Source: Albugo candida (taxonomy: Eukaryota). From it: a DNA stretch of 64,000 nt. Shown piece after piece: positions 1 to 64,000 of the stretch. Position 1 is the stretch's first letter. Each line of letters starts with the position of its first letter. Location of the stretch: NCBI GenBank assembly GCA_040437565.1, contig JBDOQK010000069.1, forward strand, positions 62,001-126,000, written 5' to 3'. The notes below the pieces were generated by a model. The model worked only from the letters and a program-made list of their open reading frames with translations, was not told where the DNA came from and ran no database searches. A program made the translations under genes and the position numbers.

Positions 1-2104
1 TCTTTTATACAAAGACGATAGATGTTTTCGATCATGACATGCGAGAGATCATCTGGCACAAAAAATAACTTTTGCAAAGATAACTCAATCTTCGGAGCGA
101 GGATATTTGAAATGTTCACTACAACTATTACAATATTCTCAAGTTGTCAGAGCAATCAGATTAGAAACGATTTCGGTGCTCAAAAGTGCCAACAACTTCG
201 AATCCGAAAAAATGGGGAAAATTTGGAAGACGAAAAGCAAGAAACAGTTTAAAGGAATTCACACGATAGTCGACCCGATGTTGAGTGTGACCAGCGTGTT
301 TTGCAATCACCAACAGCTCGATACCGCAAGCAAGACACCATGCAGTCATAACATTTTTTCGAACGATTCAGTAGTTCAGTCGAAAACAATGCCGAATACA
401 GCTACGATGAAAGCTTCCTTCATCACGGTAAGCATATGGAGAACTCTTCCAAGCATTTTTTTTCACCCTCCGGAGAGTATTGGCGTCGTGTGCCGATCAA
501 AAATGTCACCATAAAATGTGGCACTGTGTCATCGCATCGAACCCGAGAGAAATCATTGACGTTTTAGGAATCAATAGGGGGTGTCATGGGTCTCTCTGTA
601 GCTCCGAGCCCGAATCAGTCGATCCATGTGAAAAAAGATCAAATGTACTGGATCCGATTCAAGTTTCCTTCACGGCAGAAGAGCAAGACCGTCTCTGTAC
701 TCTCTTAAGTACGACCGATATTGCGGAAGCGATCGAGCGAAGTAGTTCCTCTCCAGGTATCGATGGACTGCCGGCTTCATTCTTTAGGCTTCATCCGGAC
801 CTGTTTTGCGCGTGTCTAGAGATCGTGTTCGAATACTTGCTGCGACAATAATGTCCCTCGGGAATCGCATTGTTGTACAAAAAAGATCACGAGGTCATCC
901 TGGCAACTATCGATTCATCCCATTTTTCTGCATCGATGTGAAAGTACTTACAAAAAGTTTGGCGCATAGATTGCAACGTTTTTTGCCGACATTGATCCAT
1001 CAAGACCCGAAATCACATGTGCTAGGAAGGTGGATGCATCAACATATTGGACATCTCACCGACACACAAGACTTGCTCACGCATCGTGTGGAAGATGCTT
1101 GTGCGACTTTTCTCGACTTCGGAAAAGCTTACGATCGAGTCAATTGAACGTACACGTTTCGCGTTGTGAAAAATGGGGTTGGGAATGTTTCATCGACTGG
1201 TTCGGCTTCTGTACAACAACACAAAGCCGCAGTTGATAATCAATGGCAATATCACACCACGCATTACCCACAACGTGGAGTTAACAAGGCAATTCCCTCT
1301 CAGCATTTTTTTCCTGATGACGATCGAATCTATGGGAAATCTACTTTGCCAACATGAAGCACATGGCGTTTTGAATCAATGGCACGACTGTCGGTAAAAC
1401 GTTTCTTCCAGAAACACCAAATGTTGTTTTGACGCGACTAGAACTTGTCCAAGCCTGCTGAGATGGATCAGGTACAAAACTTAACTTGAGCAAATCATCC
1501 TTGCTCACGTTCAATCGTACCATGCCGTTTCCTACTCTTTGAAATCTGACCATTATGGGTCCGGAGGGTTCGTTCAAGTATATGGGTATATGCTTCGACC
1601 AGAGACCGACTCATTCGATGGTCATCTCTACCATCGAAAAGCGATTCTATGCCACGTTTGGTGTATGTTTTTTTCCTGCGTAAACCGTCCGTGGTCGTCA
1701 GATAGTCTTCGACTAAGTGGAAGACTATTTGATATGAAAGTATATAGCAAGGACAGGAAGCATTTCTTCCCTCTATTCTACACAGAAGACTCAAACAAGA
1801 GTCGTCCAATGGTGGCACATTGGTCATCACGGGAGAGACGGGACGCACTGGATACAGAATGTGCTCGAAATCTACGGACTAAACCACGGCATCTCTCTAA
1901 ACGTGTCTTACCGATATTGTATCGACAGTTTTGTTAAGCAATTTGGATGTTGGCATTTTTCTCTCCTTTTTTTGGTTTTAGAAGGATATTCAGTTCGACA
2001 ATGTATTCTGTACTCAGCCTTCGTGTGACGCAGTGGAATCCGATCAACAACTCTTTCTCGAGTGTCACCGCAGAGAATTAATATGGTTGAAGCTACTCCC
2101 TACT
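1..2104 (+). mobile_element. Decayed non-LTR retrotransposon ORF2 (family A): reverse transcriptase and C-terminal Cys/His motif, frameshifted
   Basis: Fragments SPGIDGLPASFF, NYRFIPFFCIDVKVLTKSLAHRLQRFLPTLIH, FLDFGKAYDRVN and C-terminal CTQPSCDAVESDQQLFLEC; homologous to 54060-55063 (CTQPSCGAVESDQHLFLEC). Confidence 0.9.
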
Positions 2105-3575
2105 TGTTGTCGGAAGATGTCATGGACGTTTTTATTTCGGGAGTTTTATGCACCTTACATTGGAGCTGATCCGGCGCGGTGTTTTGTAACGACTTTTAAG
2201 AAAGATAGCGAGCATAAATATCACACTTTCACTTCTACATTTGGCTCTTATCACTCCGGTAACTTCTTCTCTACGCTCACGAATTCTAACAGGTTATGAG
2301 ACTAATGGATCAAGTTACACAAGATCATTATCAGCCGCCAGCCACAACCCATACCAACAATGACGGAGCCAGTAACACGTCCGGTGAGAGTGAGGGCATG
2401 GCAAGGCTGCCGGACTTGGTGATCGAGTTGAAAAGTAAGACCGGAACTCGTCTCCCAAAGGTCGAAGCTCGCAGATCCGAGGATAATCAAGCTTCGGCTG
2501 TGTCCGTCGGCAGCAGCACCTTTTGAGCTTATGCGGAGTCGCTCCCCGGACTTGGCCGACAAATGACGTTATCTTCGCTTGAAGACGAAGTCGTACCAAG
2601 TCCAGCGTGACACCACACCGTAGGACAGGTACATCAGCGTATGGATAGGGCAGACGATAGGCAAGACTCGCCTATCCAACCGCCGCGAGACACAGGGCAT
2701 AGACCGGTTCCAGCACCGACGTATTTTGCGGCGCAAAGACTACTGCAGATAAGAGACCTGAAACTTTCCATCGGGAGTTTTGATGGAAAGGAAGTTTACC
2801 CAGGTCTCGAGGCAGGTTTTTTGGCCCTGGGGAAGAGGTTCTTGCCGCAGATAAATATCTCCGTAAGCCTCAGGGGGTGCATTTGAACTGAATAGATCAA
2901 GATGGATTTCCTCGGTCGGCACTTAACTAGCAAAGCGGGATAGCATTATAATAGCCAAGTGGACAGCTGGTAAAATGAGAATCCTCAGTTGTGGTACTCA
3001 ATGGACAGATTAAATGCTAAATTTGGACGACGAATGACAAAAGTCGCAGGTTTTCAAGTTGTTTACGTCAAAGAAGAAAGAGAGCACTTCGAGGAATGAC
3101 CACTTGCTGTACCTGATGGCATTAAGTGATGCTGACGGGGATGCTGACGATCAAGTACTTGAAAGTATTGCCAAGTTTGCCATCCCATAAAGTGAATTCC
3201 AAGGTTTGCTACTGGCGAGGTTCAATCCTCAGCGAGACGACTACCTTCGCCAAGAGGAGAACTGGTTCTTTTAGCTCAGCTGAATGATCCAGGTCCGCGG
3301 TTGGGTAACAAGCCAGCTGTGGACACTATCAAAGCCACTTGATCTTGGGCAGTTTCAAACCGGCTGTTAGTGCCAGCAAAAGAAGCGTGGCACTTGCTTC
3401 AAGTGTAGCAAGAAAAAACATTACAAACGCGACTGAAAAAATGAAATCTCGAAAGATTTCGGACTAACTGTTGGGAAAGGTATTGATGCAACCTACCACT
3501 GGATACTGGACAGTGGGTCAAATCCTCAGCTGGTGACGACGCCGTCAATGCTTAACGATGCCGTTGTATAGGACG
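2105..3575 (+). mobile_element. Ty1/copia LTR retrotransposon remnant (putative 5' LTR ~2105-2291, PBS, gag, protease)
   Basis: TAACA followed by PBS-like GGTTATGAGAC at 2292; degenerate zinc knuckle TCFKCSKKKHYKRD ~3390-3435; protease motif WILDSGS ~3500; LTR start approximate. Confidence 0.75.
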
Positions 3576-3579
3576 GTGG

Positions 3580-3713
3580 CCGCTAGCACCCTTGGCTGCG
3601 TCGATATGTCGACTTGAACCATTGTTTTCGAGAGGAAAGAGTTGAAAAGTAGTTTTTCAAGTTGTTTTGTACAAAATTGGCGGGTTACGTAGTAGCTGGC
3701 TAACTGGGAAGTG
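3580..3713 (-). mobile_element. 5' terminus of a LINE-like element (probably family A), truncated
   Basis: Nucleotide similarity to 10373-10468 (CGCTAGCACCCT...TCGATATGTYGACTTGAA...GTTGTTTTGTA...GTTACGTAG); starts directly at the tRNA-like duplication 3714-3727. Confidence 0.6.
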
Positions 3714-3727
3714 GCGCGAGTAGCTCA
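3714..3727 (+). repeat. Target-site duplication GCGCGAGTAGCTCA (tRNA positions 1-14-like); second copy at 4036-4049
   Basis: Exact 14-bp direct repeat flanking the SINE; 7 nt + TA + GCTC + A matches tRNA acceptor-strand/D-stem register. Confidence 0.85.
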
Positions 3728-4035
3728 TTTAAGGGTGTTCGCCCGTAGTACTTTTATTTAGACATTTTTCTGTTACTACAGTTTGGTGGTTATCTACTCC
3801 ATTCTAATCACTAGTATGTCACGCTCTAAAGAGCCCGGTCCAACTCCTGTACAGTTATTTTCTGGTGTAGTTGCCAGCGGTCTTGACAAGTCCATATCTT
3901 CATTGATTAGGTTGATATTTACGTGGAGGAGTCTTTGCGTCCGCCGAGGGGCCCCATCGCAGCCCTTTTGCCACCGCCGGGATTCGAACCGGGGTACACA
4001 TGTCTACTACCCGCTAGGCCCCCCGACGTGGGGCT
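3728..4035 (-). mobile_element. tRNA-derived SINE, copy 1 (~308 bp, full length)
   Basis: Minus strand has A-box-like GGCCTAGCGG and perfect B-box GGTTCGAATCCC; unique body shared with copy 2; flanked by a 14-bp TSD. Confidence 0.8.
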
Positions 4036-4049
4036 GCGCGAGTAGCTCA

Positions 4050-4366
4050 GTTGAAGGTGTCTATATTACTAGAATTAGACTAACTGACTTCTTTAGTTGC
4101 CTAGGCTATCTTAAATAACATATATACATATAAAAACGTTTCGAAAATACCTGTGAGAGTTGATAATATGTCCCTCGTTGCTAGTTCTGCAGTGCGGTAG
4201 CGTTCACTACTACAGTACGAGAGTGTGTCCATCGTGTAACGGATAGATGTTGAAAGTTGTAAAGTTGTTAACTGGTAAGTTTGTAAAGTTGTATAATGTT
4301 CCAAAAGTACCTTGGTTTGCACATTGGTGTGCGCCACACTAGGGTGAGAAATCCAGCCAATGAGGA
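4050..4366 (-). mobile_element. 3' UTR/terminus of a family A LINE
   Basis: Highly similar to 54060-54340 (TTGAAGG.GTCTATATTACTAGA.TTAGACTAACTGACT...GCCTAGGCTATCTTAA), which is the 3' UTR of a family A ORF2. Confidence 0.85.
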
Positions 4367-4466
4367 NNNNNNNNNNNNNNNNNNNNNNNNNNNNNNNNNN
4401 NNNNNNNNNNNNNNNNNNNNNNNNNNNNNNNNNNNNNNNNNNNNNNNNNNNNNNNNNNNNNNNNNN

Positions 4467-4677
4467 GTCCAACTCCTGTACAGTAATTTTCTGGTGTAGT
4501 TGCCAGCGGTCTTGACACGTCCATATCTTCATAGAGTAGGTTGATATTTACGTGGAGGAATCTTTGCCTCCGCGGAGGGGCCCCATCGCAGCCCTTTTGC
4601 CACCGCCGGGATTCGAACCGGGGTACACACGGTCGAGACACATGTCTACTATCCGCTAGCCTCCCCGACGGGGCGCT
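4467..4677 (-). mobile_element. tRNA-derived SINE, copy 2 (3' part lost in gap)
   Basis: Homologous to ~3837-4035 with several substitutions; retains an anticodon-arm-like hairpin; B-box GGTTCGAATCCC; 5' end abuts tRNA-Ile position 1. Confidence 0.8.
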
Positions 4678-4750
4678 GGTCGTATAGCTCAGTCAGTAGA
4701 GCACAGTGCTAATAACGCTGCGGTCCAGAATTCGAGCCCCTGTATGACCA
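4678..4750 (+). tRNA. tRNA-Ile(AAT), possibly a pseudogene
   Basis: Acceptor GGTCGTA/TATGACC+A; D-arm GCTC-AGTCAGTA-GAGC; anticodon stem CAGTG/CGCTG with loop CT-AAT-AA; T-loop TTCGAGC, but T-stem CAGAA/CCCTG has two A-C mismatches and no T4 terminator follows. Confidence 0.85.
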
Positions 4751-7700
4751 AACTGTTTGCATACCTATCGCATTAGGGGTGTATGTGTTCATCTAGCATA
4801 GGTAGCGCTTGTAATAGATATGATATGGATTTCGGTCACAACTCACTGCGCGCTCCGATAACAATAAACGTTTGCATGCAGACATAATTAAACACTATCT
4901 TTCAATCGTAACGGATTAAACTGAAAGAACGCAAAGAACGTATCAAAAACATCTATCTCCTTTAGGCCACAAAGGTGTAACGATCATGCGATGAGTTATC
5001 TTCTACGTCATCTGAAAATAACTTTTTCAGGATTTTAACTCGGAAGTTTTGGTGGTGTGGATCTAAACTGTCACAATCTATGTTAAGAACGACTTCTCGT
5101 TAAAATCTGGTAGTAACAAGCTCAATGAAGGGTATTTGTAGGCGAGCGTTTTTCAGTCGATCTCGACAATGGAGCCATAGAAGAAACCATCCGATGTTCT
5201 ACCGGAAGAATAAAGCACAAACCAAGTTACAACACAGTACAGATCGATTATTCAAGCGTTATAGCTATTTGATCATTCATGCGTTACAAAGTCTCTGGGA
5301 ATCAACAGTGGGCAATGTTTGTCCTGTGGACTCGCAGAGTTCGGAACTCATCTATGGAAGGGCTCAGTCTTGAACCAAGATATCGAATTTTTGATACGCT
5401 CATCATAAAAAGAGCACGAAGCTTTACTCAAGATGTTACTCCCGGTAGCGCCCAGAAAATCAAGCACATGAAAGGAATGGATCTTTAAGGCAAAAAGGGG
5501 AAGAGTGGCGCTATCAGACGTCGAAGAGACCCTGTCTAAGAATCCTTCTGTAGATGCACGTGACTTTGTAGGTTCCGTGAGTCTAATGCGAAGCTTATAC
5601 TAGAGGACTTACGCGCGAAAATTGCGTCTCCAAAAGGGCAGAATAGAATAGTAGCTCTCGAAATTATTCGAGACGTCATAAGATTGGTGAATGAACTTGC
5701 GACATGGTAATTGTGACGATCTTGTAGAGATACTTAAGCTTCTAAGTCAAGAGTACGACATGAATATTGTGGCTAAGTCATTCGAAGAAACTATTTGATC
5801 GAAGATGGCGATATATTGTCCGATAAAAAGACTGTCATCCTCGAGAGACCTAGTAAACATATGATGCCATACAACATCTCGTGATAACTATATCANNNNN
5901 NNNNNNNNNNNNNNNNNNNNNNNNNNNNNNNNNNNNNNNNNNNNNNNNNNNNNNNNNNNNNNNNNNNNNNNNNNNNNNNNNNNNNNNNNNNNNNNGGACT
6001 TACGCGCGAAAATTGCGTCTCCAAAAGGGCAGAATAGAATAGTAGCTCTCGAAATTATTCGAGACGTCATAAGATTGGTGAATGAACTTGCGACATGGTA
6101 ATTGTGACGATCTTGTAGAGATACTTAAGCTTCTAAGTCAAGAGTACGACATGAATATTGTGGCTAAGTCATTCGAAGAAACTATTTGATCGAAGATGGC
6201 GATATATTGTCCGATAAAAAGACTGTCATCCTCGAGAGACCTAGTAAACATATGATGCCATACAACATCTCGTGATAACTATATCAGCAGATGTATGATA
6301 TACGCATTTGATTATCTCCAACGAAAGATAAGGCATCTCAAGCACGATTCCAGACCGTCTCGTTCATCGAAAGAAGTTTGATTAAAGTCTCGAATTGCTT
6401 TACGACCACTTACGTTGCCAATCGAGCCTGAGTAACAAATATAGCAATACGACATGTAAAGCCGACACTCTGCTCGACAGGTGAAGACATAGATCCAGCA
6501 CTTCGAATATCAAGCGGTAGAAGCTCTCCTATGGGTACGAAATCCGCTTATCTCCATTTCTAATCAAGGACACGATGGTATCAAGCAATAGAGCTAGTTC
6601 TCGATTCAAGTGAACATGCCTTGGAAGGATGCGATCAAATGTAAAATCAGCTCCAGAAGCAAGAGAATAAAAGCTTTGGAAGCATAAAAAAAGGTATAGA
6701 AGATAAACGCTGACAGAAATGAAAGCACCAGCGAGCAGTACAAATTGCTACCGGTCTCACTAAAATGCTCCTATTAGCGGAGCTGCCATTGACTCAAGCG
6801 AAAGATTCTGATGAATGTGAAAGAATCGTAAGTGATTTTGTACAAGATCAGTAGCCTAGATGTCCAAGCTAGAATCCGTTGTATTAAGGGGATCAACCGC
6901 AAACGTGTGATCGAGTAACTCAAAGTATTTGTAGGGTCACCGAAGTAGATCATTTGCGTCTCGGCGAAAGATTTACTTTATTTCGCAGAGCGTACCGGTG
7001 AATCTAAATACAGAATATTAATGTATTCAGAGAACGAATTCCAAGCGATTGACTTATTGGCATCAGATTTATGTCGTCATCGAAGCATCATCGTGTCAAT
7101 GGGGCTTCCTTCATCATTGTACGAAATAAGTGATCATAAATAATGTGTCCGAACCAGTCCGACGACTGATTATTGCATTCAGTGATGACACATATCCAGA
7201 ATAAGTCGTCAGTCGCATCCTTTACTATATAACTTTGACAAATTCACCCTGCTTTCATTGTATGTTCGTTAAAGCCATATCCATACTGATCAAGGATTTG
7301 TATGAAATTTATGTCCATGAGCTTCGTTCGAGTACATTAGGTCACGCGGGATGTAATCGTCGGATGCAAAAATTCAGAAAGCTCTGTCACTATAATGGGA
7401 ACAATGTACAGACGGGTATGCGCAGAAATTCTACCGAAACTGTGATTTGATAATTGAAACAAATATTGGAAATTTATGCCAAGAAGGAATGTAAAGAACG
7501 GATACGGGAGCGATGGATATCGTCGTGCAAAGCTCTCGTGATTCATATAAGGAAACCCAATGAGAGTGGGAATATCCTATGCTTCTCCGACCACATGGAG
7601 ACACTAAATACGAAAATAATGGATGTATTTGATCTTGAAGATTCCAGCAATCTGATCCCGAATAACTTTCGATTGATGTAAAATTTGAAGATGATAAAGT

Positions 7701-9559
7701 ATCGTGGAAAAAGAGACTCATGGGAATGGAACTGGCACAAAGTATTTGAAAGCAGAAAGATTGTGCGATGAGTTTACGAATACCTTGTATCAATTATGGG
7801 CACTGAAACTTCGATGGAGTGATTGGAAGGCCTATTTGAAGAGAATAGTCGCTCAAGTTGGTGGAATACAATCGACCTATACTAGTGAAATATCCATGGC
7901 TTTTAGGACCGATTCTTTGAATGGATGCTCTTATCACGTCGCACGATACTCAAGTGCTAGGTCAAAGATCAATCAATACCAATAATTTTATGTAAGAAAA
8001 TCTGTTACTTTTACTATCGCAGGAACTACTGAGTCAGGTTGGACGTGCGGATATTCTCGACCGGACAGCTGATAATATAAAAAGCTACGTGCATCAGCAC
8101 ATCAATGAATCTTACCGTACCCATAGTCCCAGAGATCAAAGATTTTCTTGTTCAATCACGATAAACACGAAAGAAAAGCTAAACAAATGATATTTGAAGG
8201 ACTTCAATCAGCTGGAGTGTTAGTCAGATGTATTGATATCTAACCAGCGATGACGCGCACTCCAACACCACTTTTTACCAAGTCTACGGGATCAGTTGCA
8301 GTAGAACGAGCCAGCAATGAATCTAGGAAGAAGAAGATTTCACGATGTAAGCAGCATCTCCTAGATGTAATAATGAGCAGAGCATTCAGCGTGAAGATGA
8401 GCTCACTTTGAAATGGAAACAATTCGCAACGATGAGTTACCATCGTGGACGTCGCTAAGCACTATTCGAAAAGGTTTATCACTTTGTATATCGCTATAAT
8501 GGTACGGTTCAGCACTCCCAAAGACTCGATGAAGGAGCCATATAAAGCTCAAGGTGGTCGAGAATTGCTCAATAAAGGATTCTCGCTTCTGGGGAGGTAG
8601 CGAGGCTCAAAAAGCAGCAATGTTGACGAACGCCAAATCTCTCGATGATTCTTCAAGCCGAAATCGCAGTCAGTGATGAACACGTCAACTGGCGATATTA
8701 TTGATTTCGCGAATGAGCGGAGCAATTGTTTACCTTATGTCTTAAAAAGGTATGACGGCATTCATTTCCGATCTCCTCGTATCTTTAAAACAGCAGCCTG
8801 ACGAGATCAGTTTTACCCTCGATATCATGTTCAAACGGAACACATGATGGGCCATAGGCAAAAATGCTCAAGCCTCTGGCTATAGTACTGAAAGTACTCG
8901 CATCGCTATCTACACTTTCGCAGTAGCAACAAACTTGTGTCGGAACAATAAAGCTAGGATCCTTATCCGTGATGCCAAACACCGTTTACGCCTTTTTTGC
9001 CGAGATCTTATTCGGAAGATACCTGATGTCCGCTTATGTGAGAAATACATGTCGTCTCTGTTGAAAAGAATCATGACGACAAATATATGACAAGCCAGTG
9101 TAAATGCAAAGATATGGCCGAAAAACTCTTGTCATTCTTCCGGGAATGGCACCCTGTTCGAGAAAAAGCTCCAATGGGATATAGACAATTCGTGACCGCG
9201 AAGGAGTACGACGTACATGAGTAAGCGCTTGTTGTTGCGTTTTACCGCACAGATGTCATTTTGAAACGGTTCTCTCGACTTGTTCAGGTTTCTACACAGC
9301 AAAGAAATCGATTCGAATCGTTCGAACATGAAACACTCTATGCCAAATGAATCACGATCATTCACCACATTCCAATTACTTTGATTGCAAAAATATGACT
9401 CAGCAAAAAAATACGGATACGGAAGCGACATTGAACTTGCTAAGTCGTTGGCACACGATGAAGAAAATGTTGTTATGTATTATCTCGATTGTGGCGCATT
9501 CTAGTGACTGGATTGGAAGCGATTCGATTAACTGCGATCGTGGTGAGCTTTCCGAAAAG

Positions 9560-10468
9560 TATGATAGTTCGCTTCGGCTGATAGAAAGGAAGGTGAAGTG
9601 GGTGAAGTTGTCGTCTGGAGTTTGAAGAATTGAGTCCGAAGTTGTACCAGGTGACATGCGTTGAAGGCTATTTAGTTTCAAGAGTATCAAACTTCCGAAA
9701 AAAATACTTTTCCCCCAGGATAGTCACCGGCTGACACTCCAACTGCTGACAGGCATCCGTCGTGGTGACCATGACCCTGATGTTTCCCCAAGGCATTTTG
9801 CACACCTGAGCGATTGATCGGCTTTCCAGTAGGCTTCCAAAAACCGGTTTGCCGTGGTTGCGTTTTTAGGAGAACAAAAAATTTCTCATTTGGTGCACGG
9901 GTCAAGGACTGACCCGTCTCTCTGCAAGACCATGGTGGAGGTGGCTTTCCGGATTTGGAAAGGTCTTGCTGCTTCCAATGTTTCAGCCGAGACCGAACAC
10001 TCTGGATACTCTATTTGAATCTCCTGATATCCTCGATATCCAAGGAGTTCGGCTTAGCGCGCTCCACGCGGTATCTCGCCGGAGCTCGAGTCCGCTCCTT
10101 ACGTAAGGACTCCTGTGACTTGATAAGGTCCGCCAAAGTGGGACTTTTGGTGTCATACACACTTGCTGTTGCCTTTGGGTCAACCTGTGACGAGGCAATG
10201 ACAGTACCACCGGTACCACATTCTAGATCGGTAGTACCGGTTTTACCCTGAACCGTCACTCCGTAGGTGAGGGTACTTTCCACGTCATCACACAGAGGTG
10301 ATGACTCATCAACAATCATGGAATCAATCAAAACAGGGTAACTCCTGAGGTTTGCCACATCACTACAAGTAAACGCTAGCACCCTGCGTTGTGTCGATAT
10401 GTTGACTTGAAAGACTTGAAACATGTTGTTTTTCGAGTTGTTTTGTATCAATTCGGCGAGTTACGTAG
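9560..10468 (-). mobile_element. Putative 5' end/ORF1 remnant of the LINE seen at 3580-3713
   Basis: 146-aa ORF 10011-10451 plus downstream fragments; 10373-10468 homologous to ~3590-3692; left boundary uncertain. Confidence 0.45.
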
Positions 10469-13400
10469 AAACGCTTGGTTGTGAATGTTTGTCGGAGGTA
10501 TATGAAGACATGGCGTTCGTGTTCATCCAAGAAACAACAGGGTTTGCCGTCGCGTCGTAATGAGGAAGCACGGCGATTGAGACTGTCCCGTAGATGAATT
10601 TGAACGTCGTAGTCTATCAGGAGTAAAACCGGACAACGCCAAGGGGCATGAGAAGGTGAAAGGTAAGAACGCGGAAGGATAGAGAACAATGATTTTCGTG
10701 ATGGTATGAAGCCGGTGGAACACAAGTAATATCTCGTAGATGAGAGTCGTAAAAGGGTGCGGGGAATGAACGTGAAATCCAGGCGATGACGTTGGCCTGG
10801 GCCAGAAAAAAGATGTCCGCTGAGGTGACAAACCTGCTAGCGGTCAGCGAGGTGGATGCATTGGAGCCAATGCAGATCTTGCGGTCGACCAGGGGCAAGC
10901 TGATGATCCTTCGAGTTTGCTTGATCGAGTAACAGGTTTATGGGAAGGTTGAAATCTCCGCATACCATGTGGACGATATCACTTGAGGATTGAGTCGGTA
11001 TTGCGGAGAAGAAGAAGACGAAGGTCTGGGGTGGGTTTTAGGACGTAAACACCGAGTAGGTGATATCGTTGGTCGTTGAGGATGCCGAAAGAGCTATTAA
11101 GCTTTTTTGGTTGAGTGGAACGTTCGAAGCTTCAAGTGATGTCTTGTACTCCCGGGAAAGTATGATTGGAGCCGAAAATGACATAAAACCCATAATGGCC
11201 TATGTGGGTAGGAAATGGAGAGTCGGACCAAAAGGCCTGCGTTTTAGAATCATGTCGTTGGAGATAATAAGTTGCTGAATTATGGCGCTCCAATGAAGGG
11301 CAGCGGGTTTCTTGAAGGAACACGACTTGATGGTGTTGGTGAGATTTGGAATACAAAGAGGGTACTGGCGCATTGGGTTCTTTAATATTGAGAATGGCGT
11401 CTTTGGCCAGCCAAGGTGCGGTATTAGACGCAACTGGAAGGTAGGAGTGTCAATGCTGGGGGATGAGTCATGGTTGAGGGCTTCTAATGTAGACAAGGCG
11501 AGCTTGGTTGAGGGTAACGTGGTGGGTTACATAAGCAATGTCGTACCCATTGAAAAGAGTGCAAGCAGAATGAGACATTTGTTGGTGAGAAGGAGAACCA
11601 GTGTACCGGGAAAGTAAGATGTCGATGAGGTAATAAGATGTTGTATCTCCAATGGATCAAAGTGGACATTTAGTGCTGAAATGAGTAAAAATAGGTCCTA
11701 AGCGGCAAGGAAGCGGATGTGCATCGTTGCATGAACTTCACTGTCTTGGGGTTGGATCAGGAGATTTGAATATGTCGAACTGGAGCGAAAGCTAACAAAG
11801 GCATGAAGTACTGAAGAAAACGTGCAGCCGTAAGCACGGTGCAGTAAGTGAGAACGGGTCCAAGGTTCTGTAAAAGGGGATTCTAGCGTTGCATAGAAAA
11901 CGGTCATGAAAATGGTGCTGGATGAACTGAAATATGTAGGAGCTTTGTTTAGGGATTGTGTTCGAACTCGCTAAGTAACTCATCATCAATGAACTCAAAA
12001 CAAATTGCCCGACACATCGAGTTAACATCGAAGCGGATAGAAGAATATCGGATAGCAGGAAATGTACCAGATTTTGATGACGTAATACGCCCGGGACATT
12101 GGAGGCGAGAAGAATCACTTTCCTGCATAACAAAATCTAACAGAGATATGGCCAAGTCGAACATGACATAGGTATCTCAGGATCGCAATGATCGATCCAA
12201 AGAGGCTCGTAGATAGCGGATGCGGTGGGGAAGACAGAAGTCATATGTTTATCCACAATATTCACATGTGTTTAGGTATGTGTGTGATGGGGCCATGAAG
12301 GCGATCTGTAGCAACGTAGGACGCTCGATTGACAAGGTGGAAGGGAACGACAATCACCTTAAGCATATGCGGCGATGCTTCATCATCGATGAAGGATACG
12401 TTGGAAAGGGTTTCGTCTCCACCCAAAATGAAGATTAATTCATCCGGGGGCACTAAAAGGGCTTGAGGCATCGGTATGTCCGGGGTGACAGAGTGTATAG
12501 TATATAGTGAACGTATAGTATCGAGACTCCATGGGATGCTAAATGTTATCGGCTGAGAAGGAGGAGGTTCGGCAGTTTAGAAACGGGGCGGAAGAGAGGA
12601 GATACGATTTTGTTGTCCTTGCTTATACGATGAGTCACCGCCATGGGCGAAGAAGTGGTGAGAGGTCGAGCGGGTCCAGGAAGGAGATCTCGCGAAGTAG
12701 GAAACTATTTGGGAGAACGCAATACGGGATTTTTTTCGAATTGAAATGAACAGTCTGCTGATTTGACAGAATTCCGCTATTGGTTGGCGGGTAAATACCA
12801 GGAGGGAGTCAACCACGATGCTCAAACTAATCATAAATTTCGGTGTCGGTGACGCGGTTCGGTACGCGTATCAAGTCGTCCTATTGACGAGAAGCAAAGG
12901 AAGAGAAACGAGAAATACGTGCTGCAGTTCTGAAAATTGATGATTCAAGGCAGGATAAATCTGAAGCCACCTTGCGTAGACAAATACCCATGTCGGAAAT
13001 GAGACGGAAGTCACGGAAAAATAGATTGTTCTTTGCATCTTGCCATGCGAGGGGTTGAAAGTCGTTGCCGAGTTCATGAAGGATCTAGAAGAGATTCTTG
13101 GAGCGAGATTGGCACCACACGAAAAGCCTGGGTCGATTCCAAGGTGGATACACAGGAGGTTTGGTGGTCGAACCGTGGATAAGAATTGGCGTAAAAGGTT
13201 AGGAGTGAGATTGACAAGGTGGACAGAGTTGCAGATCCATGAGTCAAAGGCGCCTGAGAGATGTCGCGGAACGGTAGAAAATACTGTCGAGAGGGAGCAA
13301 GAAAGGTCGATAAACCGTATGTTTTTTTTAATAGGGCGGTAATTGCTTTGCCAGGTCGGAGCAAATGGGGTGCGAGACGATCGGTAAAAATAGCTGAATT

Positions 13401-13914
13401 CGGGAACGTTCCAGAAGCCGACAAAACGTCACTGAGACGATGTATGGATGCCGAGCCAAGGTGTTGGAAGACAATGATTGTTCTGAAGACAGGGAGACGT
13501 CAAGTTCCACGAAGGAGTGTACCATTGTTCCAAAGTGGTTGATGGAGTGATTGAGTTGAGGACCGGGTGGTGGTATCCCAACTTGTACGTACCAGTGTTG
13601 TCCGTGTGCGAAGCGTATCGATCCAAAAAGGTGGAAGGTAAAACTATCGTGTTGAGCTCATTTTCGCTGAAGTCATATGCGGAAGATAAAGGATGTCCAA
13701 GCCAAGACCAAGGTGCCGAAGAAAGAGAGTAAAGAGGCATAAGGCTGGTGTAAACCAATGACGCGCTGAATGAGAGGAGGAGCGAATGGCAAGGAGACCG
13801 GAGATGAGTACCGATAGACGATAAATACGTAGTGTATCTACCGGGAAGGTGAAGAAAGACCACCTTGTGACACATGGACGGCGTGCCAGGTGCGTGGGAG
13901 AAGACCAGGTGGAT
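10469..13914 (-). mobile_element. Family X LINE fragment X1: ORF1 remnant and APE endonuclease
   Basis: VVFLQET (~11310), CGDFNLP-like (~10960) and DGKPCCFLDEHER fragments; ORF1 remnant similar to 28556-29170. Confidence 0.8.
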
Positions 13915-16900
13915 AGCAATGAGAATGGACTCCTGTGATGTTTTTGTTGATGAAGGAGCGAACGAGGATGAAGAGTTTGGCCAAGAACGTTTCCGGGATG
14001 TAATTAGCGGTACTAACATGTCAAAGTAGAGGTAGGATCACTGTCTTCAGAAGGAGGACGCGACCGCGATCTGTCCTTTCACGCCATCACCATAATACGA
14101 TTAGTTGATGGATGCTGCGAAGAAGAAGATCCAATTGGTGAGGAGCCGACTTGAAGCCATCCACAGGTACGCCAAGTAGTCGTGTGAAGTTGGTGGTGTC
14201 GAGGGTGTGGAGATTATACTATTGGAGAATGGCGCGCGTGGTATGGGTGGTGTCTCAAGTCGTGAAAGGTAGGACGACTGTTTTGGTGAGATTGAGTGCC
14301 ATCCCAACCGCGGAGCAGAAAGAATGCACATGTGCAGCGGAGGTTGGTGCGGGGCGTAGGTCGGCAAGAAGGCCGGTTGCATCATCGGTGAAAGCGAGGG
14401 TAAGTTGTCTCGAGGCGTGCATAGGGTTGACAATATCATGATGAAAGTTTGAACGGAGGAACGACAGTAGCGGGTCAATATAAAGCACAAAAATACCAGG
14501 AAAGAATGGATGACCCTAGCGAACTCCGATGCCGAGTTGCTTATCCATTGTGGGAAGTTGGGGCCGAAACCAAAGTTTGAGAGATTGGAGTAGAGGGCTG
14601 AGTAGGGAACACTTTCGAAGGCTTTAGCAAAGTCGAGAAAGATGCCTCCTTCGCATTTAAAGGACGGGAGGCGTTTACATAAGTGTTGGAGGTCTAGAAA
14701 TCGGCTAGGGCATCTCGAACACCTCGTCCAGGGACGAAGGCATGCTGATCGGGATGGAGAAGAGTCGGGAGAACGGAATTGAGTCGATGTGCCAATACTT
14801 TGGGGCCAAATTTGGCATCTTGGTTGAGGATCATAAGTGGTCGATAATTGGAAGGATCAGCTCTATCACCAGGCTTGGAGAGGAGGGAAAGATAACTTCT
14901 GCGTTGAAACTTTGTCATTCGGCCAAGGTGAACTTGGAAAGAATATATGAGTTCCACAACTGGTCTCAATAATGTCGGAAATAGTTGGTAGTATTCCGCT
15001 GGAAGGCTCGAGCTGTAAAGGGGGCGTCGAGAAAGGCCCGTTGTTGTGGAGTAAGACGGCACGTTGTTGAGGCAAGAAACGGAGAGTGTTGAGAAGAGGA
15101 ATAAGTGAAGGTTGAGTCGGAGAGCGTTGACGCAGGGTTGAATGCCGGGGATCGATAAATCCGAGCCCAATAGTTCACTGTTAAGTTGCAATAACGTGTG
15201 GGCAAGAAGTGAGTCCAGTTGGGAACTTAACCGGAGTAATTGCCAGACGTAAGGCAGGTGGTGTGGGAGGACGGAAGAAGGTCGATGTACTACCTTCCAT
15301 CTGATAGAAGTCCCTGCGGAACCGTGTCGATCGCCAGCGATCTTCGGGAGCTTCGAGAAAAGTGGGATATTCTGCCCGGGCCGAAAGGTAGGTCGGAGAT
15401 GAATGAGGGGAAGTGGCCTGAAGTTCGAGGTACTGAGATCGAAGTTGGTTCAGACGACGTTCGTTGAAGGCGCGTTTGGTAAGGAAGGTTTGTCGGAGGT
15501 AAATTAAGTCGCGTCATTTGTGCTCGTCCGGTAAGCATCCTGGTTTACCGTCACGTCGTAATTCGGACGAGGGAGAGGGGGGGGGTAAGGCTGGTGAAAA
15601 GATGAGGTATAACTTCGCGATCGCGCAGATGCCATACCGGACAGCGCCAATAGGTCCGTGAGGGTAATGGTTACGATCTGGAGGTGAGACGAAAGGAGAT
15701 AGAGTGATGACCTTCGTTATAGTATGAAGGCGGCGAAATGTTATGGATATCTTGAAGATGATAGTCGAAAAAAGTGAGAGATAGGAGGTAACAATCCAGT
15801 CGATGACGTTGGCCAGGATCAGAAAAGACGTGTGGTCGGATGGCTGATCCGCCATGGATCAATGAGACTAAGGCATTGACGAGAGTTGAAAAGTTCCAGT
15901 CGACCAGGGGCAGTAGATGATCCTTCGGGTCTGTTTTGTCGAGAAGTGGGTCGATAGGAAGGTTGAACTCGCCGCATACCATGTGGACGGTATCCAGAAA
16001 ATTGTATTGGTAATGCAGAGAAGAAGGGGGCCCTGTCCCGGGGTTTGAGTTGAAGCATAGACGCAGTCGAGGTGATAGAGTTGTGTACCAAGGCGAGCCG
16101 ATATGATCATGTATCGGTTGTGTAGTATGGAGAAAGCTCGAGGCTGGGAGTGAGATCTTCTATGTTGGTGAACGGATGATTGGAGCAAAAGATGACGCCG
16201 ACGCCATTTTGACCCGTAAAGGTGGGAATGAGAAGTGAAACCAAAAGGCATGTACATGAGAATCATGACGGAGAAGGAAGTATGTTGCAGAGTGGAGATT
16301 ATACAAGGAAGGAAAGCGTGTTTCTTGGATGAATGAAATTTGATGTTGAGGGAGAAGTTTGGAGCAGAAGAAAGGTGTGGGTGCATGAAGACCGATGATA
16401 TTGATGCTGGCACCATTGAAATGCCATGGGGTCAGACAAGACGCAACTTGGGTGTTCTGAAAGGTCGGAACCGGGGGGAGGAGAAGGTGGATGAGCCGCT
16501 TTGTGCCGAAAGAGCCGTCTTGATTGGAGGTAACGCAGTCGAGTACATAAGCAATGCTGGTCCCATATATGATCGTGCAAGTAAAACGAGGCTTTCATTG
16601 ATGAGGAGAGGGACTGATGTGCCAGCGAGGTAGATAGCGTTGGATTGAATGAGATGTTGCACGTTCAATGGATCGAAATAGACGCTGGATGATGAGGAGA
16701 TGAGGAGATGAGGAGGAAGAGATCCCACGTAGCCAAGAAAGGGGATGGCGTGGGCCTGGTATGGTATAATCTTGCAAATTATGGATGAGGTCGGAGTAAG
16801 TCGCTGTGTCGCGGACGGATGTGAAGTTGCCGAATAAGAGCTAAAAGGCGGAGCCATAGACCCGGTAGAGGGAGTGAGAACGTGTCACTGGTTGGAGAAA

Positions 16901-19900
16901 GCGTTGTTTAGTTGCTGAGAGAAGGTTCGTCCGAATAGGGAAGGTAGAGCGGCTAAACGTAAGTTTGCTTTCGTAATAGCGGTTTCAAGCGCTTTGGCGA
17001 GAAAAAAATCAATGTAGTCGAACTGATTCGCCCTTGACATTGATCCAACATCAAAGCAGATCGTTGACTGTTGAGATCGTGATGGGTGGATGGATTGGGT
17101 GCTTCAAGGAAGCCGGAACAGTGGACACATGAGTCGTATTTTTCGTGAATATCCGGGTTGAACGCCGAAATGGGAACATTAGGATCGCAATGGTCAATCC
17201 AGAGAAGTTCAAGAATGTTGGGCATGACCGGGAACTTAAAATTCATTTTGTTGTAAAATATACGGATTTGTGATTGAGGGATGTTTGAAACGGCCGATGC
17301 GTGATCCGTCGCGAGGTAAGATGTCCGCGTAACAAATTTGAAGTGCGGTTCAGTTGGAGGGGCGGCAGGATCTTGATGACTTTTTGACGTGCTGAAAAGG
17401 TGGCATCGCTCATGATCGAAGATCCGAATTATGAAGCGTCATTAGTAGAGTCCAAAACTGATGATTCGGAAGTAGGAAAGACAGCTTGGGGCTTTGAAGT
17501 GTCCGATATAACTGATGAAGATGCATCGGAAGGGCGGGTAGCGACAAGATTAGCCCAGATACTTGAGTTCAAAGGTCAGCTTAAGCTAAATCCGGAAGTC
17601 TTAGTTCCAGGGCGGTGAGGTGGTGGCGTCACTTTGTTGTACTTGCTGAGTCGATTTGTAACGATGTAAGGACGGAGTTGTGTGTGCTGGTGTGATGGGT
17701 CATGAAAAGTTATCCCCTAACCGGGTTATGGTAGAGACAGACGGGTACTTTGCCGGAGGTGAAATATGCTGTCCATTGAGTTGAGGGAAGCCCACTATCG
17801 ATGGAGGGTCGAATGCCTGTTGGGAGACAGCCACGTTGTTGAAACCAGTCGTAGATTTCACTATCCGTGATCCCATCCGGCAAGCGTACAGAATGTGCTA
17901 ATTATCGTGAAGTGAATGAGGAGTAGCGGTCAATTAGAAGCCGCAGTGGCGAAGAGACAAAGCTCAAACTATCATAAAGAAGATGCCACATTGAACGAGG
18001 TTCAGAAAAAGTCGATTCCCATGCCTTGGATTGAGCGGAAGTCGCGTAATAGGTAGTTGTTTTTGAAATTCTGCCACGCAAGGGTTTAAGACGCATTTTT
18101 GAGCTCAATGTAAATTTTCGAAGAGCTTCTTCAAGCGATATGTAACCGCAGAGAATCCAGAATTTGAACGGGACTTTGGTCCGAGTTGGTGCAATTCGAA
18201 GGGCGATGCGTTTTGCTCTTCGACATTGCCCGTAAGAAGAGCGTGAGCGATGGCTTCTTCAATTTCTTGGAGAAGAGCGTCATAAGAAATCTCAAGTGAA
18301 AAACGCTGTCGTTGAGGGGGTCGTGGAGGGCCAAGAGGGGTAGTGGTGGCGAATGTTGACGCGATTTCCATTGCTCAGCCCGTGACATTGATTGTGGTGG
18401 TGTTGGGCGAAGTTTCGGCGGCGGAGGAGGTGGATTGGTAGGTGGTGGAAGCGTTGATCCCGTTAATGTGGGGGAATAGAGGACGGTGATGTTGATAAGG
18501 GGGTTCCTTGCCTGCGGAAGCGTGCGATGAACGCGTGATCATGTTGGTTGGTCAGCCAGTAACAGAAAAGACACTGACCCAAGTCTATTTTCCGTGAAAA
18601 GCGGACCAAAGATCTGATTAAAGTAGAAAAGTGACGGGTAGGCTAGTCGACAGTACCACTGTAATCTGGTCCTAGGGCGATGGATGGGGCAGTAAACTGT
18701 AAAAGCTAAGTTGATAGTCGGAAATTCCAGTCGAAAGTAGCCTTGGGATCTGGGCTGTGGGCGAGAGGCGGCGCAGAGAACCGGAAGACTTGGTTGAAAG
18801 GTGGAAAGGTTCAGTTGAGGGAGAATGGGCACTATTGAAGGCGGAAAATGACGGAAAGATGAAGCTGGAAACTGTAGGATGTGCATTGCTTAAATTCGAG
18901 CTCCAAGAAAACCTTAAAGATGTTAATGTACCATACTGCTGATAATTGCTTCAATCCATTTGAACTTCGCTGTAGCTAGCAAACTTGACCCTTTTTTTCA
19001 TTTCTGGTTGTGGCCGCATGTACACATCTTCGAAATATCCATTAAGAAATGCTGTATCCACATCATACAGGGTAATCTCGTAACCAACTTGAACACAGAC
19101 ATACTGAGGAATACTCTGATCGAAATGATGCTTGCAACAGGGGTGTATGTTTCATTTTAGTCGACTCCGGTTGTTTGTCGAAGTCGTTGCGCAACCAGTC
19201 TTGCCTTATATATCTCAACTGCACCATGGTCGCCTCGCTAAATTGCAAACACCCATTTACACCCGATCACCTTCTGACCGTTTGGACTATCTACTCTTTT
19301 CCATGTCTGCTTTTCATTCAGCGACTTGAACTCTAATGCTGCCGCATGTTTGCATTGGGGAGCTTCAGCGCTTTGCAAAACTTCCGGTTATGTTGTAGGG
19401 CTTTCAATGGCTGCGTTTGCTTGCACGGACGTAAGCCGCAATCGCTTTTACTCTCGATTGACTTCAGCAAGATCGAGCTGATTTTTATCTTGATACGAAA
19501 TAATGGCATCGCTGAACGCAATTGCTGGTGTTGTCCTGTGGAGACGTCCGGGAACAATGCTGATGTCGTGATTATGTGAATATCCATCCATTTATATTCA
19601 TCATCTCGACACAATATTAGTTTCTGGACGTTGGCACTGAGAACTAACTTGGCTAGGAGGAACTGAGATAATTCCCCCCGGCACAATATTCATCAACTTC
19701 CATGTAGGAAGTGCCTTCAGCTGAATGATCCAAGGATACTAAGTGTATGTCAAGTCGTCCAGGTACCATGAGTTGATGATTTTAGTATGTTTGGCCAGCT
19801 TGATAAATTTTCATGAATTGCGGTTTCTGACACTCGATGCGTACACATGGAGTTCGATGATAATCAAATGAATTTCTTCTTGGAGTCATTTCAGGGTTCT

Positions 19901-22517
19901 AAAATATTGACATGAATATACATGGTCTGATTAGCTTCTGTTAGGCGAATACTTCGGGATATCTCTACTCTTTTGGTCGGTATGTTGAATACCCGATACG
20001 CTTTCGAGTTGTCCGCGTATCCGAGGAATAGCAGGATTAGGCCATTGCGTCTAATTATGATTGCTTCGACTTGTCGATATGTGCAAAGCCAGTAGATCCG
20101 AAAAGACGAGGGTGACTGATGCCTGCTTTTTCTTTGAAACAAATTTTCAGTGATGTGCACTACACTCGAAGACTATTCAGGACGCGGCGTATGATTTACG
20201 CTGCGGTACTGACAGCTTCCGCTCACCATTCCTTTGCCATATTCTTGTGTTCCATCATTGCACGAGCTCTTTAATGAATCTTCGGTTCATCGTTTCGCCA
20301 AACCATACTGTTGCGTTGAGAACGTGTCCCATAGTCTGATGGACTATTCCATTTCGTTGACAATCTTCCTCAATTCGCCTTTTCAAAAAATATGTACCGT
20401 TATCCGTTCATAAGCACTTGATCTCCTACTTGTTTGGCGTTCCACCATCGCTTTGTAAGCCACCTGCTGATGTCGTTCTCATCGGTCCCAACAGATCGCT
20501 GTAGATTACTTGCAGCAGTTCCGTTGTCTTCTACTCAATGCTCTTTGCGTCGAGAATTGGGACACCGATGATTTTTCATTTTCACAACCCGCACAAATCT
20601 CATCTGTTTCTATATCATCGTGAACAGAACATTCTGGCACTTGAACCCCAGTGCAACATTTTTGCGTTCGTTCAAGTTGAGCAGAGGGAGGTAACTCAAG
20701 CGAGCATGCCATATTTTCAGTCTTGACTGCCTTCACTGGAAGATGCAGGCGATGTAGTCTCGGTTCGTGTCCTTGGTAGTGTATGCAGTGTGACATCTCC
20801 CCCTCCGCTTTATACGAATGATCGTCTCGGTCTCTGACTTAATCTCGCACCAGTTGCTACCAAAAGAAACATTAAGACCACTGGCCGTTAACTCGGATGT
20901 TGATAGTAGTGGGCGGTCCAATTTCGGCACGTATAACACGTCATGAATGGTGACATGTTCAGCATTGTTGAGACTAACTGGTATTGAACAAGTGCTTTTA
21001 GCTTCGACTGTAGTCTCATTTGCAATTGGTATCTTGATTGAACGATCAAGATCCATCAGTGATGCGAATTCTGACTTGTCATAGCTCATATGACCGCTGT
21101 TAGCACTGTTCAAAAGCCAGGCATTCTTCTTTGGGCGGTAATTTTCATAAGCGCATAATCGTTCCGGCTTAAACGCTTTTTTTATTTGCTTCGTTAAAAA
21201 CATTCCGCTTGTCTTTGCACACGCTTTCCACAGTTGAAACATTTCCACCAAACGAGTTCCTGTTGATTCGAGTATTGTTGGGTCTTGTCCTTAAAAATTT
21301 ACTCTTCTTGGCCTTCAGCCCAAGATCCTTTAATTCCTTTTTTCTGGATACTGTCCTAGTCTCGGCGGATAATTTCACGAGCACTCTTCGAATTGATTCC
21401 AGGCATGCTCTTCAGGATTCGTGTAATGTGTTCATAGTCTTTAGACAGACTACCCAGAAACACCGGGAGCATTCTTACTCATCCGTCACGTCTCCGATAG
21501 ACGACATGCTCATCGCTAGTTCATCTAGCTTTATCATATGATCCATCAAGCTGCTCCCTCTTTCCATCTTGAGCTCGTGCAGCTAACGTCGCACTTGTAC
21601 TCGATTGTGTAAACTTTTCCGATCAAAAGAATTGTGGAATGTATCTCAAAGCTGCCTCGTCGACATCGTATTCCTGATCATCAATTGATTCAGCGCCGTG
21701 AGCATTGTCGAAAGAAGACAAAACGTCTTCAGGTCGTTTGTTCTCTAAACTGCCACCGCTGAAGCGTCCTCCATCTTGATGTCAACTTCTTCCAAATGCT
21801 GTAGTAAACGTCTCCTCGCAGACTTCATCCGTGCATTGAATTCCAAATAGAAGCAGTTGCCGTCTCTGAGTATGTCATGCCTGACATCCATCGCGCTTGG
21901 GCTCATTAGCTGCTGATGGTCTCCAACCAACGAGAACCAGGGAGCTTAAATTCGGAAGTACGTATATTAGGTCCCTAATTCACNNNNNNNNNNNNNNNNN
22001 NNNNNNNNNNNNNNNNNNNNNNNNNNNNNNNNNNNNNNNNNNNNNNNNNNNNNNNNNNNNNNNNNNNNNNNNNNNNNNNNNNNAGTAAACGTCTCCTCGC
22101 AGACTTCATCCGTGCATTGAATTCCAAATAGAAGCAGTTGCCGTCTCTGAGTATGTCATGCCTGACATCCATCGCGCTTGGGCTCATTAGCTGCTGATGG
22201 TCTCCAACCAACGAGAACCAGGGAGCTTAAATTCGGAAGTACGTATATTAGGTCCCTAATTCACTTAACAGTTAATCTAAGCCTTTAAAAACTACCGCAT
22301 CTTATCTGCAAGTCCGTTATGTTGCTAACATCCAACGAAAACTGGTCCGAGGGCAAGAGACAATTCATTGAGTGTAGAGGTGAGCTGGAAAGGGGTTACT
22401 GGGGTTGGTGGAGAAGGCTGAGTAGGCTGCTAAAGTTGAGACGTAGCCGGCTTTATGGACTATTGATGGAGCTAGGTACAAGGAAAAGCACGTGTGCACC
22501 AGCGAGAGAATTGGAAA
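13915..22517 (-). mobile_element. Family X LINE X2 (5' UTR, ORF1 remnant, APE, RT; 3' truncated; copia inserted in 5' UTR)
   Basis: VCGEFNLPIDP (APE); NYRPLMILNQDAKFGPKVLAHRL and LAFTDDATG (RT); 5' UTR 22335-22517 homologous to 32492-32680. Confidence 0.85.
18900..22330 (-). mobile_element. Ty1/copia remnant (5' LTR 22192-22330, PBS, gag, protease, integrase, start of RT; 3' truncated)
   Basis: Minus strand LTR TGTTAG...AGCA then PBS-like GCTAATGAGCCC; gag DGNCFYLEFNARM; protease WLLNSANSGHM, DVLYVPKL; FLGYADNSKAYRVF; YTPVASI. Confidence 0.85.
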
Positions 22518-22535
22518 GTCGGGAGTTTGGCTGGG
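22518..22535 (+). repeat. 28S rRNA-derived target duplication GTCGGGAGTTTGGCTGGG
   Basis: 17/18 match to conserved LSU GTGGGGAGTTTGGCTGGG; lies exactly between the 3' end of X3 and the 5' end of X2. Confidence 0.85.
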
Positions 22536-25500
22536 ATGTTACGTTACATTATAATTACGTTGACATTCCTATACGCTAGCTATGTGAAAAGAATAAAATG
22601 TAATATATAACAAGGAAGACTAGCATTGGCCCAAGTGAGCGCGCATGGTATGCCGGGGTCGTTGGGTAAAGAGGTGTTGTGCGGAACCGGGTAGATGGGG
22701 AAGCGGTAAAAGCGCAAGAGGATCTCCATCATGGCCTTAACGGAAACTTCATAACAGACAGGCGATCTTTATCCAATGGGTGTGGTAGTGGTTTGTAGGA
22801 CTATATGTTGTCGAAAGGCCGCATTTACTTGATACAAGACAAAGGCGTAGTTGGTCGCTTGGTTTTTGTAAACGCGGTGGTTGCGATGGAGCCATGATGT
22901 GCGAAGAATGCAGCCACGAAGGCAGTGTAGGATAGGTAAGACCACGGAACCAATCATTGTCTGGAATCGGGCCTGAGCCGAAAATCCGAATGGAAAAAGA
23001 GACTGGTCCAATCTAGAGGATGGGAATAAACGAAGTCGAAGGGGTTCNNNNNNNNNNNNNNNNNNNNNNNNNNNNNNNNNNNNNNNNNNNNNNNNNNNNN
23101 NNNNNNNNNNNNNNNNNNNNNNNNNNNNNNNNNNNNNNNNNNNNNNNGCTAGCTATGTGAAAAGAATAAAATGTAATATATAACAAGGAAGACTAGCATT
23201 GGCCCAAGTGAGCGCGCATGGTATGCCGGGGTCGTTGGGTAAAGAGGTGTTGTGCGGAACCGGGTAGATGGGGAAGCGGTAAAAGCGCAAGAGGATCTCC
23301 ATCATGGCCTTAACGGAAACTTCATAACAGACAGGCGATCTTTATCCAATGGGTGTGGTAGTGGTTTGTAGGACTATATGTTGTCGAAAGGCCGCATTTA
23401 CTTGATACAAGACAAAGGCGTAGTTGGTCGCTTGGTTTTTGTAAACGCGGTGGTTGCGATGGAGCCATGATGTGCGAAGAATGCAGCCACGAAGGCAGTG
23501 TAGGATAGGTAAGACCACGGAACCAATCATTGTCTGGAATCGGGCCTGAGCCGAAAATCCGAATGGAAAAAGAGACTGGTCCAATCTAGAGGATGGGAAT
23601 AAACGAAGTCGAAGGGGTTCTAGTAAAAAGACTAAAGTATTCGAGCGATACGACAATCCCAAAAAAGGTGACGAGGTGTCTCGATAAACGAGCAGCCATG
23701 TACGCAAAGGGTGGAGAGGTGAACCTGAGTGCGCCATTGTAACGGCAAACGAGGGCGTTGTGAAGAAGGCGAAAAAACAGATCGGAGCAGACGGATTTGA
23801 GATACCGATTCAGTGATTGTTGATCTGCCCAGAAAGTTGTTGTTAGGGATATGGGGAGATGCTAGAACGAAATGCATAGACGAGAGAAGGGGAGTGCTGG
23901 TGGGGAAGGGGGTTAGAGTTGTCGAATGATCAAATTGGTGGTGACACGATGGAGAGGTAAATTATCCAAGTTCCCGGCATCATAGGCACCAAGGTGGGGA
24001 TCTGGGGATAGAGGGCGAAAGGATCCAGCAATGTAAAGTTGTAGGATGATGATGTTAAGCTTGGTTAGTAGGGTAGTGGCGACTTTGTTGACTTGTTTGG
24101 TTCAGGAGCGGAAGAAAAGACGGAGGGAGTCCAATTGTAGTGATACGACTAGGAGCTGCAGGAAAGTCTAGGATACGATAGACGTATTGAGATAGAAGGT
24201 GATGACTTATGGTGATCGTTCTCATAAGAGGGAGTTCAGAGGTGTCATAGCAGAGGAGATTTTTTTAGCCAAATAGGCTGATATAGGTGTTAAGTTATAG
24301 AGCGATATTTAGAGAATAGATAGGGAAGGAAATGCTGGCACCACAAACCCAGAGTGTCAAGCCAAATGGCTGGGACATGACGCCATTTGGTAGAGTTGGG
24401 TGTAACTGGAAGTGGTGTTGCAATATAGAGAATATCCAGTAAGACTCCGGCGTTTTGTAAAATGTCAGAAAGAAGCTGAAGGATGAAGAAACCAATGAGG
24501 GATGTACCCTCGGGAGCGACAGATTTCGCATATGGCTTCAATAAGGATGATGAGACGAATGCTGCGTAGGGTGACGGCAACTAAAGGTAGGCCGAGGTCA
24601 CCAAGGGAAGGTGATACCAAGTGCCATACTGCGATGAGCTGCCCTTGTGTAGAAGAGGTTGGAAGGTCGGCAGTGGTTTTGTTTTGAACGAAGTTGTGGA
24701 CGATAGGTCGTAGACGAGCGAGTTGGTCATTACTGAAGTAAATGATCGAACCAACATGCCAAAGAATGAGGAGAACGATCGTACGGAGGATTAGTACGCA
24801 TCCACGGATGGTTCGTTCTCGCCAACGCCATACCAGCGCATGGTGATGAAATTGAGTGAGGAGTTGGTCGGATTGATACGAAGATGACGGTCTCGGTCCA
24901 ACATAGACGCCCAAACGTAATTTAGAGCTCTCGACGAGTCGTACATCCAATGAGGTGAAGCTGGGTCGGAGGGAGTTGACATGTGAAGACCCGGACGGAA
25001 AGGCATGACTATTGTATTAGACCCTTTAGAGTCATGTCAACCGCAGAACAAAATGTTTGAACTTGGGATAAAAATGTCGGAACGTGGGTTAGTCGTCCAG
25101 TAAGCCAGTGACATCGTCAGCGGACGCCAAAATGGGTTGAGATTCCGGGTGAGTGGGGACTGGGAGACCGAAATCGGATAATCGTTGCCGAAGGTAGTTC
25201 AGTAGAGGCTCAATAGATATCACAAATAGCCCGGAAGATAAAGGATCGCCTTGTGGAACACCAGCGTCAATGGAGAAGAGGCGGCTGGCGCTCCATTGAC
25301 GAGATCTTGAGATATGTTGGCGATGTAGAAGGTCGTAATTCAACGGCAAAAGCGGGGACTAAACCATAAGTGGCGACGCGTCACGAGGAACACCTGACGA
25401 TCAATTCTGTGAAAAGCCTTGGCATAGTCGAGGAGGATCGCCCTAGCATTTGGGAAAGAAGGGTGAAGCCGACAAAAGTATTTAAGAGCGTGGAAGCGAC

Positions 25501-28500
25501 GAAAAACATGCGGAATGCTGCGTCCCGGTACAAATACAAATTAATCCGTATGCAAAAGATGGGGTAGGACTGGATTCTAGAGATAAGCCAAAATCTTGGG
25601 CCCGAATTTGGCGTCTTGAATGAGAAAAGTGAATGGAATAGGGAGATGAAGCTTCGTCGTTGAACTTTGGACATGCGGCCTTTCATGTATTGTGCAAAGT
25701 AGACGATATTGAGTAGACGGGACCAAGTTTGCGGAAATAGTTGGTAATATGCAGCTGGGAGTCCATCCAGTTCAGTTGCTTTGCCGCGAGTAGTAGAGGT
25801 AATAGCGTCATAGAAATCTCGAGCTGTAAACGGTGCGTCGAGTAGGCTAGTTCGGGATGCATATAAGCGCGCAGTAGAACTGATGAGGATTCAACCATGG
25901 GTTGTAGAGGAGTATTGGGGTGGTGTGTAATGAAAATCTAGAGAAGGAGACCGAAAAATGTGACCTTAGTTACGTCGATGGACGTGAGCTATATTTGATT
26001 GATCCTTCGATAACGATCCGTCGGAAAGCGTGACTCCAGTGATTGCGAGTTGAAGGGTAGGATGAGTAGGGGTCGAATAAAATGCTATGAACAAGTTCCT
26101 GATTGATAGGAAGTTGAGTTCGAACGGTGCTGTGCGGTGGATTTACTTCTTGACTTCGGTATTAGCGTGTAGTTCCGGTCGTGCTTGTAGAAGAGACGGA
26201 GAGGGGTTGGAGGGCGAAGTGGATAAAGGCTCAAGTTCACGTCTCCATCGATGAGTAGATCATGGTATTGGAGGTGGTGGTGAATTTTGGCCGTGAATGT
26301 GCGTCGTAAAAACACTGTATCTTTGCGCTTGTGCTCATCCAGTAGACACCCCGGAGTGCAGTATATTTGGATGGTAGTGGGAAGACGATCCAGGTTGATT
26401 GTAAATGGGCTTGGACGTCCAAATCTTGTAAGACCCAAAGATGGCAGCTGTAAGGTTTTTTGGAATGAAGGGGGTAGTCTCTGGATGCTATTGTGAAGGT
26501 GATAGGAACATGATCGGCGTGGAAGAAGTGTCCCGTGGAGCAGTGTTGGATAGTCTGCAAAAAAAAAAAAATAATAATCGTCAAAAATGCCAAAGCTGAA
26601 GAGACAGTAGTCGAGACGGTTGCGAAGTTTNNNNNNNNNNNNNNNNNNNNNNNNNNNNNNNNNNNNNNNNNNNNNNNNNNNNNNNNNNNNNNNNNNNNNN
26701 NNNNNNNNNNNNNNNNNNNNNNNNNNNNNNGTCTGCAAAAAAAAAAAGAAAAATAATCGTCAAAAATGCCAAAGCTGAAGAGACAGTAGTCGAGACGGTT
26801 GCGAAGTTTGGAGCCCGTAAAATCACTAATTCTGGGATGTGTCAACCTCCAAACGTCGAAGACGACATCTACTGAAGCAGCTGTTCGCGGCCATGATGAT
26901 GGCAGCGGTCAGCTTCATTTACTTGGTCCAAAACGGGGTCGACAGGTCGATTGAAGTTACCACCTATAATGTGCTGTGCATCGGCAGAAAAATGCGCTGG
27001 AAGATCTTTAAAAAAAGTCGGACGGTCATTGTGGTGGACGAAGACGTATATGCAATGAAGAAACAGTAGATAAACTTGAAACGTTGTTTCGAGAACGATG
27101 TAGCGATTGTGTAACATAGGTTTGGAGGCATAAGTCACCGTTTTATCCACCACTGGACCAAAATGATCATTACCGGAGATAATGCTGCCAACGCCATGGT
27201 GACCCGTAAATTCGGAGGATCTTGTGTGGGACCAAAAGCTGCGTGCGTAGCGTCAGTTGTGTGGAGAAAGTAGTCACATGATTGGAGGTGATCTAACGAG
27301 GAGAACTTAAATTCTTGAATGAACAGTAAATGTCGATGTTGTAAAAGAGATTGAAAGACGGAGGAGATGACTCGAGTGAGGCCATTGGTGTTAATAGATT
27401 AAACCATGAACTTGCCATTGAGATGACTTAGGGATGAATGATCATATCCTCTGGCGAGGTATCGACTATAGGGGTTCAAGGACTTGTATTGCCTATTTGA
27501 TTGATTGAAGGGTGGTGTCATACATCAATACCGATAAGCCAAACTGGGACCGTTCGAGGCCGATAAGGAAGCGATCTGATGGCGCGAAACCAGGGTATGA
27601 AATAGATATGTTGATGGATCATCTAATAAATGCTGAAATTTGAGAGGATAGAAATAGGTGGATGAGGCGGCAGCAAGAAGGTAGAGATCCCATAAAGCGG
27701 CATGTTGTCCACTAGTCTTGAGATCGGGAGTAACGCGAGTACAGAATCGGATATCTCTTGCATGGATTCAGCATCTTTGAAGGAGGAAAACGAGGCAATA
27801 AGGGAAGCAAAAGCAGCATCATAGAAGCGATAGAGTGTGCGGAGAGAAATCCAAGATTTGGGCTGGCATGAAAGCAGAAATCTTTGGACGGATAAGTAGG
27901 CTGGGTGGTAATGATTCTGCAAAGGAGTGATTCGGGGTCGGAAGGAGGGTGGGCTTCCAAATAATTGTCAAGGTACAGCAGGAGAGCAGCTCGTGACATC
28001 GATTCAATATTGAAGGTGATAGCTTTGGCTTGAACTGCAGCAGTAAGGGGTGGATTGTCACCAATGATGGTAACGGAAGATTGACTGGGTGGCTCCGCAT
28101 CCTATCTCATATCCAGGTCAAAGTTATATATAGGTGTATCCGGATCACAGGGATCAATTTATAAGGGACAATAATAATTGGGTAACTCGAACTCATAGGC
28201 ATTAGTATCTGGTGTTGCTGGTATTTGAGGAGCAGTGAGAACATGACGAGGAGAATCCCTGATATGATCGAGAGCGATATATTTTGCTCGATGGATGCGT
28301 TGGCAATAATGAGAACCTTTTGCATAATCGGGTTGGAAGTGATGATGGTGAAATTCTCGTCGCCAGCGAGTGCATCAGAAACTTCGAAGGAGGTGTTTTC
28401 CTAACGATCGTCGATACAGAAGGAATCGCCGACACCATCAATGTTATGATCCACACCAATATCAGAGTCAGTAGAGGGGGTAAGGTTCACACGTGTGCCA

Positions 28501-29474
28501 AAAGAGGGGGATGGTGTAGGCTTTGGAGGTGATGATGGGCAGACAGACTTGCGGTCTAGTGATGGAGGGGCCACTTTATTGTATTTTTGACCCGATGGGT
28601 CACGATACATGGGTTCCCAGGAGTCTGGGAAGGGTCGCTTGTAAGAAATAAGTAATATAAAGATGGGTATACCATGGTGAAGAAGGCAATCGGGAACCGT
28701 GTCTTGGTTGAAGTGCACCGTAGGTTTCTGAGATGCGATCCCATTGACTTGAACCGCCGCAGTGATGGAGTTGAGGAGGGGTGTGCGTTACCGGATGCGA
28801 AACATGTGTAATTGTCGGTATCCTCGATGTGGTCAGAAAGACGTACCAAGTCGACGCAATACCGGGGAAAATACGATGAAGATCGGGCGATGCGTACCGT
28901 TTGAGAAAATAGATTGAGGTCCATACGTGATAAGTTGGAAGCAGTTTTGCAAGATGTGCAAGAAAAATTGATACCCACGCCAAGAATGAGCTTGCAATCG
29001 CGTAGTACTCTGTTCGTTCGGGCTTCTTTCCAGGCGAGCGGTTGGTTTTCACTTCCGAGTTCCGCAATAACTTCATGCAGTTTCTGCGTGCGTGAGATGT
29101 TGTCACAGGGGATCCAAAGGCGATATTGTTCATCGCTGGGCGTGAAGCAGTGTCGCAAGGCGATCCGCATGTGTTCCGAGTAATCTAGAGTGATATAAGC
29201 TTGTGCTAGAGCATCTTCGCTTTCCTTTGGAGGATTATCGTCCGGTAGGTGACGTCGAAACGGGACGAAAGGTGCTCGGGGGGGACGGGTCTTGTCACGT
29301 GGTTGACGTTTTAGATAAGCATGGGGCGGGAGAGCAGCTTGGACTGACGGCAGAAGGCGTGTTAGCTTTGCCTGTTTCTGGTTCCATTTGGATGTATTCG
29401 ACTAGGAGGGGGCGTCAATGGTTTCTCTGGGACAGACGAAATCGCCACCAGAACAGGATGGATGACGACTATGG
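22536..29474 (-). mobile_element. Family X LINE X3 (near full length, decayed ORF1 and ORF2)
   Basis: ORF1 LWIPCDNISRTQKLHEVIAEL...GVGINFSC; APE IIGGNFNRPVDP, RNRLDYCL; RT GVPQGDPLS, ASADDVTG; C-terminal CVHGCSFIETPRHLFWDC; bounded by 28S motifs on both sides. Confidence 0.9.
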
Positions 29475-29492
29475 GTTGGAAGTTTGGCTGGG
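29475..29492 (+). repeat. 28S rRNA-derived target duplication GTTGGAAGTTTGGCTGGG
   Basis: 16/18 match to the LSU motif, at the X4/X3 junction. Confidence 0.75.
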
Positions 29493-31712
29493 AAGTTAAG
29501 TTGCATTACACTTACGATGACTTTACTAGACGCTAGATATGTTATGAAATAAAATGAAATTGATATCAAAGGAGGCTAGCTGTGGGATGTGAAACTGGGT
29601 ATACTGGATAGCGATAAAATCTCTTCAGTATGTCCATCATGGTTGAGAGGGAGGTCTTGAAACGATTTGGAAATGTAATAATAATAGGATGGATAAGAGT
29701 GGCATAAGAATGAATGTGTTGGCGGAACATCGCCTTTACTTGATGTAAGATAGATAAAAGCTGAGTTAGTTGCTTGGTTTCTGTATAGTCGGTGATTACG
29801 ATTGAGCCATAAGGTGCGAAGCACACAACCTCTAAGACAGTGGAGAATGGGGAGTAAAACCTGCGATGCAATACTGTTGGAGAAGGGAGGACGGAGGCGT
29901 ATATCTGTGTATAAAAGTAGACGATTCCAATTTAAAAGCTGTGAATAGACGAAATTGAAGGGCTGCAAGTAAAAAGTCCATAGTATATGAGCTATCGGGC
30001 AGTCCCAAAAAAGGTGACGAGGTGTCTCGTATCAGAGCATCCGTGAACGCAAAAAGTAGATAGTTGGACTGAGTGCGCCCTCGATACTTGTAACGACAAC
30101 CAAGGGCGTTGTGAAGGAGACGAACAAATCGGAGCACACGGGTAGTAAGTAGCGATTCAGTGAGTGTTATTCTGTCCAAAAGTTAGGCGGTAAGGAGCTG
30201 GGGGGGGGTTGTCTTCTGTGATGCCAAGACAAGAGAAGGATAGCGGCGGTGGGGAAGGATGTTCGATGTGGCGAAGGATCAAGTTGGTGATGACACGATC
30301 GAGGGGAAGGGTATCTTAAGTCCAGGCATCAAAGGAACCAAGGTGGGGATCTGGGGTAGAGGGCGAAAGGATCCTGCAAACGAATAGTGGGTGATGACAA
30401 GGTCAAGCTTTGCGAGCAGTGTCGTGACGACTTTGTCGATTTGTTTGGTTTTGGAGTGGTAAAAAAGACGGAGGGAGTCTGATGTAGGTGCCCACAAGGA
30501 CCGGCTGGAAAGTCAATGATACGGTAGATGTGTTGAGAGAAAAGATGATGACTGATGGTAATCGCCTCCATTAGAGAGGTTCTAGAGGGGCCATAGCGGA
30601 GGAGTTTGTTGAGCCAGATAGGTTGACAGAGGTGCTGAGTAGGAGATCGTTGTTGTGAGAGGAGAGAAGGAAGAAATGTTGAGCCAAGTAGCCGGTAGAT
30701 GGCGCCATTGTTATAGCTAAGTTTGACTGGGCGCGGTGTTGGTGTATTGAGTATATCCAGTCCAAGCCCGGCGTGCTGTAAAGTAGCGGAGAAGAGTTGA
30801 AGGATAGGAGAGAACCAGTGAGGGACTTGCCCTGGAGAATGACGGATTTGTTGAAGTGCTTGGATAAGTAAGGAGAGGCGGATACTAAGCAGGGTGGCGG
30901 TAACAAATGGTAGGCCAAGGCCACCAAGAGAGGGTGATACTGAATGCCGCAGTGTGTTGAGCTGATCTGGTGTGGAAGTGCTTGGAAGATCGGTATTAGT
31001 CTTGTTTTGCACGATATTGTGGATGATAGGTCGTAGTCGAGCAAGTTGGTCATCGGTAAAGTATATTATGGAACCAACATGCCATAGAATGGGTAGGAGT
31101 ACAGTACGAAGAATGAGAACGCGGCCGCGAATGGTATGTGCTCTCCAGCGCCAAAGTAGTGCACGTTGATGAAGTTGAGTAAGAAATTGGTCGAACTGAT
31201 ACGAGGAGGACGGAGTTGGACCAACATAAACACCCAGGAGTTTGGTAAAGTTGGAGCTTTTAAGGAGTCGGAGACCCAATGAGGTGAAGGAGGGACGGAG
31301 AGTGTCGAGATGTGACGACCGTGGACGGAAGTCATGGCCACTGTCTTTGAGACATTCAAGGTCAACCCAACTGCAGAGCAAGAGGTCTGGACATCTGAGA
31401 GGAATGTCGGAACGTGGGAGATGTCTAATAACAATGCACTGACATAATCGGAAAATGCCAAGAGAAGATGAGGTGTGGGATGAGTAGGGACTTGAATGCC
31501 GAGGGAGGAGAGACGGTGGCGAAGGTAGTTGAGGAGAGGTTCAATAAAGACGACAAATAACCCTGTGGAAAGTGGATCGCCTTGACGGACACCCGCGTCG
31601 ATGTAGAAGAAAGAGGAAGGCATGCCATTTATGAGTACTTGAGAAATGTTTTTTGTGTAGAAGGTCGTAATCCAGTGGCAAAAACGGTGACCAAAATCAA
31701 AGTGACGGAGGT
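29493..31712 (-). mobile_element. Family X LINE X4 (3' half: RT C-terminal part and 3' end)
   Basis: GVRQGDPLSTGLF, LLAFSDYVS, WRWRAHTIRGRVLILRTVLLPILWH, CVLRTLWLNRNHRLY. Confidence 0.9.
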
Positions 31713-32473
31713 TAACATTTACCTTTCGCCTTATCCGCTTTTCTCTATAACGATTAACACTCAATGAATTCATGTCTCTTACCAGTATGCTCGGACTTGG
31801 TCTATCGCCTCCTTCACAAAGCGCTAGGATGCCGCTACAAATATCAATGGGGCACGGAAGTCCATCTCTCTAATCAATGCGTTCAAGGCTGCTAGGACAT
31901 CGAAACGCCTCGTCACCTTTTTGGGATTGTCCCTTGGCTCGAATCATCTGGTCCTTCTGCTTGAAGCCCTTTCGACTTCATCTATAGCAACGCTTGTATT
32001 GGACTCGTATTCTTTTCTATCATGACCTTCGTAAACGTCCCCGTTTTCAAAAATACATAAGCTCAACTGTACTACTGCCTATCGTACACTGTCTTCGTGG
32101 ATGTGTTTGCGTTCGTTATGGCTCCATCGGGACCACCGCCTCTATAACAACAAAACTGTAAACTAGGCATTTGTTTTACATCAAGTGAACACGACCTTCC
32201 GCCAACATAAGCAATCATATGCCACCGCTCCCTGCAGCATATGGAAGCGATCAAAACAACACTTCACCGCCTCCTTATCGACTATCATGGCCATACTCTT
32301 GCGTTTCTGCCGTTTTCCAGTCTTCCCGGTTTCAGCCAGTCATGTGAGCACCACTTCGAGCTCACATGATCGCCTTCTTCCAGTTTCGTTAGCTTTTCCT
32401 GACCTTCATTGCCTCACCTATATCACCTAGCTAGCATTTAGGAAATTCAAGTACGTAAAATGTAACGTAACTT
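31713..32473 (+). mobile_element. Family X LINE X5 (3' terminal fragment, plus strand)
   Basis: RLLHKALGCRYKYQ and LRSLWLHRDHRLY match the X4 C-terminus; ends GTAAAATGTAACGTAACTT. Confidence 0.85.
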
Positions 32474-32491
32474 CCCAGCCAAACTCCCCAC
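32474..32491 (-). repeat. 28S rRNA-derived target duplication CCCAGCCAAACTCCCCAC
   Basis: Perfect reverse complement of LSU GTGGGGAGTTTGGCTGGG, at the X5/X6 junction. Confidence 0.9.
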
Positions 32492-32829
32492 GTTCCAATC
32501 TGCTCGCTAGTGCACAGGTCCCTTTCCATGCATCCTGCTCCCTCATTGGTCCAAAAATCTGTCTACGTCCCGACTTTGACAGCTTTCAGCCTTCTCAGCT
32601 TCTCTCTCCCAACCCCAGTACCCCTTTCATCACAGCTCTACCACCAACGGATCGTCTCTTCCGTTCGGATCAGTTTTCCAGCTGCTTCGTTCCTGCATTT
32701 CCACCGCCACAACAAACTCAGTCTGTCCCTCGACTGGCTCTTTCCAACTTTGAAGTAGTTTTTCCGGTCCTTGCGCCATCTCTCGCCCACAGAGCAGATT
32801 ACTGGGATACTTTCGACCGGATCTTCCCT

Positions 32830-33000
32830 GCCTCTTTACTGGTTCTTGTCGTTTTTTTACCAGATATCTTCTTAGCCTTACTGGCTTTTCCGGCTCTTTA
32901 CTGGCTCTTACTGGCGTTATGCTGACTCTTTCCGGCTTCTAACACGCTCTTGATTCATTAAAGTCTCTATTCCAGCATTCTAGTGGCTCTCTACCAGCTC
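32830..33000 (+). repeat. Degenerate ~10-nt CTCTTTACTGG-like repeats in the X6 5' UTR
   Basis: ctctttactgg, ccttactgg, ctctttactggctcttactgg, ctctttccgg visible in series. Confidence 0.55.
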
Positions 33001-34068
33001 TCTAGCAACACTCGATTGGAGTTCGACTAAATCATACCGACTTTACGGCTCCTTCGTCCCGACTCTACGGCTTCTTCCGGATCTCCTTTACGGATTCTCG
33101 TGCCCGCTTCTACGGATTGTAGCCCATATCCCTAGCTCAGCTTTGCATACTCCATCGTCTTCGCGTTTCGACTTCACGCAAGCATCCGACTCCTTTCCCC
33201 ATTCGATTCTATTTCCCGGTCTTTGGTTACTTTCAGCTCTATCGGGCTTACTTCCGTCAGAACACCCCCATTCTCGGCAACTTTTCGGCTCCACTTTGGC
33301 ACCCTTCATTTCGTCTACCCTCGTGTCGGTATCTACTAGGTGGTCTCATTCTGAAGCACGACTTCCTGTATACTAATTTCGAAACCGCCTTTCTTACTTA
33401 GCTCAAAAGCAAAGACAACATACGGAACACTCCATACTCTGAGGTCTGAATTTAACGCTTGGGCAATCTCACTTCTCCCGCCAGTTGAATCCTCGGAGGC
33501 TTACTTTTCTATAGTCCCGGGAATCGGGCTGTGAGTGACGAAAGGTTTCTTTCGGAAGCTTTATTCGGTGGAGCTCCTTTCTTCTCAATCTGGTAATTGG
33601 GACTTCCCACAAGTGCTGATACCACAGCTCTTTTTGTTTCGATTATGGTAGTGCCAGCCATTACACTGACTCTCGCCTCTCGTAATGTGACAGATTCCGC
33701 CACGCAAACGATGCCCCTAGTTCTTCACCTGATCATGGATCAACTTCGCCATCGAAGAAAGAAACGGTGCCTTTGCCCTTACCCAAACCAGTCACACCAC
33801 CTTTTCGTGTCTCCGTCAACACCACCTATCCCACCCCAAGTTCAATTTCCCCTACTTGACCCTCACAACAACGCCGTACTCCACAACCTTCGCAACGTCC
33901 CCGATTTCCCTCACATATCTCGGATGATGCGTATCTCAGAGAAAGTGAGCAGGCGATTGCTCAAGCCCTCATTAATGTCGATACCTCAGACCAAAAAGGG
34001 ACAGTGCTCCGTTTCGCTCCGACCCGAACGGAGATTTCATACAAACTCTGGATCCTGGCTGGTGCCAT

Positions 34069-35615
34069 TGTTGAAAATATTCAACAATGTGTTTTAGGTT
34101 TCCAGTCGCACTTGGACTTAGTTTGAACGATTGGTTAGGATTTTGATTTTCTAAGAAATAAAACCTCAGTTTTTGGCAATTTTCCTGGACCACCGCATCT
34201 TCGCTCACCTNNNNNNNNNNNNNNNNNNNNNNNNNNNNNNNNNNNNNNNNNNNNNNNNNNNNNNNNNNNNNNNNNNNNNNNNNNNNNNNNNNNNNNNNNN
34301 NNNNNNNNNNGACGGCTATGGAGTCACCTGTTGCATGAGAAGCTTAGCGATGCAGGTTTCAAACAAAGTCTAACAGACTCATGTTTATATTACGACCAAG
34401 ACACAAAAGTATTTACGGTTCTGGATGTTTATGTCGACGATATACTGATAACGGGGACAAGTTTTTCGAGAAATGAGTCTACATTTGATAGTCTTTCAAG
34501 TCTCTCAATCAAGAATCTCGGACCCGTCAGCATGTTTTTGGGCATGCGAGTTCGCTACAGCGATGAAGACGGATACTATTTGGATCAGGAACCGTCTATA
34601 TGCGAATTAATAACGAAAATGAGAATGGATGAAGCGCATCCGGTTCTCACGCCTATCGGTCGGGACTACAGTGATAGTACAACATCAAAATCGGACTGCT
34701 TGGAGATAAGTTCAGTCAAGAAGCCAACTATCAAGAAGTTCCAGTCTTAGGCTGGCAGTCTTTTGTGGATTGCACGCTGTACGCGTCCAGACATCAGTTT
34801 TGCTGTGCATCAGCTGACGAGACGTACTCATGCACCAACAACAGCCGATTGGGTGTTAGGTGTCAGAGTGGTGAAGTATCTTAAGGGTACTAAAAGTCTG
34901 AAGCTCTATTTGGGTGGTGAAGTATCCACGAATTCCAGAGAAGTCAGTCTGGAAGCGTTTTCGGATGCTGATTGCGCAGCAGATGATGAAACGAGAAACA
35001 GCATATCTGGTACAGCATTTAATTTGAATGGAATGACGATCAGCTGGTCATGCAAGAAGCAGCACTCAGTGGCATTATCGACGATGGAAGCAGAGTTTGT
35101 AGCAGCATCGAAGGCATCGCAGGATTTACTTGGAGCAAAGAAATTATTCAGCGAGTTAAAAGTCAAAGTGAAGGAGCCAATGATCTTGTGGATGGATAAC
35201 CAGGCGGCTATCAGTCAATTTCTCAACGAAGCTACTTCAATCAAGCCAAAACATATCGACGTCCGACTAAAATTCGTCAGAGCTAACATGGTCAGAAAAA
35301 TTATCGCACCAAGGTACGTACATACGTCGAAGATGATAGCCGACTTGCAGACGAAGGCGTTTCCGACGCCAAGATTTCTTGAGCTAAGAGAGTTATGTCA
35401 GTTAAGGGATCGGACAATGCAAGTCGAAGATGACACAACTTCAAGTGCAACCAGAAAGGAAGGAGTGTTGAAAGAACTTAACAATGTGTTTTAGATTTCT
35501 AGTCGCACTTGGAACTTAGTTCAAACGATTGGTCAGGATTTTAAATATCTAAAAAATAAAACCTCAGTTTTTGGCAATTTTCCTGGACCACCGCATCTTC
35601 GCTCACCTGCCAACA
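34069..35615 (+). mobile_element. Ty1/copia element, both LTRs (34069-gap at 34211; 35466-35615), RT/RNaseH; TSD GCCAT
   Basis: TGTTGAAA...CCAACA LTRs; GCCAT at 34064-34068 and 35616-35620; PPT AGAAAGGAAGGAG; YVDDILI, TRPDISFAV, FSDAD, ALSTMEAEF, KHIDVR. Confidence 0.95.
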
Positions 35616-38600
35616 GCCATCTCTGCCTCCAAGAAACTCTTGAGGTACTCTATAAACTCGGCAACGCCTCTCAACCCCTCGGGTTGCAGGATGACCAGAT
35701 GAGCAGATAACCACCTACTACGCAACTTTCGTCTTATCCCAGGCATGGCGATTAACTTTATATGTACTTACAGTACATCTATCAAGGCAGCATCACCAAT
35801 ATCGTCACTAAACTATAACTTTTTAGAACGGCTACTCGGATTACACGCTTCCCTTCCTTTGCCTCACGCTATTGGGTGGATTTGGTCCGACTCCCGGATG
35901 GCATCAGCGGCAACGAAATTTATGGCTGGTTTCAACACCGCGGCTACATATCTTCTGGACTTCTCTTCAATCGATAGCGGCTCTCGCCAAATAAACGCAC
36001 AGTATATTTCAATACCGACAACACCCCGGATTGCTTAGTCTTAAACAACGCTCCAATTGGGATATCACTTATACACATCCCTCCGATTACAATACGAAAC
36101 TCAAACCCTGTATTGTCACAAATCGACTCCAAGAATTCAACAAGGACATACCATCATCTCTCCTTCCTCGCGACAAACCTTTCCCGAGTAAACTTCTCAT
36201 CCCATTTCACCTCTAGCAAATTAGCTAGCTTCACCGCTACTCGACCCACTCAACCTTCACCTTCCGTTACATCGGACACGCATTTGCCACTATCAAAAAT
36301 TCCTATCTTCGATACCTCGAACCTTGACACGGAAGACGACATTTTCTTCTTCTGGCTCCTCTTTCATGAGTGAAGAAGTTGCTACGGCTCTTGCTAAGGT
36401 CATCATCGTACCCACCGCCCCTCCCTCAGATCCACACTACACTTTGATCAAATGTTCAATATATTTGGCTACATATTATAGGATTGGGTCGGAACGCATT
36501 CCCCACTCAAACATCTGTATAGTAAACGAAAAATCTGGATTTTGAATTCTCAGTTACACCCAACATCTATGAGCCCCTTTCAATCGATCATTGCGACCCC
36601 GCCGTTTCAATATCCTCCTTCGATATTGACATGCACGAGACCAAAGACTCATCAGTCCCATGCGCCGGATTTATCACCGCTCCGAACACCTCAACCCTAC
36701 CTGCGCTCCAATCTTCCACGATTTGCTTTGACGTCGGCTCCATGAGTAAAGCAAATTTGTTAGACTTCATCAACGACTTCCTTCATAACGAAATCGGCAG
36801 CAACTCGGAGCATATCCTTCTGCGTATTTCATCACAACCTGCAGTATTCGTCCGACCATTTTCGATTCAGCTACTGGACGCTCTCACGGATCCTTGAACA
36901 CGTTCACACTCACTTTACCTTGCATATGGTTCCAACTTCTCCTCTGTTTTCCCCAACTTTTCTTCCTTTCGTGCCACGACAACTTTCTCTGACCTCATCC
37001 AAAATATTCAAGATGATACGGTCTCTGGCACGAACCACAATGTCTACTTGGCAACACGGGATCTCTTTCTTCTTATCTCAGCTTCCAACGTATACTTTGA
37101 CCCACTCAAACTTTCCCACCTCATCAACTCCAAAGCCCACTACTTTACTGGCACTTTGGTTTTATTAATCACATACGACACACTGATATTACTAGCTCGT
37201 TCATCAATGGGAACAGCCCTTCTTGTATACTCAACAACATTAATCATCCATCAAGAGGCAATATAATCACTGGCAACACTTACCGCTGACCCCTCAACCA
37301 CACCGATCAAACCCAGCATGCTAGTTGTGTCTGAACTCGCACCATGGCACTTCACCTGCACCAGTCTTAATGTCAATGGGATTGATGCACCTTTCCATTC
37401 ATTATTTTTTTAAACTTCTTTGGAACCAACAAGTTATCTTTATCCAGGAAACCAAAATTTCTTCCTTGAATCGCCTCAATTTGGCCACCTACTTCCTCCA
37501 ACTTTAGGACTCCCACGTTACAGCCTTTTGGTCACAAACTACCTTCTCAACATACACTGGACAAAGTGAGGTTGGCGTCATCATCGTCTCCAACAGCTTT
37601 TTCACCGATGTCCTCGACATTTCTTCTACCCTCCATCTATCACCCAACGTTTCAACCGTGACGTGGTCATATGGGCTTTCATTGGATCTCAAAAGTATCA
37701 CCTACACTGCATCCATGCTCTATCTCCTCCATAGAATCGTACCACTTTGTTCGACGCACTCGCCACCATATTTTGGAGTGATACTGTCCACATTGTTTGC
37801 GGGGATTTCAGTCTTTCTCTTGATGCAGTTGTTAACCAAGCTGACTTAACAGACCATCACCTTTTGCCTGGCCGAATGGAACTTTTACATTGGCTTATCT
37901 GCCTTCACCTCATTGATCCTTGGAGGGTTGGTAGCCCGTCCGCGCAACTCTTTTCCGGTCCTTGACAGCTTCATCGACAGGATTATTGACCCTATTCACT
38001 TCCTCTATTCGACCATCATCTCCAAGACATCCGTTACCAACCCTGCGTTAATTACCATCACGAAGACCATCATTCGAATTCATTTCTTCTTTTTTCTCTT
38101 CGTCCTACCCTTTACTGACTCGTTCACCGTGAAGTTGTCCTGCTTGGAATCTACAAGATCACACCGTTCCAGCTCATCTTCATTAAAGTCTTACCAGGCT
38201 GTCTTTTGGATGAACACAAGCGCTGCGACTCGATGTAGCTTCGTCGAACGTTCAGGGATAGCGCTTCTTACACGAAGAACGACTAGAATATGTGCATACC
38301 CAGTATCTTCATCTCCGATCTACGGTATCCCCATCACAACCTTCACTACTTTAAGCCAAGTCTGAATATGATACCTTCCGTACCAGCCTCGCCGAACACC
38401 GGCATCATCTGTTTTTTCTCATGGACTAATATCAAATGAAACGATGTACATCACCCTTCTTTCGCCCACCTACCCCACCAGTATTACGCCCCTCCATCAC
38501 TTCAGTTCTACTTCAAGATGGAAATCGTTCCTTCTGCCCTCAATGCTACAGCCTCTCTACATCGTCAATATGGGCGCAAATTTTTCGCTCGACATCTCAC

Positions 38601-41600
38601 GACATCGCTTGCACATTGACCACTCCCCATTTCGAATACTCCACTCACCAATGCTCGTCTTTCCTTGACCCGGCTACCTCCAGAATCACTCCTTCACAAC
38701 GGCGATATCTTGATGCCCCTTTCACGGCCCGTGACTTTTAACACGCAATCATTCTTACGGCAAAGAACAAAGTCGCAGGCTCTGATCGACTTCCAGCCTA
38801 ATACTACCAGCTTTTCCCGATACTTTGGGGACCTATAATTGGAATTGGTGTATTCTTCTCAATTTCGATTAGGACATGTGACCCAATTTCAACGACGAAG
38901 TTACCTTTCTCTCCTTTCCCAACCCGACAAGCGATCTGACTCATCCAACTACCAGCCGTTGCTGCTTCCCAACCAAGACACCAAGTTTATCATGGCCGTT
39001 CGTCTCACCTCTCTTCTTCCCAGTCTACTCTGCACGGAGCAACATGGTTTTATACCTGGATGAGCATCATGGGACGCCTTCCGCACGTTCCCCGATCTCC
39101 AACACTTATGCAAGCATCCCCTTCCCTTACCAACAAAGGAGCGATGTTGGAAAAGCTGTTTACAGCGTCGATCACTCTGAACTATTTCCGAAACTCACAC
39201 ACTTTGGTTTTGGTTCTACCTTCTGTCACTACATACAAACATTCTACAAGGACACTCTCACAGCTACGCTTATAAATGGTACTTCGCGCGCGTTCTTTCA
39301 AATCAGCTGTAGTGTCAGACAAGGTGACGCACTACCACCTGGCCACTTCGTCGTTTACATCGAACTCCTCGTCGCATCTTTTTTCTCCACCTTCACCCGA
39401 TTCAGCATATTAACTCCTCTCCACCCCACACTACATCTCCCCTTTGCATTTACTGATGATGTCACGGGCCTACTCAATGATCTCCGCCAGGCTCCGCATT
39501 TTATCAATCGTGTCACTCAATTTTTTCCGCAAAGGGCATGGTACATACTTCTTTTGACAAAACTGTCGTTCTACCGTTCGTCACTCGGAACGAAGCATCT
39601 GACACGCGCACAGCCTTACAACAACTTGGGATTCGCACACTGGCTTTCACTGAGTGCACCCGCCTACTATACATTCTCGTCGGTGGTCCACAATCGGCAT
39701 CACACCAATTGGAAACTCTTCTGCACACGATTCTTCAGCGTATGGTTATTTGGGGATGACCTGCAGGAACATATCTCGGTCGAGTCCTCCCACTCAAATC
39801 TACTATTCTTCATCTACTTTGGCACGTTGGCACCGCGCATTACTTGCCTCCGACATTCCTCACAAAGCTTTCCTTCCTGATTCGTTTCTTCGTCAACAAG
39901 CAAATCACTGGACAAGCTTCCACAAATGCCCCATCTGGATTTCTCTTACTTATGGCACACAGACAGCCTCAATCAACGTGACCTCTCATTACCCCCTCCA
40001 GTGCAACACTTCTTGGCTACCGCCTCTCGATTCTCATAGCGGGTATCAACGAAACACACTTATCCCCTTCTTCACCTCCTCACTGGCTCTCCCCTGCACT
40101 ATATCTCTCCACTGTAGCTATACACACGCTCGGCCTTGACTTCGCCATATTGTACTACCCTCACATGCCGTCAGCACAAATGAACTATTCCAGTTAGAAA
40201 GCACGACCATCTTTCTGGATCTACAATATCAGTGCTTGGACTACACTGGATCACCTACATTGGGACACATTGACTAGATCTCCTACTCACCTCATTCATC
40301 AACCCCTATGAAATTACGGTCAAATTACTGACGGCGCTTCTCGGCTTCCAATCTTCAGAGTTTTCACTTCGGTTCATCATCCTGGCAACTCCTCCATTCA
40401 CCGCCTGAGCGACTTTACCCTCCAATTTGGATCCTTCCATTTCCTCCCGTATTCGCCGCTCTCTTTTCATCTTATCTACCATGAACGGGACGCGCGATTA
40501 CGGCTTCAATAGACAGTATACAGCGACTTCTTTCAAGCTACACATCATCCACTCTTTCTAACGATTCTATCTCACCTGCTCAGAGCCTTCGACTCATGGT
40601 TATTTGGCTCAGTNNNNNNNNNNNNNNNNNNNNNNNNNNNNNNNNNNNNNNNNNNNNNNNNNNNNNNNNNNNNNNNNNNNNNNNNNNNNNNNNNNNNNNN
40701 NNNNNNNNNNNNNTACCATGAACGGGACGCGCGATTACGGCTTCAATAGACAGTATACAGCGACTTCTTTCAAGCTACACATCATCCACTCTTTCTAACG
40801 ATTCTATCTCACCTGCTCAGAGCCTTCGACTCATGGTTATTTGGCTCAGTTTAAGTTTCACGACTTACACTGTCGATAAAACTCCGCCTCCTCTCAACAA
40901 CGACTACTCGAACCCTGCCCCTTACACCTCTTCACATCGACTACCACTTATCCCTTCCCGACACCTTTTGATCCAATCAAGATTCTTTTCATCTTCGAAC
41001 AGTACCAGTTAGATCGGATCTCGTCTACCGGCTTCGTCACAATGCATTTGGATTCAGATACCCTTACGTTGGCGTACAATCACGCCACAATCCATACCTG
41101 TGTCTTCGGCTGCTCTTCTTTGAAAACACCTCGACACGTTTTCTAGGATTGCCCGTAAGCTCGTCTACTTTGGATTGGTTTCTCCCTCCACTACACCGCC
41201 TCTGCGATACCCTCGTCACTTGTTCTAGGATACCGTTCGATTATCAGCTCCAAATTCTTCCCCCTGCACTCCACGCTTATTGCTCCACCACTATATCGGG
41301 GACTTTACCCTGTAATCGTGGCTGTATCTTTAGAGTATTGTGGCTTCATCGAAACAAACTCTTCTGCACAAGCAATAAAAGAACATCCAACATTTATCCC
41401 TCCTATGCAAAGCTTTACGTACGNNNNNNNNNNNNNNNNNNNNNNNNNNNNNNNNNNNNNNNNNNNNNNNNNNNNNNNNNNNNNNNNNNNNNNNNNNNNN
41501 NNNNNNNNNNNNNNNNNNNNNNNCTCTTCTGCACAAGCAATAAAAGAACATCCAACATTTATCCCTCCTATGCAAAGCTTTACGTACGCGTTCTCATCGT

Positions 41601-41776
41601 CTCTCTCGCCTTTTTTATTTTTTCTACCGACATTACGGATTACACGTCTTCCATCTTTCCGCAACGGACACTTGTTAGACTTGCAACCTTTTTCCTTCTC
41701 TTTCCATATTTTATCATTTTTCGCACTAACTAGCATACCACAGGAAAACCATCGTCAGTATAATGAAACGTAAGTT

Positions 41777-41931
41777 CTCAGTCAAACTCCCCACCTGACG
41801 ATGTCTTCCACGTAGTTCACCCGTACAAAAGCACAGGCTTATATCTAGAACTAGGCACCCGTGAAGATGGCTAGACACTATTTCATGGTATAAGTAAGAC
41901 GACATTAAAAGTAGTGGTATTTCACTGTCGG
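41777..41931 (-). rRNA. 28S (LSU) rRNA gene fragment, domain V, ending at H80/P-loop; diverged
   Basis: Reverse complement reads GTGAAATACCACTACTTTTAATGTCGTCTTACTTAT...GAAGACATCGTCAGGTGGGGAGTTTGACTGAG, matching two conserved eukaryotic LSU blocks with a variable segment between; runs into a gap. Confidence 0.9.
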
Positions 41932-42031
41932 NNNNNNNNNNNNNNNNNNNNNNNNNNNNNNNNNNNNNNNNNNNNNNNNNNNNNNNNNNNNNNNNNNNNN
42001 NNNNNNNNNNNNNNNNNNNNNNNNNNNNNNN

Positions 42032-42619
42032 CAACTTAGTACTTTCAACACCAGTTTCTCAGCGATATGGTTCTCACAATATCCTTCGCGTACTCAACGT
42101 CTACCGCTGCGTCATTCTCCGAACTTTATGGCTTACCCGCAATGACGCTATTTTCAAGCATCAAGTCGCGTGTCCTACCCAACTCTACAGTATTGGAAGG
42201 TGCTACCTTATCGCCCACATGCGTCGACTCAAACAAGTTTCGTGTACCAACATTGGGCTTGTGCTTTGAGTGATTATTGCCTAGCACCCGTCTTACCGAT
42301 GCACTTACCAACGATGATTTCCCCGCACTTAGCGCTGCCACTATAGACTTCGTCAAACTCGACTTCACTAATATCGGATTCGTCACTCTTGCTTCCATCG
42401 ACTTTGCTTTTACCATTTTGGTTTAATCAACATTGGAGTAGCGTGATAGAGAGTACACTACTGTAATCCTTTTGTCATAGGCGACTGGATGGGTGTCACA
42501 ATGGTACCATCACTCAATAAAATGCTGGGGGGTTAGTGCTACCGAACTTACGCGCATAACAGCAGGACGTTGCACCAATAGTATTAGTTATTTTTATTAG
42601 GTGTAATGAAATTTGACAA
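42032..42619 (+). mobile_element. Family Y LINE Y0 (3' end only)
   Basis: YGSHNILRVLNVYRCVILRTLWLTRNDAIF matches Y2 YGTHNILRFLNVFLCIRLRALWLART; ends GTGTAATGAAATTTGACAA. Confidence 0.85.
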
Positions 42620-42636
42620 ACCAGAATTGCCCTCCA
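42620..42636 (-). repeat. 18S rRNA-derived target duplication ACCAGAATTGCCCTCCA
   Basis: 16/17 match to the reverse complement of SSU TGGAGGGCAAGTCTGGT. Confidence 0.8.
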
Positions 42637-45600
42637 GACTTTCGAATTTGCTCTCTAGTATGGAAGTGGCATACACATCGTACTTCTAGGATTCAATCAG
42701 CAACCAGCAATCACGCAGATTTTGCGTGTCTTATCAGCTTTCAGCTACCCATTCCGTCCTCCACACAGTCCTTCCCTTCAGCTCTAGATCAACTTCGTCC
42801 TTCCCATTACCAACTTTCTCAACAGCGGTCTTTACCCTCGGTTTTCTCCTTGGATCTTCCCGTGGACCAGCTTCGAAAAACATGAGTACCGGCCTTTCCT
42901 TCTTCGGAAGAATTCGACCAAACCTTTCCTTCTTTGTTAGAAGCTCAAGTCAGCCTTTCCTTCTACGGAAGCATACAACCAAGCCTTTCCTTCCTCGGTA
43001 GAAGCGCATGTCAGCCTCTCCGTTCTCACGAAAAATTTGAAGTCCTACTTTATCGATCTTTCCTTCTTTGGGGGAAGTAGAAGCCAGTCTTTCCCGTCCT
43101 TTCCTTTTGAGAAAGAACAGTAGAAACCAACCCTCACAATCTTTCCGTTTTCATTTTTACCGTCTTTCGATCCCCCTTTGAATCAGAAGTGCTCCCTGCC
43201 GATTATCGGGTCCAATATGGCACCTAAAACGGCCAAGAACATCCCGTCAAACATTCGAATCGAATGACCCACGGCAAATGTCGGGAAGATAACCCCTAAT
43301 GTGGCAGTCATAATTCCAACGAATCATCTTTTTTTCAAGCTCTTAGCGGTGCATATGACTCTAATGCTTCTGAAGACACCATCAAAGCCCTCGAATTACA
43401 TGAAGTGGACAAATCATCAGTCGACCCAAGCCTAAAGGTCGAGCTTTTCATCCCCGCCCGAAAACTCACAACAATCTTCAGCCTAGAAGATGTTCTCGCT
43501 TCACTACACCGGGAGAACCAAACCGACGTTTGGACAGCTTCACTTCCCCAAGTTTGCGACTTCGTGTGTGTACGAGGTCGCGGCATCAAGTTTCACTGCA
43601 ATGATCGGGACATTGCGATCAAACTTGATGGTTCCGCTATACGCTGCTTGGGCAAGCAGCTTCAATTTAACCATCCCGTAATATGGTGAATGGTACTAGA
43701 TAATTGACCTTCGCAACGTCCCCATTGGTGTTTGTGACGAAGAGATTTTCAATTACTTCAAAACTTTCAACATGCAATTAGGTATTGCACCTTACGTACA
43801 CCAAGGACCCCTTCAATCCCGTGACCGTACTATATGCTTCCGCTTCAAGCAAGCATCCGTAGATTTATTTTCCACCTCAGATCAACCTCTTCAAGAAATA
43901 TCCTTTCCTGGACATGAACATCCGGTGTTTGTTCATCACAAGCACCGAACACTCAGCAAAGTTACCCAACCGTCTCTTGCGGCCAAACAAGCATCAATAA
44001 AGAAGCAATCCAACCATTTCGCCTTGGACACTGTTTCAGCATCACAACAAGCCTCTATGGCCCTCCAAACTACGGCTCCACAAGAGCCACCTATGACTTT
44101 CGTGAAGCCTTCCAATTCTGCATCATGAACGATTAGATTACCGTCTCTCATCAACTTGCCTGTAGGGATCCACCGACCCCTACTGCGGCACAGCACGTCG
44201 ACATTGCGGAAGAGCACCAGGACAATCGCGTCTCATCCGTCTTTATATTAAACACAACAACTCGCGTTTCATCCTTTGGATGATGAAAATGATGGGGAAC
44301 CGATCACTCGCGACATCACGTTGAACAACACATCAGTGCGGGGATATCCCCTTTAATTTTCCGATACGATATCAAGCATGATGAAACGATTTTGTATGCT
44401 GCGATCCCTGNNNNNNNNNNNNNNNNNNNNNNNNNNNNNNNNNNNNNNNNNNNNNNNNNNNNNNNNNNNNNNNNNNNNNNNNNNNNNNNNNNNNNNNNNN
44501 NNNNNNNNNNCACAGCACGTCGACATTGCGGAAGAGCACCAGGACAATCGCGTCTCATCCGTCTTTATATTAAACAAAACAACTCGCGTTTCATCCTTTG
44601 GATGATGAAAATGATGGGGAACCGATCACTCGCGACATCACGTTGAACAACACATCAGTGCGGGGATATCCCCTTTATCCTTCCGATACGATATCAAGCA
44701 TGATGAAACGACTTTGTATGCTGCGATCCCTGAAGTGACATCTCGTCGTACTGGGGTGCGCAGGCATATCAAAAGGACACCAGGCTCTCTTCACTGATGA
44801 AGCGGAACTTGAAACACGATTGGCAATAATTGTGGCTCAACCGTCTGCCATAGCTCCGGCTCTTTTGGAGCCTTACACGACTTTCCAGCCACATCACCGA
44901 ACACGCCGTCATGCGCGCTGCTAGCGCAGCACCGGACAATCCTTTTGGTGGTTCCGACACTCTTATGGACCGACTCCAAAAACGTTATTTGCAGAGATTC
45001 CGCCCCATAGTGCACTACTTGCCGCCATTCTTCCGACTCATGACGATCAACCTACGGCCAATGCTCTCGCATTATTCGACCTTTATCTTCGGTCTTACGC
45101 GGCTTCCATTTATATGGATCCACTTCAGATCGCCACATTGGCAGAGACCCACAATCCAAGTCGGATTTGGCACTCTCACTTTCTACTCCGGGATGATCTC
45201 ACTATAATGGCATTAGCGAGTTCATCTTTTGGTAGTAACCTCATCGAGAAAGCACCCCTCCCCCATCAACATACCTATCGGGGTGGTCGCTTGTATTGCA
45301 TCCAATAACGAGTCAATGGATGAAGCGGGTTCATCTTCCTACGACTCCGATTAAACAACGAACTCTTTGCAGGATCCGTACCGTTAATCAGCTTTGGTTA
45401 CTTAATAGGATCTCCATCAATATCCATGGCCTCAACAACTTTCGCCCCAAGTTATCCCTACCCTCCTTTCACGCTACCAGTTAATCGCACTTCAAGAAAC
45501 ACGATTCAGCAATGACGACGGACCGCCGCAAGAACGATCACTTTATCTCGAGTGTGGATGCTCATGCCCACGCTTATTGGTCATCAACGTCTATCCCAAA

Positions 45601-48600
45601 CGGCTATGTCCGCAAGGGAGTAGAACTTCCTCTGTCTTCTTCTCACCCCTTTGTCCTAGTGACCAACATCACCGACAAACACATCCCAAATCATTCCATG
45701 ATCGACACTTGCTTATGGAAACCTCTCTACAGCATCACCGATTTTGCATCATGTGCTATACACTCCGGTTCAACTTTTAGATCGTACTTCGTTTTACACA
45801 TCCCTCCCTGTGAACTTTCCTACCTACATCCAACGTATCGTCATGAGGGACTTTACCGTCCCATTAGACCCTTTCGTCGATTCCAGCAAATCGATTCATA
45901 GTAAGAATAATACCAATGGACATTGCAGTTGGGCCTTATCGATGCTTGGCGTACAGCGCATCCTACCAGCAAGGAAGACACGGATCCTGGTCGCCAGAAT
46001 CGTCTCGACTACTGCTTCCTCTCGTCCGTGCTGTTTCATGATTACCTCACAAGCATTAGATACGATCATGCCAACAAGTATCAACGTGCCGACCATCTTC
46101 CGGACACACTCCGTCTCCAATATCCAGATTTTCCCAAGCAGTCCAAACTTCCTTGGAAGTGTCCACCTTGTCTATTCAAAATACTGGAGATCGAACAATC
46201 CCTCAAAGCCTTTCTCCGCGTTCAAGTCCGCCTTCGCAATGAAAATTTCGATAATTCTGCGCGCGATATATGACGAACATAAGCGCGATGAATTACGTAA
46301 TCTGCGCTACATGTTTCGCCGCATGACGACAAAGTGTACCGAGGAAGTCCAGCAAGCGAGGAATCGACTCTGCAATCTCAAACATGAAATTGCGACGAAT
46401 CCTTCATCAGTTCGTTCTAGGGAGATAGACACGCTTTTCCATCAGCTTTCGACATTGGAAGAAGTCAGTAGCAAGTCAAGTGCACGGGAGCACTTCGATC
46501 GAGATATCAATCACAGCGAGCGTTCTTCGAAGTTCTTCTTTCGTCCTCCAACACCGATCCTTCGCCGGGTATGCATTCCGTTTATACTACGTGCGGATGG
46601 AACACTTACAACGGAAACCAAGGAAATGCCTCAAGCTCACAACACTTATTGGGCAGATATTTTGCAGTCTCCATCCAAAGAGTATCGTTACACCCAAGGG
46701 AAATACGATACTGAGGCCATGCAAGATCTACTCCAACACACCACAGCATAACTCTCTCCGATTGGTCATGTTTACGTGGATTCCCCTTTCACAGCAAGGG
46801 ATTCTTACTGGGCGATCCGATCGACTGACCGATCCAAAGCACCTGGTTATGACAGACTTCCGATAGAGTACTATCAGCTGTGCTTCCGACTAGGCGCAAG
46901 TGGTGGAACTTGCTCATCCTGCCCAACTCTCAGAGAGTAGAATGACAAAATTTCAATGCCGTGCTTCCATCACCCTTTTCTACAAAAAAGGCGATCGATC
47001 CTAGCAAGTAATTACCGACCTATCACACTATTGAATCATGACGCGAAGCTTGGGCCGAACATACTGGCACATCGATTGAAACGCATCCAACCAAGACTTT
47101 CACATCCCGATCAAAATGGTTCAGGTCAATTCCGATCTATCAGACAAGCCCTAATCTGCTTTCAAGACCTACAAACGCTTTGTCGACAGAAGTTTGCTAC
47201 TGCCTGCGTGGTGTTATTGGACCTCACGAAAGCTTCGACAGCTTTGTATGGCCTGCATTACATATCCTACTTCGACACTTTGGTTTCGACTCGCCTTTCC
47301 GTGCTTGGATCGACATGTTTTACGAACATAACCTCATCACCATCATGGTGAATGGCCATGCAAGCTCTTTCTTTCAGTTAGGCAGAGGATCTCGCCAAGG
47401 CGACCCCCTATTATCGTCACTGATTGTTCTGATTCTAGAACCAATGTTGTGATATCTTCGAGCTACAACAGGACATCTTGGGATACCAGTCCAACATGAT
47501 TCCGACAAGCAACATCTTTCAACTTTTGCTGATGACGTCACTGGTCTTCTTCGTAACATCGATGACACACCAACCTTTTACCGGCATGTCCAGCACAACG
47601 CGTAAGCTGTCGACCTTCAACTCAATACCATCAAGACTCAAGTGATCACCATTCAACCTACTGTCCACCGAAATCTCGACAATACCGAGTATCCAACCTC
47701 ACCGATCCTGGAATCAGTTTCGTTTCTTGGCGTCCTGCAGCATGCCGAGCACGCCACTACACATCGCTTTTCTTTCATTTTTACCGGCCTTTCATTCATG
47801 ACAGCTATTGTGGAAGTTTCAAGCACGTACGTTGCGCAGTAGAGCAGTACTTCTACGTTCTATTGTGCTTCCACTGAGATGGTATCCCGCAACGGTCACC
47901 CCAATACCCACCAACATTGGCTTCAGTTTGAAATCTGTCCAAAGCCTTCCTTTTACAGCAACCCCTCGACCTCACAAAAGCCTTATGCGGCCCGATGGCA
48001 GAATATGAATTGACGAGGCTGACATCACAAGGTAGATTATTATTCCCTTGCCTCAACAGCTTCTCACGTGCAATGCATCTCTATACCTTACGTGATGGTC
48101 TTCGGGAGTGCGCGTCACTTAGATGGTTGATTGCAGCACTACACTGAATCATTACAGCAATAAAAGATACGGGTATTGTATTGAACATGCTTTACTCGCC
48201 AATCCATTTTTTTTACTTGTCCCAACCACGATGGCAATCCCATGGATTGCTTTGGTATTCAATACTACAACAGTGGTATCGACTACTACAAGGCCCAAGT
48301 AACACCACCTCACACGACTTCGTGACTTACAGGCACTACTTTGGCGCCATTACAAAAGGGTTTCTGGTCCTTCAAAGCGTCCATGGTAATATGCATTAAG
48401 CCATTGTCAATGGTTATATCGATATGGTTATCAACAACTCTCTTACATCATCGCCTTACATGGATCACGGCCAACCTCGGTATTGTCAAAGAATCTTTTC
48501 CCCGCCAACATCTTCCATCGAAAACGGAACCAATGGGCAACCGCAAATGTCTTAGCTAGACGCTTTGACGAACTCGTCCTGGTTCATGCCTCCATTCCCC

Positions 48601-49519
48601 ATGGACCCTTTCTCCCGCAACATATCGCCGCCGCCTTTCTACCCTGGAGTTTCAAGGACAAGCGGTTCACCACGCTCCAGAATGCAGACATATATCTACT
48701 CCTTCATGTTTCAGCCGAATAAAGGAATTTACCCCGACAAAGCATTCGAAGAAATAGCGCCTTCAAACTGGCTCCAGATGTGGAAGCCGGAGCGTCATTT
48801 TGACCTTGATGTACTCTCCATTTATTCCGACCTAAGATTTCGATTACAACCCACGGTCTACGACTAGGTCACAAACATTGGTATCATACCCTGGATGTTA
48901 ATTGCGTCTGTCATTGTCCGGCAGTGGAAACGGCAAAGTACTTGTTTTGGTACTGCCCCACACCACATACTGTTTGGGAAGCAGCACTACGCCCACCTCG
49001 ACACCATTTCCAGACACCGCTACAATGGTCTACCGTGCTTTATTGGAGCGCTTTGCACCTCGGCACCGAAGCTGGCACACACAACCTTCTCCGGATAATC
49101 AACGTGATTCGCAGCGCTGTACTCAAGACTTTTTGGAAGGAGCGCAACAACACCGTCTTTCGAACCAACACTGCTACAAACACTCATGACCCCAATAACC
49201 TTGGAATATCGGTCTCTCGACAAGCATCCTATCAAATCAAAGCCCAACTTCAACGACTTCGACGTATCGATGCATTAAACACCCGGCTATTAAGGCTTTG
49301 TGCGCTCTACATCGACACAAGGCAGTCTGCTACTTTTAACATCCCACAACAACAGCTTTATCACCCAACTCCCCAAAGATCCCGTTCTGCGGTTATGTCT
49401 TGCTCCGATCCAGCTCGTGCTTAGCACATACTTTAGGGCAGAGACTCGAAGGATTACTCTCAGTTAAGGGTTGTTAAAGTCAGTATGATACATAAAGAGT
49501 GTAATGAAATCTTTGACAA
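42637..49519 (+). mobile_element. Family Y LINE Y1 (full length, decayed ORF1 from ~43217 and ORF2 to ~49424)
   Basis: ORF1 LFIPARKL...RGRGIKFHC...VFVHHKHR; APE INIHGLN, ALQET, RQNRLDYC; RT NYRPITLLNHDAKLGP, GSRQGDPL, FADDVTG; C-terminal CVCHCPAVETAKYLFWYC. Confidence 0.92.
42890..43100 (+). repeat. ~30-bp-period GCCTTTCCTTC(T/C)T repeats in the Y 5' UTR (also 52855-53030)
   Basis: Copies near 42892, 42923, 42953 and 42983, and several in the Y2 UTR. Confidence 0.7.
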
Positions 49520-49536
49520 ACCAAACTTGCCCTCCA
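49520..49536 (-). repeat. 18S rRNA-derived target duplication ACCAAACTTGCCCTCCA
   Basis: 16/17 match to the SSU antisense motif, at the Y1/Y2 junction. Confidence 0.8.
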
Positions 49537-49926
49537 CTTTTGAAGTTTCTCTCTAGTGAGCAAGTGATTTTCACACAATACTAATAAGAGCCAATCAGCA
49601 ACCCCTCTTCACGCCCAATCTGCGTATTTTTATAGTCTTTCCGACCACCTTCCCAACCTTTCCCAACTTTTTTCCAACCCAGAAGCCCGTCCTTACAAGC
49701 ATTTTGTCTATGGAAGCTTTCGACGCCAGCTTTTCCGGACTTTTCTTCTTTGGAAGCACTCGACACCATTTTATAACCGCCTTCATTCTCCAAGAAACGC
49801 AGCCGCCCACACGTACCAGCCATTCTTTCTTCAAGAGAAAAATCAGCTACACTTTCCCCCGACTTTCCATCCTCAAGAACAGCATCATGCCACCTTACCA
49901 GCCTTACCTTTCCCTGGGGCAAGAAC

Positions 49927-52754
49927 TGTTAGTTTTAGGTCAAAAGAGGAAGTATACTATCAAGTTTAACAGTCTCCTACGGGCCACTGATCACGACCTC
50001 TCGAATTATGTGTCATACCTCATAGTCGTCGTTTCGGATGTCGTGTGTACTGCACACTCGGTGCTTCAACTACAGTGTACGTTTCAACACTCCCACTCAA
50101 TGTAGCTGCCCGCTGTCTGGATACCCATTGCATCACGAATGAAATGTATTCGTTTTGTCCCCAGTGCTTTCGTCAGAATGTCCGCTAGTTGGTACTTCGT
50201 TTTCTTGTACATCACTTTTATCAACTCTGTCGTTATCTTCTCACGGATAAAGTGATAGCGGATATCTACATGCTTCGTCCGTGCGTGATATCCTGGATTC
50301 GTGGCAAGTGCAATAGCTCCTTGGTTATCTTCCCAAACAATTGTTGGATTCTTCTGTTCAAACCCCAGGTCGGAAAGCATTTCTCTTGCCCACAGTACGT
50401 CCTGTGTACACATGCTCATTGCCATGTACTCAGCTTCTGGGGTACTCAGAGCCACTGTACGTTGGTACTTCGACTTGAATGTGAATGGCCCCCAATTCAG
50501 TCGTGTTAATACACCACTCACAGACCTGCGGTCATCCAAGTTATTTCCCCAATCTGCATCATAGTATGCAGACAATTGGTTCGGAGTCCTATTGAAGATG
50601 TAGTGTATTCCGAATGTCGCCGTCGATTTTAAGTATCTTAACACTTTGATAGCTGCTTTCCAATGCTTCGATCCAGGGTTGGATGCAAACGGCCAAGTTG
50701 ACTCACAGCAAATGCCACATCCGGCCGTGTGCACGTTGCAACATACAGCAACCGCCCAATAAGTTGGCGATAGGGTGTGCGGTTCGTGAGTTCTTTACCT
50801 TCTTTCGTCGTCGGACTGTCCTTGTTTGAAAGTCTAGTGCCTGGATCACATGGATTCTCTACAGTACGATTATGATTCTGTTTGAATATTTCTGCGGTCG
50901 TTATAAATATTTCTTCTATGTGATCGACATGGCTCGCTTCTCTTGGTCGAAACTTATCTCCATACCCAGGGGGTATTTTACTGGCACAAGGTCTTTACTT
51001 TGAAATCGTTGTGAAATTTGAATTTTCACTTTGCTCACGGTCTCGCTTGATTTAGCTGCTACGATCATATCATCCACCTAAAGACACAAGTAAATCCATC
51101 CGTCACGACCCTTCTTCTTTTAGACGCATCGATCGGCACCACATGCTTCAAATTTCAGTTTTATCAATGGACTGTGAATGGTTGACCTCCACGCATGTGC
51201 TGCTTGCTTTAGTCCATATAAAGCACGGTTCAGCTTCAAAACATATTCTTTGCCAATGTTACGTCCCTTTGGTATATCCACGTAGACTTCTTGAATTTCT
51301 GCGTTCAAATACGCTGTGTCCACATCGATTTGTTCAATGATGTATCCAATTGCACAGCACGCTGATAGGAGTATTCTAATCGAGGTAATGCTCGCGACAG
51401 CAGCATAGGTCTCGAAGAAATCGACTCCGTGATATTGTAAAAATCCCGGCGCAACCAATCTCGCTTGGTAGCGCAGTGTCGGGCCTGTTTCCTTCTTGAC
51501 CCCGACCCACTTAGTTCCAATGGTCTTCATTCCTGGTTTTCGTTGCACAATTAACCACGAGTTGTTGCGCTTTTGTGCAACGAATTCGTTGTTGATTGCT
51601 TTAGCCCACTGGTCTTTTTCATCTCCGGTGGTTGTATCTTCGTACGCTCGTGGGATGTGACTTCTACCATCAACGACGTGTCGCTATCCAATCTAGATCT
51701 CTTGGATGGAGGTTCGTTATCATCTCTGTCACGTGTCTGAACATTGTTATTGTACACGACGATGCTGTTATCAATATGGCTGTCAGCACTATCAGCCTCA
51801 ATCATCATTATGGGCTGGTGTTCAATTTGTGCAATATCGTATTCATCTCTCCCACTGGTTCTGTCGGTAAGAAGACGTCGGTTCCGTTCCATATCGGGTC
51901 TTCGAGTTATCTCTTGTTGAATNNNNNNNNNNNNNNNNNNNNNNNNNNNNNNNNNNNNNNNNNNNNNNNNNNNNNNNNNNNNNNNNNNNNNNNNNNNNNN
52001 NNNNNNNNNNNNNNNNNNNNNNTGTTCCTTTAGCAACTTTTCTTTTACGTCCATCAGTGTTAGTCCAACTGAATTATCCAGTACTGTGACAAGTAGTTCG
52101 TATTCGGCAGGCAAGCTTCCTAGCGAAATAATGAGCTTCCTTCCTTCATCTATCGTTTCTACGACTGCTTCCATGCTCAATGTGAGCTCGTCAAACCGAT
52201 CTATATGGCTGGCGATATTGCTCCCCTCTTCCATGCGAAAAGCTCATGCCGTCTTCGTGTTAGAGCTATTCTGTTCTGAAGATTGCGCTTGTTGTAACAT
52301 TCCCCAAGTATATCCCATGCTTCCTTCGCTGTTCTCGCATGACGAATCTTTGCCGGATGCTCCACTTCGACTCCTTAGGCGATAATCGCGAACGCTTTCA
52401 TGTCTTTGACTCTCCAATCCGCATCCGACTCGTCCTCTGACTCCATTCCTATTATATGATTGAGTAGTCCCTTTCGTGCTAGAGTCATCTTCATGTTGAA
52501 TTCCCAATGGAAGTAGTTTCCGTTCCCGAGCAAGTCGTCAGGCTTCTTGATCTTGTCGCTGTTGCCACCAAAAGTTTTTGGGCTCATAACCTGTTAGTTT
52601 TCGGTGAAAAGAGGAAGTATATTATCAAGTTTAACTGTCTCCTACGGGCCACCAATCACGACCTCTCGATTTATGTGTCATACCTCATAGTCGTTATTTC
52701 GCATGTCGTGTGTACTGCGCACTCGGTGCTTCAACTACAGTGTACGTTTCAACA
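49927..52754 (-). mobile_element. Ty1/copia element with 163-bp LTRs (49927-50089; 52592-52754), TSD AGAAC
   Basis: Similar TG...CA LTRs; AGAAC at 49922-49926 and 52755-52759; PBS GGTTATGAGCCC; PPT TTGAGTGGGAG; gag NYFHWEFNMKM, RT QIDVDTAYLN/LYGLKQA, RNaseH YDADW/ALSTPEAEY/TKHVDIRYHF. Confidence 0.97.
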
Positions 52755-54059
52755 AGAACAAGTTCAGCTTCCCTTCCTTTCCTTCCTCAAGAAGAACCAG
52801 CTCACTTTACAAGCATCTTCCCTTTCAATAGAAGAACAAAGCCCTCTTCTACCAGCCTTTCCTTCTTCGGGAGAAGAATCAGTCCATCTTTATCAGCATT
52901 TCCATCTTCGAGAAAGCGAAGTCTGTTTTGACTCGCCTTTCCTTCCTCGGTAGAACCAGAAGTCCGGCTTTATTAGCCTTTCCTTCTTTGGAAACAACAG
53001 AGACCCGGCTTTTTAGCCTTTCCTTCTCTGCAGCAGTCACCTTCAGCCTGTACAAGCCGTTGCTTCTTCGGAAGATGTAGAAGCCCATCCTTATGGCTTC
53101 CACCAAACCGCAGTCTAGTGTCAACACATCTTGGCGCAACAGATTTCGTAACAATCACCCCCATAAAGTCCAATATGTCCCGAATGAAGACGTATTTCAA
53201 TCCATTGAAGATGCCGTAGCATTCAATGCTTCCGCCTCAACCTTTAAAATGCTAGCACTACGGGAAGTACGCAAACCCGCATCGATCTGTGCTACAAATT
53301 CGAAATATCTATTCCGGCCCCAAGGCTAACCACAATATTCCGCCTTGATGAGATGCTACTCTCGCAACATCTTGAAGCACAAACGGCCACTTGGTTATGG
53401 CCTTAGACTCTCATTGCTACTTTGTCATTATCAATGACAAAGGCTTCAAGTCCCCCTATCTGGACAAAACTGTCGCTCAGAAACTTGGCGGCACTGCCGT
53501 CCAATGCATGGGAAAGCACTTTGTGGTTCACCTTTATCGTCGATTTGGTGAATGGTACTTTGTTAAGCTCAACAAAATACCCATGGGTCTACCGAATGAC
53601 TCAATAGTTGATCACTTCCTCCCACTTGGTATTCCATTTTTCGTGACACCAAGCACAAAACCCGGCCTCATAGAATCCCGGGATCGGGTAGTTTGGTTCC
53701 GGTCCAAAACTGCAACAAAAAGGCTTTTTACGACAAGCCAGCAACCTTTACGGAAGATTTACTTCCCTGGCTTACCTGACCCAGTATATGTGCACCACAA
53801 ACATCGTGCATTCAACCAAGTCACCCCTCCCTCCATCATGGCAAAGAAGGCAGCGATCAAAGCCGCTAAAGGCTTCAAAACTTCGACAAACACACTTCGC
53901 CATATCGATCTCACAGCCCCGATCGCTCAAAAAAAAGTCACACCTTCTAACAACATCCCATCCTTGGTTTGCTCCACCATCAAAGACTCCTGCGACGCAT
54001 GGATTCAAGTCTCGAAGGATATATCAACTGCCGTAATCGCACTCCTTCCCCAGCATCAG

Positions 54060-55063
54060 TTGAAGGAGTCTATATTACTAGAGTTAGACTAACTGACTGC
54101 TCTAGCTGCCTAGGCTATCTTAATAACATATATACATATAAAAAAAGGTGAAAGGACTTTGAGAGATGATAATATGTCTTCTCGTTGATAATCCCGAAGC
54201 GCAGTAGCCTCAGCACCCTTAATACGAGACTGTGTCCAGCTTGTAAATGCTGTAAAGTTGTAAAGTTGTGAAAATGGTCCAAAAGTACCGTGGGTTTGCA
54301 TATTGGTGTGCGCCACACTACGGTGAGCATAACCAGCCAACTAGGACTAGGATCTGACTTGCACTTGCATTTTGACTTGTCTGGGCCGTACGCGCAGTAA
54401 TGATCTTCGGCTTCTGAAAAATCCACCAAATGATCCTTGCTTTACGAGTTGATCCAGCATCTTAGCAAGCCGACTGCGTTCGTCTTGGTCGTAACACTGT
54501 CTTCGAAAGTACCGAACGTGCGCACTAAACGTGGTGTAGATCACGGAAAGTGCTGGAACTGTCGGAGTTGCTGATCGATGATCGAATAAACGACGATTCC
54601 GATCTGTCCAGACGAAGTGCAGTGTCACNNNNNNNNNNNNNNNNNNNNNNNNNNNNNNNNNNNNNNNNNNNNNNNNNNNNNNNNNNNNNNNNNNNNNNNN
54701 NNNNNNNNNNNNNNNNNNNNNNNNNNNNCCGTGTGATCGCACTCTAGAAAGAGATGTTGATCGGATTCCACTGCCCCACACGAAGGCTGCGTGCACAATA
54801 TAATGTCGGACTGAATATCCTTCAAGAACCAGAAACGAGATCGAACTGGCAACATCCGAAAGGCTAGACGAAACTGTAAATCCTCGAAAATTGGTAATAC
54901 ACGTTTTCGAAGATGCCGTGATGTAGCCATAAAAGTTTGAACTCGTTCTGAATCCAGTGTTTCCGATCTCTCCCGTGATGACGAATACGTCGACATTGGA
55001 TGACTTGGTCGGTTCGGGAGGTTTCCAGACGATTGGTGAGAGTTGTGAGCGTGGAATAAATAG
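54060..55063 (-). mobile_element. 5'-truncated family A LINE with 16-bp TSD CCTTCCCCAGCATCAG
   Basis: TSD at 54044-54059 and 55064-55079; LQFRLAFRMLPV...CTQPSCGAVESDQHLFLEC; 3' UTR shared with 4050-4366; host ORF1 resumes after 55079. Confidence 0.92.
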
Positions 55064-58000
55064 CCTTCCCCAGCATCAGAGGAGATTACCATACCTCCCT
55101 GTGCGGACGACAAAGACTCGTTCTTCGACATACCATTTACCACAAGCAACTATCAGCTCGCCTTCTCCCCACTTGAAGACGATGCTGGGCACGATATTAT
55201 TTTCATCGTAAAGAGACACAGCGGTGTTGTCCGCAGCAACCCGTTATATCCCAATGAGCCAATCGCTCGGATGTTGGAGGAACAATGCCTCCATAAAGCA
55301 CCGATGAAATCGGTCTCGAAAAGTGCTCGGCGAAAGCACATCAAGGCGACTCAAGTCACTTTTCTGAGTCTTGGGGACCCGGAAACTCGTCTTGCGGCTA
55401 TCGCTGCGCAACCTTTCATTATTGCCCCGGTCTTCATGACTCCCAATTTTGAAAAAAATGCCATGTTGCGCGACTAATAAATTTTGCGGGCAATCAGCTT
55501 CGCCCCGAACAATACTCATGGAGACGCCTTCAGTTTCGTTAGTCGACTTCATCATTACTATGGAGAATATATGACATTAGGGAAGGTTCGTTTTCATTCT
55601 CTTTCCCTGATGAAGAGACTCAAACACTTGCTTTAGCACTGGTAATGTTTGATCTATACCTTCGTGCCTATGGTGCGTCTATATATATGGTTCCCCTAAG
55701 CGTTGGGGCTTTGCTCTCACAAACTCAACCATCTTTTATCCAGCAAAGCCTCTTCTTACTATGGGATGATAGCGTACTTATGACTTTTGCCGCATCAGAG
55801 TTAGGCTCTTCTCAGCTAACGACCGCACCAACATATGTGGTCGACATTTGTAGTCTCCTCCACTACACCTTTTCATGCTCGGGAGAACATATGGAGGAAT
55901 CCAGTAACTCTTCTGGCATGGATCTCCCGGCCCTTTCCGACTGACAGTCGACTCTACCTCATCACCTTCTCCTTGCCTTTAAACAGCCTTGGTCATTCTC
56001 GGATCTTTTACTCAATGTGAACGGCCTGAATCATGTTAACCCGGTTTTTTATCGCAAACTTCTGCCTCAACATCAACTTGTTGCTCTTCAAGAAACCAGT
56101 TTAAGTACTTAAGACAGCCGACACAGTAATACCGACTTCATTAACACCGTGGACTCAGGCGCGAAGACGTTTTACTTTTCTTTGGACAGTCCTCATGGCG
56201 TGGGCCGCAATGGAGTGGCCTTGGTTCTACCATCAAATCATCCCTTTGGAGCCTTACTCAGCATTACTTTGCAAATAAATTCCACGCACCAATCACAGCC
56301 CCTACCTTTTGATCGAGACCTCTTTGAACCGACAACGAAATGGATTCATGTGATTTGTGCACCAGCAGAATTCGCGGCAAGGAATTCCTTCTTCGCTTCT
56401 CTTCCCAGCAATATTCCAGACGGTATTCAACACACTGTCTCCGTGGACTTCAACATCCCCTTTGATCCTATTTTGAATTCCTGCACAAGTTCTACGCATA
56501 CATCGACTTCCACGGTATTGCAACAGGGGGCTTTACACTCAGGCCTTGTCGATGCTTGGAGATCAACCTACCCAACATTCCAGGAATTTACCGGACCAAG
56601 GCGCCGTAATCGCATCACCTACTGCTTCATGTCTTCCAATCTTTTTACACCACCCCGTTCCTATCAAACATGACCTTACTACCCAATACTATCTCGTGGA
56701 TCACTTTCCTGTCATTTTCCGATTACAACATGCTTCCTACCCAGCTTGTTCGCGCCTTCCCTGGAATTTCCCTACTTGGCTATTAAAATTCCCTTTAGTC
56801 CATGAAGCTTTGAAAACTCCTCTTCTCGACCTTACGAACCGAGTACGATTTGTAGAAGAAGACAACCCAGGCGCATTGTTTTATGAACACACGCGTTCCG
56901 AACTTGGCATCAATTCCGAGCCATTAAAACTCACAAGCAGCACCAACTTACCCGTCTCCGCAGTGCCTACCAGACTGCCGCTCAACTTGCCACTCAGGTA
57001 GAGAAGCTTCTTCTTCCTATCGAACTTAACGAGGGAGAAACCCGCCGAAAAACGGTTGGTTCCTGGCATCACTTCGACCATATCATTCGACACAGTGAGA
57101 AAGCCACCAAATCTTTCCTTCGACAGCCTACTCCTGTATTACGCCAAGTTTGCATCCCATCAACACAACATAACGATGGATCTCACGCTACAACAGATAA
57201 AATGGCTTCATATCAGCCTGGTTATTGGGCACAGCTTTTTCAATCGCTTTCCACAGAATACTCTTCCAAAATGCGTTATCGCAAACATGACCCCATAGAG
57301 CTAAGCTCTCTCCTTCAACATACGACACAAACACATACCGAACAAGATAGAGCATACCTCGATGCATCATTTACGGCCAGCGAATTTTACTGGGCAATCA
57401 AGACATGACTACGGAACAAAACTCCCGGATATGATTGCCTTCCAGTTGGATATTATCAACTTTCCATATCAACTTGGGCACAAGTCTTTGAGTTAATTTA
57501 CTCCGCACAGTTTTCGATAGGACGAATGACCAAGTTCCAACGCCGCGCCACTGTTACTCTTCTCTATAAGAAGGGTGACAGAAGCCTTCCCAGCAACTAC
57601 CGCCCTATCACTCTACTCAATCATGACGCAAAGCTCGGTCCCAAGATTCTCACTAATCGCCTTAGCAAAATCCTGCCAAAGCTACTCCACACCGATCAAA
57701 GTGGCTTTGTTCAGGGCCGATTAATTCGCCATACACTAGTGCGGTTTCAAGACATCCAACAACTTTGCCAGCAACGGTTCCCTCATGCTGGTGCTATATT
57801 ACTAGACTTCGCCAAGGCTTTTGACAGTGTGTTGTGGCCGGCACTTCACACTATCTTAACCCATTATGACTTTGGAGCTAATTTTCGCTCATGGATCAAG
57901 ACATTTTATCAAGATAAATTGATCGCTGTCATGGTCAATGGCAGTGCAAGCAAGTTTTTTCTACTCGGAAGCGGGGTTCGCCAAGGTGATCCCCTTTCAC

Positions 58001-60299
58001 CTTCACTCTTTGTGCTCTTCCTGGAACCCTTCATGAAATTATCTCCACGCATCAACAGGACACCCTGGCATCCCGGTACAACGGTCATCAGCAGCTCACC
58101 ACCCTACAGCATTTGCAGACGATTGCAACGGTTTCCTCAATCAATTTATGGCCTCGGTTAAGCATTACCCACAAGCTACTGGACTCCAATTCAATGAATC
58201 CAAAACTATTTGGTTTTCAAACGCCCTCCCCTAACTTTGTGGCTTTCTTGATATTACTCCCTCGCCCCTTTTCTGCGGCAGTCCCCAAGGTCACCTTTCT
58301 AGGTGTATAACTATACCAATACCTCAACCTTTCTCACTGCTTTCCTTTCCTACTCACCAAGCTTTCAGCTCGACTAGTGGTGTGGCAATATCGGGGAAGA
58401 ACACTCCTTGGGTGCGCGGTGATCTTACGGTCTATCGTTCTACCTCTTCTCTGGTACCCTGCGCCAGTAACACCAATACCCTCACCCATTGTCGACTCGG
58501 TATGGGAGTTATTCAAAACTTTCCTCTATCAACGGCCGATAGATCTTGATAGTGCTACCAATAGCGCAATGCATTCGAACTGGATTACTCTAACAACAGC
58601 ACTTGGTGGCTTGGGCTTACCTTGTTTATAGAGTTTCTCTGGGGCAATGCACCTTTGCCTCCTTAGGGACGGTATCAAGGATTGCTTAATCTGTAAAACC
58701 CCTTCATGGTTCCTACCTGCGATTCAGCTAATGACCGATTGGTAAGGGCGACTTGATTTTTTCACCCATCAACCTTTTAACTATCCGCAATCTCGAGGGT
58801 CTTACATTGGTCTCCTTTGGTATGCAACTTTCCAACACTAGCCACATATTCTACCGATACATTACGAGCACCTATCTGGCGACACTAGAAGCGAATTTAA
58901 GGACCAAACAAGTGGCCAATGTAACATGCCAGTATTCGTACACAGCTTTTTTTACAGTAATGGATACCAACATTTTTCCAGCTTTATCGGTCGCTTCGGT
59001 TCCTTGCCCACTCACAATATCCTCACAATCGTTCTCCCCAGCAATGCCTTCCAGTGGCGAAGGGATTTCATGGCTACTATTCACATCTTCACCAAAACCT
59101 TCAGGTGATCAATAGAGGCATCACTATCAAACATGGCCCCTTCCTTCCTCAGCATGACGCTGCGACCTTTGTTCTATGGTCTTTTAAAGACGCCCCCTTT
59201 ATTCACCTTACCAACCGAAGGCTCTATCATATGTTGCATCAACTACCAAAAACAGTGGTGCTTCCCGATAAAGCTTTGAAAGTTATCCCGCCAACACAAT
59301 CGAATTCTATGTGGAAGAGCAAAGGCACCCTCAACAGAGATGTTCTCCCTAAAGTTCCGCATCCAATACAATGGCTTACGTCTTCGATTCAAATATCGCT
59401 TTCATACCTCTCACGTCCTATTCTCCCTTGGTTGTAATTCCCTCGAAACAGTCAAAAGTTCTTCTGGGAGTGTTCCCGGGCTACAAATTTATGGTTCACT
59501 CTCTCTTCCCCATATTTGGCTGTCTAGAAGAAACCCTCACGTGGGACACTGTAGTCTATGGCCCCAACTTTGCCCTTACAATATCAGCAACCAGGAATTA
59601 TGGTACACACAATATCCTTCGCTTCCTTAACGTTTTTCTTTGTATCAGACTCAGAGCATTATGGCTCGCGCGCACTGCAGCTATCTTTCAGCACCGGGAA
59701 GAATGCCCTACGCATTCTGATCATACCACACGTTGCTACATTCGGGCTCATATTTAGCGCGCGAAGTACCTATCGCCTACAAACGCTTAGCTTATGGCCT
59801 ATGTGAAGTTTGTCTTCATCGAAATTTCACTCAGTCCGTTCATCACTGCGTTCCTCCTATGCATTATTCACTACATCCTATGGTGCGGCACTCCTTACTA
59901 CTTTTCCAACAATTTCGCTCAAGTCTAGACTTCAGCATCACTGTGTTCTTCTCCCGTATCTCCGACTCTATCTATCCTGCCCCTATCCTGGATTACATCC
60001 TTGGCGACTTTATACGCTCAAGTTTTGGCCTTGAGCACAGTTTATCTTTGATCACAATTGCCCGTGGCCTTTGCATCCTTGCGTCAACTTTTCTGCCACT
60101 TCGCCTCATCAACTTTCAAATCTGCAAACTAGGATTGACTATGTGGACCACCCTTCTGTTTTCTTTACGTCATAAGAGATAGCTTCAAGCGTCAGTTATA
60201 GCCCCAATATACAAGTATGTTGGAGCAATACACTTCACAAGCCTTAGTTATTCCCTCCTTAAATAGATTGTTTTTAAACAGTGTAATGAGATGTTAAAA

Positions 60300-60317
60300 A
60301 TCAGACTTGCCCTCCAA
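60300..60317 (-). repeat. 18S rRNA-derived target duplication ATCAGACTTGCCCTCCAA
   Basis: 17/18 match to SSU antisense ACCAGACTTGCCCTCCAA, at the Y2/Y3 junction. Confidence 0.85.
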
Positions 60318-61850
60318 GGGTTCCGCCCAGCTCAATCGGTTGAGCACACGGATCCCCTGCTGGAGATCGTCAGTTTGATCTCCGGCACTGTGTGCAGCGG
60401 TTTGGCAAAGTTGTAGCGGACTTTATAAGCCGAGTGGTCGAGAACGATTGAATCGGTTTGAGGACTGGTCGGAACTGAGCTGTCTGCTAAATTGAGGGGA
60501 TGAGGGTGCTACGGAAAGCCAAATAAGGTTGAAGGTGGTTGGATTGTTGCGATAAAGTCGCTCTTGATGTGGTGCAGTGTGAAAAGCACTGGTGCACTAA
60601 ACTACCTTCTTCATCCTATTATGAGCCCCTGACCGTGTGGTTATCAGTTGAGTCTGACTTCAAAACTAGGGAGGCAGATATTTTTCAAGCTCATTGCTTG
60701 AAACCCTTGCCAGTCTTCGCAAAACCTCATTTCCACCTTATTGGTGAAACTCAGCTTAGCTTTCTCTCATTGCCGGAACCCTTTCTCACCAACCATCCTA
60801 GTTGGAGCCTCTATTTTCAGTAGAGAACCTTTTTTTGTGATTCTTATAAGTGATTATACAAGGGATAAAATGGCTCCAGCAAAGTCCAATGTGGACAGAG
60901 CATGGCGCAAAACATTCCGCCAATCCAACCCGCAACATTACGTTATGTATCCAGCGATGATCTCTTCCAGGCTATTGAGGATGCGGTTGCGTCCAGCGCA
61001 TCGCCTGACACCTTCCGCATGCTTACATTACAGGAGTTGCAAGATTCAGGTATCGATTCTTGTGAGAAGATCGCCATGTTCATTCCAGCCCCGAGGTTGA
61101 TGGCGACGCTTCGCCTCGACGAAATTCTTCTCTCGCTCCATTAGAAAGCACAAACAGCCACTTGGAGAATGGTGTTAGGCTCACTGTGCGACTTTGTGAG
61201 CATCAGAAACCGCAGGCTTAAGTTCCACTCCCTCGACGAGGTGGTGGCTCAGAAACATGGCGGCGCAGCATTGATAGGCATGAGAAAATAATTTCTCGTG
61301 TAACCATACCGCCGCTTTGGCGACTGGTACTTTGTGGAACTAAACAAGGTACCTATAAGTCTATCTGATGACGCGATAGCGGGCTACTTTGAGCCCATAG
61401 GCATACCCACCATGCTCACTCTTAGCATCAAACACGGGGTAATCGACTCCAGGGATAGACACGTTTAATTTCGGTCAAAAATTGCCCCGGTCCAGCTTTT
61501 CTACATGGACCATCAACCTCTTCGGGAGATCTCCTTTCCTGGTTTTCCAGATCAGGTTTATGTCCACCACAAACATAGAGCATACAATCGAGTTACGCCG
61601 TCTTCGATAGTGGCGAAGAAGGAAGCGGCAAAAGCTGCAAAAAGGTTCAACCGTCCAAGAATACCCTTCGACACATCGAATTCAGTCCTCCACCTCGCGC
61701 AGAATCTATCACTCTTGTGCCCGAACCATCTTTGTAGCGCCTCACTCACTGCCACAGATCCCTTTGATACGTGGTCTCACGTATCGAATCAAATCAACTG
61801 CCGACAACCACGGCCACTTCCGCAGGCAAACTGGTGGAATAGTGACATGC
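60318..61850 (+). mobile_element. Family Y LINE Y3 (5' region and ORF1 from 60870; truncated)
   Basis: MAPAKSNVDRAWRKTFRQSNP...DDLFQAIEDAVAS...VYVHHKHRAYNRVTP, homologous to Y2 ORF1. Confidence 0.85.
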
Positions 61851-61959
61851 AAAGAAGAAGAGGCGGCCTTCTTCGATTAACCCGTCACCCCGACCGGCTA
61901 TCAGCTTGCTTTCTCGCAAGTGGAAGCCGACGAATGACACGACATCACTTGCGTGATCA

Positions 61960-64000
61960 CGGTTGAAGATTGTGGCGTTGTTCGTAGCTGTAGCGGATTA
62001 CGCATGATGACGGTTATGCGTGTCGTGATAGGGCAACTTGCACGGATAGTGATCTTCGAACTATCTGGAAGGAGTTATCAGTTTATAAGAGGATTCATAC
62101 AGTTATTCTTATCAGTGCTTTTAACTCCTAATTTCACTTTCTTTTTTTCAGCAATGAGTAGTAGTTGTGCTTTCGTTGTTGGTCATGAGCCCAGCTACGT
62201 TAGCTCGCAATGAGATCCTCACGGATGACAACAATTTCATGTGGGAATTTAATGCACGCATGACCCTCGCGCGCAAGAACCTTTTGGATCACGTTATGAT
62301 CAAGCTAGAGCGAACAGTGCTGCAGGAGCATCCAGAATGGAAAGCCGCTGACATGAAGGCTTCGGCTGTGCTGGTGAAGCTTCTCCCTCCAACCTACAAG
62401 TGTATGGTTCGGGAATGTGGGTCGGCCATTGAGGCTTGGGAGAATCTAAAGACGTACTTTGAGAAAAAAAACCGCCACAACCGAGTGCAACTTCGAAAGC
62501 AACTCCATGAGTCTGTGATGGAGACTGGTGCAGTTCTCATGGATCATCTACTAAAGATTGATGAGCTGTGTCTAAAGCTCAGGGCCGCCGTTGACAGCAT
62601 GGATAATGATGAAAAGCTGGTTTTACTTTTGGGAAGTTCATCATCCGAAAATGATGATATGGTACGCGTTATTGAAGCAAAAAGCAACGTGACACTGCTG
62701 GACACAAAAGAAATGCTCCACCGGGGGTATGACACTCTTCAGAGGCTAGACAAGAACGAACTCGCTTTCACGGCACAATGTCAGGGTAATGAACCTCGCC
62801 GCTTTCAAGGAAATCGAGGACACCATGGACAAGAAGAAAATGAAGTTCGCCACTAAAATTGTGGAAGAGGATATGCTAACGCTTGATTTCAAGGCAAGTG
62901 TTTCAGATGTGGAAGGCACGGACACAAAAGATCGCAGTGTCGCAACGTGAAAGCATCGAAACCTGGTGATGAACCTGTTTTTTTGGCATCCAGTGGCGAA
63001 ACAATTCCAAGTTCGACTTGGTTGCTGGATAATGGGGCATGTCGTCACATGACTGATGAAAAGCGTGAATTCGTGGAATTTGAAGATTTAAGTACCCCAA
63101 TTTGCATCACTGTGGCGAATCGACAGCAGTTAAAGGCAGAATGAACAGGCACAGTACAATTTATACTCGAGAATGGTCGGTAAAGCTAACAGAGGTNNNN
63201 NNNNNNNNNNNNNNNNNNNNNNNNNNNNNNNNNNNNNNNNNNNNNNNNNNNNNNNNNNNNNNNNNNNNNNNNNNNNNNNNNNNNNNNNNNNNNNNNGTTG
63301 GAAACATGTTTTTTCTTTGATAAAAACTAAAAAAAATCTGCTCGAAGTTTGAGCAAAGTGGACCCTATGCAGTTCGCAATCCTATCTGTTCATGTCAGGA
63401 CTCAACTCCTAATGAGTTACACCCAGACAGCACTTCGTATCGCAAATTGGTTGGTTCGCTGCTGTATATTGCGAACGCAACGCGACCAGATATTAGCTAT
63501 GCGATGTCAGTATTATCGCAGTACTTGGACCAGCCACGGCAGATGGACTGGCGTGCGGCTTTACGGGCTTAACATTAAATTATGCGAGCAAAATCGCACG
63601 GAATCGCGGACAAGAAATCGGACGCAAAAGATTAAAAGATTATGCGTCGGACTTACTGTAACGCAAATTAGAGAAATGACAAGAAAACTCGTCGATCTAC
63701 ATCAAGTGTTTCGATTTTGCTCGGTGGCGAGGTTGTCGTACATAAAAGCAAACGCCAAACCTTGGTAGCTTTATCATCTTCTGAAGCGGAATATAGCACT
63801 AGGTACACAAGAAATTATAGGGATCCGTTATTTGCTGAGAGACTTTTGTCTCGTGCAAGACAGCGATTACATTCCACATGAACAGCAAGTCGGCGAGAAG
63901 TATTGCGACGAATCAAGATTACACACCAAGAGCTAAGCACATTCACCTCAGGTTGCATTTTGTTCGCGACCACGTTGACCAAGGCGACATCCAACTCAAG
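61960..64000 (+). mobile_element. Ty1/copia remnant (PBS, gag, protease, gap, RT/RNaseH), running off the window
   Basis: PBS-like GGTCATGAGCCC at 62181; gag DDNNFMWEFNARMTLARK; CFRCGRHGHKRSQC; WLLDNGACRHMT; ATRPDISYA; ALSSSEAEY; RAKHIHLRLHFVRD; LTR start uncertain. Confidence 0.9.

What the first reader, a model, noticed from the sequence alone, without database searches (positions are those of the whole stretch)
3580..4750. tRNA-targeted LINE/SINE array that duplicates tRNA positions 1-15
Seen on the minus strand: LINE-A 3' end, then TGAGCTACTCGCGC, SINE, TGAGCTACTCGCGC again, then a LINE 5' end. A second SINE's 5' end abuts nucleotide 1 of tRNA-Ile (GGTCGTATAGCTCAG). Both junctions are in the same tRNA register (7 nt + TAGCTCAG) but belong to different tRNAs. 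Inference: the family nicks in the A-box/D-arm and at +1, so insertion would leave a complete tRNA gene divergent from the element, a safe-harbour strategy able to use several isoacceptors.
Basis: partly seen in the sequence, partly recalled or inferred. Interest (0 to 1): 0.85.

Follow-up and report, generated by a model that had tools for sequence, protein, structure and literature searches.

The report
A-box-directed LINE/SINE pile-up beside a tRNA
Retrotransposons in this oomycete-like genome repeatedly insert at the short motif TAGCTCA|G, which is the conserved promoter box inside many tRNA genes, and the duplication they make can rebuild an intact tRNA gene next to the element.

Summary
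An exact 14-bp repeat, GCGCGAGTAGCTCA (3714-3727 and 4036-4049), brackets a 308-bp minus-strand SINE. A high-copy 5' end with an ORF1 start lies on one side and a LINE 3' tail on the other. A second SINE copy ends at 4677, one base before a tRNA-Ile(AAU) that scores 51 bits.

Contigs from four public runs add other loci. There the same SINE head, 5' end and LINE tail abut different short stretches ending in (T)AGCTCA(G).

I read this as target-primed insertion at the A-box motif TAGCTCA|G. The element lies antisense to the motif, and the 14-16 bp duplication starts at tRNA +1 when the target is a tRNA gene.

The tRNA-specific part is only partly supported:
- "7 nt + TAGCTCA" follows automatically from a fixed nick plus a 14-bp duplication.
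- Only one target is a proven tRNA, and it has a weak T stem and no nearby T-run.
- A second LINE-A copy sits in a non-tRNA site (…AGCATCAG).
- No genome was available to count tRNA association or to look for a GCGCGAG tRNA.
- The gap at 4367-4466 stayed open.

It is a new variant of target-specific non-LTR retrotransposons. Interest is moderate.

The parts
3576..3713 (-). X: the 5' end of a very high-copy element (about 90-nt leader plus an ORF1-like ATG). Its first base, at 3713, abuts duplication copy 1. It is cut off at 3576 against single-copy DNA.
   Evidence: 69% identity to 10374-10468. Summed contig depth is about 2800 against about 4 in the flank for run X1, with a consistent loose end at 3576. 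The ORF at 10014-10460 has 27 relatives, mostly short ORF1-like proteins of 50-243 aa.
3714..3727 (+). Target-site duplication copy 1, GCGCGAGTAGCTCA. It reads like tRNA positions 1-14.
3728..4035 (-). SINE1, 308 bp. The head carries a B-box-like GGTTCGAATCC, and the 3' end reads ...CACCCTTAAA.
   Evidence: Alignment with SINE2. Flanked by the exact 14-bp repeat. The Rfam tRNA model does not hit the head at E<=10.
4036..4050 (+). Target-site duplication copy 2 (4036-4049) plus G4050, which corresponds to tRNA position 15.
4051..4366 (-). LINE-A 3' end. In sense orientation it reads ...GACACCTTCAA. It runs into the gap.
   Evidence: 75% identity to 54060-54346. The 4068-4131 bin has the highest summed depth of the stretch.
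4367..4466 (.). Assembly gap of 100 N. It hides the rest of LINE-A and the 3' end of SINE2.
   Evidence: Depth 0 and no bridging contig listed.
4467..4677 (-). SINE2, 5' part only. Its 5' end is at 4677.
   Evidence: 87-88% identity to SINE1.
4678..4750 (+). tRNA-Ile(AAU), 73 nt, divergent from SINE2 with zero spacing. Pairs 52:62 and 53:61 are mismatched. There is no T4 run until 5023.
   Evidence: ARAGORN. Rfam RF00005 at 51.2 bits. T-run scan.
54060..55063 (-). Second, 5'-truncated LINE-A copy. It is flanked by a 16-bp duplication, CCTTCCCCAGCATCAG (54044-54059 and 55064-55079), and sits inside ORF1 of another LINE. This is a non-tRNA target.
   Evidence: The interrupted ORF is contiguous in a homologous protein, P0040 residues 49-172 and 169-300.
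1..2290 (+). Degenerate LINE-A-like copy carrying the reverse-transcriptase region.
   Evidence: RVT_1 at 788-1144 with E=1.3e-6. 76% identity between 1800-2064 and 54740-55005. 432-848 matches the pre-RT region of oomycete APE+RT LINE proteins.

Best explanation
One or more co-mobilised non-LTR families insert by target-primed reverse transcription at the short DNA motif (T)AGCTCA|G. These are LINE-A, the ORF1-bearing 5' end X (which probably belongs to LINE-A or a close relative), and a roughly 308-bp SINE with a tRNA-like head. The motif is the A box and D-arm (positions 8-15) of many tRNA genes.

**Proposed steps**
1. The first nick is on the strand that reads TAGCTCAG. It falls after A14 for the SINE and after G15 for LINE-A.
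2. The element is therefore laid down antisense to the motif.
3. The second nick falls 14-16 bp upstream and produces a 14-16 bp duplication.
4. When the target is a tRNA gene, the duplicated piece is tRNA 1-14/15. The copy next to the element's 5' end is then a whole tRNA gene that starts at the first base after the element.
5. Both duplicated copies keep the motif. After a LINE-A insertion the left copy even reads TAGCTCAG+TTG, like a D-loop. The site can therefore be hit again, which builds head-to-tail stacks such as X / T / SINE1 / T / LINE-A.

**Shown:** the duplications, the orientation, the junction positions, one real tRNA target, and other loci with the same motif.

**Inferred:** the nick positions, an APE-type endonuclease as the specificity determinant, and possible help from base pairing between read-through 3' RNA and the nicked target. 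Whether tRNA genes are preferred beyond what the motif alone would give is also an inference.

The confidence given is for motif-directed insertion. I put a true preference for tRNA genes beyond the motif at about 0.5.
For: 1. An exact 14-bp duplication sits at independently defined SINE1 ends.
2. The SINE2 5' end is at 4677 and a 51.2-bit tRNA starts at 4678 on the opposite strand.
3. Before SINE1 arrived, the site read X-5'end / GCGCGAGTAGCTCAG / LINE-A tail. Three separate elements therefore used one 15-nt site, all in the same orientation.
4. The independent LINE-A copy has its 3' junction after ...AGCATCAG, a near-match to the motif, with a 16-bp duplication.
5. Contigs from four public runs show further junctions:
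   - a SINE head joined through 6 other letters to 4678 (GGTCGTATAGCTCAG...), in X1 at depth 18.4 and X3 at depth 5.3;
   - a SINE head joined through 13 letters to TAGCTCA plus a SINE tail (X19);
   - the X 5' end joined through 9 letters to AGCTCAG plus the LINE-A tail (X1).
6. The loose ends left of the LINE-A tail cluster at 4042-4047. Contigs whose likeness runs through TAGCTCAG (break at 4043) number 13 (X1), 16 (X9), 15 (X19) and 7 (X3). Five more in X1 break at 4042. Breaks at 4044 or 4045 number 11 (X19) and 14 (X9). Breaks at 4047 (TCAG only) number 15, 13 and 15. The flanks are mostly unlike each other (agreement 0.39-0.61). Four extra matching bases would be expected by chance in about 1 of 256 junctions.
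7. Relatives of the window's LINE reverse transcriptase are oomycete LINEs with APE endonuclease (PF03372) plus RVT_1. The LINE-A-like copy aligns to their pre-RT region.
Against: 1. The '7 nt + TAGCTCA' register is a by-product of a fixed nick and a 14-bp duplication. It says nothing about tRNA identity.
2. Only 1 of the 4 distinct target prefixes seen is a proven tRNA (GGTCGTA). GCGCGAG is plausible. The other two (…TCTCCTA+TAGCTCA and …TTCCGCCCC+AGCTCAG) do not look like usual tRNA starts.
3. With the window's base composition, about 1100 chance TAGCTCAG sites are expected per 37 Mb (the genome size is assumed). Reported tRNA counts are 153 and 314 in two Albugo genomes (PMC3130010 and PMC13585763, passages read). 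Motif-only targeting would still hit a tRNA now and then.
4. The second LINE-A copy is in a non-tRNA site.
5. The X-like copy at 10374-10468 has no such motif beyond its end.
6. TAGCTCAG at 3272-3279 is unoccupied.
7. Only 24 of 388 loose-end rows were shown, so there are no true denominators.
8. The joints have short sides (22-33 nt) and were made at 88% likeness from contigs, which the tool itself marks as weak.
9. Part of the TAGCTCAG next to LINE-A tails could be read-through sequence carried from a master copy.
10. The endonuclease of LINE-A itself is not in the window.
Confidence: 0.75

Rival explanations
1. There is only a loose 3'-end microhomology preference (TCA/TCAG). The elements integrate broadly, wherever the nicked DNA can pair with the last bases of their RNA. 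On this view the longer TAGCTCA matches come from flanking sequence carried along by read-through transcripts of a few master copies, and the tRNA neighbour is incidental.
For: About a third of the listed LINE-A tail junction classes share only TCAG, with random-looking flanks at agreement 0.39-0.43. The second LINE-A copy lies in ...AGCATCAG inside another LINE's ORF1. The staggered break points at 4042-4047 are what variable-length 3' carry-over would give.
Against: The motif also sits in the 5'-side copies of the duplications, which cannot be carried by 3' read-through. Examples are SINE1 copy 2, the tRNA-Ile next to SINE2, and the joints with other prefixes. The prefixes before TAGCTCA differ between loci, so they are not one master flank. 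A SINE 5' end exactly at +1 of a tRNA by chance is roughly a 1e-5 event per junction. That figure is my estimate from a few hundred tRNA genes in tens of Mb.
Confidence: 0.13
2. Targeting is strictly of tRNA genes and is mediated by Pol III factors (TFIIIB/TFIIIC), as in Dictyostelium TRE5/NLTR-A or yeast Ty3. On this view the motif is only a passenger of the tRNA gene.
For: One element 5' end lies directly at a tRNA +1. Dp_NLTR-A is reported 2-6 bp upstream of tRNA genes (PMC5006619, passages read).
Against: SINE1 inserted into a 15-nt remnant followed by a LINE tail, with no B box or tRNA body. LINE-A also inserted in a LINE ORF at a motif-like site. The junctions are nucleotide-precise within the motif and duplicate part of the gene. 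That pattern is typical of DNA-sequence-reading endonucleases, not of factor-tethered integration at a distance (PMC3706591 discussion, passages read).
Confidence: 0.05
3. The arrangement is an assembly or scaffolding artefact. On this view the stack of elements and the tRNA adjacency are mis-joins of collapsed repeats in a draft assembly.
For: The window has 13 gaps of 100 N, and four of them are flanked by duplicated sequence. The repeats are very high-copy. No listed contig from the runs spans the T1 or T2 junctions exactly as in the window (only 32 of 2138 pieces were shown).
Against: A perfect 14-bp duplication at both SINE1 ends is what a real insertion leaves, not a mis-join. A contig of about 300 nt covers 4697-4999 without mismatch in X1. 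Contigs in three runs span the 3576 junction. Analogous junctions with other prefixes occur in independent runs.
Confidence: 0.04

Closest known systems
Target-specific APE-type non-LTR retrotransposons (Tx1 group: Tx1L, Keno, Mutsu, Dewa; R1 group: R1, TRAS, SART)
   Same: These are LINEs whose endonuclease cuts one DNA sequence. Insertions are nucleotide-precise, keep a fixed orientation and hit multicopy RNA genes or repeats. The targets listed include U2, 5S and the tRNA-Leu spacer (PMC3706591 and PMC4640811, passages read). The help from 3' read-through pairing with the target is recalled from work on R1/R2 and was not read here.
   Different: The target here is the A box inside tRNA genes, an 8-mer shared by several isoacceptors. 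The 14-bp duplication rebuilds a whole gene instead of leaving it split. Clade membership was not tested, and specificity is visibly leaky.
tRNA-gene-specific RLE LINEs: NeSL-1_TV (tRNA-Pro), LIN15_SM (tRNA-Arg), LIN25_SM (tRNA-Glu)
   Same: They are non-LTR retrotransposons reported as specific for tRNA genes (PMC4640811, passage read).
   Different: Those encode a restriction-like endonuclease, and each uses one tRNA species. The relatives of the window's LINEs carry an APE endonuclease, and at least two different prefixes are used here. The details of their insertion sites are in a supplement that I could not see.
Dada DNA transposons of Perkinsus marinus (Dada-tI, -tY)
   Same: They insert inside tRNA genes at TAGCTC, the same A-box core (PMC3706591, passage read).
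   Different: They are DDE transposase elements with 6-7 bp duplications, and the tRNA gene is split. Here the elements are retroelements with 14-16 bp duplications, and no transposase is present.
Dictyostelium purpureum NLTR-A; TRE5/TRE3; yeast Ty3
   Same: The end result is the same: an element sits directly upstream of an intact tRNA gene. NLTR-A lies 2-6 bp upstream (PMC5006619, passages read).
   Different: Those integrate outside the gene at a distance set by Pol III factors, and no part of the gene is duplicated. Here the cut is inside the gene and reads a DNA motif.

Membership tests
Target-specific non-LTR retrotransposon (sequence-reading endonuclease) | Independent insertions at the same short sequence, at the same nucleotide | tested here: met
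   Window: SINE1, LINE-A (twice), X and SINE2 all have junctions at (T)AGC(A)TCA|G. Public contigs: three further joints with other prefixes, and 7-16 contigs per run whose likeness runs through TAGCTCAG. Denominators are unknown because only 24 of 388 rows were shown.
Target-specific non-LTR retrotransposon (sequence-reading endonuclease) | Fixed orientation relative to the target | tested here: met
   All 5 junctions in the window are antisense to the strand that reads TAGCTCAG. One contig joint ('opposite strands', 3723 to 4044) shows two tails facing each other across a palindromic GAGCT/AGCTC, which is compatible.
Target-specific non-LTR retrotransposon (sequence-reading endonuclease) | ORF2 with endonuclease plus reverse transcriptase | tested here: inconclusive
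   RVT_1 is present in the LINE-A-like copy. No endonuclease domain was found in any window ORF by Pfam. Relatives of another LINE in the window carry PF03372+PF00078, and LINE-A aligns to their pre-RT part at 26-29%.
Tx1 or R1 clade | Placement in the reverse-transcriptase phylogeny | not tested
   No reference set of clade sequences was available and no tree was built.
SINE | Short, non-coding, flanked by a target-site duplication, several copies with the same 5' end | tested here: met
   308 bp with a 14-bp duplication. SINE2 shares the same 5' start, and at least two more heads appear in public contigs.
SINE | Pol III head derived from tRNA, 5S or 7SL | tested here: inconclusive
   The head contains GGTTCGAATCC followed by CGGTGGCA, which reads like a tRNA T-arm plus acceptor (consensus recalled). 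The Rfam tRNA model gives no hit at E<=10, and folding is no better than shuffles.
SINE | 3' tail shared with a partner LINE | tested here: inconclusive
   Only the last ~10 nt resemble the LINE-A tail (…CACCCTTAAA against …GACACCTTCAA). 3748-3875 is far higher in copy number than the head in X1, which suggests a partner tail. No partner was identified.
tRNA gene (RF00005) | Full-length match above the gathering score | tested here: met
   51.2 bits against 29, model positions 1-71 of 71. The first gathering-mode scan of the whole window listed nothing.
tRNA gene (RF00005) | Signs of an active Pol III gene: intact B box and T stem, T-run terminator close downstream | tested here: not met
   Pairs 52:62 and 53:61 are mismatched. 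The first run of four or more T is 273 nt downstream. Which features are required is from general knowledge.
Pol III-factor-tethered tRNA targeting (TRE5, NLTR-A, Ty3) | Needs a tRNA gene body or Pol III complex and integrates outside the gene | tested here: not met
   Insertion occurred inside the motif, into a 15-nt remnant and into a LINE ORF.
Dada DNA transposons | DDE transposase and 6-7 bp duplication | tested here: not met
   The duplications are 14 and 16 bp. No transposase domain was found in the ORFs scanned.

The most novel reading that the evidence does not exclude
An APE-type LINE and its SINE partner have evolved to read the tRNA A box itself, so one endonuclease specificity opens every isoacceptor that carries TAGCTCAG. 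The stagger is tuned to start at tRNA +1, so each insertion regenerates an intact tRNA gene. It also places the SINE's own Pol III head back to back with that gene, possibly sharing its transcription factors. On this reading tRNA genes act as renewable landing pads that seed the retrotransposon stacks of this genome.
Probability: 0.3. Interest if true: 0.7.

Novelty: new variant of a known kind. Interest (0 to 1): 0.5.

Why it matters
Site-specific LINEs are models for how a mobile element can live in a compact genome without killing its host. They are also studied as leads for programmable gene insertion.

This case would add a target inside tRNA genes that is shared across isoacceptors. It would also add a geometry that repairs the hit gene through the duplication instead of sacrificing it. 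The target-specific non-LTR cases described in the passages I read (rDNA, snRNA, 5S) are insertions within the target gene.

It would also explain why retrotransposon piles in such genomes nucleate next to tRNA genes. For annotation, it means short 'tRNA 5' fragments' between repeats are insertion scars, not decayed genes.

Tried and rejected
- **Collection scans.** A 25-nt LINE-A tail pattern found 0 matches in metagenome contigs and 0 in genome contigs.
- **Gap closure.** Laying contigs of four runs on 3300-5200 gave depth 0 in 4388-4451. No loose end at 4366 or 4467 appeared among the 24 of 388 rows shown. A hole there proves nothing.
- **SINE flanks through proteins.** I searched the SINE-antisense ORF (3762-4049) against the protein collection, hoping for ORFs called across other copies. 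One candidate shared words with the query and none scored.
- **Further copies in the window.** A sensitive blastn with LINE-A tail, SINE and X queries found only the copies already listed.
- **Endonuclease.** Pfam on 160 window ORFs in all found RVT_1, copia domains and nothing for an endonuclease.
- **Folding.** The SINE heads and the two tails fold no better than shuffles.
- **Promoter and terminator scan.** This is a bacterial-type scan and is not informative here.
- **Template-switch chimera (as in U6/L1).** Rejected, because the tRNA and the SINE are on opposite strands.
- **The 14-mer as part of the element.** Rejected, because the prefix differs between loci.
- **Literature.** Five full-text searches and passages of eight papers turned up no LINE or SINE inserting in the tRNA A box with a gene-restoring duplication. 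They also turned up nothing on tRNA-directed LINEs in oomycetes. Repbase reports and the supplements (for example S6 Fig of PMC4640811) were not visible and may hold such cases.
Full report
**What the window is.** The 64-kb window is a eukaryotic repeat graveyard. It has 13 gaps of 100 N. At least seven degenerate LINE copies carry RVT_1, and there are copia-type pieces. LINE bodies show strong strand skew. The best-preserved reverse-transcriptase ORF (57409-58158) has its closest named relatives in oomycete LINE proteins. These are from Globisporangium, Peronospora and Phytophthora at 57-65% identity, with an Albugo laibachii fragment at 70% over half the query. Many of these relatives carry an APE endonuclease domain plus RVT_1. 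No whole genome is held for the window, and earlier notes were closed.

**The observation.** GCGCGAGTAGCTCA occurs exactly twice, at 3714-3727 and 4036-4049. The 308 bp between the two copies (3728-4035) is a minus-strand SINE. A second copy, SINE2 (4467-4677, 87-88% identity), shares its 5' start and is cut off by the gap.

Directly after SINE2's 5' end a tRNA-Ile(AAU) begins at 4678 on the other strand. ARAGORN finds it. The Rfam tRNA model matches it end to end at 51.2 bits. The first gathering-mode scan of the whole window had listed nothing.

To the right of the second 14-mer and G4050 lies the reverse complement of a LINE 3' end (LINE-A, 4051-4366). It is 75% identical to 54060-54346, the 3' end of a 5'-truncated LINE copy. 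That copy's C-terminal ORF matches a copy at 1-2290 that carries reverse transcriptase.

To the left of the first 14-mer lies X (3576-3713), a leader plus ATG. It resembles 10374-10468, where it opens a 149-aa ORF. That ORF has 27 relatives, nearly all short ORF1-like proteins. One predicted protein (P0139) even fuses a LINE-A-C-terminus-like stretch to this ORF1, as a head-to-tail arrangement would allow. The only correction is that the duplication is 14 bp, not 15.

**Order of events.** SINE1's perfect duplication means the site previously read X-5'end / GCGCGAGTAGCTCAG / LINE-A-tail. That order is what serial insertions into one target give. Each insertion leaves a target copy on both sides, and a later element can enter either copy. 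Three elements used this 15-nt site, all antisense to the strand reading TAGCTCAG.

SINE1 entered when only 15 nt of the tRNA-like sequence were left, followed by a LINE tail. What is recognised is therefore a short DNA motif, not a tRNA gene with its B box or its transcription factors.

**Independent copies.** The second LINE-A copy (54060-55063) has a clean 16-bp duplication, CCTTCCCCAGCATCAG. It lies inside ORF1 of another LINE. The two ORF halves are contiguous in a homologous protein. Its 3' junction is again after …TCAG, and AGCATCAG is one inserted base away from AGCTCAG. It is nevertheless not a tRNA.

Contigs of four public runs laid on 3300-5200 at 88% likeness show that X, the SINE 3' part and above all the LINE-A tail are very high-copy. 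Summed depth is about 16,600 in the 4068-4131 bin, against 4-6 in the single-copy flanks of run X1. The tool warns that this is not a copy number.

The contigs also show other loci:
- a SINE head joined through 6 other letters to 4678 (GGTCGTATAGCTCAG…), with one contig each in X1 and X3;
- a SINE head joined through 13 letters to TAGCTCA plus a SINE tail (X19);
- the X 5' end joined through 9 letters to AGCTCAG plus the LINE-A tail (X1).

The loose ends left of the LINE-A tail break at 4043 in 13, 16, 15 and 7 contigs (X1, X9, X19, X3). They break at 4042 in 5 (X1), at 4044 or 4045 in 11 (X19) and 14 (X9), and at 4047 in 15, 13 and 15. The flanks mostly disagree with each other. Many different loci therefore carry TAGCTCAG, or most of it, next to this tail, where chance would extend a match by four bases about once in 256.

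There are limits to this evidence. Only 24 of 388 loose-end rows and 32 of 2138 pieces were shown. The joint sides are 22-33 nt. These are contigs, not reads.

**What this supports and what it does not.** Insertion at (T)AGCTCA|G with a 14-16 bp duplication is well supported. The duplicated piece is tRNA 1-14, and the copy at the element's 5' side is complete and divergent, as at SINE2/tRNA-Ile.

The argument that both junctions share a 'tRNA register' carries no extra weight, however. Any insertion at that motif with a 14-bp duplication gives 7 nt + TAGCTCA. Of the four distinct prefixes seen, one is a proven tRNA, one (GCGCGAG) is plausible, and two do not look like usual tRNA starts.

With the window's composition, about 1100 chance TAGCTCAG sites are expected in 37 Mb (genome size assumed). 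Two Albugo genome papers report a few hundred tRNA genes (PMC3130010: 153; PMC13585763: 314; passages read). A purely motif-reading element would then land in a tRNA gene in perhaps one case in ten or twenty. One or two tRNA targets out of four is suggestive but not significant.

Other points weigh against the safe-harbour reading:
- the tRNA-Ile here has two T-stem mismatches that fall in the B box;
- it has no run of four T for 273 nt downstream;
- an X-like 5' end at 10468 has no such motif beside it;
- a TAGCTCAG at 3272 is unoccupied.

**Mechanism.** I propose target-primed reverse transcription by an APE-type LINE endonuclease with sequence preference for the A-box motif. The first nick is on the tRNA-sense strand after A14 or G15. 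The cDNA is primed from …GCTCA-3'. The second nick falls 14-16 bp upstream on the other strand.

Pairing between the nicked DNA end and read-through RNA that carries the previous target may sharpen the junction. That idea is recalled from work on R1/R2 and was not tested here. The endonuclease of LINE-A itself is not in the window, so its type rests on relatives.

**Comparison with known systems.** Target-specific non-LTR retrotransposons are an established kind. APE-bearing Tx1 and R1 groups and RLE-bearing groups target rDNA, snRNA, 5S and spliced-leader genes, microsatellites and telomeres. tRNA genes are named among the targets: NeSL-1_TV for tRNA-Pro, LIN15_SM for tRNA-Arg, LIN25_SM for tRNA-Glu, and Dewa for the tRNA-Leu spacer (PMC4640811, PMC3706591 and PMC8869645, passages read).

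Dada DNA transposons of Perkinsus use TAGCTC in the same A box, with 6-7 bp duplications (PMC3706591). Dictyostelid NLTR-A sits 2-6 bp upstream of tRNA genes (PMC5006619).

Three things differ here. The LINE/SINE set is probably APE-type. The motif is shared by several isoacceptors. The duplication restores the gene.

My five full-text searches found no description of this, in oomycetes or elsewhere. Repbase reports and paper supplements were not visible.

**Verdict.** Preference for tRNA genes beyond the motif remains open, and I put it at about even odds. I rate it a new variant of a known kind, of moderate interest. It is directly testable on any complete assembly of this organism.

Noticed in passing
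5605-5895 / 5996-6286; 21803-21983 / 22084-22264; 22575-23047 / 23148-23620; 44189-44410 / 44511-44732: The sequence on either side of four 100-N gaps is duplicated (100%, 100%, 100% and 97.7% identity). These look like unmerged contig overlaps, so the gaps are probably artefacts of negative size.
   Followed up: no
window 10000-32000 and 32000-60000: GC skew is very strong, about +0.3 and then about -0.3, and follows the orientation of the LINE bodies. The LINE sense strands are markedly C-rich over G.
   Followed up: no
window 4678-4750: The gathering-mode Rfam scan of the whole window listed no family. The E-value-mode scans found the tRNA at 51.2 bits, well above its gathering score. A tRNA can therefore be missed by the fast filters.
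   Followed up: partly
53376-60180 and 61112-61988: A LINE with ORF1 plus ORF2 on the + strand is followed head-to-tail by the ORF1 region of a second copy of the same family (47% amino-acid identity). No TGAGCTA lies between them. This family stacks too, but apparently at another target.
   Followed up: partly
2290-3575: This stretch is single-copy by contig depth and lies between the LINE-A-like copy and X. By eye it encodes a Cys/His knuckle-like stretch near 3390-3440, but the two ORFs scanned (2290-2526, 2611-2886) gave no Pfam hit. The junction with X at 3576 is present in contigs of three runs.
   Followed up: partly
3272-3279: An unoccupied TAGCTCAG lies in single-copy DNA 440 bp from the stack. 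It could serve as an internal control site for polymorphism screens.
   Followed up: no
19894-21290 (-), 51123-51683 (-), 62158-62853 (+): There are copia-type LTR retrotransposon fragments with Pol_BBD, SH3_retrovirus, RVT_2 and Retrotran_gag_2 domains.
   Followed up: no
protein P0139: This predicted protein from a public assembly joins a stretch like the LINE-A C-terminus (…NRRLFD…SVIY.TF…) to the X-type ORF1. That hints that the LINE-A 3' / X 5' tandem is common enough to be merged by gene callers.
   Followed up: no

Follow-up and report, generated by a model that had tools for sequence, protein, structure and literature searches.

Decayed L1-like retrotransposons of Albugo candida with 3' ends antisense at one exact position of the 28S rRNA gene

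Most of the known specialists of ribosomal DNA (rDNA) are animal elements, which belong either to the R2 group, with its restriction-like endonuclease, or to the arthropod R1 clade. The R1 and R2 sites lie several hundred nt upstream of the P-loop sequence and are occupied in sense orientation. To our knowledge, every rDNA specialist examined for expression depends on being transcribed along with the rRNA. Target-specific LINEs are of interest as natural models, both of RNA-templated insertion of genes into safe harbours and of the coexistence of selfish elements with small genomes. Two described systems are closest to the case presented here: the Drosophila R1 arrays, where 33 nt of rDNA stand between units, an arrangement attributed to double insertion together with unequal exchange (PMC5932611), and Mutsu, which is described as targeting the 5' half of 5S rRNA genes and as having subfamilies that switch target (PMC5340908).

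Here we analyse a stretch of 64,000 nt from the white-rust oomycete Albugo candida (the window), which is a graveyard of L1-like elements with their 3' ends antisense at one exact position of the large-subunit (LSU) rRNA gene. A sister family ends at one spot of the small-subunit rRNA gene. These elements apparently constitute a so far undescribed group of rRNA-gene-specific retrotransposons.

Element ends at the 28S P-loop

All four recognisable 3' ends of the 28S-type elements (family X) are directly followed by a copy of CCCAGCCAAACTCCCCAC, beginning in each case at the very next base. As the original prediction had stated, this 18-mer marks every intact family X end: it has four window matches at ≤3 mismatches, 0.05 are expected from shuffled sequence, and none of 100 shuffles reached four. 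After element D the 18-mer continues in register into a 28S rRNA gene fragment (41777-41931, minus strand, antisense to D), whose 155 bp are a minimum length because a 100-N gap at 41932 cuts it. The predicted LSU rRNA identity of this fragment was confirmed, since 41786-41931 on the minus strand matched Rfam LSU_rRNA_eukarya (64.6 bits, E 4.8e-15, model positions 2483-2620). The match surfaced only when the 408-bp piece that contains the fragment was scanned alone; a scan of the entire window at gathering thresholds gave 0 matches. Positions 41783-41931 show no difference from the rDNA read consensus, with a depth of ~2200x vs ~13x for unique sequence.

The insertion site is fixed by uninterrupted rDNA, since 1609 raw X22 reads depart from the window sequence at 41779 and share the consensus ..AACAGATGTGCCGCCC, and the uninterrupted site in raw reads is ..GGCTGGG followed directly by GCGGCACATCTGTT. 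The G residues at this site are those which we take to form the P loop. Assignment of the site to the P-loop agrees with numbering in E. coli 23S rRNA (2905-nt version, from a preprint), in which the GGGG of GACTGGGGCGG corresponds to nt 2251-2254 and includes Gm2251. A 23-mer quoted along with the prediction is absent from the window as written, 0 matches being found at ≤3 mismatches, because the copies end at ..GGCTGGG; live rDNA reads ..GGTGGGGAGTTTGGCTGGGGCGGCACATCTGTT.. in the raw reads.

The junction of D with 28S lies in the 408-bp piece 41524-41931, placed between two 100-N gaps, and a chimeric or misplaced piece would turn it into an assembly artefact. The window does contain 13 gaps of 100 N, several of them with 100% identical duplicated flanks, and the 28S part equals the rDNA consensus though D is badly decayed, a result that polishing with multi-mapped reads could produce. 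However, the junction is bridged by short-read contigs of three independent runs from different studies, which span 41524-41812 with 0-2 differences and keep a D-specific T at 41782: X15 record 9 (5822 bp) shows 0 differences, X4 record 13 one other letter and one gap, and X10 record 1 two other letters and one gap. The 408-bp piece is present in 20 runs of 14 studies, and its spacing between the ORF2 C-terminus and the tail fits that of elements E2, E3 and C. An artefact at this junction is therefore highly improbable.

A second, different copy meets intact 28S at precisely this base and reads on through 30 nt of it with no mutation. It was found in X10 record 2 (depth 85 vs 7 for unique sequence) and in X4 record 14; over 82 nt it differs at 12 letters, and the 11 of these that are tabulated lie at 41782 or leftward. 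Only these two junctions pass beyond the 18-mer into 28S, one of them in the window and the other in contigs and reads; the other three window junctions enter another element. Counting both types, 7/7 window tails have an rRNA-derived 17- or 18-mer. In the read data, element tails amount to at most ~4% of the rDNA depth.

These junctions also bear on whether the 18-mer could simply be the last 18 nt of the element itself, captured once from 28S by read-through, with insertion then showing no site preference and the 28S after D being there by chance or through a secondary event. Presence of the 18-mer at every family X tail would suit such an origin. So would an element RNA that carries target sequence, target co-transcription being said to strengthen specific integration (PMC4494074), and so would X4 record 15 (14,877 bp), in which an X-like tail has a different flank, continuing at 41777 as CCATATACCAGAG.. 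with no recognisable 18-mer. We nevertheless consider this origin improbable, given that two different copies extend in register into 28S, by 137 nt and 12 nt. Moreover, in 6 of the 7 window cases the 17/18-mer is not followed by random DNA: in one case 28S comes next, and in five a related element begins there exactly at its 5' end, which leaves the sequence after element G as the unexplained seventh case. In sister lineages this place behind the shared conserved tail is taken by a 17-mer derived from 18S or by a 5S flank.

The core of the prediction, an APE-type L1-like LINE inserted antisense at one base of the 28S P-loop and arranged in head-to-tail arrays, is thus supported by two independent element/28S junctions and by four of four tails, and is also backed by the flanks of the sister lineages, which derive from 18S and 5S. 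Its argument on how the arrays arose fared worse, as described below.

Tandem layout and growth of the arrays

The minus-strand part of the window begins with E0 (10372-11392), a piece of one more copy from its endonuclease region (aa 3-324 of P0014 by tblastn), with 66% identity to 15473-16026. E1 (13323-22517, minus strand) is a 28S-type LINE with its 5' end at 22517, an ORF1 trace at 17621-17886, ORF2 at 13323-16408 and a Copia insert at 18872-22336; its 3' end was not found when the four tails were aligned locally against 10000-13400 (scores 23-33, shuffled maximum 34). An 18-mer with 1 mismatch (22518-22535, minus strand) joins it to E2 (22536-29474, minus strand), a 28S-type LINE of full-length size (tblastn aa 2-1303 of P0014) with ORF2 remnants at 22790-27398 and two assembly gaps inside that have duplicated flanks. 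The next 18-mer (29475-29492, minus strand, 2 mismatches) separates E2 from E3 (29493-31731, minus strand), a 5'-truncated 28S-type copy that begins at ~aa 626 of ORF2 according to tblastn, is 71% identical to E2 over 2 kb and stands head-to-head with element C. The latter (31731-32473, plus strand) is again a 5'-truncated 28S-type copy, beginning at ~aa 1150 of ORF2 (tblastn), with 68-85% identity to the E2 3' region. A perfect 18-mer (32474-32491, plus strand, antisense 28S, 0 mismatches) leads from C into D (32492-41776, plus strand), a full-length, decayed 28S-type LINE of the E1/D sub-lineage, whose 5' end is homologous to that of E1. Element D retains ORF2 remnants at 37379-41424 (tblastn with P0008/P0014 spans aa 7-1296; RVT_1 at 38882-39877) and harbours a Copia-like insert at ~32.8-35.6 kb (RVT_2 at 34139-34747).

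Beyond the 28S fragment and its gap the elements are of the 18S type, all on the plus strand. H (42033-42619) is a 3' piece (tblastn aa 1236-1280, tail motif at 42601), followed by a 17-mer of antisense 18S (42620-42636, 1 mismatch to ACCAGACTTGCCCTCCA) and by F (42637-49519; ORF1 trace 45066-45251, ORF2 45386-49355), which has the 17-mer on both flanks. After the second of these (49520-49536, antisense 18S, 1 mismatch) comes G (49537-60299), with ORF1 traces at 53565-55803 and ORF2 at 56011-59784. To G we also assign, as probable, the 5' end at 49537, a link made across a nested minus-strand Copia at ~50.0-52.4 kb (RVT_2 and Retrotran_gag_2 at 51123-52243, minus strand). The last 17-mer (60300-60316, antisense 18S, 1 mismatch) is followed by non-LINE sequence. 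A tRNA scan of the window called a single tRNA-Ile, at 4677-4751, and the sequence after G was not called as a tRNA. Taken together, the arrays here are old, decayed, Copia-invaded and rearranged.

The 18-mer stands on both sides of D and E2, as the 17-mer does for F, in all cases within arrays, and homologous element 5' ends begin at the same base after the 17/18-mers. The upstream 28S flank TCTAACAGATGTGCCGCCC has 0 matches in the window, and no 5' junction with 28S is found there. A putative target site duplication (TSD) would be 16-18 bp long, the range reflecting that the terminal dinucleotide AC may instead be part of the element's 5' end.

From the divergence of the copies, the original prediction had concluded that they represent independent insertions, which does not follow and is weak reasoning. 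In a rival account, one or a few 28S insertions were amplified by unequal crossing-over or segmental duplication and then diverged in place, leaving such arrays with no repeated re-insertion. Expansion by unequal exchange is part of the Drosophila R1 precedent (PMC5932611). The E2-to-E1 and C-to-D joints share 77% identity across tail, 18-mer and next 5' end, about that of the elements themselves (63-76%), and judged by sequence they could be one ancient duplicated joint and not two insertions. A Ts:Tv of ~1 and a CpG o/e of ~1 likewise speak for plain old age. Better arguments for independent insertions are that neighbours differ in sub-lineage, in 5' truncation and in the position of their Copia inserts: E3, truncated at ~aa 626, precedes the full-length E2; C, truncated at ~aa 1150, precedes D; E2 precedes E1, which is of a different sub-lineage; and the Copia elements sit at unlike element positions (~nt 200 in E1 vs ~nt 354 in D). 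In addition, there is a second junction with intact 28S, that of the other copy, at a different place in the genome. On balance we regard amplification without re-insertion as possible but unlikely, and it bears only on the growth of the arrays, not on site specificity. RIP-like mutation, suggested by C>T changes in the 18-mer of D, was ruled out on the basis of Ts:Tv counts (256:255 for E2/E3 and 165:227 for E1/D), a CpG o/e of ~1.0 and a lack of TpA enrichment.

Classification and sister lineages

The elements are decayed LINEs with APE and reverse transcriptase (RT) domains, and with zf-RVT in part, that belong to an oomycete-wide L1-like clade. The predicted APE type was borne out by relatives, in which the APE domain is N-terminal in ORF2, and the matching window regions could be aligned by tblastn: for E1, E2, D, F and G the alignable ORF2 remnants extend all the way from endonuclease to C-terminus, and that of E0 covers the endonuclease region. 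Pfam domains of the relatives are Exo_endo_phos, RVT_1 and, as a weak match, zf-RVT; Exo_endo_phos/Exo_endo_phos_2 was detected in P0014 (E 6e-10) and in L001 ORF2 (E 2.9e-5, below the Pfam cut-off), and no window ORF reaches Pfam significance for the endonuclease domain. The reverse transcriptase is of the non-LTR type, with RVT_1 scores of 37.3 bits at 31069-31869 (minus strand) and 81.7 bits at 57409-58158 (plus strand), weaker ones in other window ORFs, and 76-117 bits in the relatives. Among solved structures the best relative is human L1 ORF2p, matched over endonuclease plus RT (E 1e-47), and the R2 match is restricted to the RT (E 4e-19). The PDB search gave no R1Bm or TRAS1 endonuclease entry at E ≤ 0.01, which we take only as a hint. 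Membership in the R2 superclade, with its restriction-like endonuclease C-terminal to the RT and no APE, was rejected, as APE lies upstream of the RT and R2 proteins match the RT only. The L1 clade sensu stricto was not supported either, poly(A) being present at 0/7 tails and plant L1-like sequences falling outside the oomycete clade. The elements do share with the Tx1 clade the feature of sequence-specific targets in multicopy genes or repeats. We saw no intact Albugo copy.

Tails of the 18S-type lineage Y (H, F and G) are followed in 3/3 cases, at 42620, 49520 and 60300, by ACCAGACTTGCCCTCCA with 1 mismatch each (0.14 expected by chance). The reverse complement of this 17-mer falls within the 18S primer NS31, so that its 18S identity comes from a universal primer and not from the 18S of Albugo itself. 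A third type of flank is seen in L001, an intact metagenome relative that has the same conserved 3' tail and continues into a 5S gene. Together, its tail and flank cover the complete 5S model (positions 1-120), with 8/9 helix I pairs in our reading of the alignment. No 5S-like signal was found in the Albugo tails within 22300-32700 at E ≤ 10. The ORF1 of L001 (473 aa) has no Pfam family, L1-type ORF1 being Transposase_22.

In two trees, the second of which left out the row win_Z (31% filled), the four 28S-type copies formed one clade (SH-aLRT 96 and 95), a second one held the two 18S-type copies (96 and 98), and L001 lay in a third lineage; target type follows phylogeny. L019, whose poly(A)/5S junction marks it as Mutsu-like, stood in for the Tx1 type and did not come out as sister to the oomycete clade, the deep nodes being weak (SH-aLRT 79-92). 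Only L001 and L002 are close relatives among 80 metagenome loci, and the 28S or 18S motif at ≤2 substitutions occurs in 0/80. As a control, 2 of 20 distant LINE loci (L006 and L019) carry rRNA genes; therefore rRNA flanks are not rare among metagenome-assembled LINE contigs. A search of genome contigs returned 8 MAG loci with 25-31% identity, none of them useful, and a search of viral contigs had 0 matches.

Proposed mechanism and comparison with known systems

Family X is probably an autonomous L1-like lineage whose copies integrate in Albugo candida at a single defined base within the 28S P-loop (helix 80) sequence, oriented against rRNA transcription. Its members would have had an ORF1 and, downstream of it, an ORF2 encoding an APE endonuclease at the N-terminus, then a reverse transcriptase, and a zinc-binding region at the C-terminus. 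The endonuclease would nick the rRNA-sense strand between GGCTGGG and GCGG, and the freed 3'-OH would prime reverse transcription from the conserved non-polyadenylated tail (..GTRTAATGNAAC plus 6-8 nt). A second-strand cut 16-18 bp away would duplicate the target segment CCCAGCCAAACTCCCC(AC), the sequence expected after 28S-type (lineage A) 3' ends being CCCAGCCAAACTCCCCACCTGACG... An own promoter, predicted in the conserved 5' end (ACKTTCCAAT..CTCGCTRGTG), would be needed because the element is antisense to Pol I transcription. New copies may then enter the duplicated target, and unequal exchange would yield head-to-tail arrays with the 18-mer at each joint. Lineage Y would follow the same process at 18S, with a putative nick between GTCTGGT and GCCAGC at the foot of the 530 loop.

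A broader scenario, which we put forward very tentatively and hold to be rather doubtful as a whole, is that of an ancient L1-like clade of the oomycetes' own, with three lineages on 28S, 18S and 5S. Those at the 28S P loop and at the 18S 530-loop foot would be antisense to Pol I and hence self-promoted, the third being on 5S. Targets may have shifted via look-alike cleavage sites, cut between CTGGK and GC (the 28S and 18S targets share 10/18 positions). The conserved 3' tail would mimic the 5' third of 5S rRNA, so that insertion of the 5S lineage would rebuild a complete, foldable 5S gene, the parasite repairing the gene that it splits.

If confirmed, these elements would represent APE-type rRNA-gene specialists outside animals that insert against the direction of Pol I transcription, and do so in the sequences of the ribosome's two most highly conserved functional loops. 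Such insertion would require them to have a promoter of their own and to relate to the nucleolus in a different way. Related endonucleases with three targets (28S, 18S and 5S) would offer a natural series for the re-programming of APE specificity, and the elements would account for part of the TE-rich, hard-to-assemble regions of Albugo genomes.

No paper in the open-access text searched joins a target-specific non-LTR retrotransposon, 28S and antisense orientation; a description in Repbase only is possible. Open-access literature on oomycetes, 28S and non-LTR elements gave only Utopia as relevant, titles and abstract beginnings on Albugo, retrotransposons and rDNA included none on rDNA-specific elements, and the matches listed for the 28S site string looked, by title, like primer or sequence listings. 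The Utopia paper gives no match for 'Albugo' or '18S', and its 28S passages deal with R2 and planarian LIN families (PMC4640811).

Drosophila R1 resembles the Albugo elements in being APE-type, in its single 28S site, in its head-to-tail arrays outside functional rDNA with short rDNA at the joints, and in its 5'-truncated tandems with other TEs nested in the array (PMC5932611). In contrast to R1, the Albugo site is the P-loop sequence, occupied antisense, the host is an oomycete and not an arthropod, and the Albugo-type elements are nearest to L1 ORF2p among solved structures and have a conserved tail with no poly(A). The target-specific LINEs of the Tx1 clade (Mutsu, Keno, Kibi, Koshi and Tx1) are likewise APE-type, L1-related and strict in their multicopy RNA-gene targets (PMC5340908, PMC4494074), and the switch between 28S and 18S in the oomycete elements, as well as L001 in 5S, parallels Mutsu. 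However, that clade is described as an animal group (PMC4494074), and the Mutsu-like L019 has poly(A) and 5S in sense, whereas the oomycete elements end in a conserved tail. Utopia, related to NeSL, shows that target-specific non-LTR retrotransposons are already known from oomycetes, but its target is the U2 snRNA gene and its endonuclease is restriction-like (PMC4640811). R2, R4, R5, R8 and R9 also insert site-specifically in 28S or 18S genes, with a restriction-like endonuclease downstream of the RT and a need for rRNA co-transcription (PMC4640811, PMC4494074), whereas the Albugo elements have APE upstream of the RT and lie in antisense orientation.

Identity and arrangement of the LINE copies

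Albugo candida is an oomycete, the white rust of crucifers. Using the protein relatives P0008, P0014, P0020 and P0015 as tblastn queries, we mapped ten LINE copies in the window, all with many frame breaks: a separate fragment (Z, 439-1527), the family X copies E0, E1, E2, E3, C and D, and the sister copies H, F and G. Pfam recognised only RT fragments in the window ORFs, plus Copia pieces. With the RT ORF as query, HMMER returned 4359 matches (E <= 0.001) among 1.8 billion representatives, the best long ones 45-55% identical. These relatives, of which the named ones belonged to Globisporangium and Pythium brassicae, carried Exo_endo_phos or Exo_endo_phos_2, RVT_1 and, weakly, zf-RVT. In a second search, matches with 37-62% identity came from Phytophthora, Peronospora, Bremia, Peronosclerospora, Aphanomyces and Albugo laibachii, followed by plant L1-like proteins at about 25-30% identity. 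The best solved relative was human L1 ORF2p (E 1e-47), spanning both EN and RT, whereas the match to R2 was limited to RT. The domains of the relatives and the L1 ORF2p match thus support the APE-type, L1-like part of the 'L1/Tx1-like' assignment in the original prediction; the Tx1 part found no support in the trees described below. A RIP signature was absent from the elements.

On the minus strand the order was E3 (5'-truncated), 18-mer, E2 (full size), 18-mer, E1 (full size) and the fragment E0, where the 18-mer is a short antisense 28S piece adjoining an element tail; on the plus strand it was C (5'-truncated), 18-mer, D and an 18-mer continuing into 28S. The 3' end of E1 was not recognisable. 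E3 and C met head-to-head near 31731 with no rDNA in between, indicating that the region has been rearranged. Two sub-lineages could be distinguished, E2, E3 and C versus E1 and D, the last ~80 nt being common to both. The full-size copies E1, D and G each had a Copia-type insertion in the first ~200-500 nt of the 5' region (18872-22336, ~32828-35627 and ~50000-52400, respectively), with differing positions and orientations, which may mean that Copia favours this region, or may be a survival bias. Over 52% of its length, the ORF at 31069-31869(-) showed 100% identity to a hypothetical protein in NCBI labelled as Albugo candida.

The window contained 13 gaps, every one of exactly 100 N (at 4367, 5896, 21984, 23048, 26631, 34211, 40614, 41424, 41932, 44411, 51923, 54629 and 63197). 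At no fewer than five of them both flanks were identical or nearly so (100% at 5896, 21984 and 23048, 98% at 44411 and 87% at 4367); for example, 5605-5895 equals 5996-6286, and 22575-23047 equals 23148-23620. These duplicates are unmerged contig overlaps and not biological duplications, and they inflate the element lengths.

The 28S target and its junctions

At up to 3 mismatches, CCCAGCCAAACTCCCCAC occurred four times in the window, at 22518(-), 29475(-), 32474(+) and 41777(+), against 0.05 expected from shuffles. Each copy started directly after a homologous LINE tail, as claimed for the four family X 3' ends. Its last two nucleotides, AC, could be part of the element 5' end, so that the putative TSD would measure 16-18 bp. 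The predicted 28S fragment was confirmed as LSU rRNA at 41786-41931(-) (Rfam model positions 2483-2620, 64.6 bits), although a whole-window Rfam scan at gathering thresholds missed it; since it ends at an assembly gap, its visible length is a minimum. The 23-mer quoted in the original prediction was not present as such in the window. We take G residues 2251-2254 to be the P loop. The GGGG of GACTGGGGCGG corresponds to nt 2251-2254 of E. coli 23S (2905-nt version, preprint), including Gm2251, and the P-loop label is therefore sound.

A 408-bp piece comprising the tail of element D and 28S (41524-41931) was present in 20 sequencing runs from 14 studies. Contigs from three runs crossed position 41777, all ending at 41812, where the rDNA repeats start: X15 record 9 (5822 bp) with 0 differences across the junction, X4 record 13 with 1 other letter and 1 gap, and X10 record 1 with 2 other letters and 1 gap. 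In the raw reads of run X22, depth jumped from ~13 to ~2200 at 41779, and 1609 reads diverged leftward with the consensus ..CTAACAGATGTGCCGCCC, giving the uninterrupted gene, in rRNA sense, as ..GGTGGGGAGTTTGGCTGGG|GCGGCACATCTGTTAG. Of 1861 reads, 1841 had C at 41782; the live gene thus carries GGC, matching the other three 18-mers. A second element copy was joined to unmutated 28S over 30 nt (X10 record 2, also X4 record 14), at a depth of 85 versus 7 for unique sequence in X10 record 2; over 82 nt it had 12 other letters, and none of the 11 listed lay to the right of 41782. Against strict specificity, in the 14.9-kb contig X4 record 15 an X-like tail gave way to other sequence in which no 18-mer could be recognised.

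For the 28S part (41783-41931) no difference from the rDNA consensus was listed, whereas element D was badly decayed. From this clean flank, the unit that holds D is probably at the edge of the rDNA array or still exchanges with it.

Elsewhere, a 55-nt piece of variable 28S (41825-41879) recurred with 5 differences, flanked by unrelated sequence, in ~66-kb contigs (X15 record 12, X4 record 17); it is a further stray rDNA relic. In addition, 42 raw reads skipped 81 nt of the 28S fragment (41809-41891) and several loose ends corresponded to other 28S versions, the simplest explanation being that rDNA from the host plant or other sample organisms aligned at conserved parts.

An 18S-type sister family and a relative flanked by 5S

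The tail motif GTGTAATGARAT was found in H, F and G at 42601, 49499 and 60281; five of its six matches in the window lay at LINE tails and one elsewhere (25925). Directly after all three tails stood ACCAGACTTGCCCTCCA, with one mismatch each at a position differing every time (chance 0.14). Its reverse complement lies within the universal 18S primer NS31, TTGGAGGGCAAGTCTGGTGCC, which points to an 18S site ..GTCTGGT|GCCAGC.., located at the base of the 530 loop. The 28S and 18S targets had 10 of 18 positions in common (P 0.005, fixed register), and the inferred nicks are alike, CTGGK|GC. H and F were followed by 5' ends with homology to the D and E1 5' ends, and G by unrelated sequence. Past the 17-mer of G, 60317-60400 was GC-rich, vaguely resembled a tRNA and contained the perfect 6-bp hairpin GAGATC..GATCTC; ARAGORN found no tRNA there, the only one in the window being tRNA-Ile (4677-4751).

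Among 80 metagenome loci with LINEs, L001 was the one close, intact relative, with an ORF1 of at least 473 aa without a Pfam family and an ORF2 of 1367 aa containing APE, RT and zf-RVT. Its 3' end could be aligned with the Albugo tails (..TAGGAAAG.CA..AGTGTAATGTAAC..) and continued in sense into a 5S gene; tail and downstream flank together (5956-6116) matched the full Rfam 5S model, positions 1-120, at 39.8 bits (gathering score 38). Positions 1-30 came from the LINE tail, a 33-nt insert contained the GTGTAATG motif and, in our reading of the alignment, 8 of 9 pairs of helix I form between tail and flank. The conserved tail may mimic the 5' third of 5S and so rebuild a 5S gene upon insertion; the Albugo tails alone gave no detectable 5S-like signal.

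The 28S or 18S motif occurred in none of the 80 loci. Two of 20 distant LINE loci carried rRNA genes. L006 (1-203, 8479-8761) had poly(A) and, on both sides, 18S in sense near model position 1003, fungus-like in our reading, with insertion near ..GAAGACGATCAGATACCG.. and apparently a duplication; the Mutsu-like L019 (5892-6010) had poly(A) and a vertebrate-like 5S in sense from about position 27. Among LINE contigs from metagenome assemblies, rRNA flanks are therefore no rarity, and L1/Tx1-like elements that target rRNA genes may be more common than current listings suggest.

Phylogeny, targets and known elements

Two quick IQ-TREE runs used 600 columns of the RT region, with P0008 as anchor, the window copies being represented by tblastn HSPs read through frame breaks with stops as X, and Z being left out of the second run. 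An oomycete clade of 32 rows had support 99 in both trees. Within it, the four 28S-type copies formed a clade (96 and 95) whose closest relatives were P0008 and P0175, and the two 18S-type copies another (96 and 98), within a lineage of Peronospora, Globisporangium and Phytophthora proteins; L001 fell in a third lineage, beside Globisporangium. Targets were read from the window copies and L001. The Mutsu-like locus grouped outside the oomycete clade, and deep nodes were weak. Copy Z, an RT fragment of a different, deeper lineage, also grouped outside, with P0191 and P0190.

The observation is real, and its core interpretation stands: APE-type, L1-like LINEs in an oomycete that are probably rRNA-gene-specific and insert antisense. 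The finding is wider than originally predicted, with two targets in the window (28S and 18S) and a third (5S) in a relative.

In the accessible part of a table of rDNA-inserted TEs from a 2024 review, there was no mention of oomycete, stramenopile, Tx1, antisense or Phytophthora, and among the papers listed for the 28S site string none, judged by title, used it in connection with a TE. Tx1 is described as a clade of animals in which many members are target-specific (Kojima 2015), and Mutsu as targeting 5S (PMC5340908). Utopia, the known target-specific element of oomycetes, has U2 snRNA genes as its target and is a member of the group with restriction-like endonucleases (PMC4640811), whereas the Albugo elements are APE-type and target rRNA genes. 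A precedent for the arrays is the Drosophila R1 array, which consists of head-to-tail units with rDNA at the joints (PMC5932611).

What the first reader, a model, noticed from the sequence alone, without database searches (positions are those of the whole stretch)
42032..61850. Sister LINE family arrayed at an 18S rRNA site beside the 530 loop
Seen: four family Y copies lie head-to-tail, separated by ACCAGAATTGCCCTCCA, ACCAAACTTGCCCTCCA and ATCAGACTTGCCCTCCA. Each carries a different single mismatch, so the consensus is ACCAGACTTGCCCTCCA. Established: this is the reverse complement of SSU TGGAGGGCAAGTCTGGT, which runs into the universal GTGCCAGCAGCCGCGG (helix 18). Inference: a second rDNA-specific family targets 18S in antisense orientation with a ~17-bp TSD. 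18S-targeting LINEs are rare. No extended 18S flank is visible in this window, so support rests on the three 17-mers.
Basis: partly seen in the sequence, partly recalled or inferred. Interest (0 to 1): 0.9.

Follow-up and report, generated by a model that had tools for sequence, protein, structure and literature searches.

The report
Dead 18S-targeting LINE array, oomycete
A row of decayed jumping genes (LINEs) in an oomycete genome is spaced by a 17-base piece of the small-subunit ribosomal RNA gene, the footprint of an element that repeatedly inserted, backwards, at one spot of that gene; this habit is known from insects but is not reported for oomycetes in the papers searched.

Summary
Three 17-mers (42620, 49520, 60300), each one mismatch from ACCAGACTTGCCCTCCA, separate head-to-tail LINE copies on the + strand; none is expected by chance. 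The consensus is the exact reverse complement of 18S nt ~547-563, found in 4 of 4 Rfam-verified eukaryotic SSU genes.

- The related family X in the same window has the same build: a shared 3' motif, an 18-nt rDNA spacer and a shared 5' motif. One X spacer runs on into 146 nt of real 28S (Rfam E 2e-15), also antisense.
- At the third Y junction the 18S likeness extends about 10 nt further (8/10; 18 of 5000 shuffles).
- The spacers are far better kept than the elements, which argues for repeated independent insertion rather than duplication.
- The pattern matches Drosophila R1 arrays, which are spaced by the target-site duplication.

All copies are dead and single-copy. No long Y-18S junction was seen, and no whole genome was available. 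Relatives are oomycete LINEs; the best ORF1 hit is a source-named Albugo candida protein. I rate it a new variant of a known kind, of moderate interest.

The parts
42032..42619 (+). Y1: 3' tail of a Y copy (C-terminal ORF2 remnant and 3' UTR). The rest is hidden in the N gap 41932-42031.
   Evidence: tblastn with P0004 aa 1246-1319 maps at 42033-42251. The 3' motif GTGTAATGAAAT lies at 42601. A contig loose end shows element sequence continuing into the gap (X15 at 42032).
42620..42636 (+). 17-mer 1, ACCAGAATTGCCCTCCA. It matches the reverse complement of 18S nt ~547-563 at 16 of 17 positions. Inferred target-site duplication.
42637..49519 (+). Y2: full-length decayed unit. 5' UTR about 42637-43257 with internal ~61-bp repeats; ORF1 remnant about 43258-45083 (N gap 44411-44510); ORF2 remnant (APE-RT-CCHC) 45416-49376; 3' UTR to 49519.
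   Evidence: 10 in-HSP stops
49520..49536 (+). 17-mer 2, ACCAAACTTGCCCTCCA (16 of 17).
49537..60299 (+). Y3: full-length decayed unit with two foreign insertions. ORF1 at 53093-54058 and 55055-55656; ORF2 at 56011-59823, including an open 250-aa RT piece at 57409-58161.
   Evidence: (RVT_1, E 7.8e-23); 9 in-HSP stops
49926..52754 (-). Copia-type LTR retrotransposon remnant inserted in the Y3 5' UTR, bounded by 164-bp direct repeats (49926-50089 and 52591-52754, 93% identical).
   Evidence: RVT_2 at 51120-51683 on the - strand, E 1.8e-35
54059..55054 (.). Very high-copy repeat inserted in the Y3 ORF1. It is not part of Y.
   Evidence: Read depth is about 2000 per direction against about 6-8 baseline. 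The ORF1 homology to P0121 is split at 54058 and 55055. Similar pieces lie at 4047-4366 and 1800-2064.
60300..60316 (+). 17-mer 3, ATCAGACTTGCCCTCCA (16 of 17).
60317..60326 (+). About 10 further nt that still resemble 18S (reverse complement). Together with 17-mer 3 they match the flank of reference L098 at 24 of 27 positions (my count by eye).
   Evidence: 8 of 10 anchored matches, reached by 18 of 5000 shuffles; the same test at junctions 1 and 2 gives 3 of 10. Searches give the alignments.
60318..60600 (+). Z: a G-rich 283-bp segment, repeated elsewhere in the genome, between 17-mer 3 and the recognisable Y4. It is either a variant Y 5' UTR or foreign sequence. Unexplained.
   Evidence: Depth in bin 60192-60855 is about 12 times baseline; a joint at 60600 is seen in 306 reads. 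No other copy in the window. Not a tRNA. Not 18S as a whole.
60871..61966 (+). Y4: ORF1 remnant of a fourth Y copy, cut off by a Copia-type element (gag at 62158-62856).
   Evidence: P0121 aa 22-368, 48-54% identity; Retrotran_gag_2
32492..41776 (+). Context: a full-length decayed copy of the related family X (copy XA). It is preceded by an X 3' fragment and an X spacer at 32474-32491.
41777..41931 (-). Context: an X spacer running on into a genuine 28S rRNA fragment (antisense to X), cut by the N gap.
   Evidence: Rfam LSU_rRNA_eukarya model positions 2483-2620, 64.6 bits, E 2.3e-15. 1586 reads continue upstream into uninserted 28S, and contigs continue the 28S into the gap.

Best explanation
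Family Y is (or was) a site-specific, APE-endonuclease-type LINE of an oomycete. It inserts at one position of the 18S rRNA gene, beside the 530 loop and about nt 563/564 in yeast numbering, in the orientation opposite to rRNA transcription.

Inferred mechanism.
1. The element's endonuclease nicks the rRNA-sense strand just 3' of ...GCAAGTCTGGT.
2. That 3' end primes reverse transcription of the Y RNA. The RNA has no poly(A) and ends in a conserved TGTAATGA...ACAA motif.
3. The other strand is cut about 17 nt away, so each insertion is flanked by a 16-17-bp duplication of 18S nt ~547-563.
4. The upstream duplicate still carries the target, so later Y elements insert into it. This builds a head-to-tail array whose members are separated by exactly the duplication, as described for R1 in Drosophila.

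Being antisense, Y cannot ride on the Pol I transcript. It must use its own promoter, probably in the conserved 5' terminus ACTTTCGAATTTGCTCTCTAGTG and the ~550-730-nt 5' UTR.

The array in this window is a fossil. It is a single-copy, rearranged pseudo-rDNA locus that also holds arrays of the 28S-targeting family X. All copies are riddled with stops and pierced by other transposons.

Shown: the 17-mers, their identity to 18S, the orientation, the parallel X architecture with a real 28S flank, and the decay. Inferred: the nick positions, the TSD nature of the spacer, re-insertion as the origin of the array, and the promoter.
For: 1. Three of 3 Y-Y junctions carry the 17-mer, and none is expected by chance. 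A contig of run X4 shows a further junction in which the end of the 17-mer is followed, after 7 other letters, by Y2-type 5' UTR (table 5c).
2. The consensus is exact in 4 of 4 Rfam-verified SSU genes at nt 517-571 and is followed there by GCCAGCAGCCGCGG. It equals yeast 18S 547-563 in PMC3940700 Table 1 and lies within primer NS31.
3. Family X has the same build in an alignment of all 7 junctions: a shared 3' motif, a 17-18-nt rDNA spacer, and a shared 5' terminus ACTTTC[CG]AAT...CTC.CT.GTG. The X spacer occurs 4 times against 0.10 expected. Once it continues into 146 nt of 28S, antisense. 1586 reads show the uninserted gene across that exact point.
4. Along the + strand the order is X array, then 28S (reverse complement), then a gap, then the Y array. 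This is the order and orientation expected of one rDNA unit read backwards.
5. At junction 3 the 18S likeness runs about 10 nt further: 8 of 10, reached by 18 of 5000 shuffles, against 3 of 10 at the other two junctions. This fits variable top-strand cleavage.
6. The spacers differ pairwise at 2 of 17 positions, whereas the elements are 65% identical at best and mostly unalignable. My rough arithmetic: about 6% decay in situ (3 changes in 51 nt) predicts about 9 stops in ORF2, and 9-10 are seen. Most of the divergence between copies therefore predates insertion, which implies independent insertions by different Y sublineages at one site.
7. [quoted passage not shown] APE-type endonucleases of site-specific LINEs recognise about 10 bp around the cut (PMC1919474, passages).
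8. Relatives carry an APE domain (PF03372), RT (PF00078) and a weak zf-RVT match.
Against: - No junction of Y with a long stretch of 18S was seen. Rfam finds no SSU fragment in the window. BLAST with four complete 18S genes hits only the three 17-mers.
- The left end of the array lies in an N gap, and the right end is cut off by a Copia element.
- The 10-nt extension at junction 3 is short. The longer likeness (32-48 nt) exists with only one of 21 reference flanks, L119. That reference is a divergent eukaryote unrelated to this genome, and without it the signal disappears (1932 of 2000 shuffles reach it).
- The X and Y target sites match at 10 of 17 positions, but 2149 of 20000 shuffles do as well. 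This gives no support for related specificity.
- No junction was found in other collections: 0 of the 80 loci kept from the metagenome scan carry the motif, and the prokaryote genome collection gave 0 matches. Those loci are only distant relatives, so this says little.
- No intact Y ORF2 was found (best hit 65% identity, other genera).
- The loose-end table was truncated (1409 rows not shown), so junction reads could not be inspected.
- The 17-mer could in principle be carried by the element itself.
Confidence: 0.78

Rival explanations
1. The 17-mer is part of the element, not a target duplication. On this reading Y carries an 18S-derived tag at its 3' end, for example acquired by read-through from an ancestral rDNA copy. 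The tag may help it anneal to a target. The head-to-tail row then arose by insertion next to, or into the ends of, earlier copies anywhere in the genome, and Y need not be strictly 18S-specific.
For: In the window the motif is seen only directly behind Y 3' ends. The adjoining 3' and 5' terminal motifs are also conserved, so conservation alone does not separate a TSD from an element terminus. No long 18S flank is seen.
Against: In family X, which has the same build, the equivalent spacer is demonstrably continuous with the flanking 28S. At junction 3 the likeness to 18S continues about 10 nt beyond the 17-mer, which a fixed tag would not do. A tag that exactly equals a universally conserved 18S block would still imply an rDNA association.
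Confidence: 0.12
2. There was one ancient insertion, and the unit [Y + 17-mer] was later amplified by tandem or segmental duplication (unequal crossing-over). The copies then diverged in place, so there was no repeated targeting.
For: The locus is rearranged: it holds inverted X arrays, a junction at about 31710/31761 where X copies of opposite orientation meet, and many gaps. Drosophila melanogaster has R1 arrays of this amplified kind (footnote to Table 2 of PMC2718515).
Against: Duplicated units should show the same divergence in the spacer as in the element. Here the spacers differ at 2 of 17 positions pairwise, whereas the elements are at most 65% identical where alignable and 38% identical in ORF2 protein. 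Y4 has a different sequence between the 17-mer and ORF1. In the tree, the X copies of one array fall into two subclades, one of which also holds a database protein, P0029.
Confidence: 0.06
3. Chance resemblance or an assembly artefact. On this reading the 17-mers are scaffolding or collapse artefacts in a repeat-rich, gap-ridden scaffold, or a random motif that happens to match 18S.
For: The window has 13 N gaps, several flanked by duplicated sequence. At junction 2 the listed contigs of two runs stop at 49521.
Against: Zero of 100 shuffles give even one match. My arithmetic: a given 17-mer matches some position of about 11 kb of rDNA strands with probability about 6e-7. Junctions 1 and 3 are spanned by contigs of independent runs at single-copy depth.
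Confidence: 0.02

Closest known systems
R1 elements of Drosophila, including their tandem arrays (Stage and Eickbush 2009, PMC2718515; passages of sections 13 and 18 read)
   Same: Both are two-ORF LINEs with an APE-type endonuclease and a fixed rDNA insertion site. Both form head-to-tail arrays whose members are separated by exactly the target-site duplication, explained by re-insertion into the upstream TSD. In both, first-strand cleavage is rigid and second-strand cleavage variable.
   Different: The target is 18S, not 28S. The spacer is 16-17 bp, not 14 bp. The host is an oomycete, not an arthropod. The insertion is antisense to the rRNA; that R1 is in sense orientation is my recall and was not checked. 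The relatives are L1/Tx1-like rather than R1-clade (inferred). There is no poly(A).
R7Ag, the 18S rDNA-specific LINE of Anopheles (named in PMC6530143, passage read; that it belongs to the R1 clade is my recall)
   Same: It is an APE-type LINE specific for the 18S gene.
   Different: The host kingdom differs. I did not retrieve its exact 18S site or its orientation, so identity of site cannot be judged. Y's nearest relatives are oomycete LINEs.
R8 of Hydra, an R2-lineage element in 18S (PMC5035012, passages read)
   Same: It inserts in 18S rRNA genes.
   Different: R8 belongs to the R2 group, which has a single ORF and a restriction-like endonuclease. Y has two ORFs, and its relatives carry an APE domain.
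Tx1 clade of target-specific APE LINEs, such as Tx1L, Keno and Mutsu (PMC4640811 and PMC1919474, passages read)
   Same: These are APE-type, strictly target-specific elements that insert in multicopy RNA genes. The more distant relatives of Y carry zf-RVT (PF13966), as L1/Tx1-type elements do. P0004 and P0029 have weak zf-RVT hits.
   Different: No Tx1 reference sequence was available here, so clade membership is untested. Keno is said to be absent outside animals (PMC4640811, passage). I know of no Tx1-clade element in 18S or 28S (recall).
Family X of the same window (28S-targeting)
   Same: It shares the terminal motifs, the spacer length (18 against 17 nt), the antisense orientation, the array habit and the state of decay.
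   Different: The target is different: 28S just 3' of Rfam LSU model position 2620. The lineage is different: X groups with P0029, P0020 and the P. infestans proteins P0022/P0023, while Y groups with P0002, P0004, P0006, P0010, P0012 and P0016. X has a near-intact relative in the database: P0029 is 72-85% identical to X1 across the RT and the region behind it.

Membership tests
rDNA site-specific LINE ('R element' in the functional sense) | Independent copies sit at one identical position of an rRNA gene. | tested here: met
   Three of 3 Y junctions carry the same 17 nt of 18S, and the copies are far more diverged than the spacers. Only one locus could be examined.
rDNA site-specific LINE ('R element' in the functional sense) | The flanks continue into the rRNA gene on both sides. 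| tested here: inconclusive
   For Y there is only a ~10-nt extension at junction 3 and no SSU fragment by Rfam or BLAST. For the related family X, 146 nt of 28S is present on the 3' side.
rDNA site-specific LINE ('R element' in the functional sense) | Uninserted rRNA genes with a single copy of the target exist in the same genome. | tested here: inconclusive
   This is shown for the X site in 28S (1586 reads). The 18S of this organism was not recovered.
APE-type (two-ORF) LINE | ORF1 plus an ORF2 with an N-terminal APE endonuclease, an RT and a C-terminal Cys/His motif. | tested here: met
   Remnants lie in the right order. RVT_1 is found in Y3. The intact relatives P0004 and P0010 have PF03372 and PF00078. 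C1192, C1196, H1204 and C1209 are invariant in alignment A1. The Y endonuclease piece itself gives no Pfam hit.
Tx1 clade | Phylogenetic placement of the RT with Tx1L, Keno or Mutsu reference sequences. | not testable with these tools
   No named Tx1 reference could be fetched. There are only hints: zf-RVT in distant relatives, with coral and frog hits.
R1 clade (R1, R7) | Phylogenetic placement of the RT with R1-clade references. | not tested
   No reference sequences were available. The nearest relatives are all oomycete LINEs, followed by zf-RVT-bearing LINEs.
R2 group (R2, R8, R9) | A single ORF with a restriction-like endonuclease C-terminal to the RT. | tested here: not met
   Y has two ORFs, and its relatives have an N-terminal APE domain.
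TSD-spaced tandem array (R1 type) | Neighbouring full-length copies are separated by exactly one copy of the target duplication and nothing else. | tested here: met
   This holds at junctions 1 and 2 (3' motif, 17-mer, 5' motif). At junction 3 the 17-mer is followed by about 10 more 18S-like nt and then by a different 5' region.

The most novel reading that the evidence does not exclude
Oomycetes harbour two old, separately evolving lineages of L1/Tx1-like LINEs. Each has kept a strict, antisense insertion site in the ribosomal genes since before the peronosporalean genera split: X in 28S domain V and Y in 18S next to the 530 loop. Living members would still occupy a fraction of rDNA units today. 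This would be the first family of APE-type rDNA-specific LINEs outside animals, and one that must drive its own transcription against the Pol I direction.
Probability: 0.3. Interest if true: 0.7.

Novelty: new variant of a known kind. Interest (0 to 1): 0.55.

Why it matters
Site-specific rDNA LINEs (R1, R2 and their kin) are the main models for how retrotransposons pick targets, and R2 is now being used for programmable gene insertion. Almost all known cases are from animals; the R1 and R2 passages I read describe 28S insertions, and that they lie in sense orientation is my recall.

An oomycete pair of lineages that hit 18S and 28S in antisense would do three things. It would widen the taxonomic and mechanistic range of such elements. 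It would give a natural experiment on how an APE endonuclease changes its target. And it would point to an element-borne promoter that works inside rDNA chromatin.

For oomycete genomics it also explains a class of 'Pol-like' gene models and flags pseudo-rDNA graveyards in assemblies.

I found no report of rDNA-specific LINEs in oomycetes in the open-access library. The 2024 MBE review of rDNA-TE associations (PMC10946416) has 0 occurrences of 'oomycet' or 'stramenopil'. Repbase and subscription journals were not searchable, and supplements were closed.

Tried and rejected
- Rfam on the whole window (gathering and E up to 10) and on 91-nt and 27-nt stretches round 17-mer 3 gave no SSU hit. The 17-mer is too short for a covariance model. 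The whole-window scans also missed the 146-nt 28S piece that a short-range scan found.
- The 17-mer occurs in IMG/VR in 4 contigs. These are one unrelated sequence, not rRNA, so this is a chance match.
- The metagenome scan with an alignment of 17 relatives kept 80 loci, all distant LINEs (23-41% identity). None has the Y or X spacer. The viral-contig scan gave no relative. A junction pattern in the prokaryote genome collection gave 0 matches.
- Read laying confirmed the 28S context and single-copy depth. Its loose-end list was truncated, so no reads at the 17-mers could be inspected.
- I tested whether Z (60318-60600) is 18S. The global alignment is not above shuffles, so this is rejected.
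- I considered Z as a tRNA-derived SINE head. ARAGORN found no tRNA, and the whole-window Rfam scan and the scan of 60270-60360 gave no tRNA hit there, so it is unsupported.
- I considered a decayed second 17-mer after Z (8 of 17 by eye). This is not above chance and was dropped.
- The X and Y target likeness (10 of 17) is not significant (2149 of 20000 shuffles).
- The likeness of the junction-3 flank to reference L119 (2 of 2000 shuffles) is treated as unexplained. L119 is a divergent eukaryote, and the signal vanishes without it.
- The IQ-TREE run did not finish, so FastTree was used. The genome search for control rRNA failed.

Full report
OBSERVATION

The three 17-mers are real and unique. 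Searching ACCAGACTTGCCCTCCA on both strands with up to 3 mismatches finds exactly three sites: 42620-42636, 49520-49536 and 60300-60316. Each has a single, different mismatch. At up to 2 mismatches none of 100 dinucleotide-preserving shuffles produced any match. At up to 3 mismatches the shuffles gave a mean of 0.14 matches and at most 1.

The surrounding DNA is a set of decayed LINE copies on the + strand. Stop-to-stop ORFs and tblastn with an intact relative (P0004, 1351 aa) map an APE-like N-terminus, an RT and a C-terminal region in the right order at 45416-49376 (Y2) and 56011-59823 (Y3). A C-terminal piece lies at 42033-42251 (Y1). ORF1 homology is present in Y2, Y3 and Y4 only.

Each 17-mer is preceded by GTGTAATGARAT plus 8-13 nt, with no poly(A). 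The first two are followed by the motif CTTTYGAAKTTKCTCTCTAGT, whose only two occurrences in the window are these.

The units are as follows.
- Y1 is a 588-bp tail (42032-42619) behind an N gap.
- Y2 is 42637-49519 (6,883 bp).
- Y3 is 49537-60299. It is swollen by two insertions. One is a Copia-type LTR element at 49926-52754, with 164-bp flanking repeats and RVT_2. The other is a very high-copy repeat at about 54059-55054 that splits ORF1.
- Y4 is an ORF1 remnant from about 60871 to 61966. It is cut off by another Copia-type element, whose gag lies at 62158-62856.

The copies are dead and old. They are 65-67% nt identical in the few alignable stretches. Y2 and Y3 share 38% aa identity in ORF2 and 52% in the RT. 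Each has 9-10 in-frame stops.

Contigs from independent sequencing runs, at single-copy depth, span junction 1 (three runs) and junction 3 (one run). At junction 2 the listed contigs of two runs end at 49521.

IS THE 17-MER 18S?

Yes.
- PMC3940700 (Table 1, passages read) lists yeast 18S positions 547-589 as TGGAGGGCAAGTCTGGTGCCAGCAGCCGCGGTAATTCCAGCTC. This is one of the best conserved blocks of eukaryotic 18S.
- Primer NS31 is TTGGAGGGCAAGTCTGGTGCC (PMC5584815).
- 163 papers in the library hold the 16-mer.
- As a tool-based check, I scanned the prokaryote genome collection for the 38-mer and obtained 45 contigs of contaminating eukaryotic rDNA. Rfam confirmed complete SSU_rRNA_eukarya genes in the four I tested (L092, L094, L105, L119). 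In all four the reverse complement of the 17-mer consensus is exact, at SSU nt 517-571, and is followed by GCCAGCAGCCGCGGTAATTCC.

The Y ORFs are on the + strand, and the + strand carries the reverse complement of 18S. Y therefore lies antisense to the rRNA gene.

THE KEY CONTEXT: FAMILY X

The left half of the window holds a related LINE family, X, in both orientations. Its copies are separated by CCCAGCCAAACTCCC(C/G)AC. This occurs four times (22521 on -, 29478 on -, 32474 on +, and 41777 on + with 2 mismatches), against 0.10 expected.

Aligning all seven X and Y junctions shows one architecture:
- a 3' motif T(G/A)TAATG.AA;
- about 8-13 nt more;
- a 17-18-nt spacer;
- a 5' terminus ACTTTC(C/G)AAT..CTC.CT.GTG.

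Behind copy XA (32492-41776, + strand) the spacer does not meet another element. It runs on into real 28S. Window 41786-41931 on the - strand matches Rfam LSU_rRNA_eukarya model positions 2483-2620 with 64.6 bits and E 2.3e-15.

Raw reads of a 2026 run confirm this. That bin has a depth of about 240 per direction, against about 6-8 elsewhere. 1586 reads arrive at 41779 from ...CTAACAGATGTGCCGCCC, which is the uninserted 28S gene. Contigs continue the 28S beyond 41931 into the gap.

So X is demonstrably a 28S-inserted, antisense LINE whose arrays are spaced by an 18-nt piece of the target. Y is its structural twin with an 18S piece.

Along the + strand the order is X array, then 28S (reverse complement, model positions 2620 down to 2483), then an N gap, then the Y array. 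That is the order and orientation expected if the scaffold is one degenerate rDNA unit read backwards. The N gaps are of unknown size, so this is consistent with that reading rather than proof of it.

IS THERE ANY 18S BEYOND THE 17-MER?

BLAST of four complete 18S genes against the window hits nothing but the three 17-mers. At junction 3, however, the match runs on: 23 nt at 91% with L094 and L105, and 32 nt at 90.6% (E 7e-5) with L119.

In an anchored, ungapped test, the 10 nt right of 17-mer 3 (60317-60326) match the best of 21 distinct reference flanks at 8 of 10 positions. Only 18 of 5000 shuffles reach this. The same test at junctions 1 and 2, where the Y 5' terminus follows, gives 3 of 10.

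The longer likeness depends on L119 alone. Two of 2000 shuffles reach it with L119 included; without L119, 1932 of 2000 do. L119 is a divergent eukaryote unrelated to this genome. I therefore count only the ~10-nt extension.

The extension fits the re-insertion model with a variable second-strand cut. An older insertion (Y4) would have made a longer duplication. Y3 would later have entered its upstream copy with the usual 17-nt stagger.

The distance from the 17-mer to the ORF1 start supports this. It is 554 nt in Y4, against 621 nt in Y2 and 727 nt in Y3 after removing the Copia element. That suggests 60317-60870 is a variant Y 5' UTR.

Its first 283 nt (Z, 60318-60600) remain unexplained.
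- Z is G-rich.
- Its bin has about 12 times the baseline depth.
- In 306 reads Z is joined at 60600, in inverted orientation, to a sequence like 49459-49492.
- It has no other copy in the window.
- It is neither a tRNA nor 18S as a whole.

REPEATED INSERTION OR DUPLICATION?

The three spacers differ from each other at 2 of 17 positions, and together show 3 changes in 51 nt. The elements beside them are mostly unalignable at the DNA level.

My rough arithmetic runs as follows. About 6% neutral decay over about 3.6 kb gives about 216 changes. About 4% of these create stops, which gives about 9 stops. The 9-10 stops seen in Y2 and Y3 match this. Most of the divergence between copies would then predate insertion, meaning that different Y sublineages each found the same 17 bp.

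This matches what Stage and Eickbush reported for R1. [quoted passage not shown] First-strand cleavage was rigid and second-strand cleavage flexible (PMC2718515, sections 13 and 18, passages read).

WHAT KIND OF LINE, AND WHOSE?

The open RT piece of Y3 finds 1534 proteins. The best are 56-65% identical 'Pol-like' proteins of Globisporangium, Peronospora and Phytophthora; Peronosclerospora, Aphanomyces and Albugo follow lower down. Then come zf-RVT-bearing LINEs of animals and metagenomes at about 35-45%.

The intact relatives P0004 and P0010 carry PF03372 (APE) and PF00078 (RT). P0004 and P0029 have weak zf-RVT hits.

A FastTree of 36 rows puts Y2+Y3 beside P0002 (Peronospora farinosa), P0004, P0006, P0010, P0012 and P0016. 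The four X copies group with P0029, inside a group with P0020 and the P. infestans proteins P0022/P0023. The caveats are long branches, pasted and decayed rows, and X3 only 45% filled. X and Y are thus two separate lineages that predate the split of these genera.

P0029 is 72-85% identical to X1 across the RT and the region behind it, so X probably has intact members. For Y the closest ORF2 is 65% identical. An open 498-aa ORF1 homologue (P0121, named Albugo candida by its source) is 75% identical to the Y3 ORF1.

The window's DNA is held by 20 runs from 13 studies, many with contig sets of about 33-36 Mb or labelled plant metagenome. I infer an oomycete, probably a white-rust species.

Membership in the Tx1 or R1 clade could not be tested, because no named references were available. 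Membership in the R2 group is excluded by the two ORFs and the N-terminal APE.

MECHANISM (INFERRED)

1. The endonuclease nicks the rRNA-sense strand between about nt 563 and 564 (...GTCTGGT | GCCAGC...).
2. Target-primed reverse transcription starts from the conserved, A-poor 3' end of the Y RNA.
3. The second nick falls 16-17 nt away, in CCTCC|A on the element-sense strand.
4. Junction 1 has an extra G before the 5' terminus, and junction 2 shows one shared base.

APE endonucleases of site-specific LINEs are known to read about 10 bp around the cut (PMC1919474, passages).

The X and Y targets share 10 of 17 bases when aligned from CCAG. That is not significant, because 2149 of 20000 shuffles do as well.

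Antisense insertion rules out co-transcription with the pre-rRNA. The conserved 5' terminus shared by X and Y is therefore my candidate for an internal promoter or initiator.

NOVELTY AND VERDICT

The kind is known: a site-specific APE LINE in rDNA, forming arrays spaced by the TSD. The host group, the 18S site beside the 530 loop, the antisense orientation and the pairing with a 28S-targeting lineage appear to be new.

Five literature searches and the 2024 review of rDNA-TE associations (0 mentions of oomycetes or stramenopiles) gave no prior report. Repbase, subscription journals and supplements could not be searched.

The known 18S-specific LINEs named in the passages I read are R7Ag (PMC6530143) and R8 (PMC5035012). 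I did not retrieve their exact sites.

The novelty is 'new variant of a known kind' and the interest is moderate (0.55). The missing piece is a long Y-18S junction.

Noticed in passing
window 9500-32491 (mostly - strand) and 31761-41931 (+ strand): Family X is a second decayed LINE family, arranged in arrays in both orientations. Its copies are spaced by CCCAGCCAAACTCCC(C/G)AC, the reverse complement of 28S just 3' of Rfam LSU model position 2620. One spacer runs into 146 nt of real 28S at 41786-41931. A near-intact relative exists in the protein database: P0029, 72-85% identical to copy X1 across the RT and the region behind it.
   Followed up: yes
window 54056-55058; similar pieces at 4047-4366 and 1800-2064: A very high-copy repeat is inserted in the Y3 ORF1. 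Read depth is about 2000 per direction against about 6-8 baseline, which is higher than the 28S bin. It holds a short LINE C-terminal likeness on the - strand (P0004 aa 1162-1214).
   Followed up: partly
window 60318-60600: Z is a G-rich 283-bp segment directly behind the third 17-mer, in a bin at about 12 times baseline read depth. In 306 reads its right end (60600) is joined, in inverted orientation, to a sequence like 49459-49492 (the Y2 3' UTR). Its nature is unexplained.
   Followed up: partly
window 60317-60364 compared with locus L119 (SSU nt 484-531): The 48 nt behind the third 17-mer (in 18S sense) resemble the helix-17 region of one divergent eukaryotic 18S, L119 (2 of 2000 shuffles reach this). 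They do not resemble the other 20 reference flanks. L119's LSU is unlike the window's 28S piece, so relatedness does not explain it.
   Followed up: partly
window 22575-22874 and 23148-23447; 5605-5895 and 5996-6286; 44189-44410 and 44511-44732: Identical or near-identical sequence is repeated on both sides of 100-N gaps. These look like scaffolding artefacts: the same reads placed on both gap edges. There are 13 N gaps in the window.
   Followed up: no
window 4677-4751 (+): A tRNA-Ile (anticodon AAT) lies here. It is the only Rfam hit in the whole-window scans.
   Followed up: no
window 10000-32000 and 32000-60000: There is strong strand asymmetry. The sense strand of both LINE families is C-rich and G-poor (GC skew -0.2 to -0.35 on the sense strand), so the skew flips where the element orientation flips.
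   Followed up: no
window 49926-52754 (-) and 62158-64000 (+): Copia-type LTR retrotransposon remnants (RVT_2 and Retrotran_gag_2) are inserted into Y3 and behind Y4. Contigs of three runs also show forms that skip about 3.0-3.1 kb at 49734/49839 to 52850/52855. These come from an empty site or from paralogous Y 5' UTRs.
   Followed up: partly
loci L085-L129: At least 45 contigs filed under bacterial genomes or MAGs in the prokaryote genome collection carry eukaryotic 18S sequence. Four were checked, and all held full rRNA genes. This is contamination of those assemblies.
   Followed up: partly
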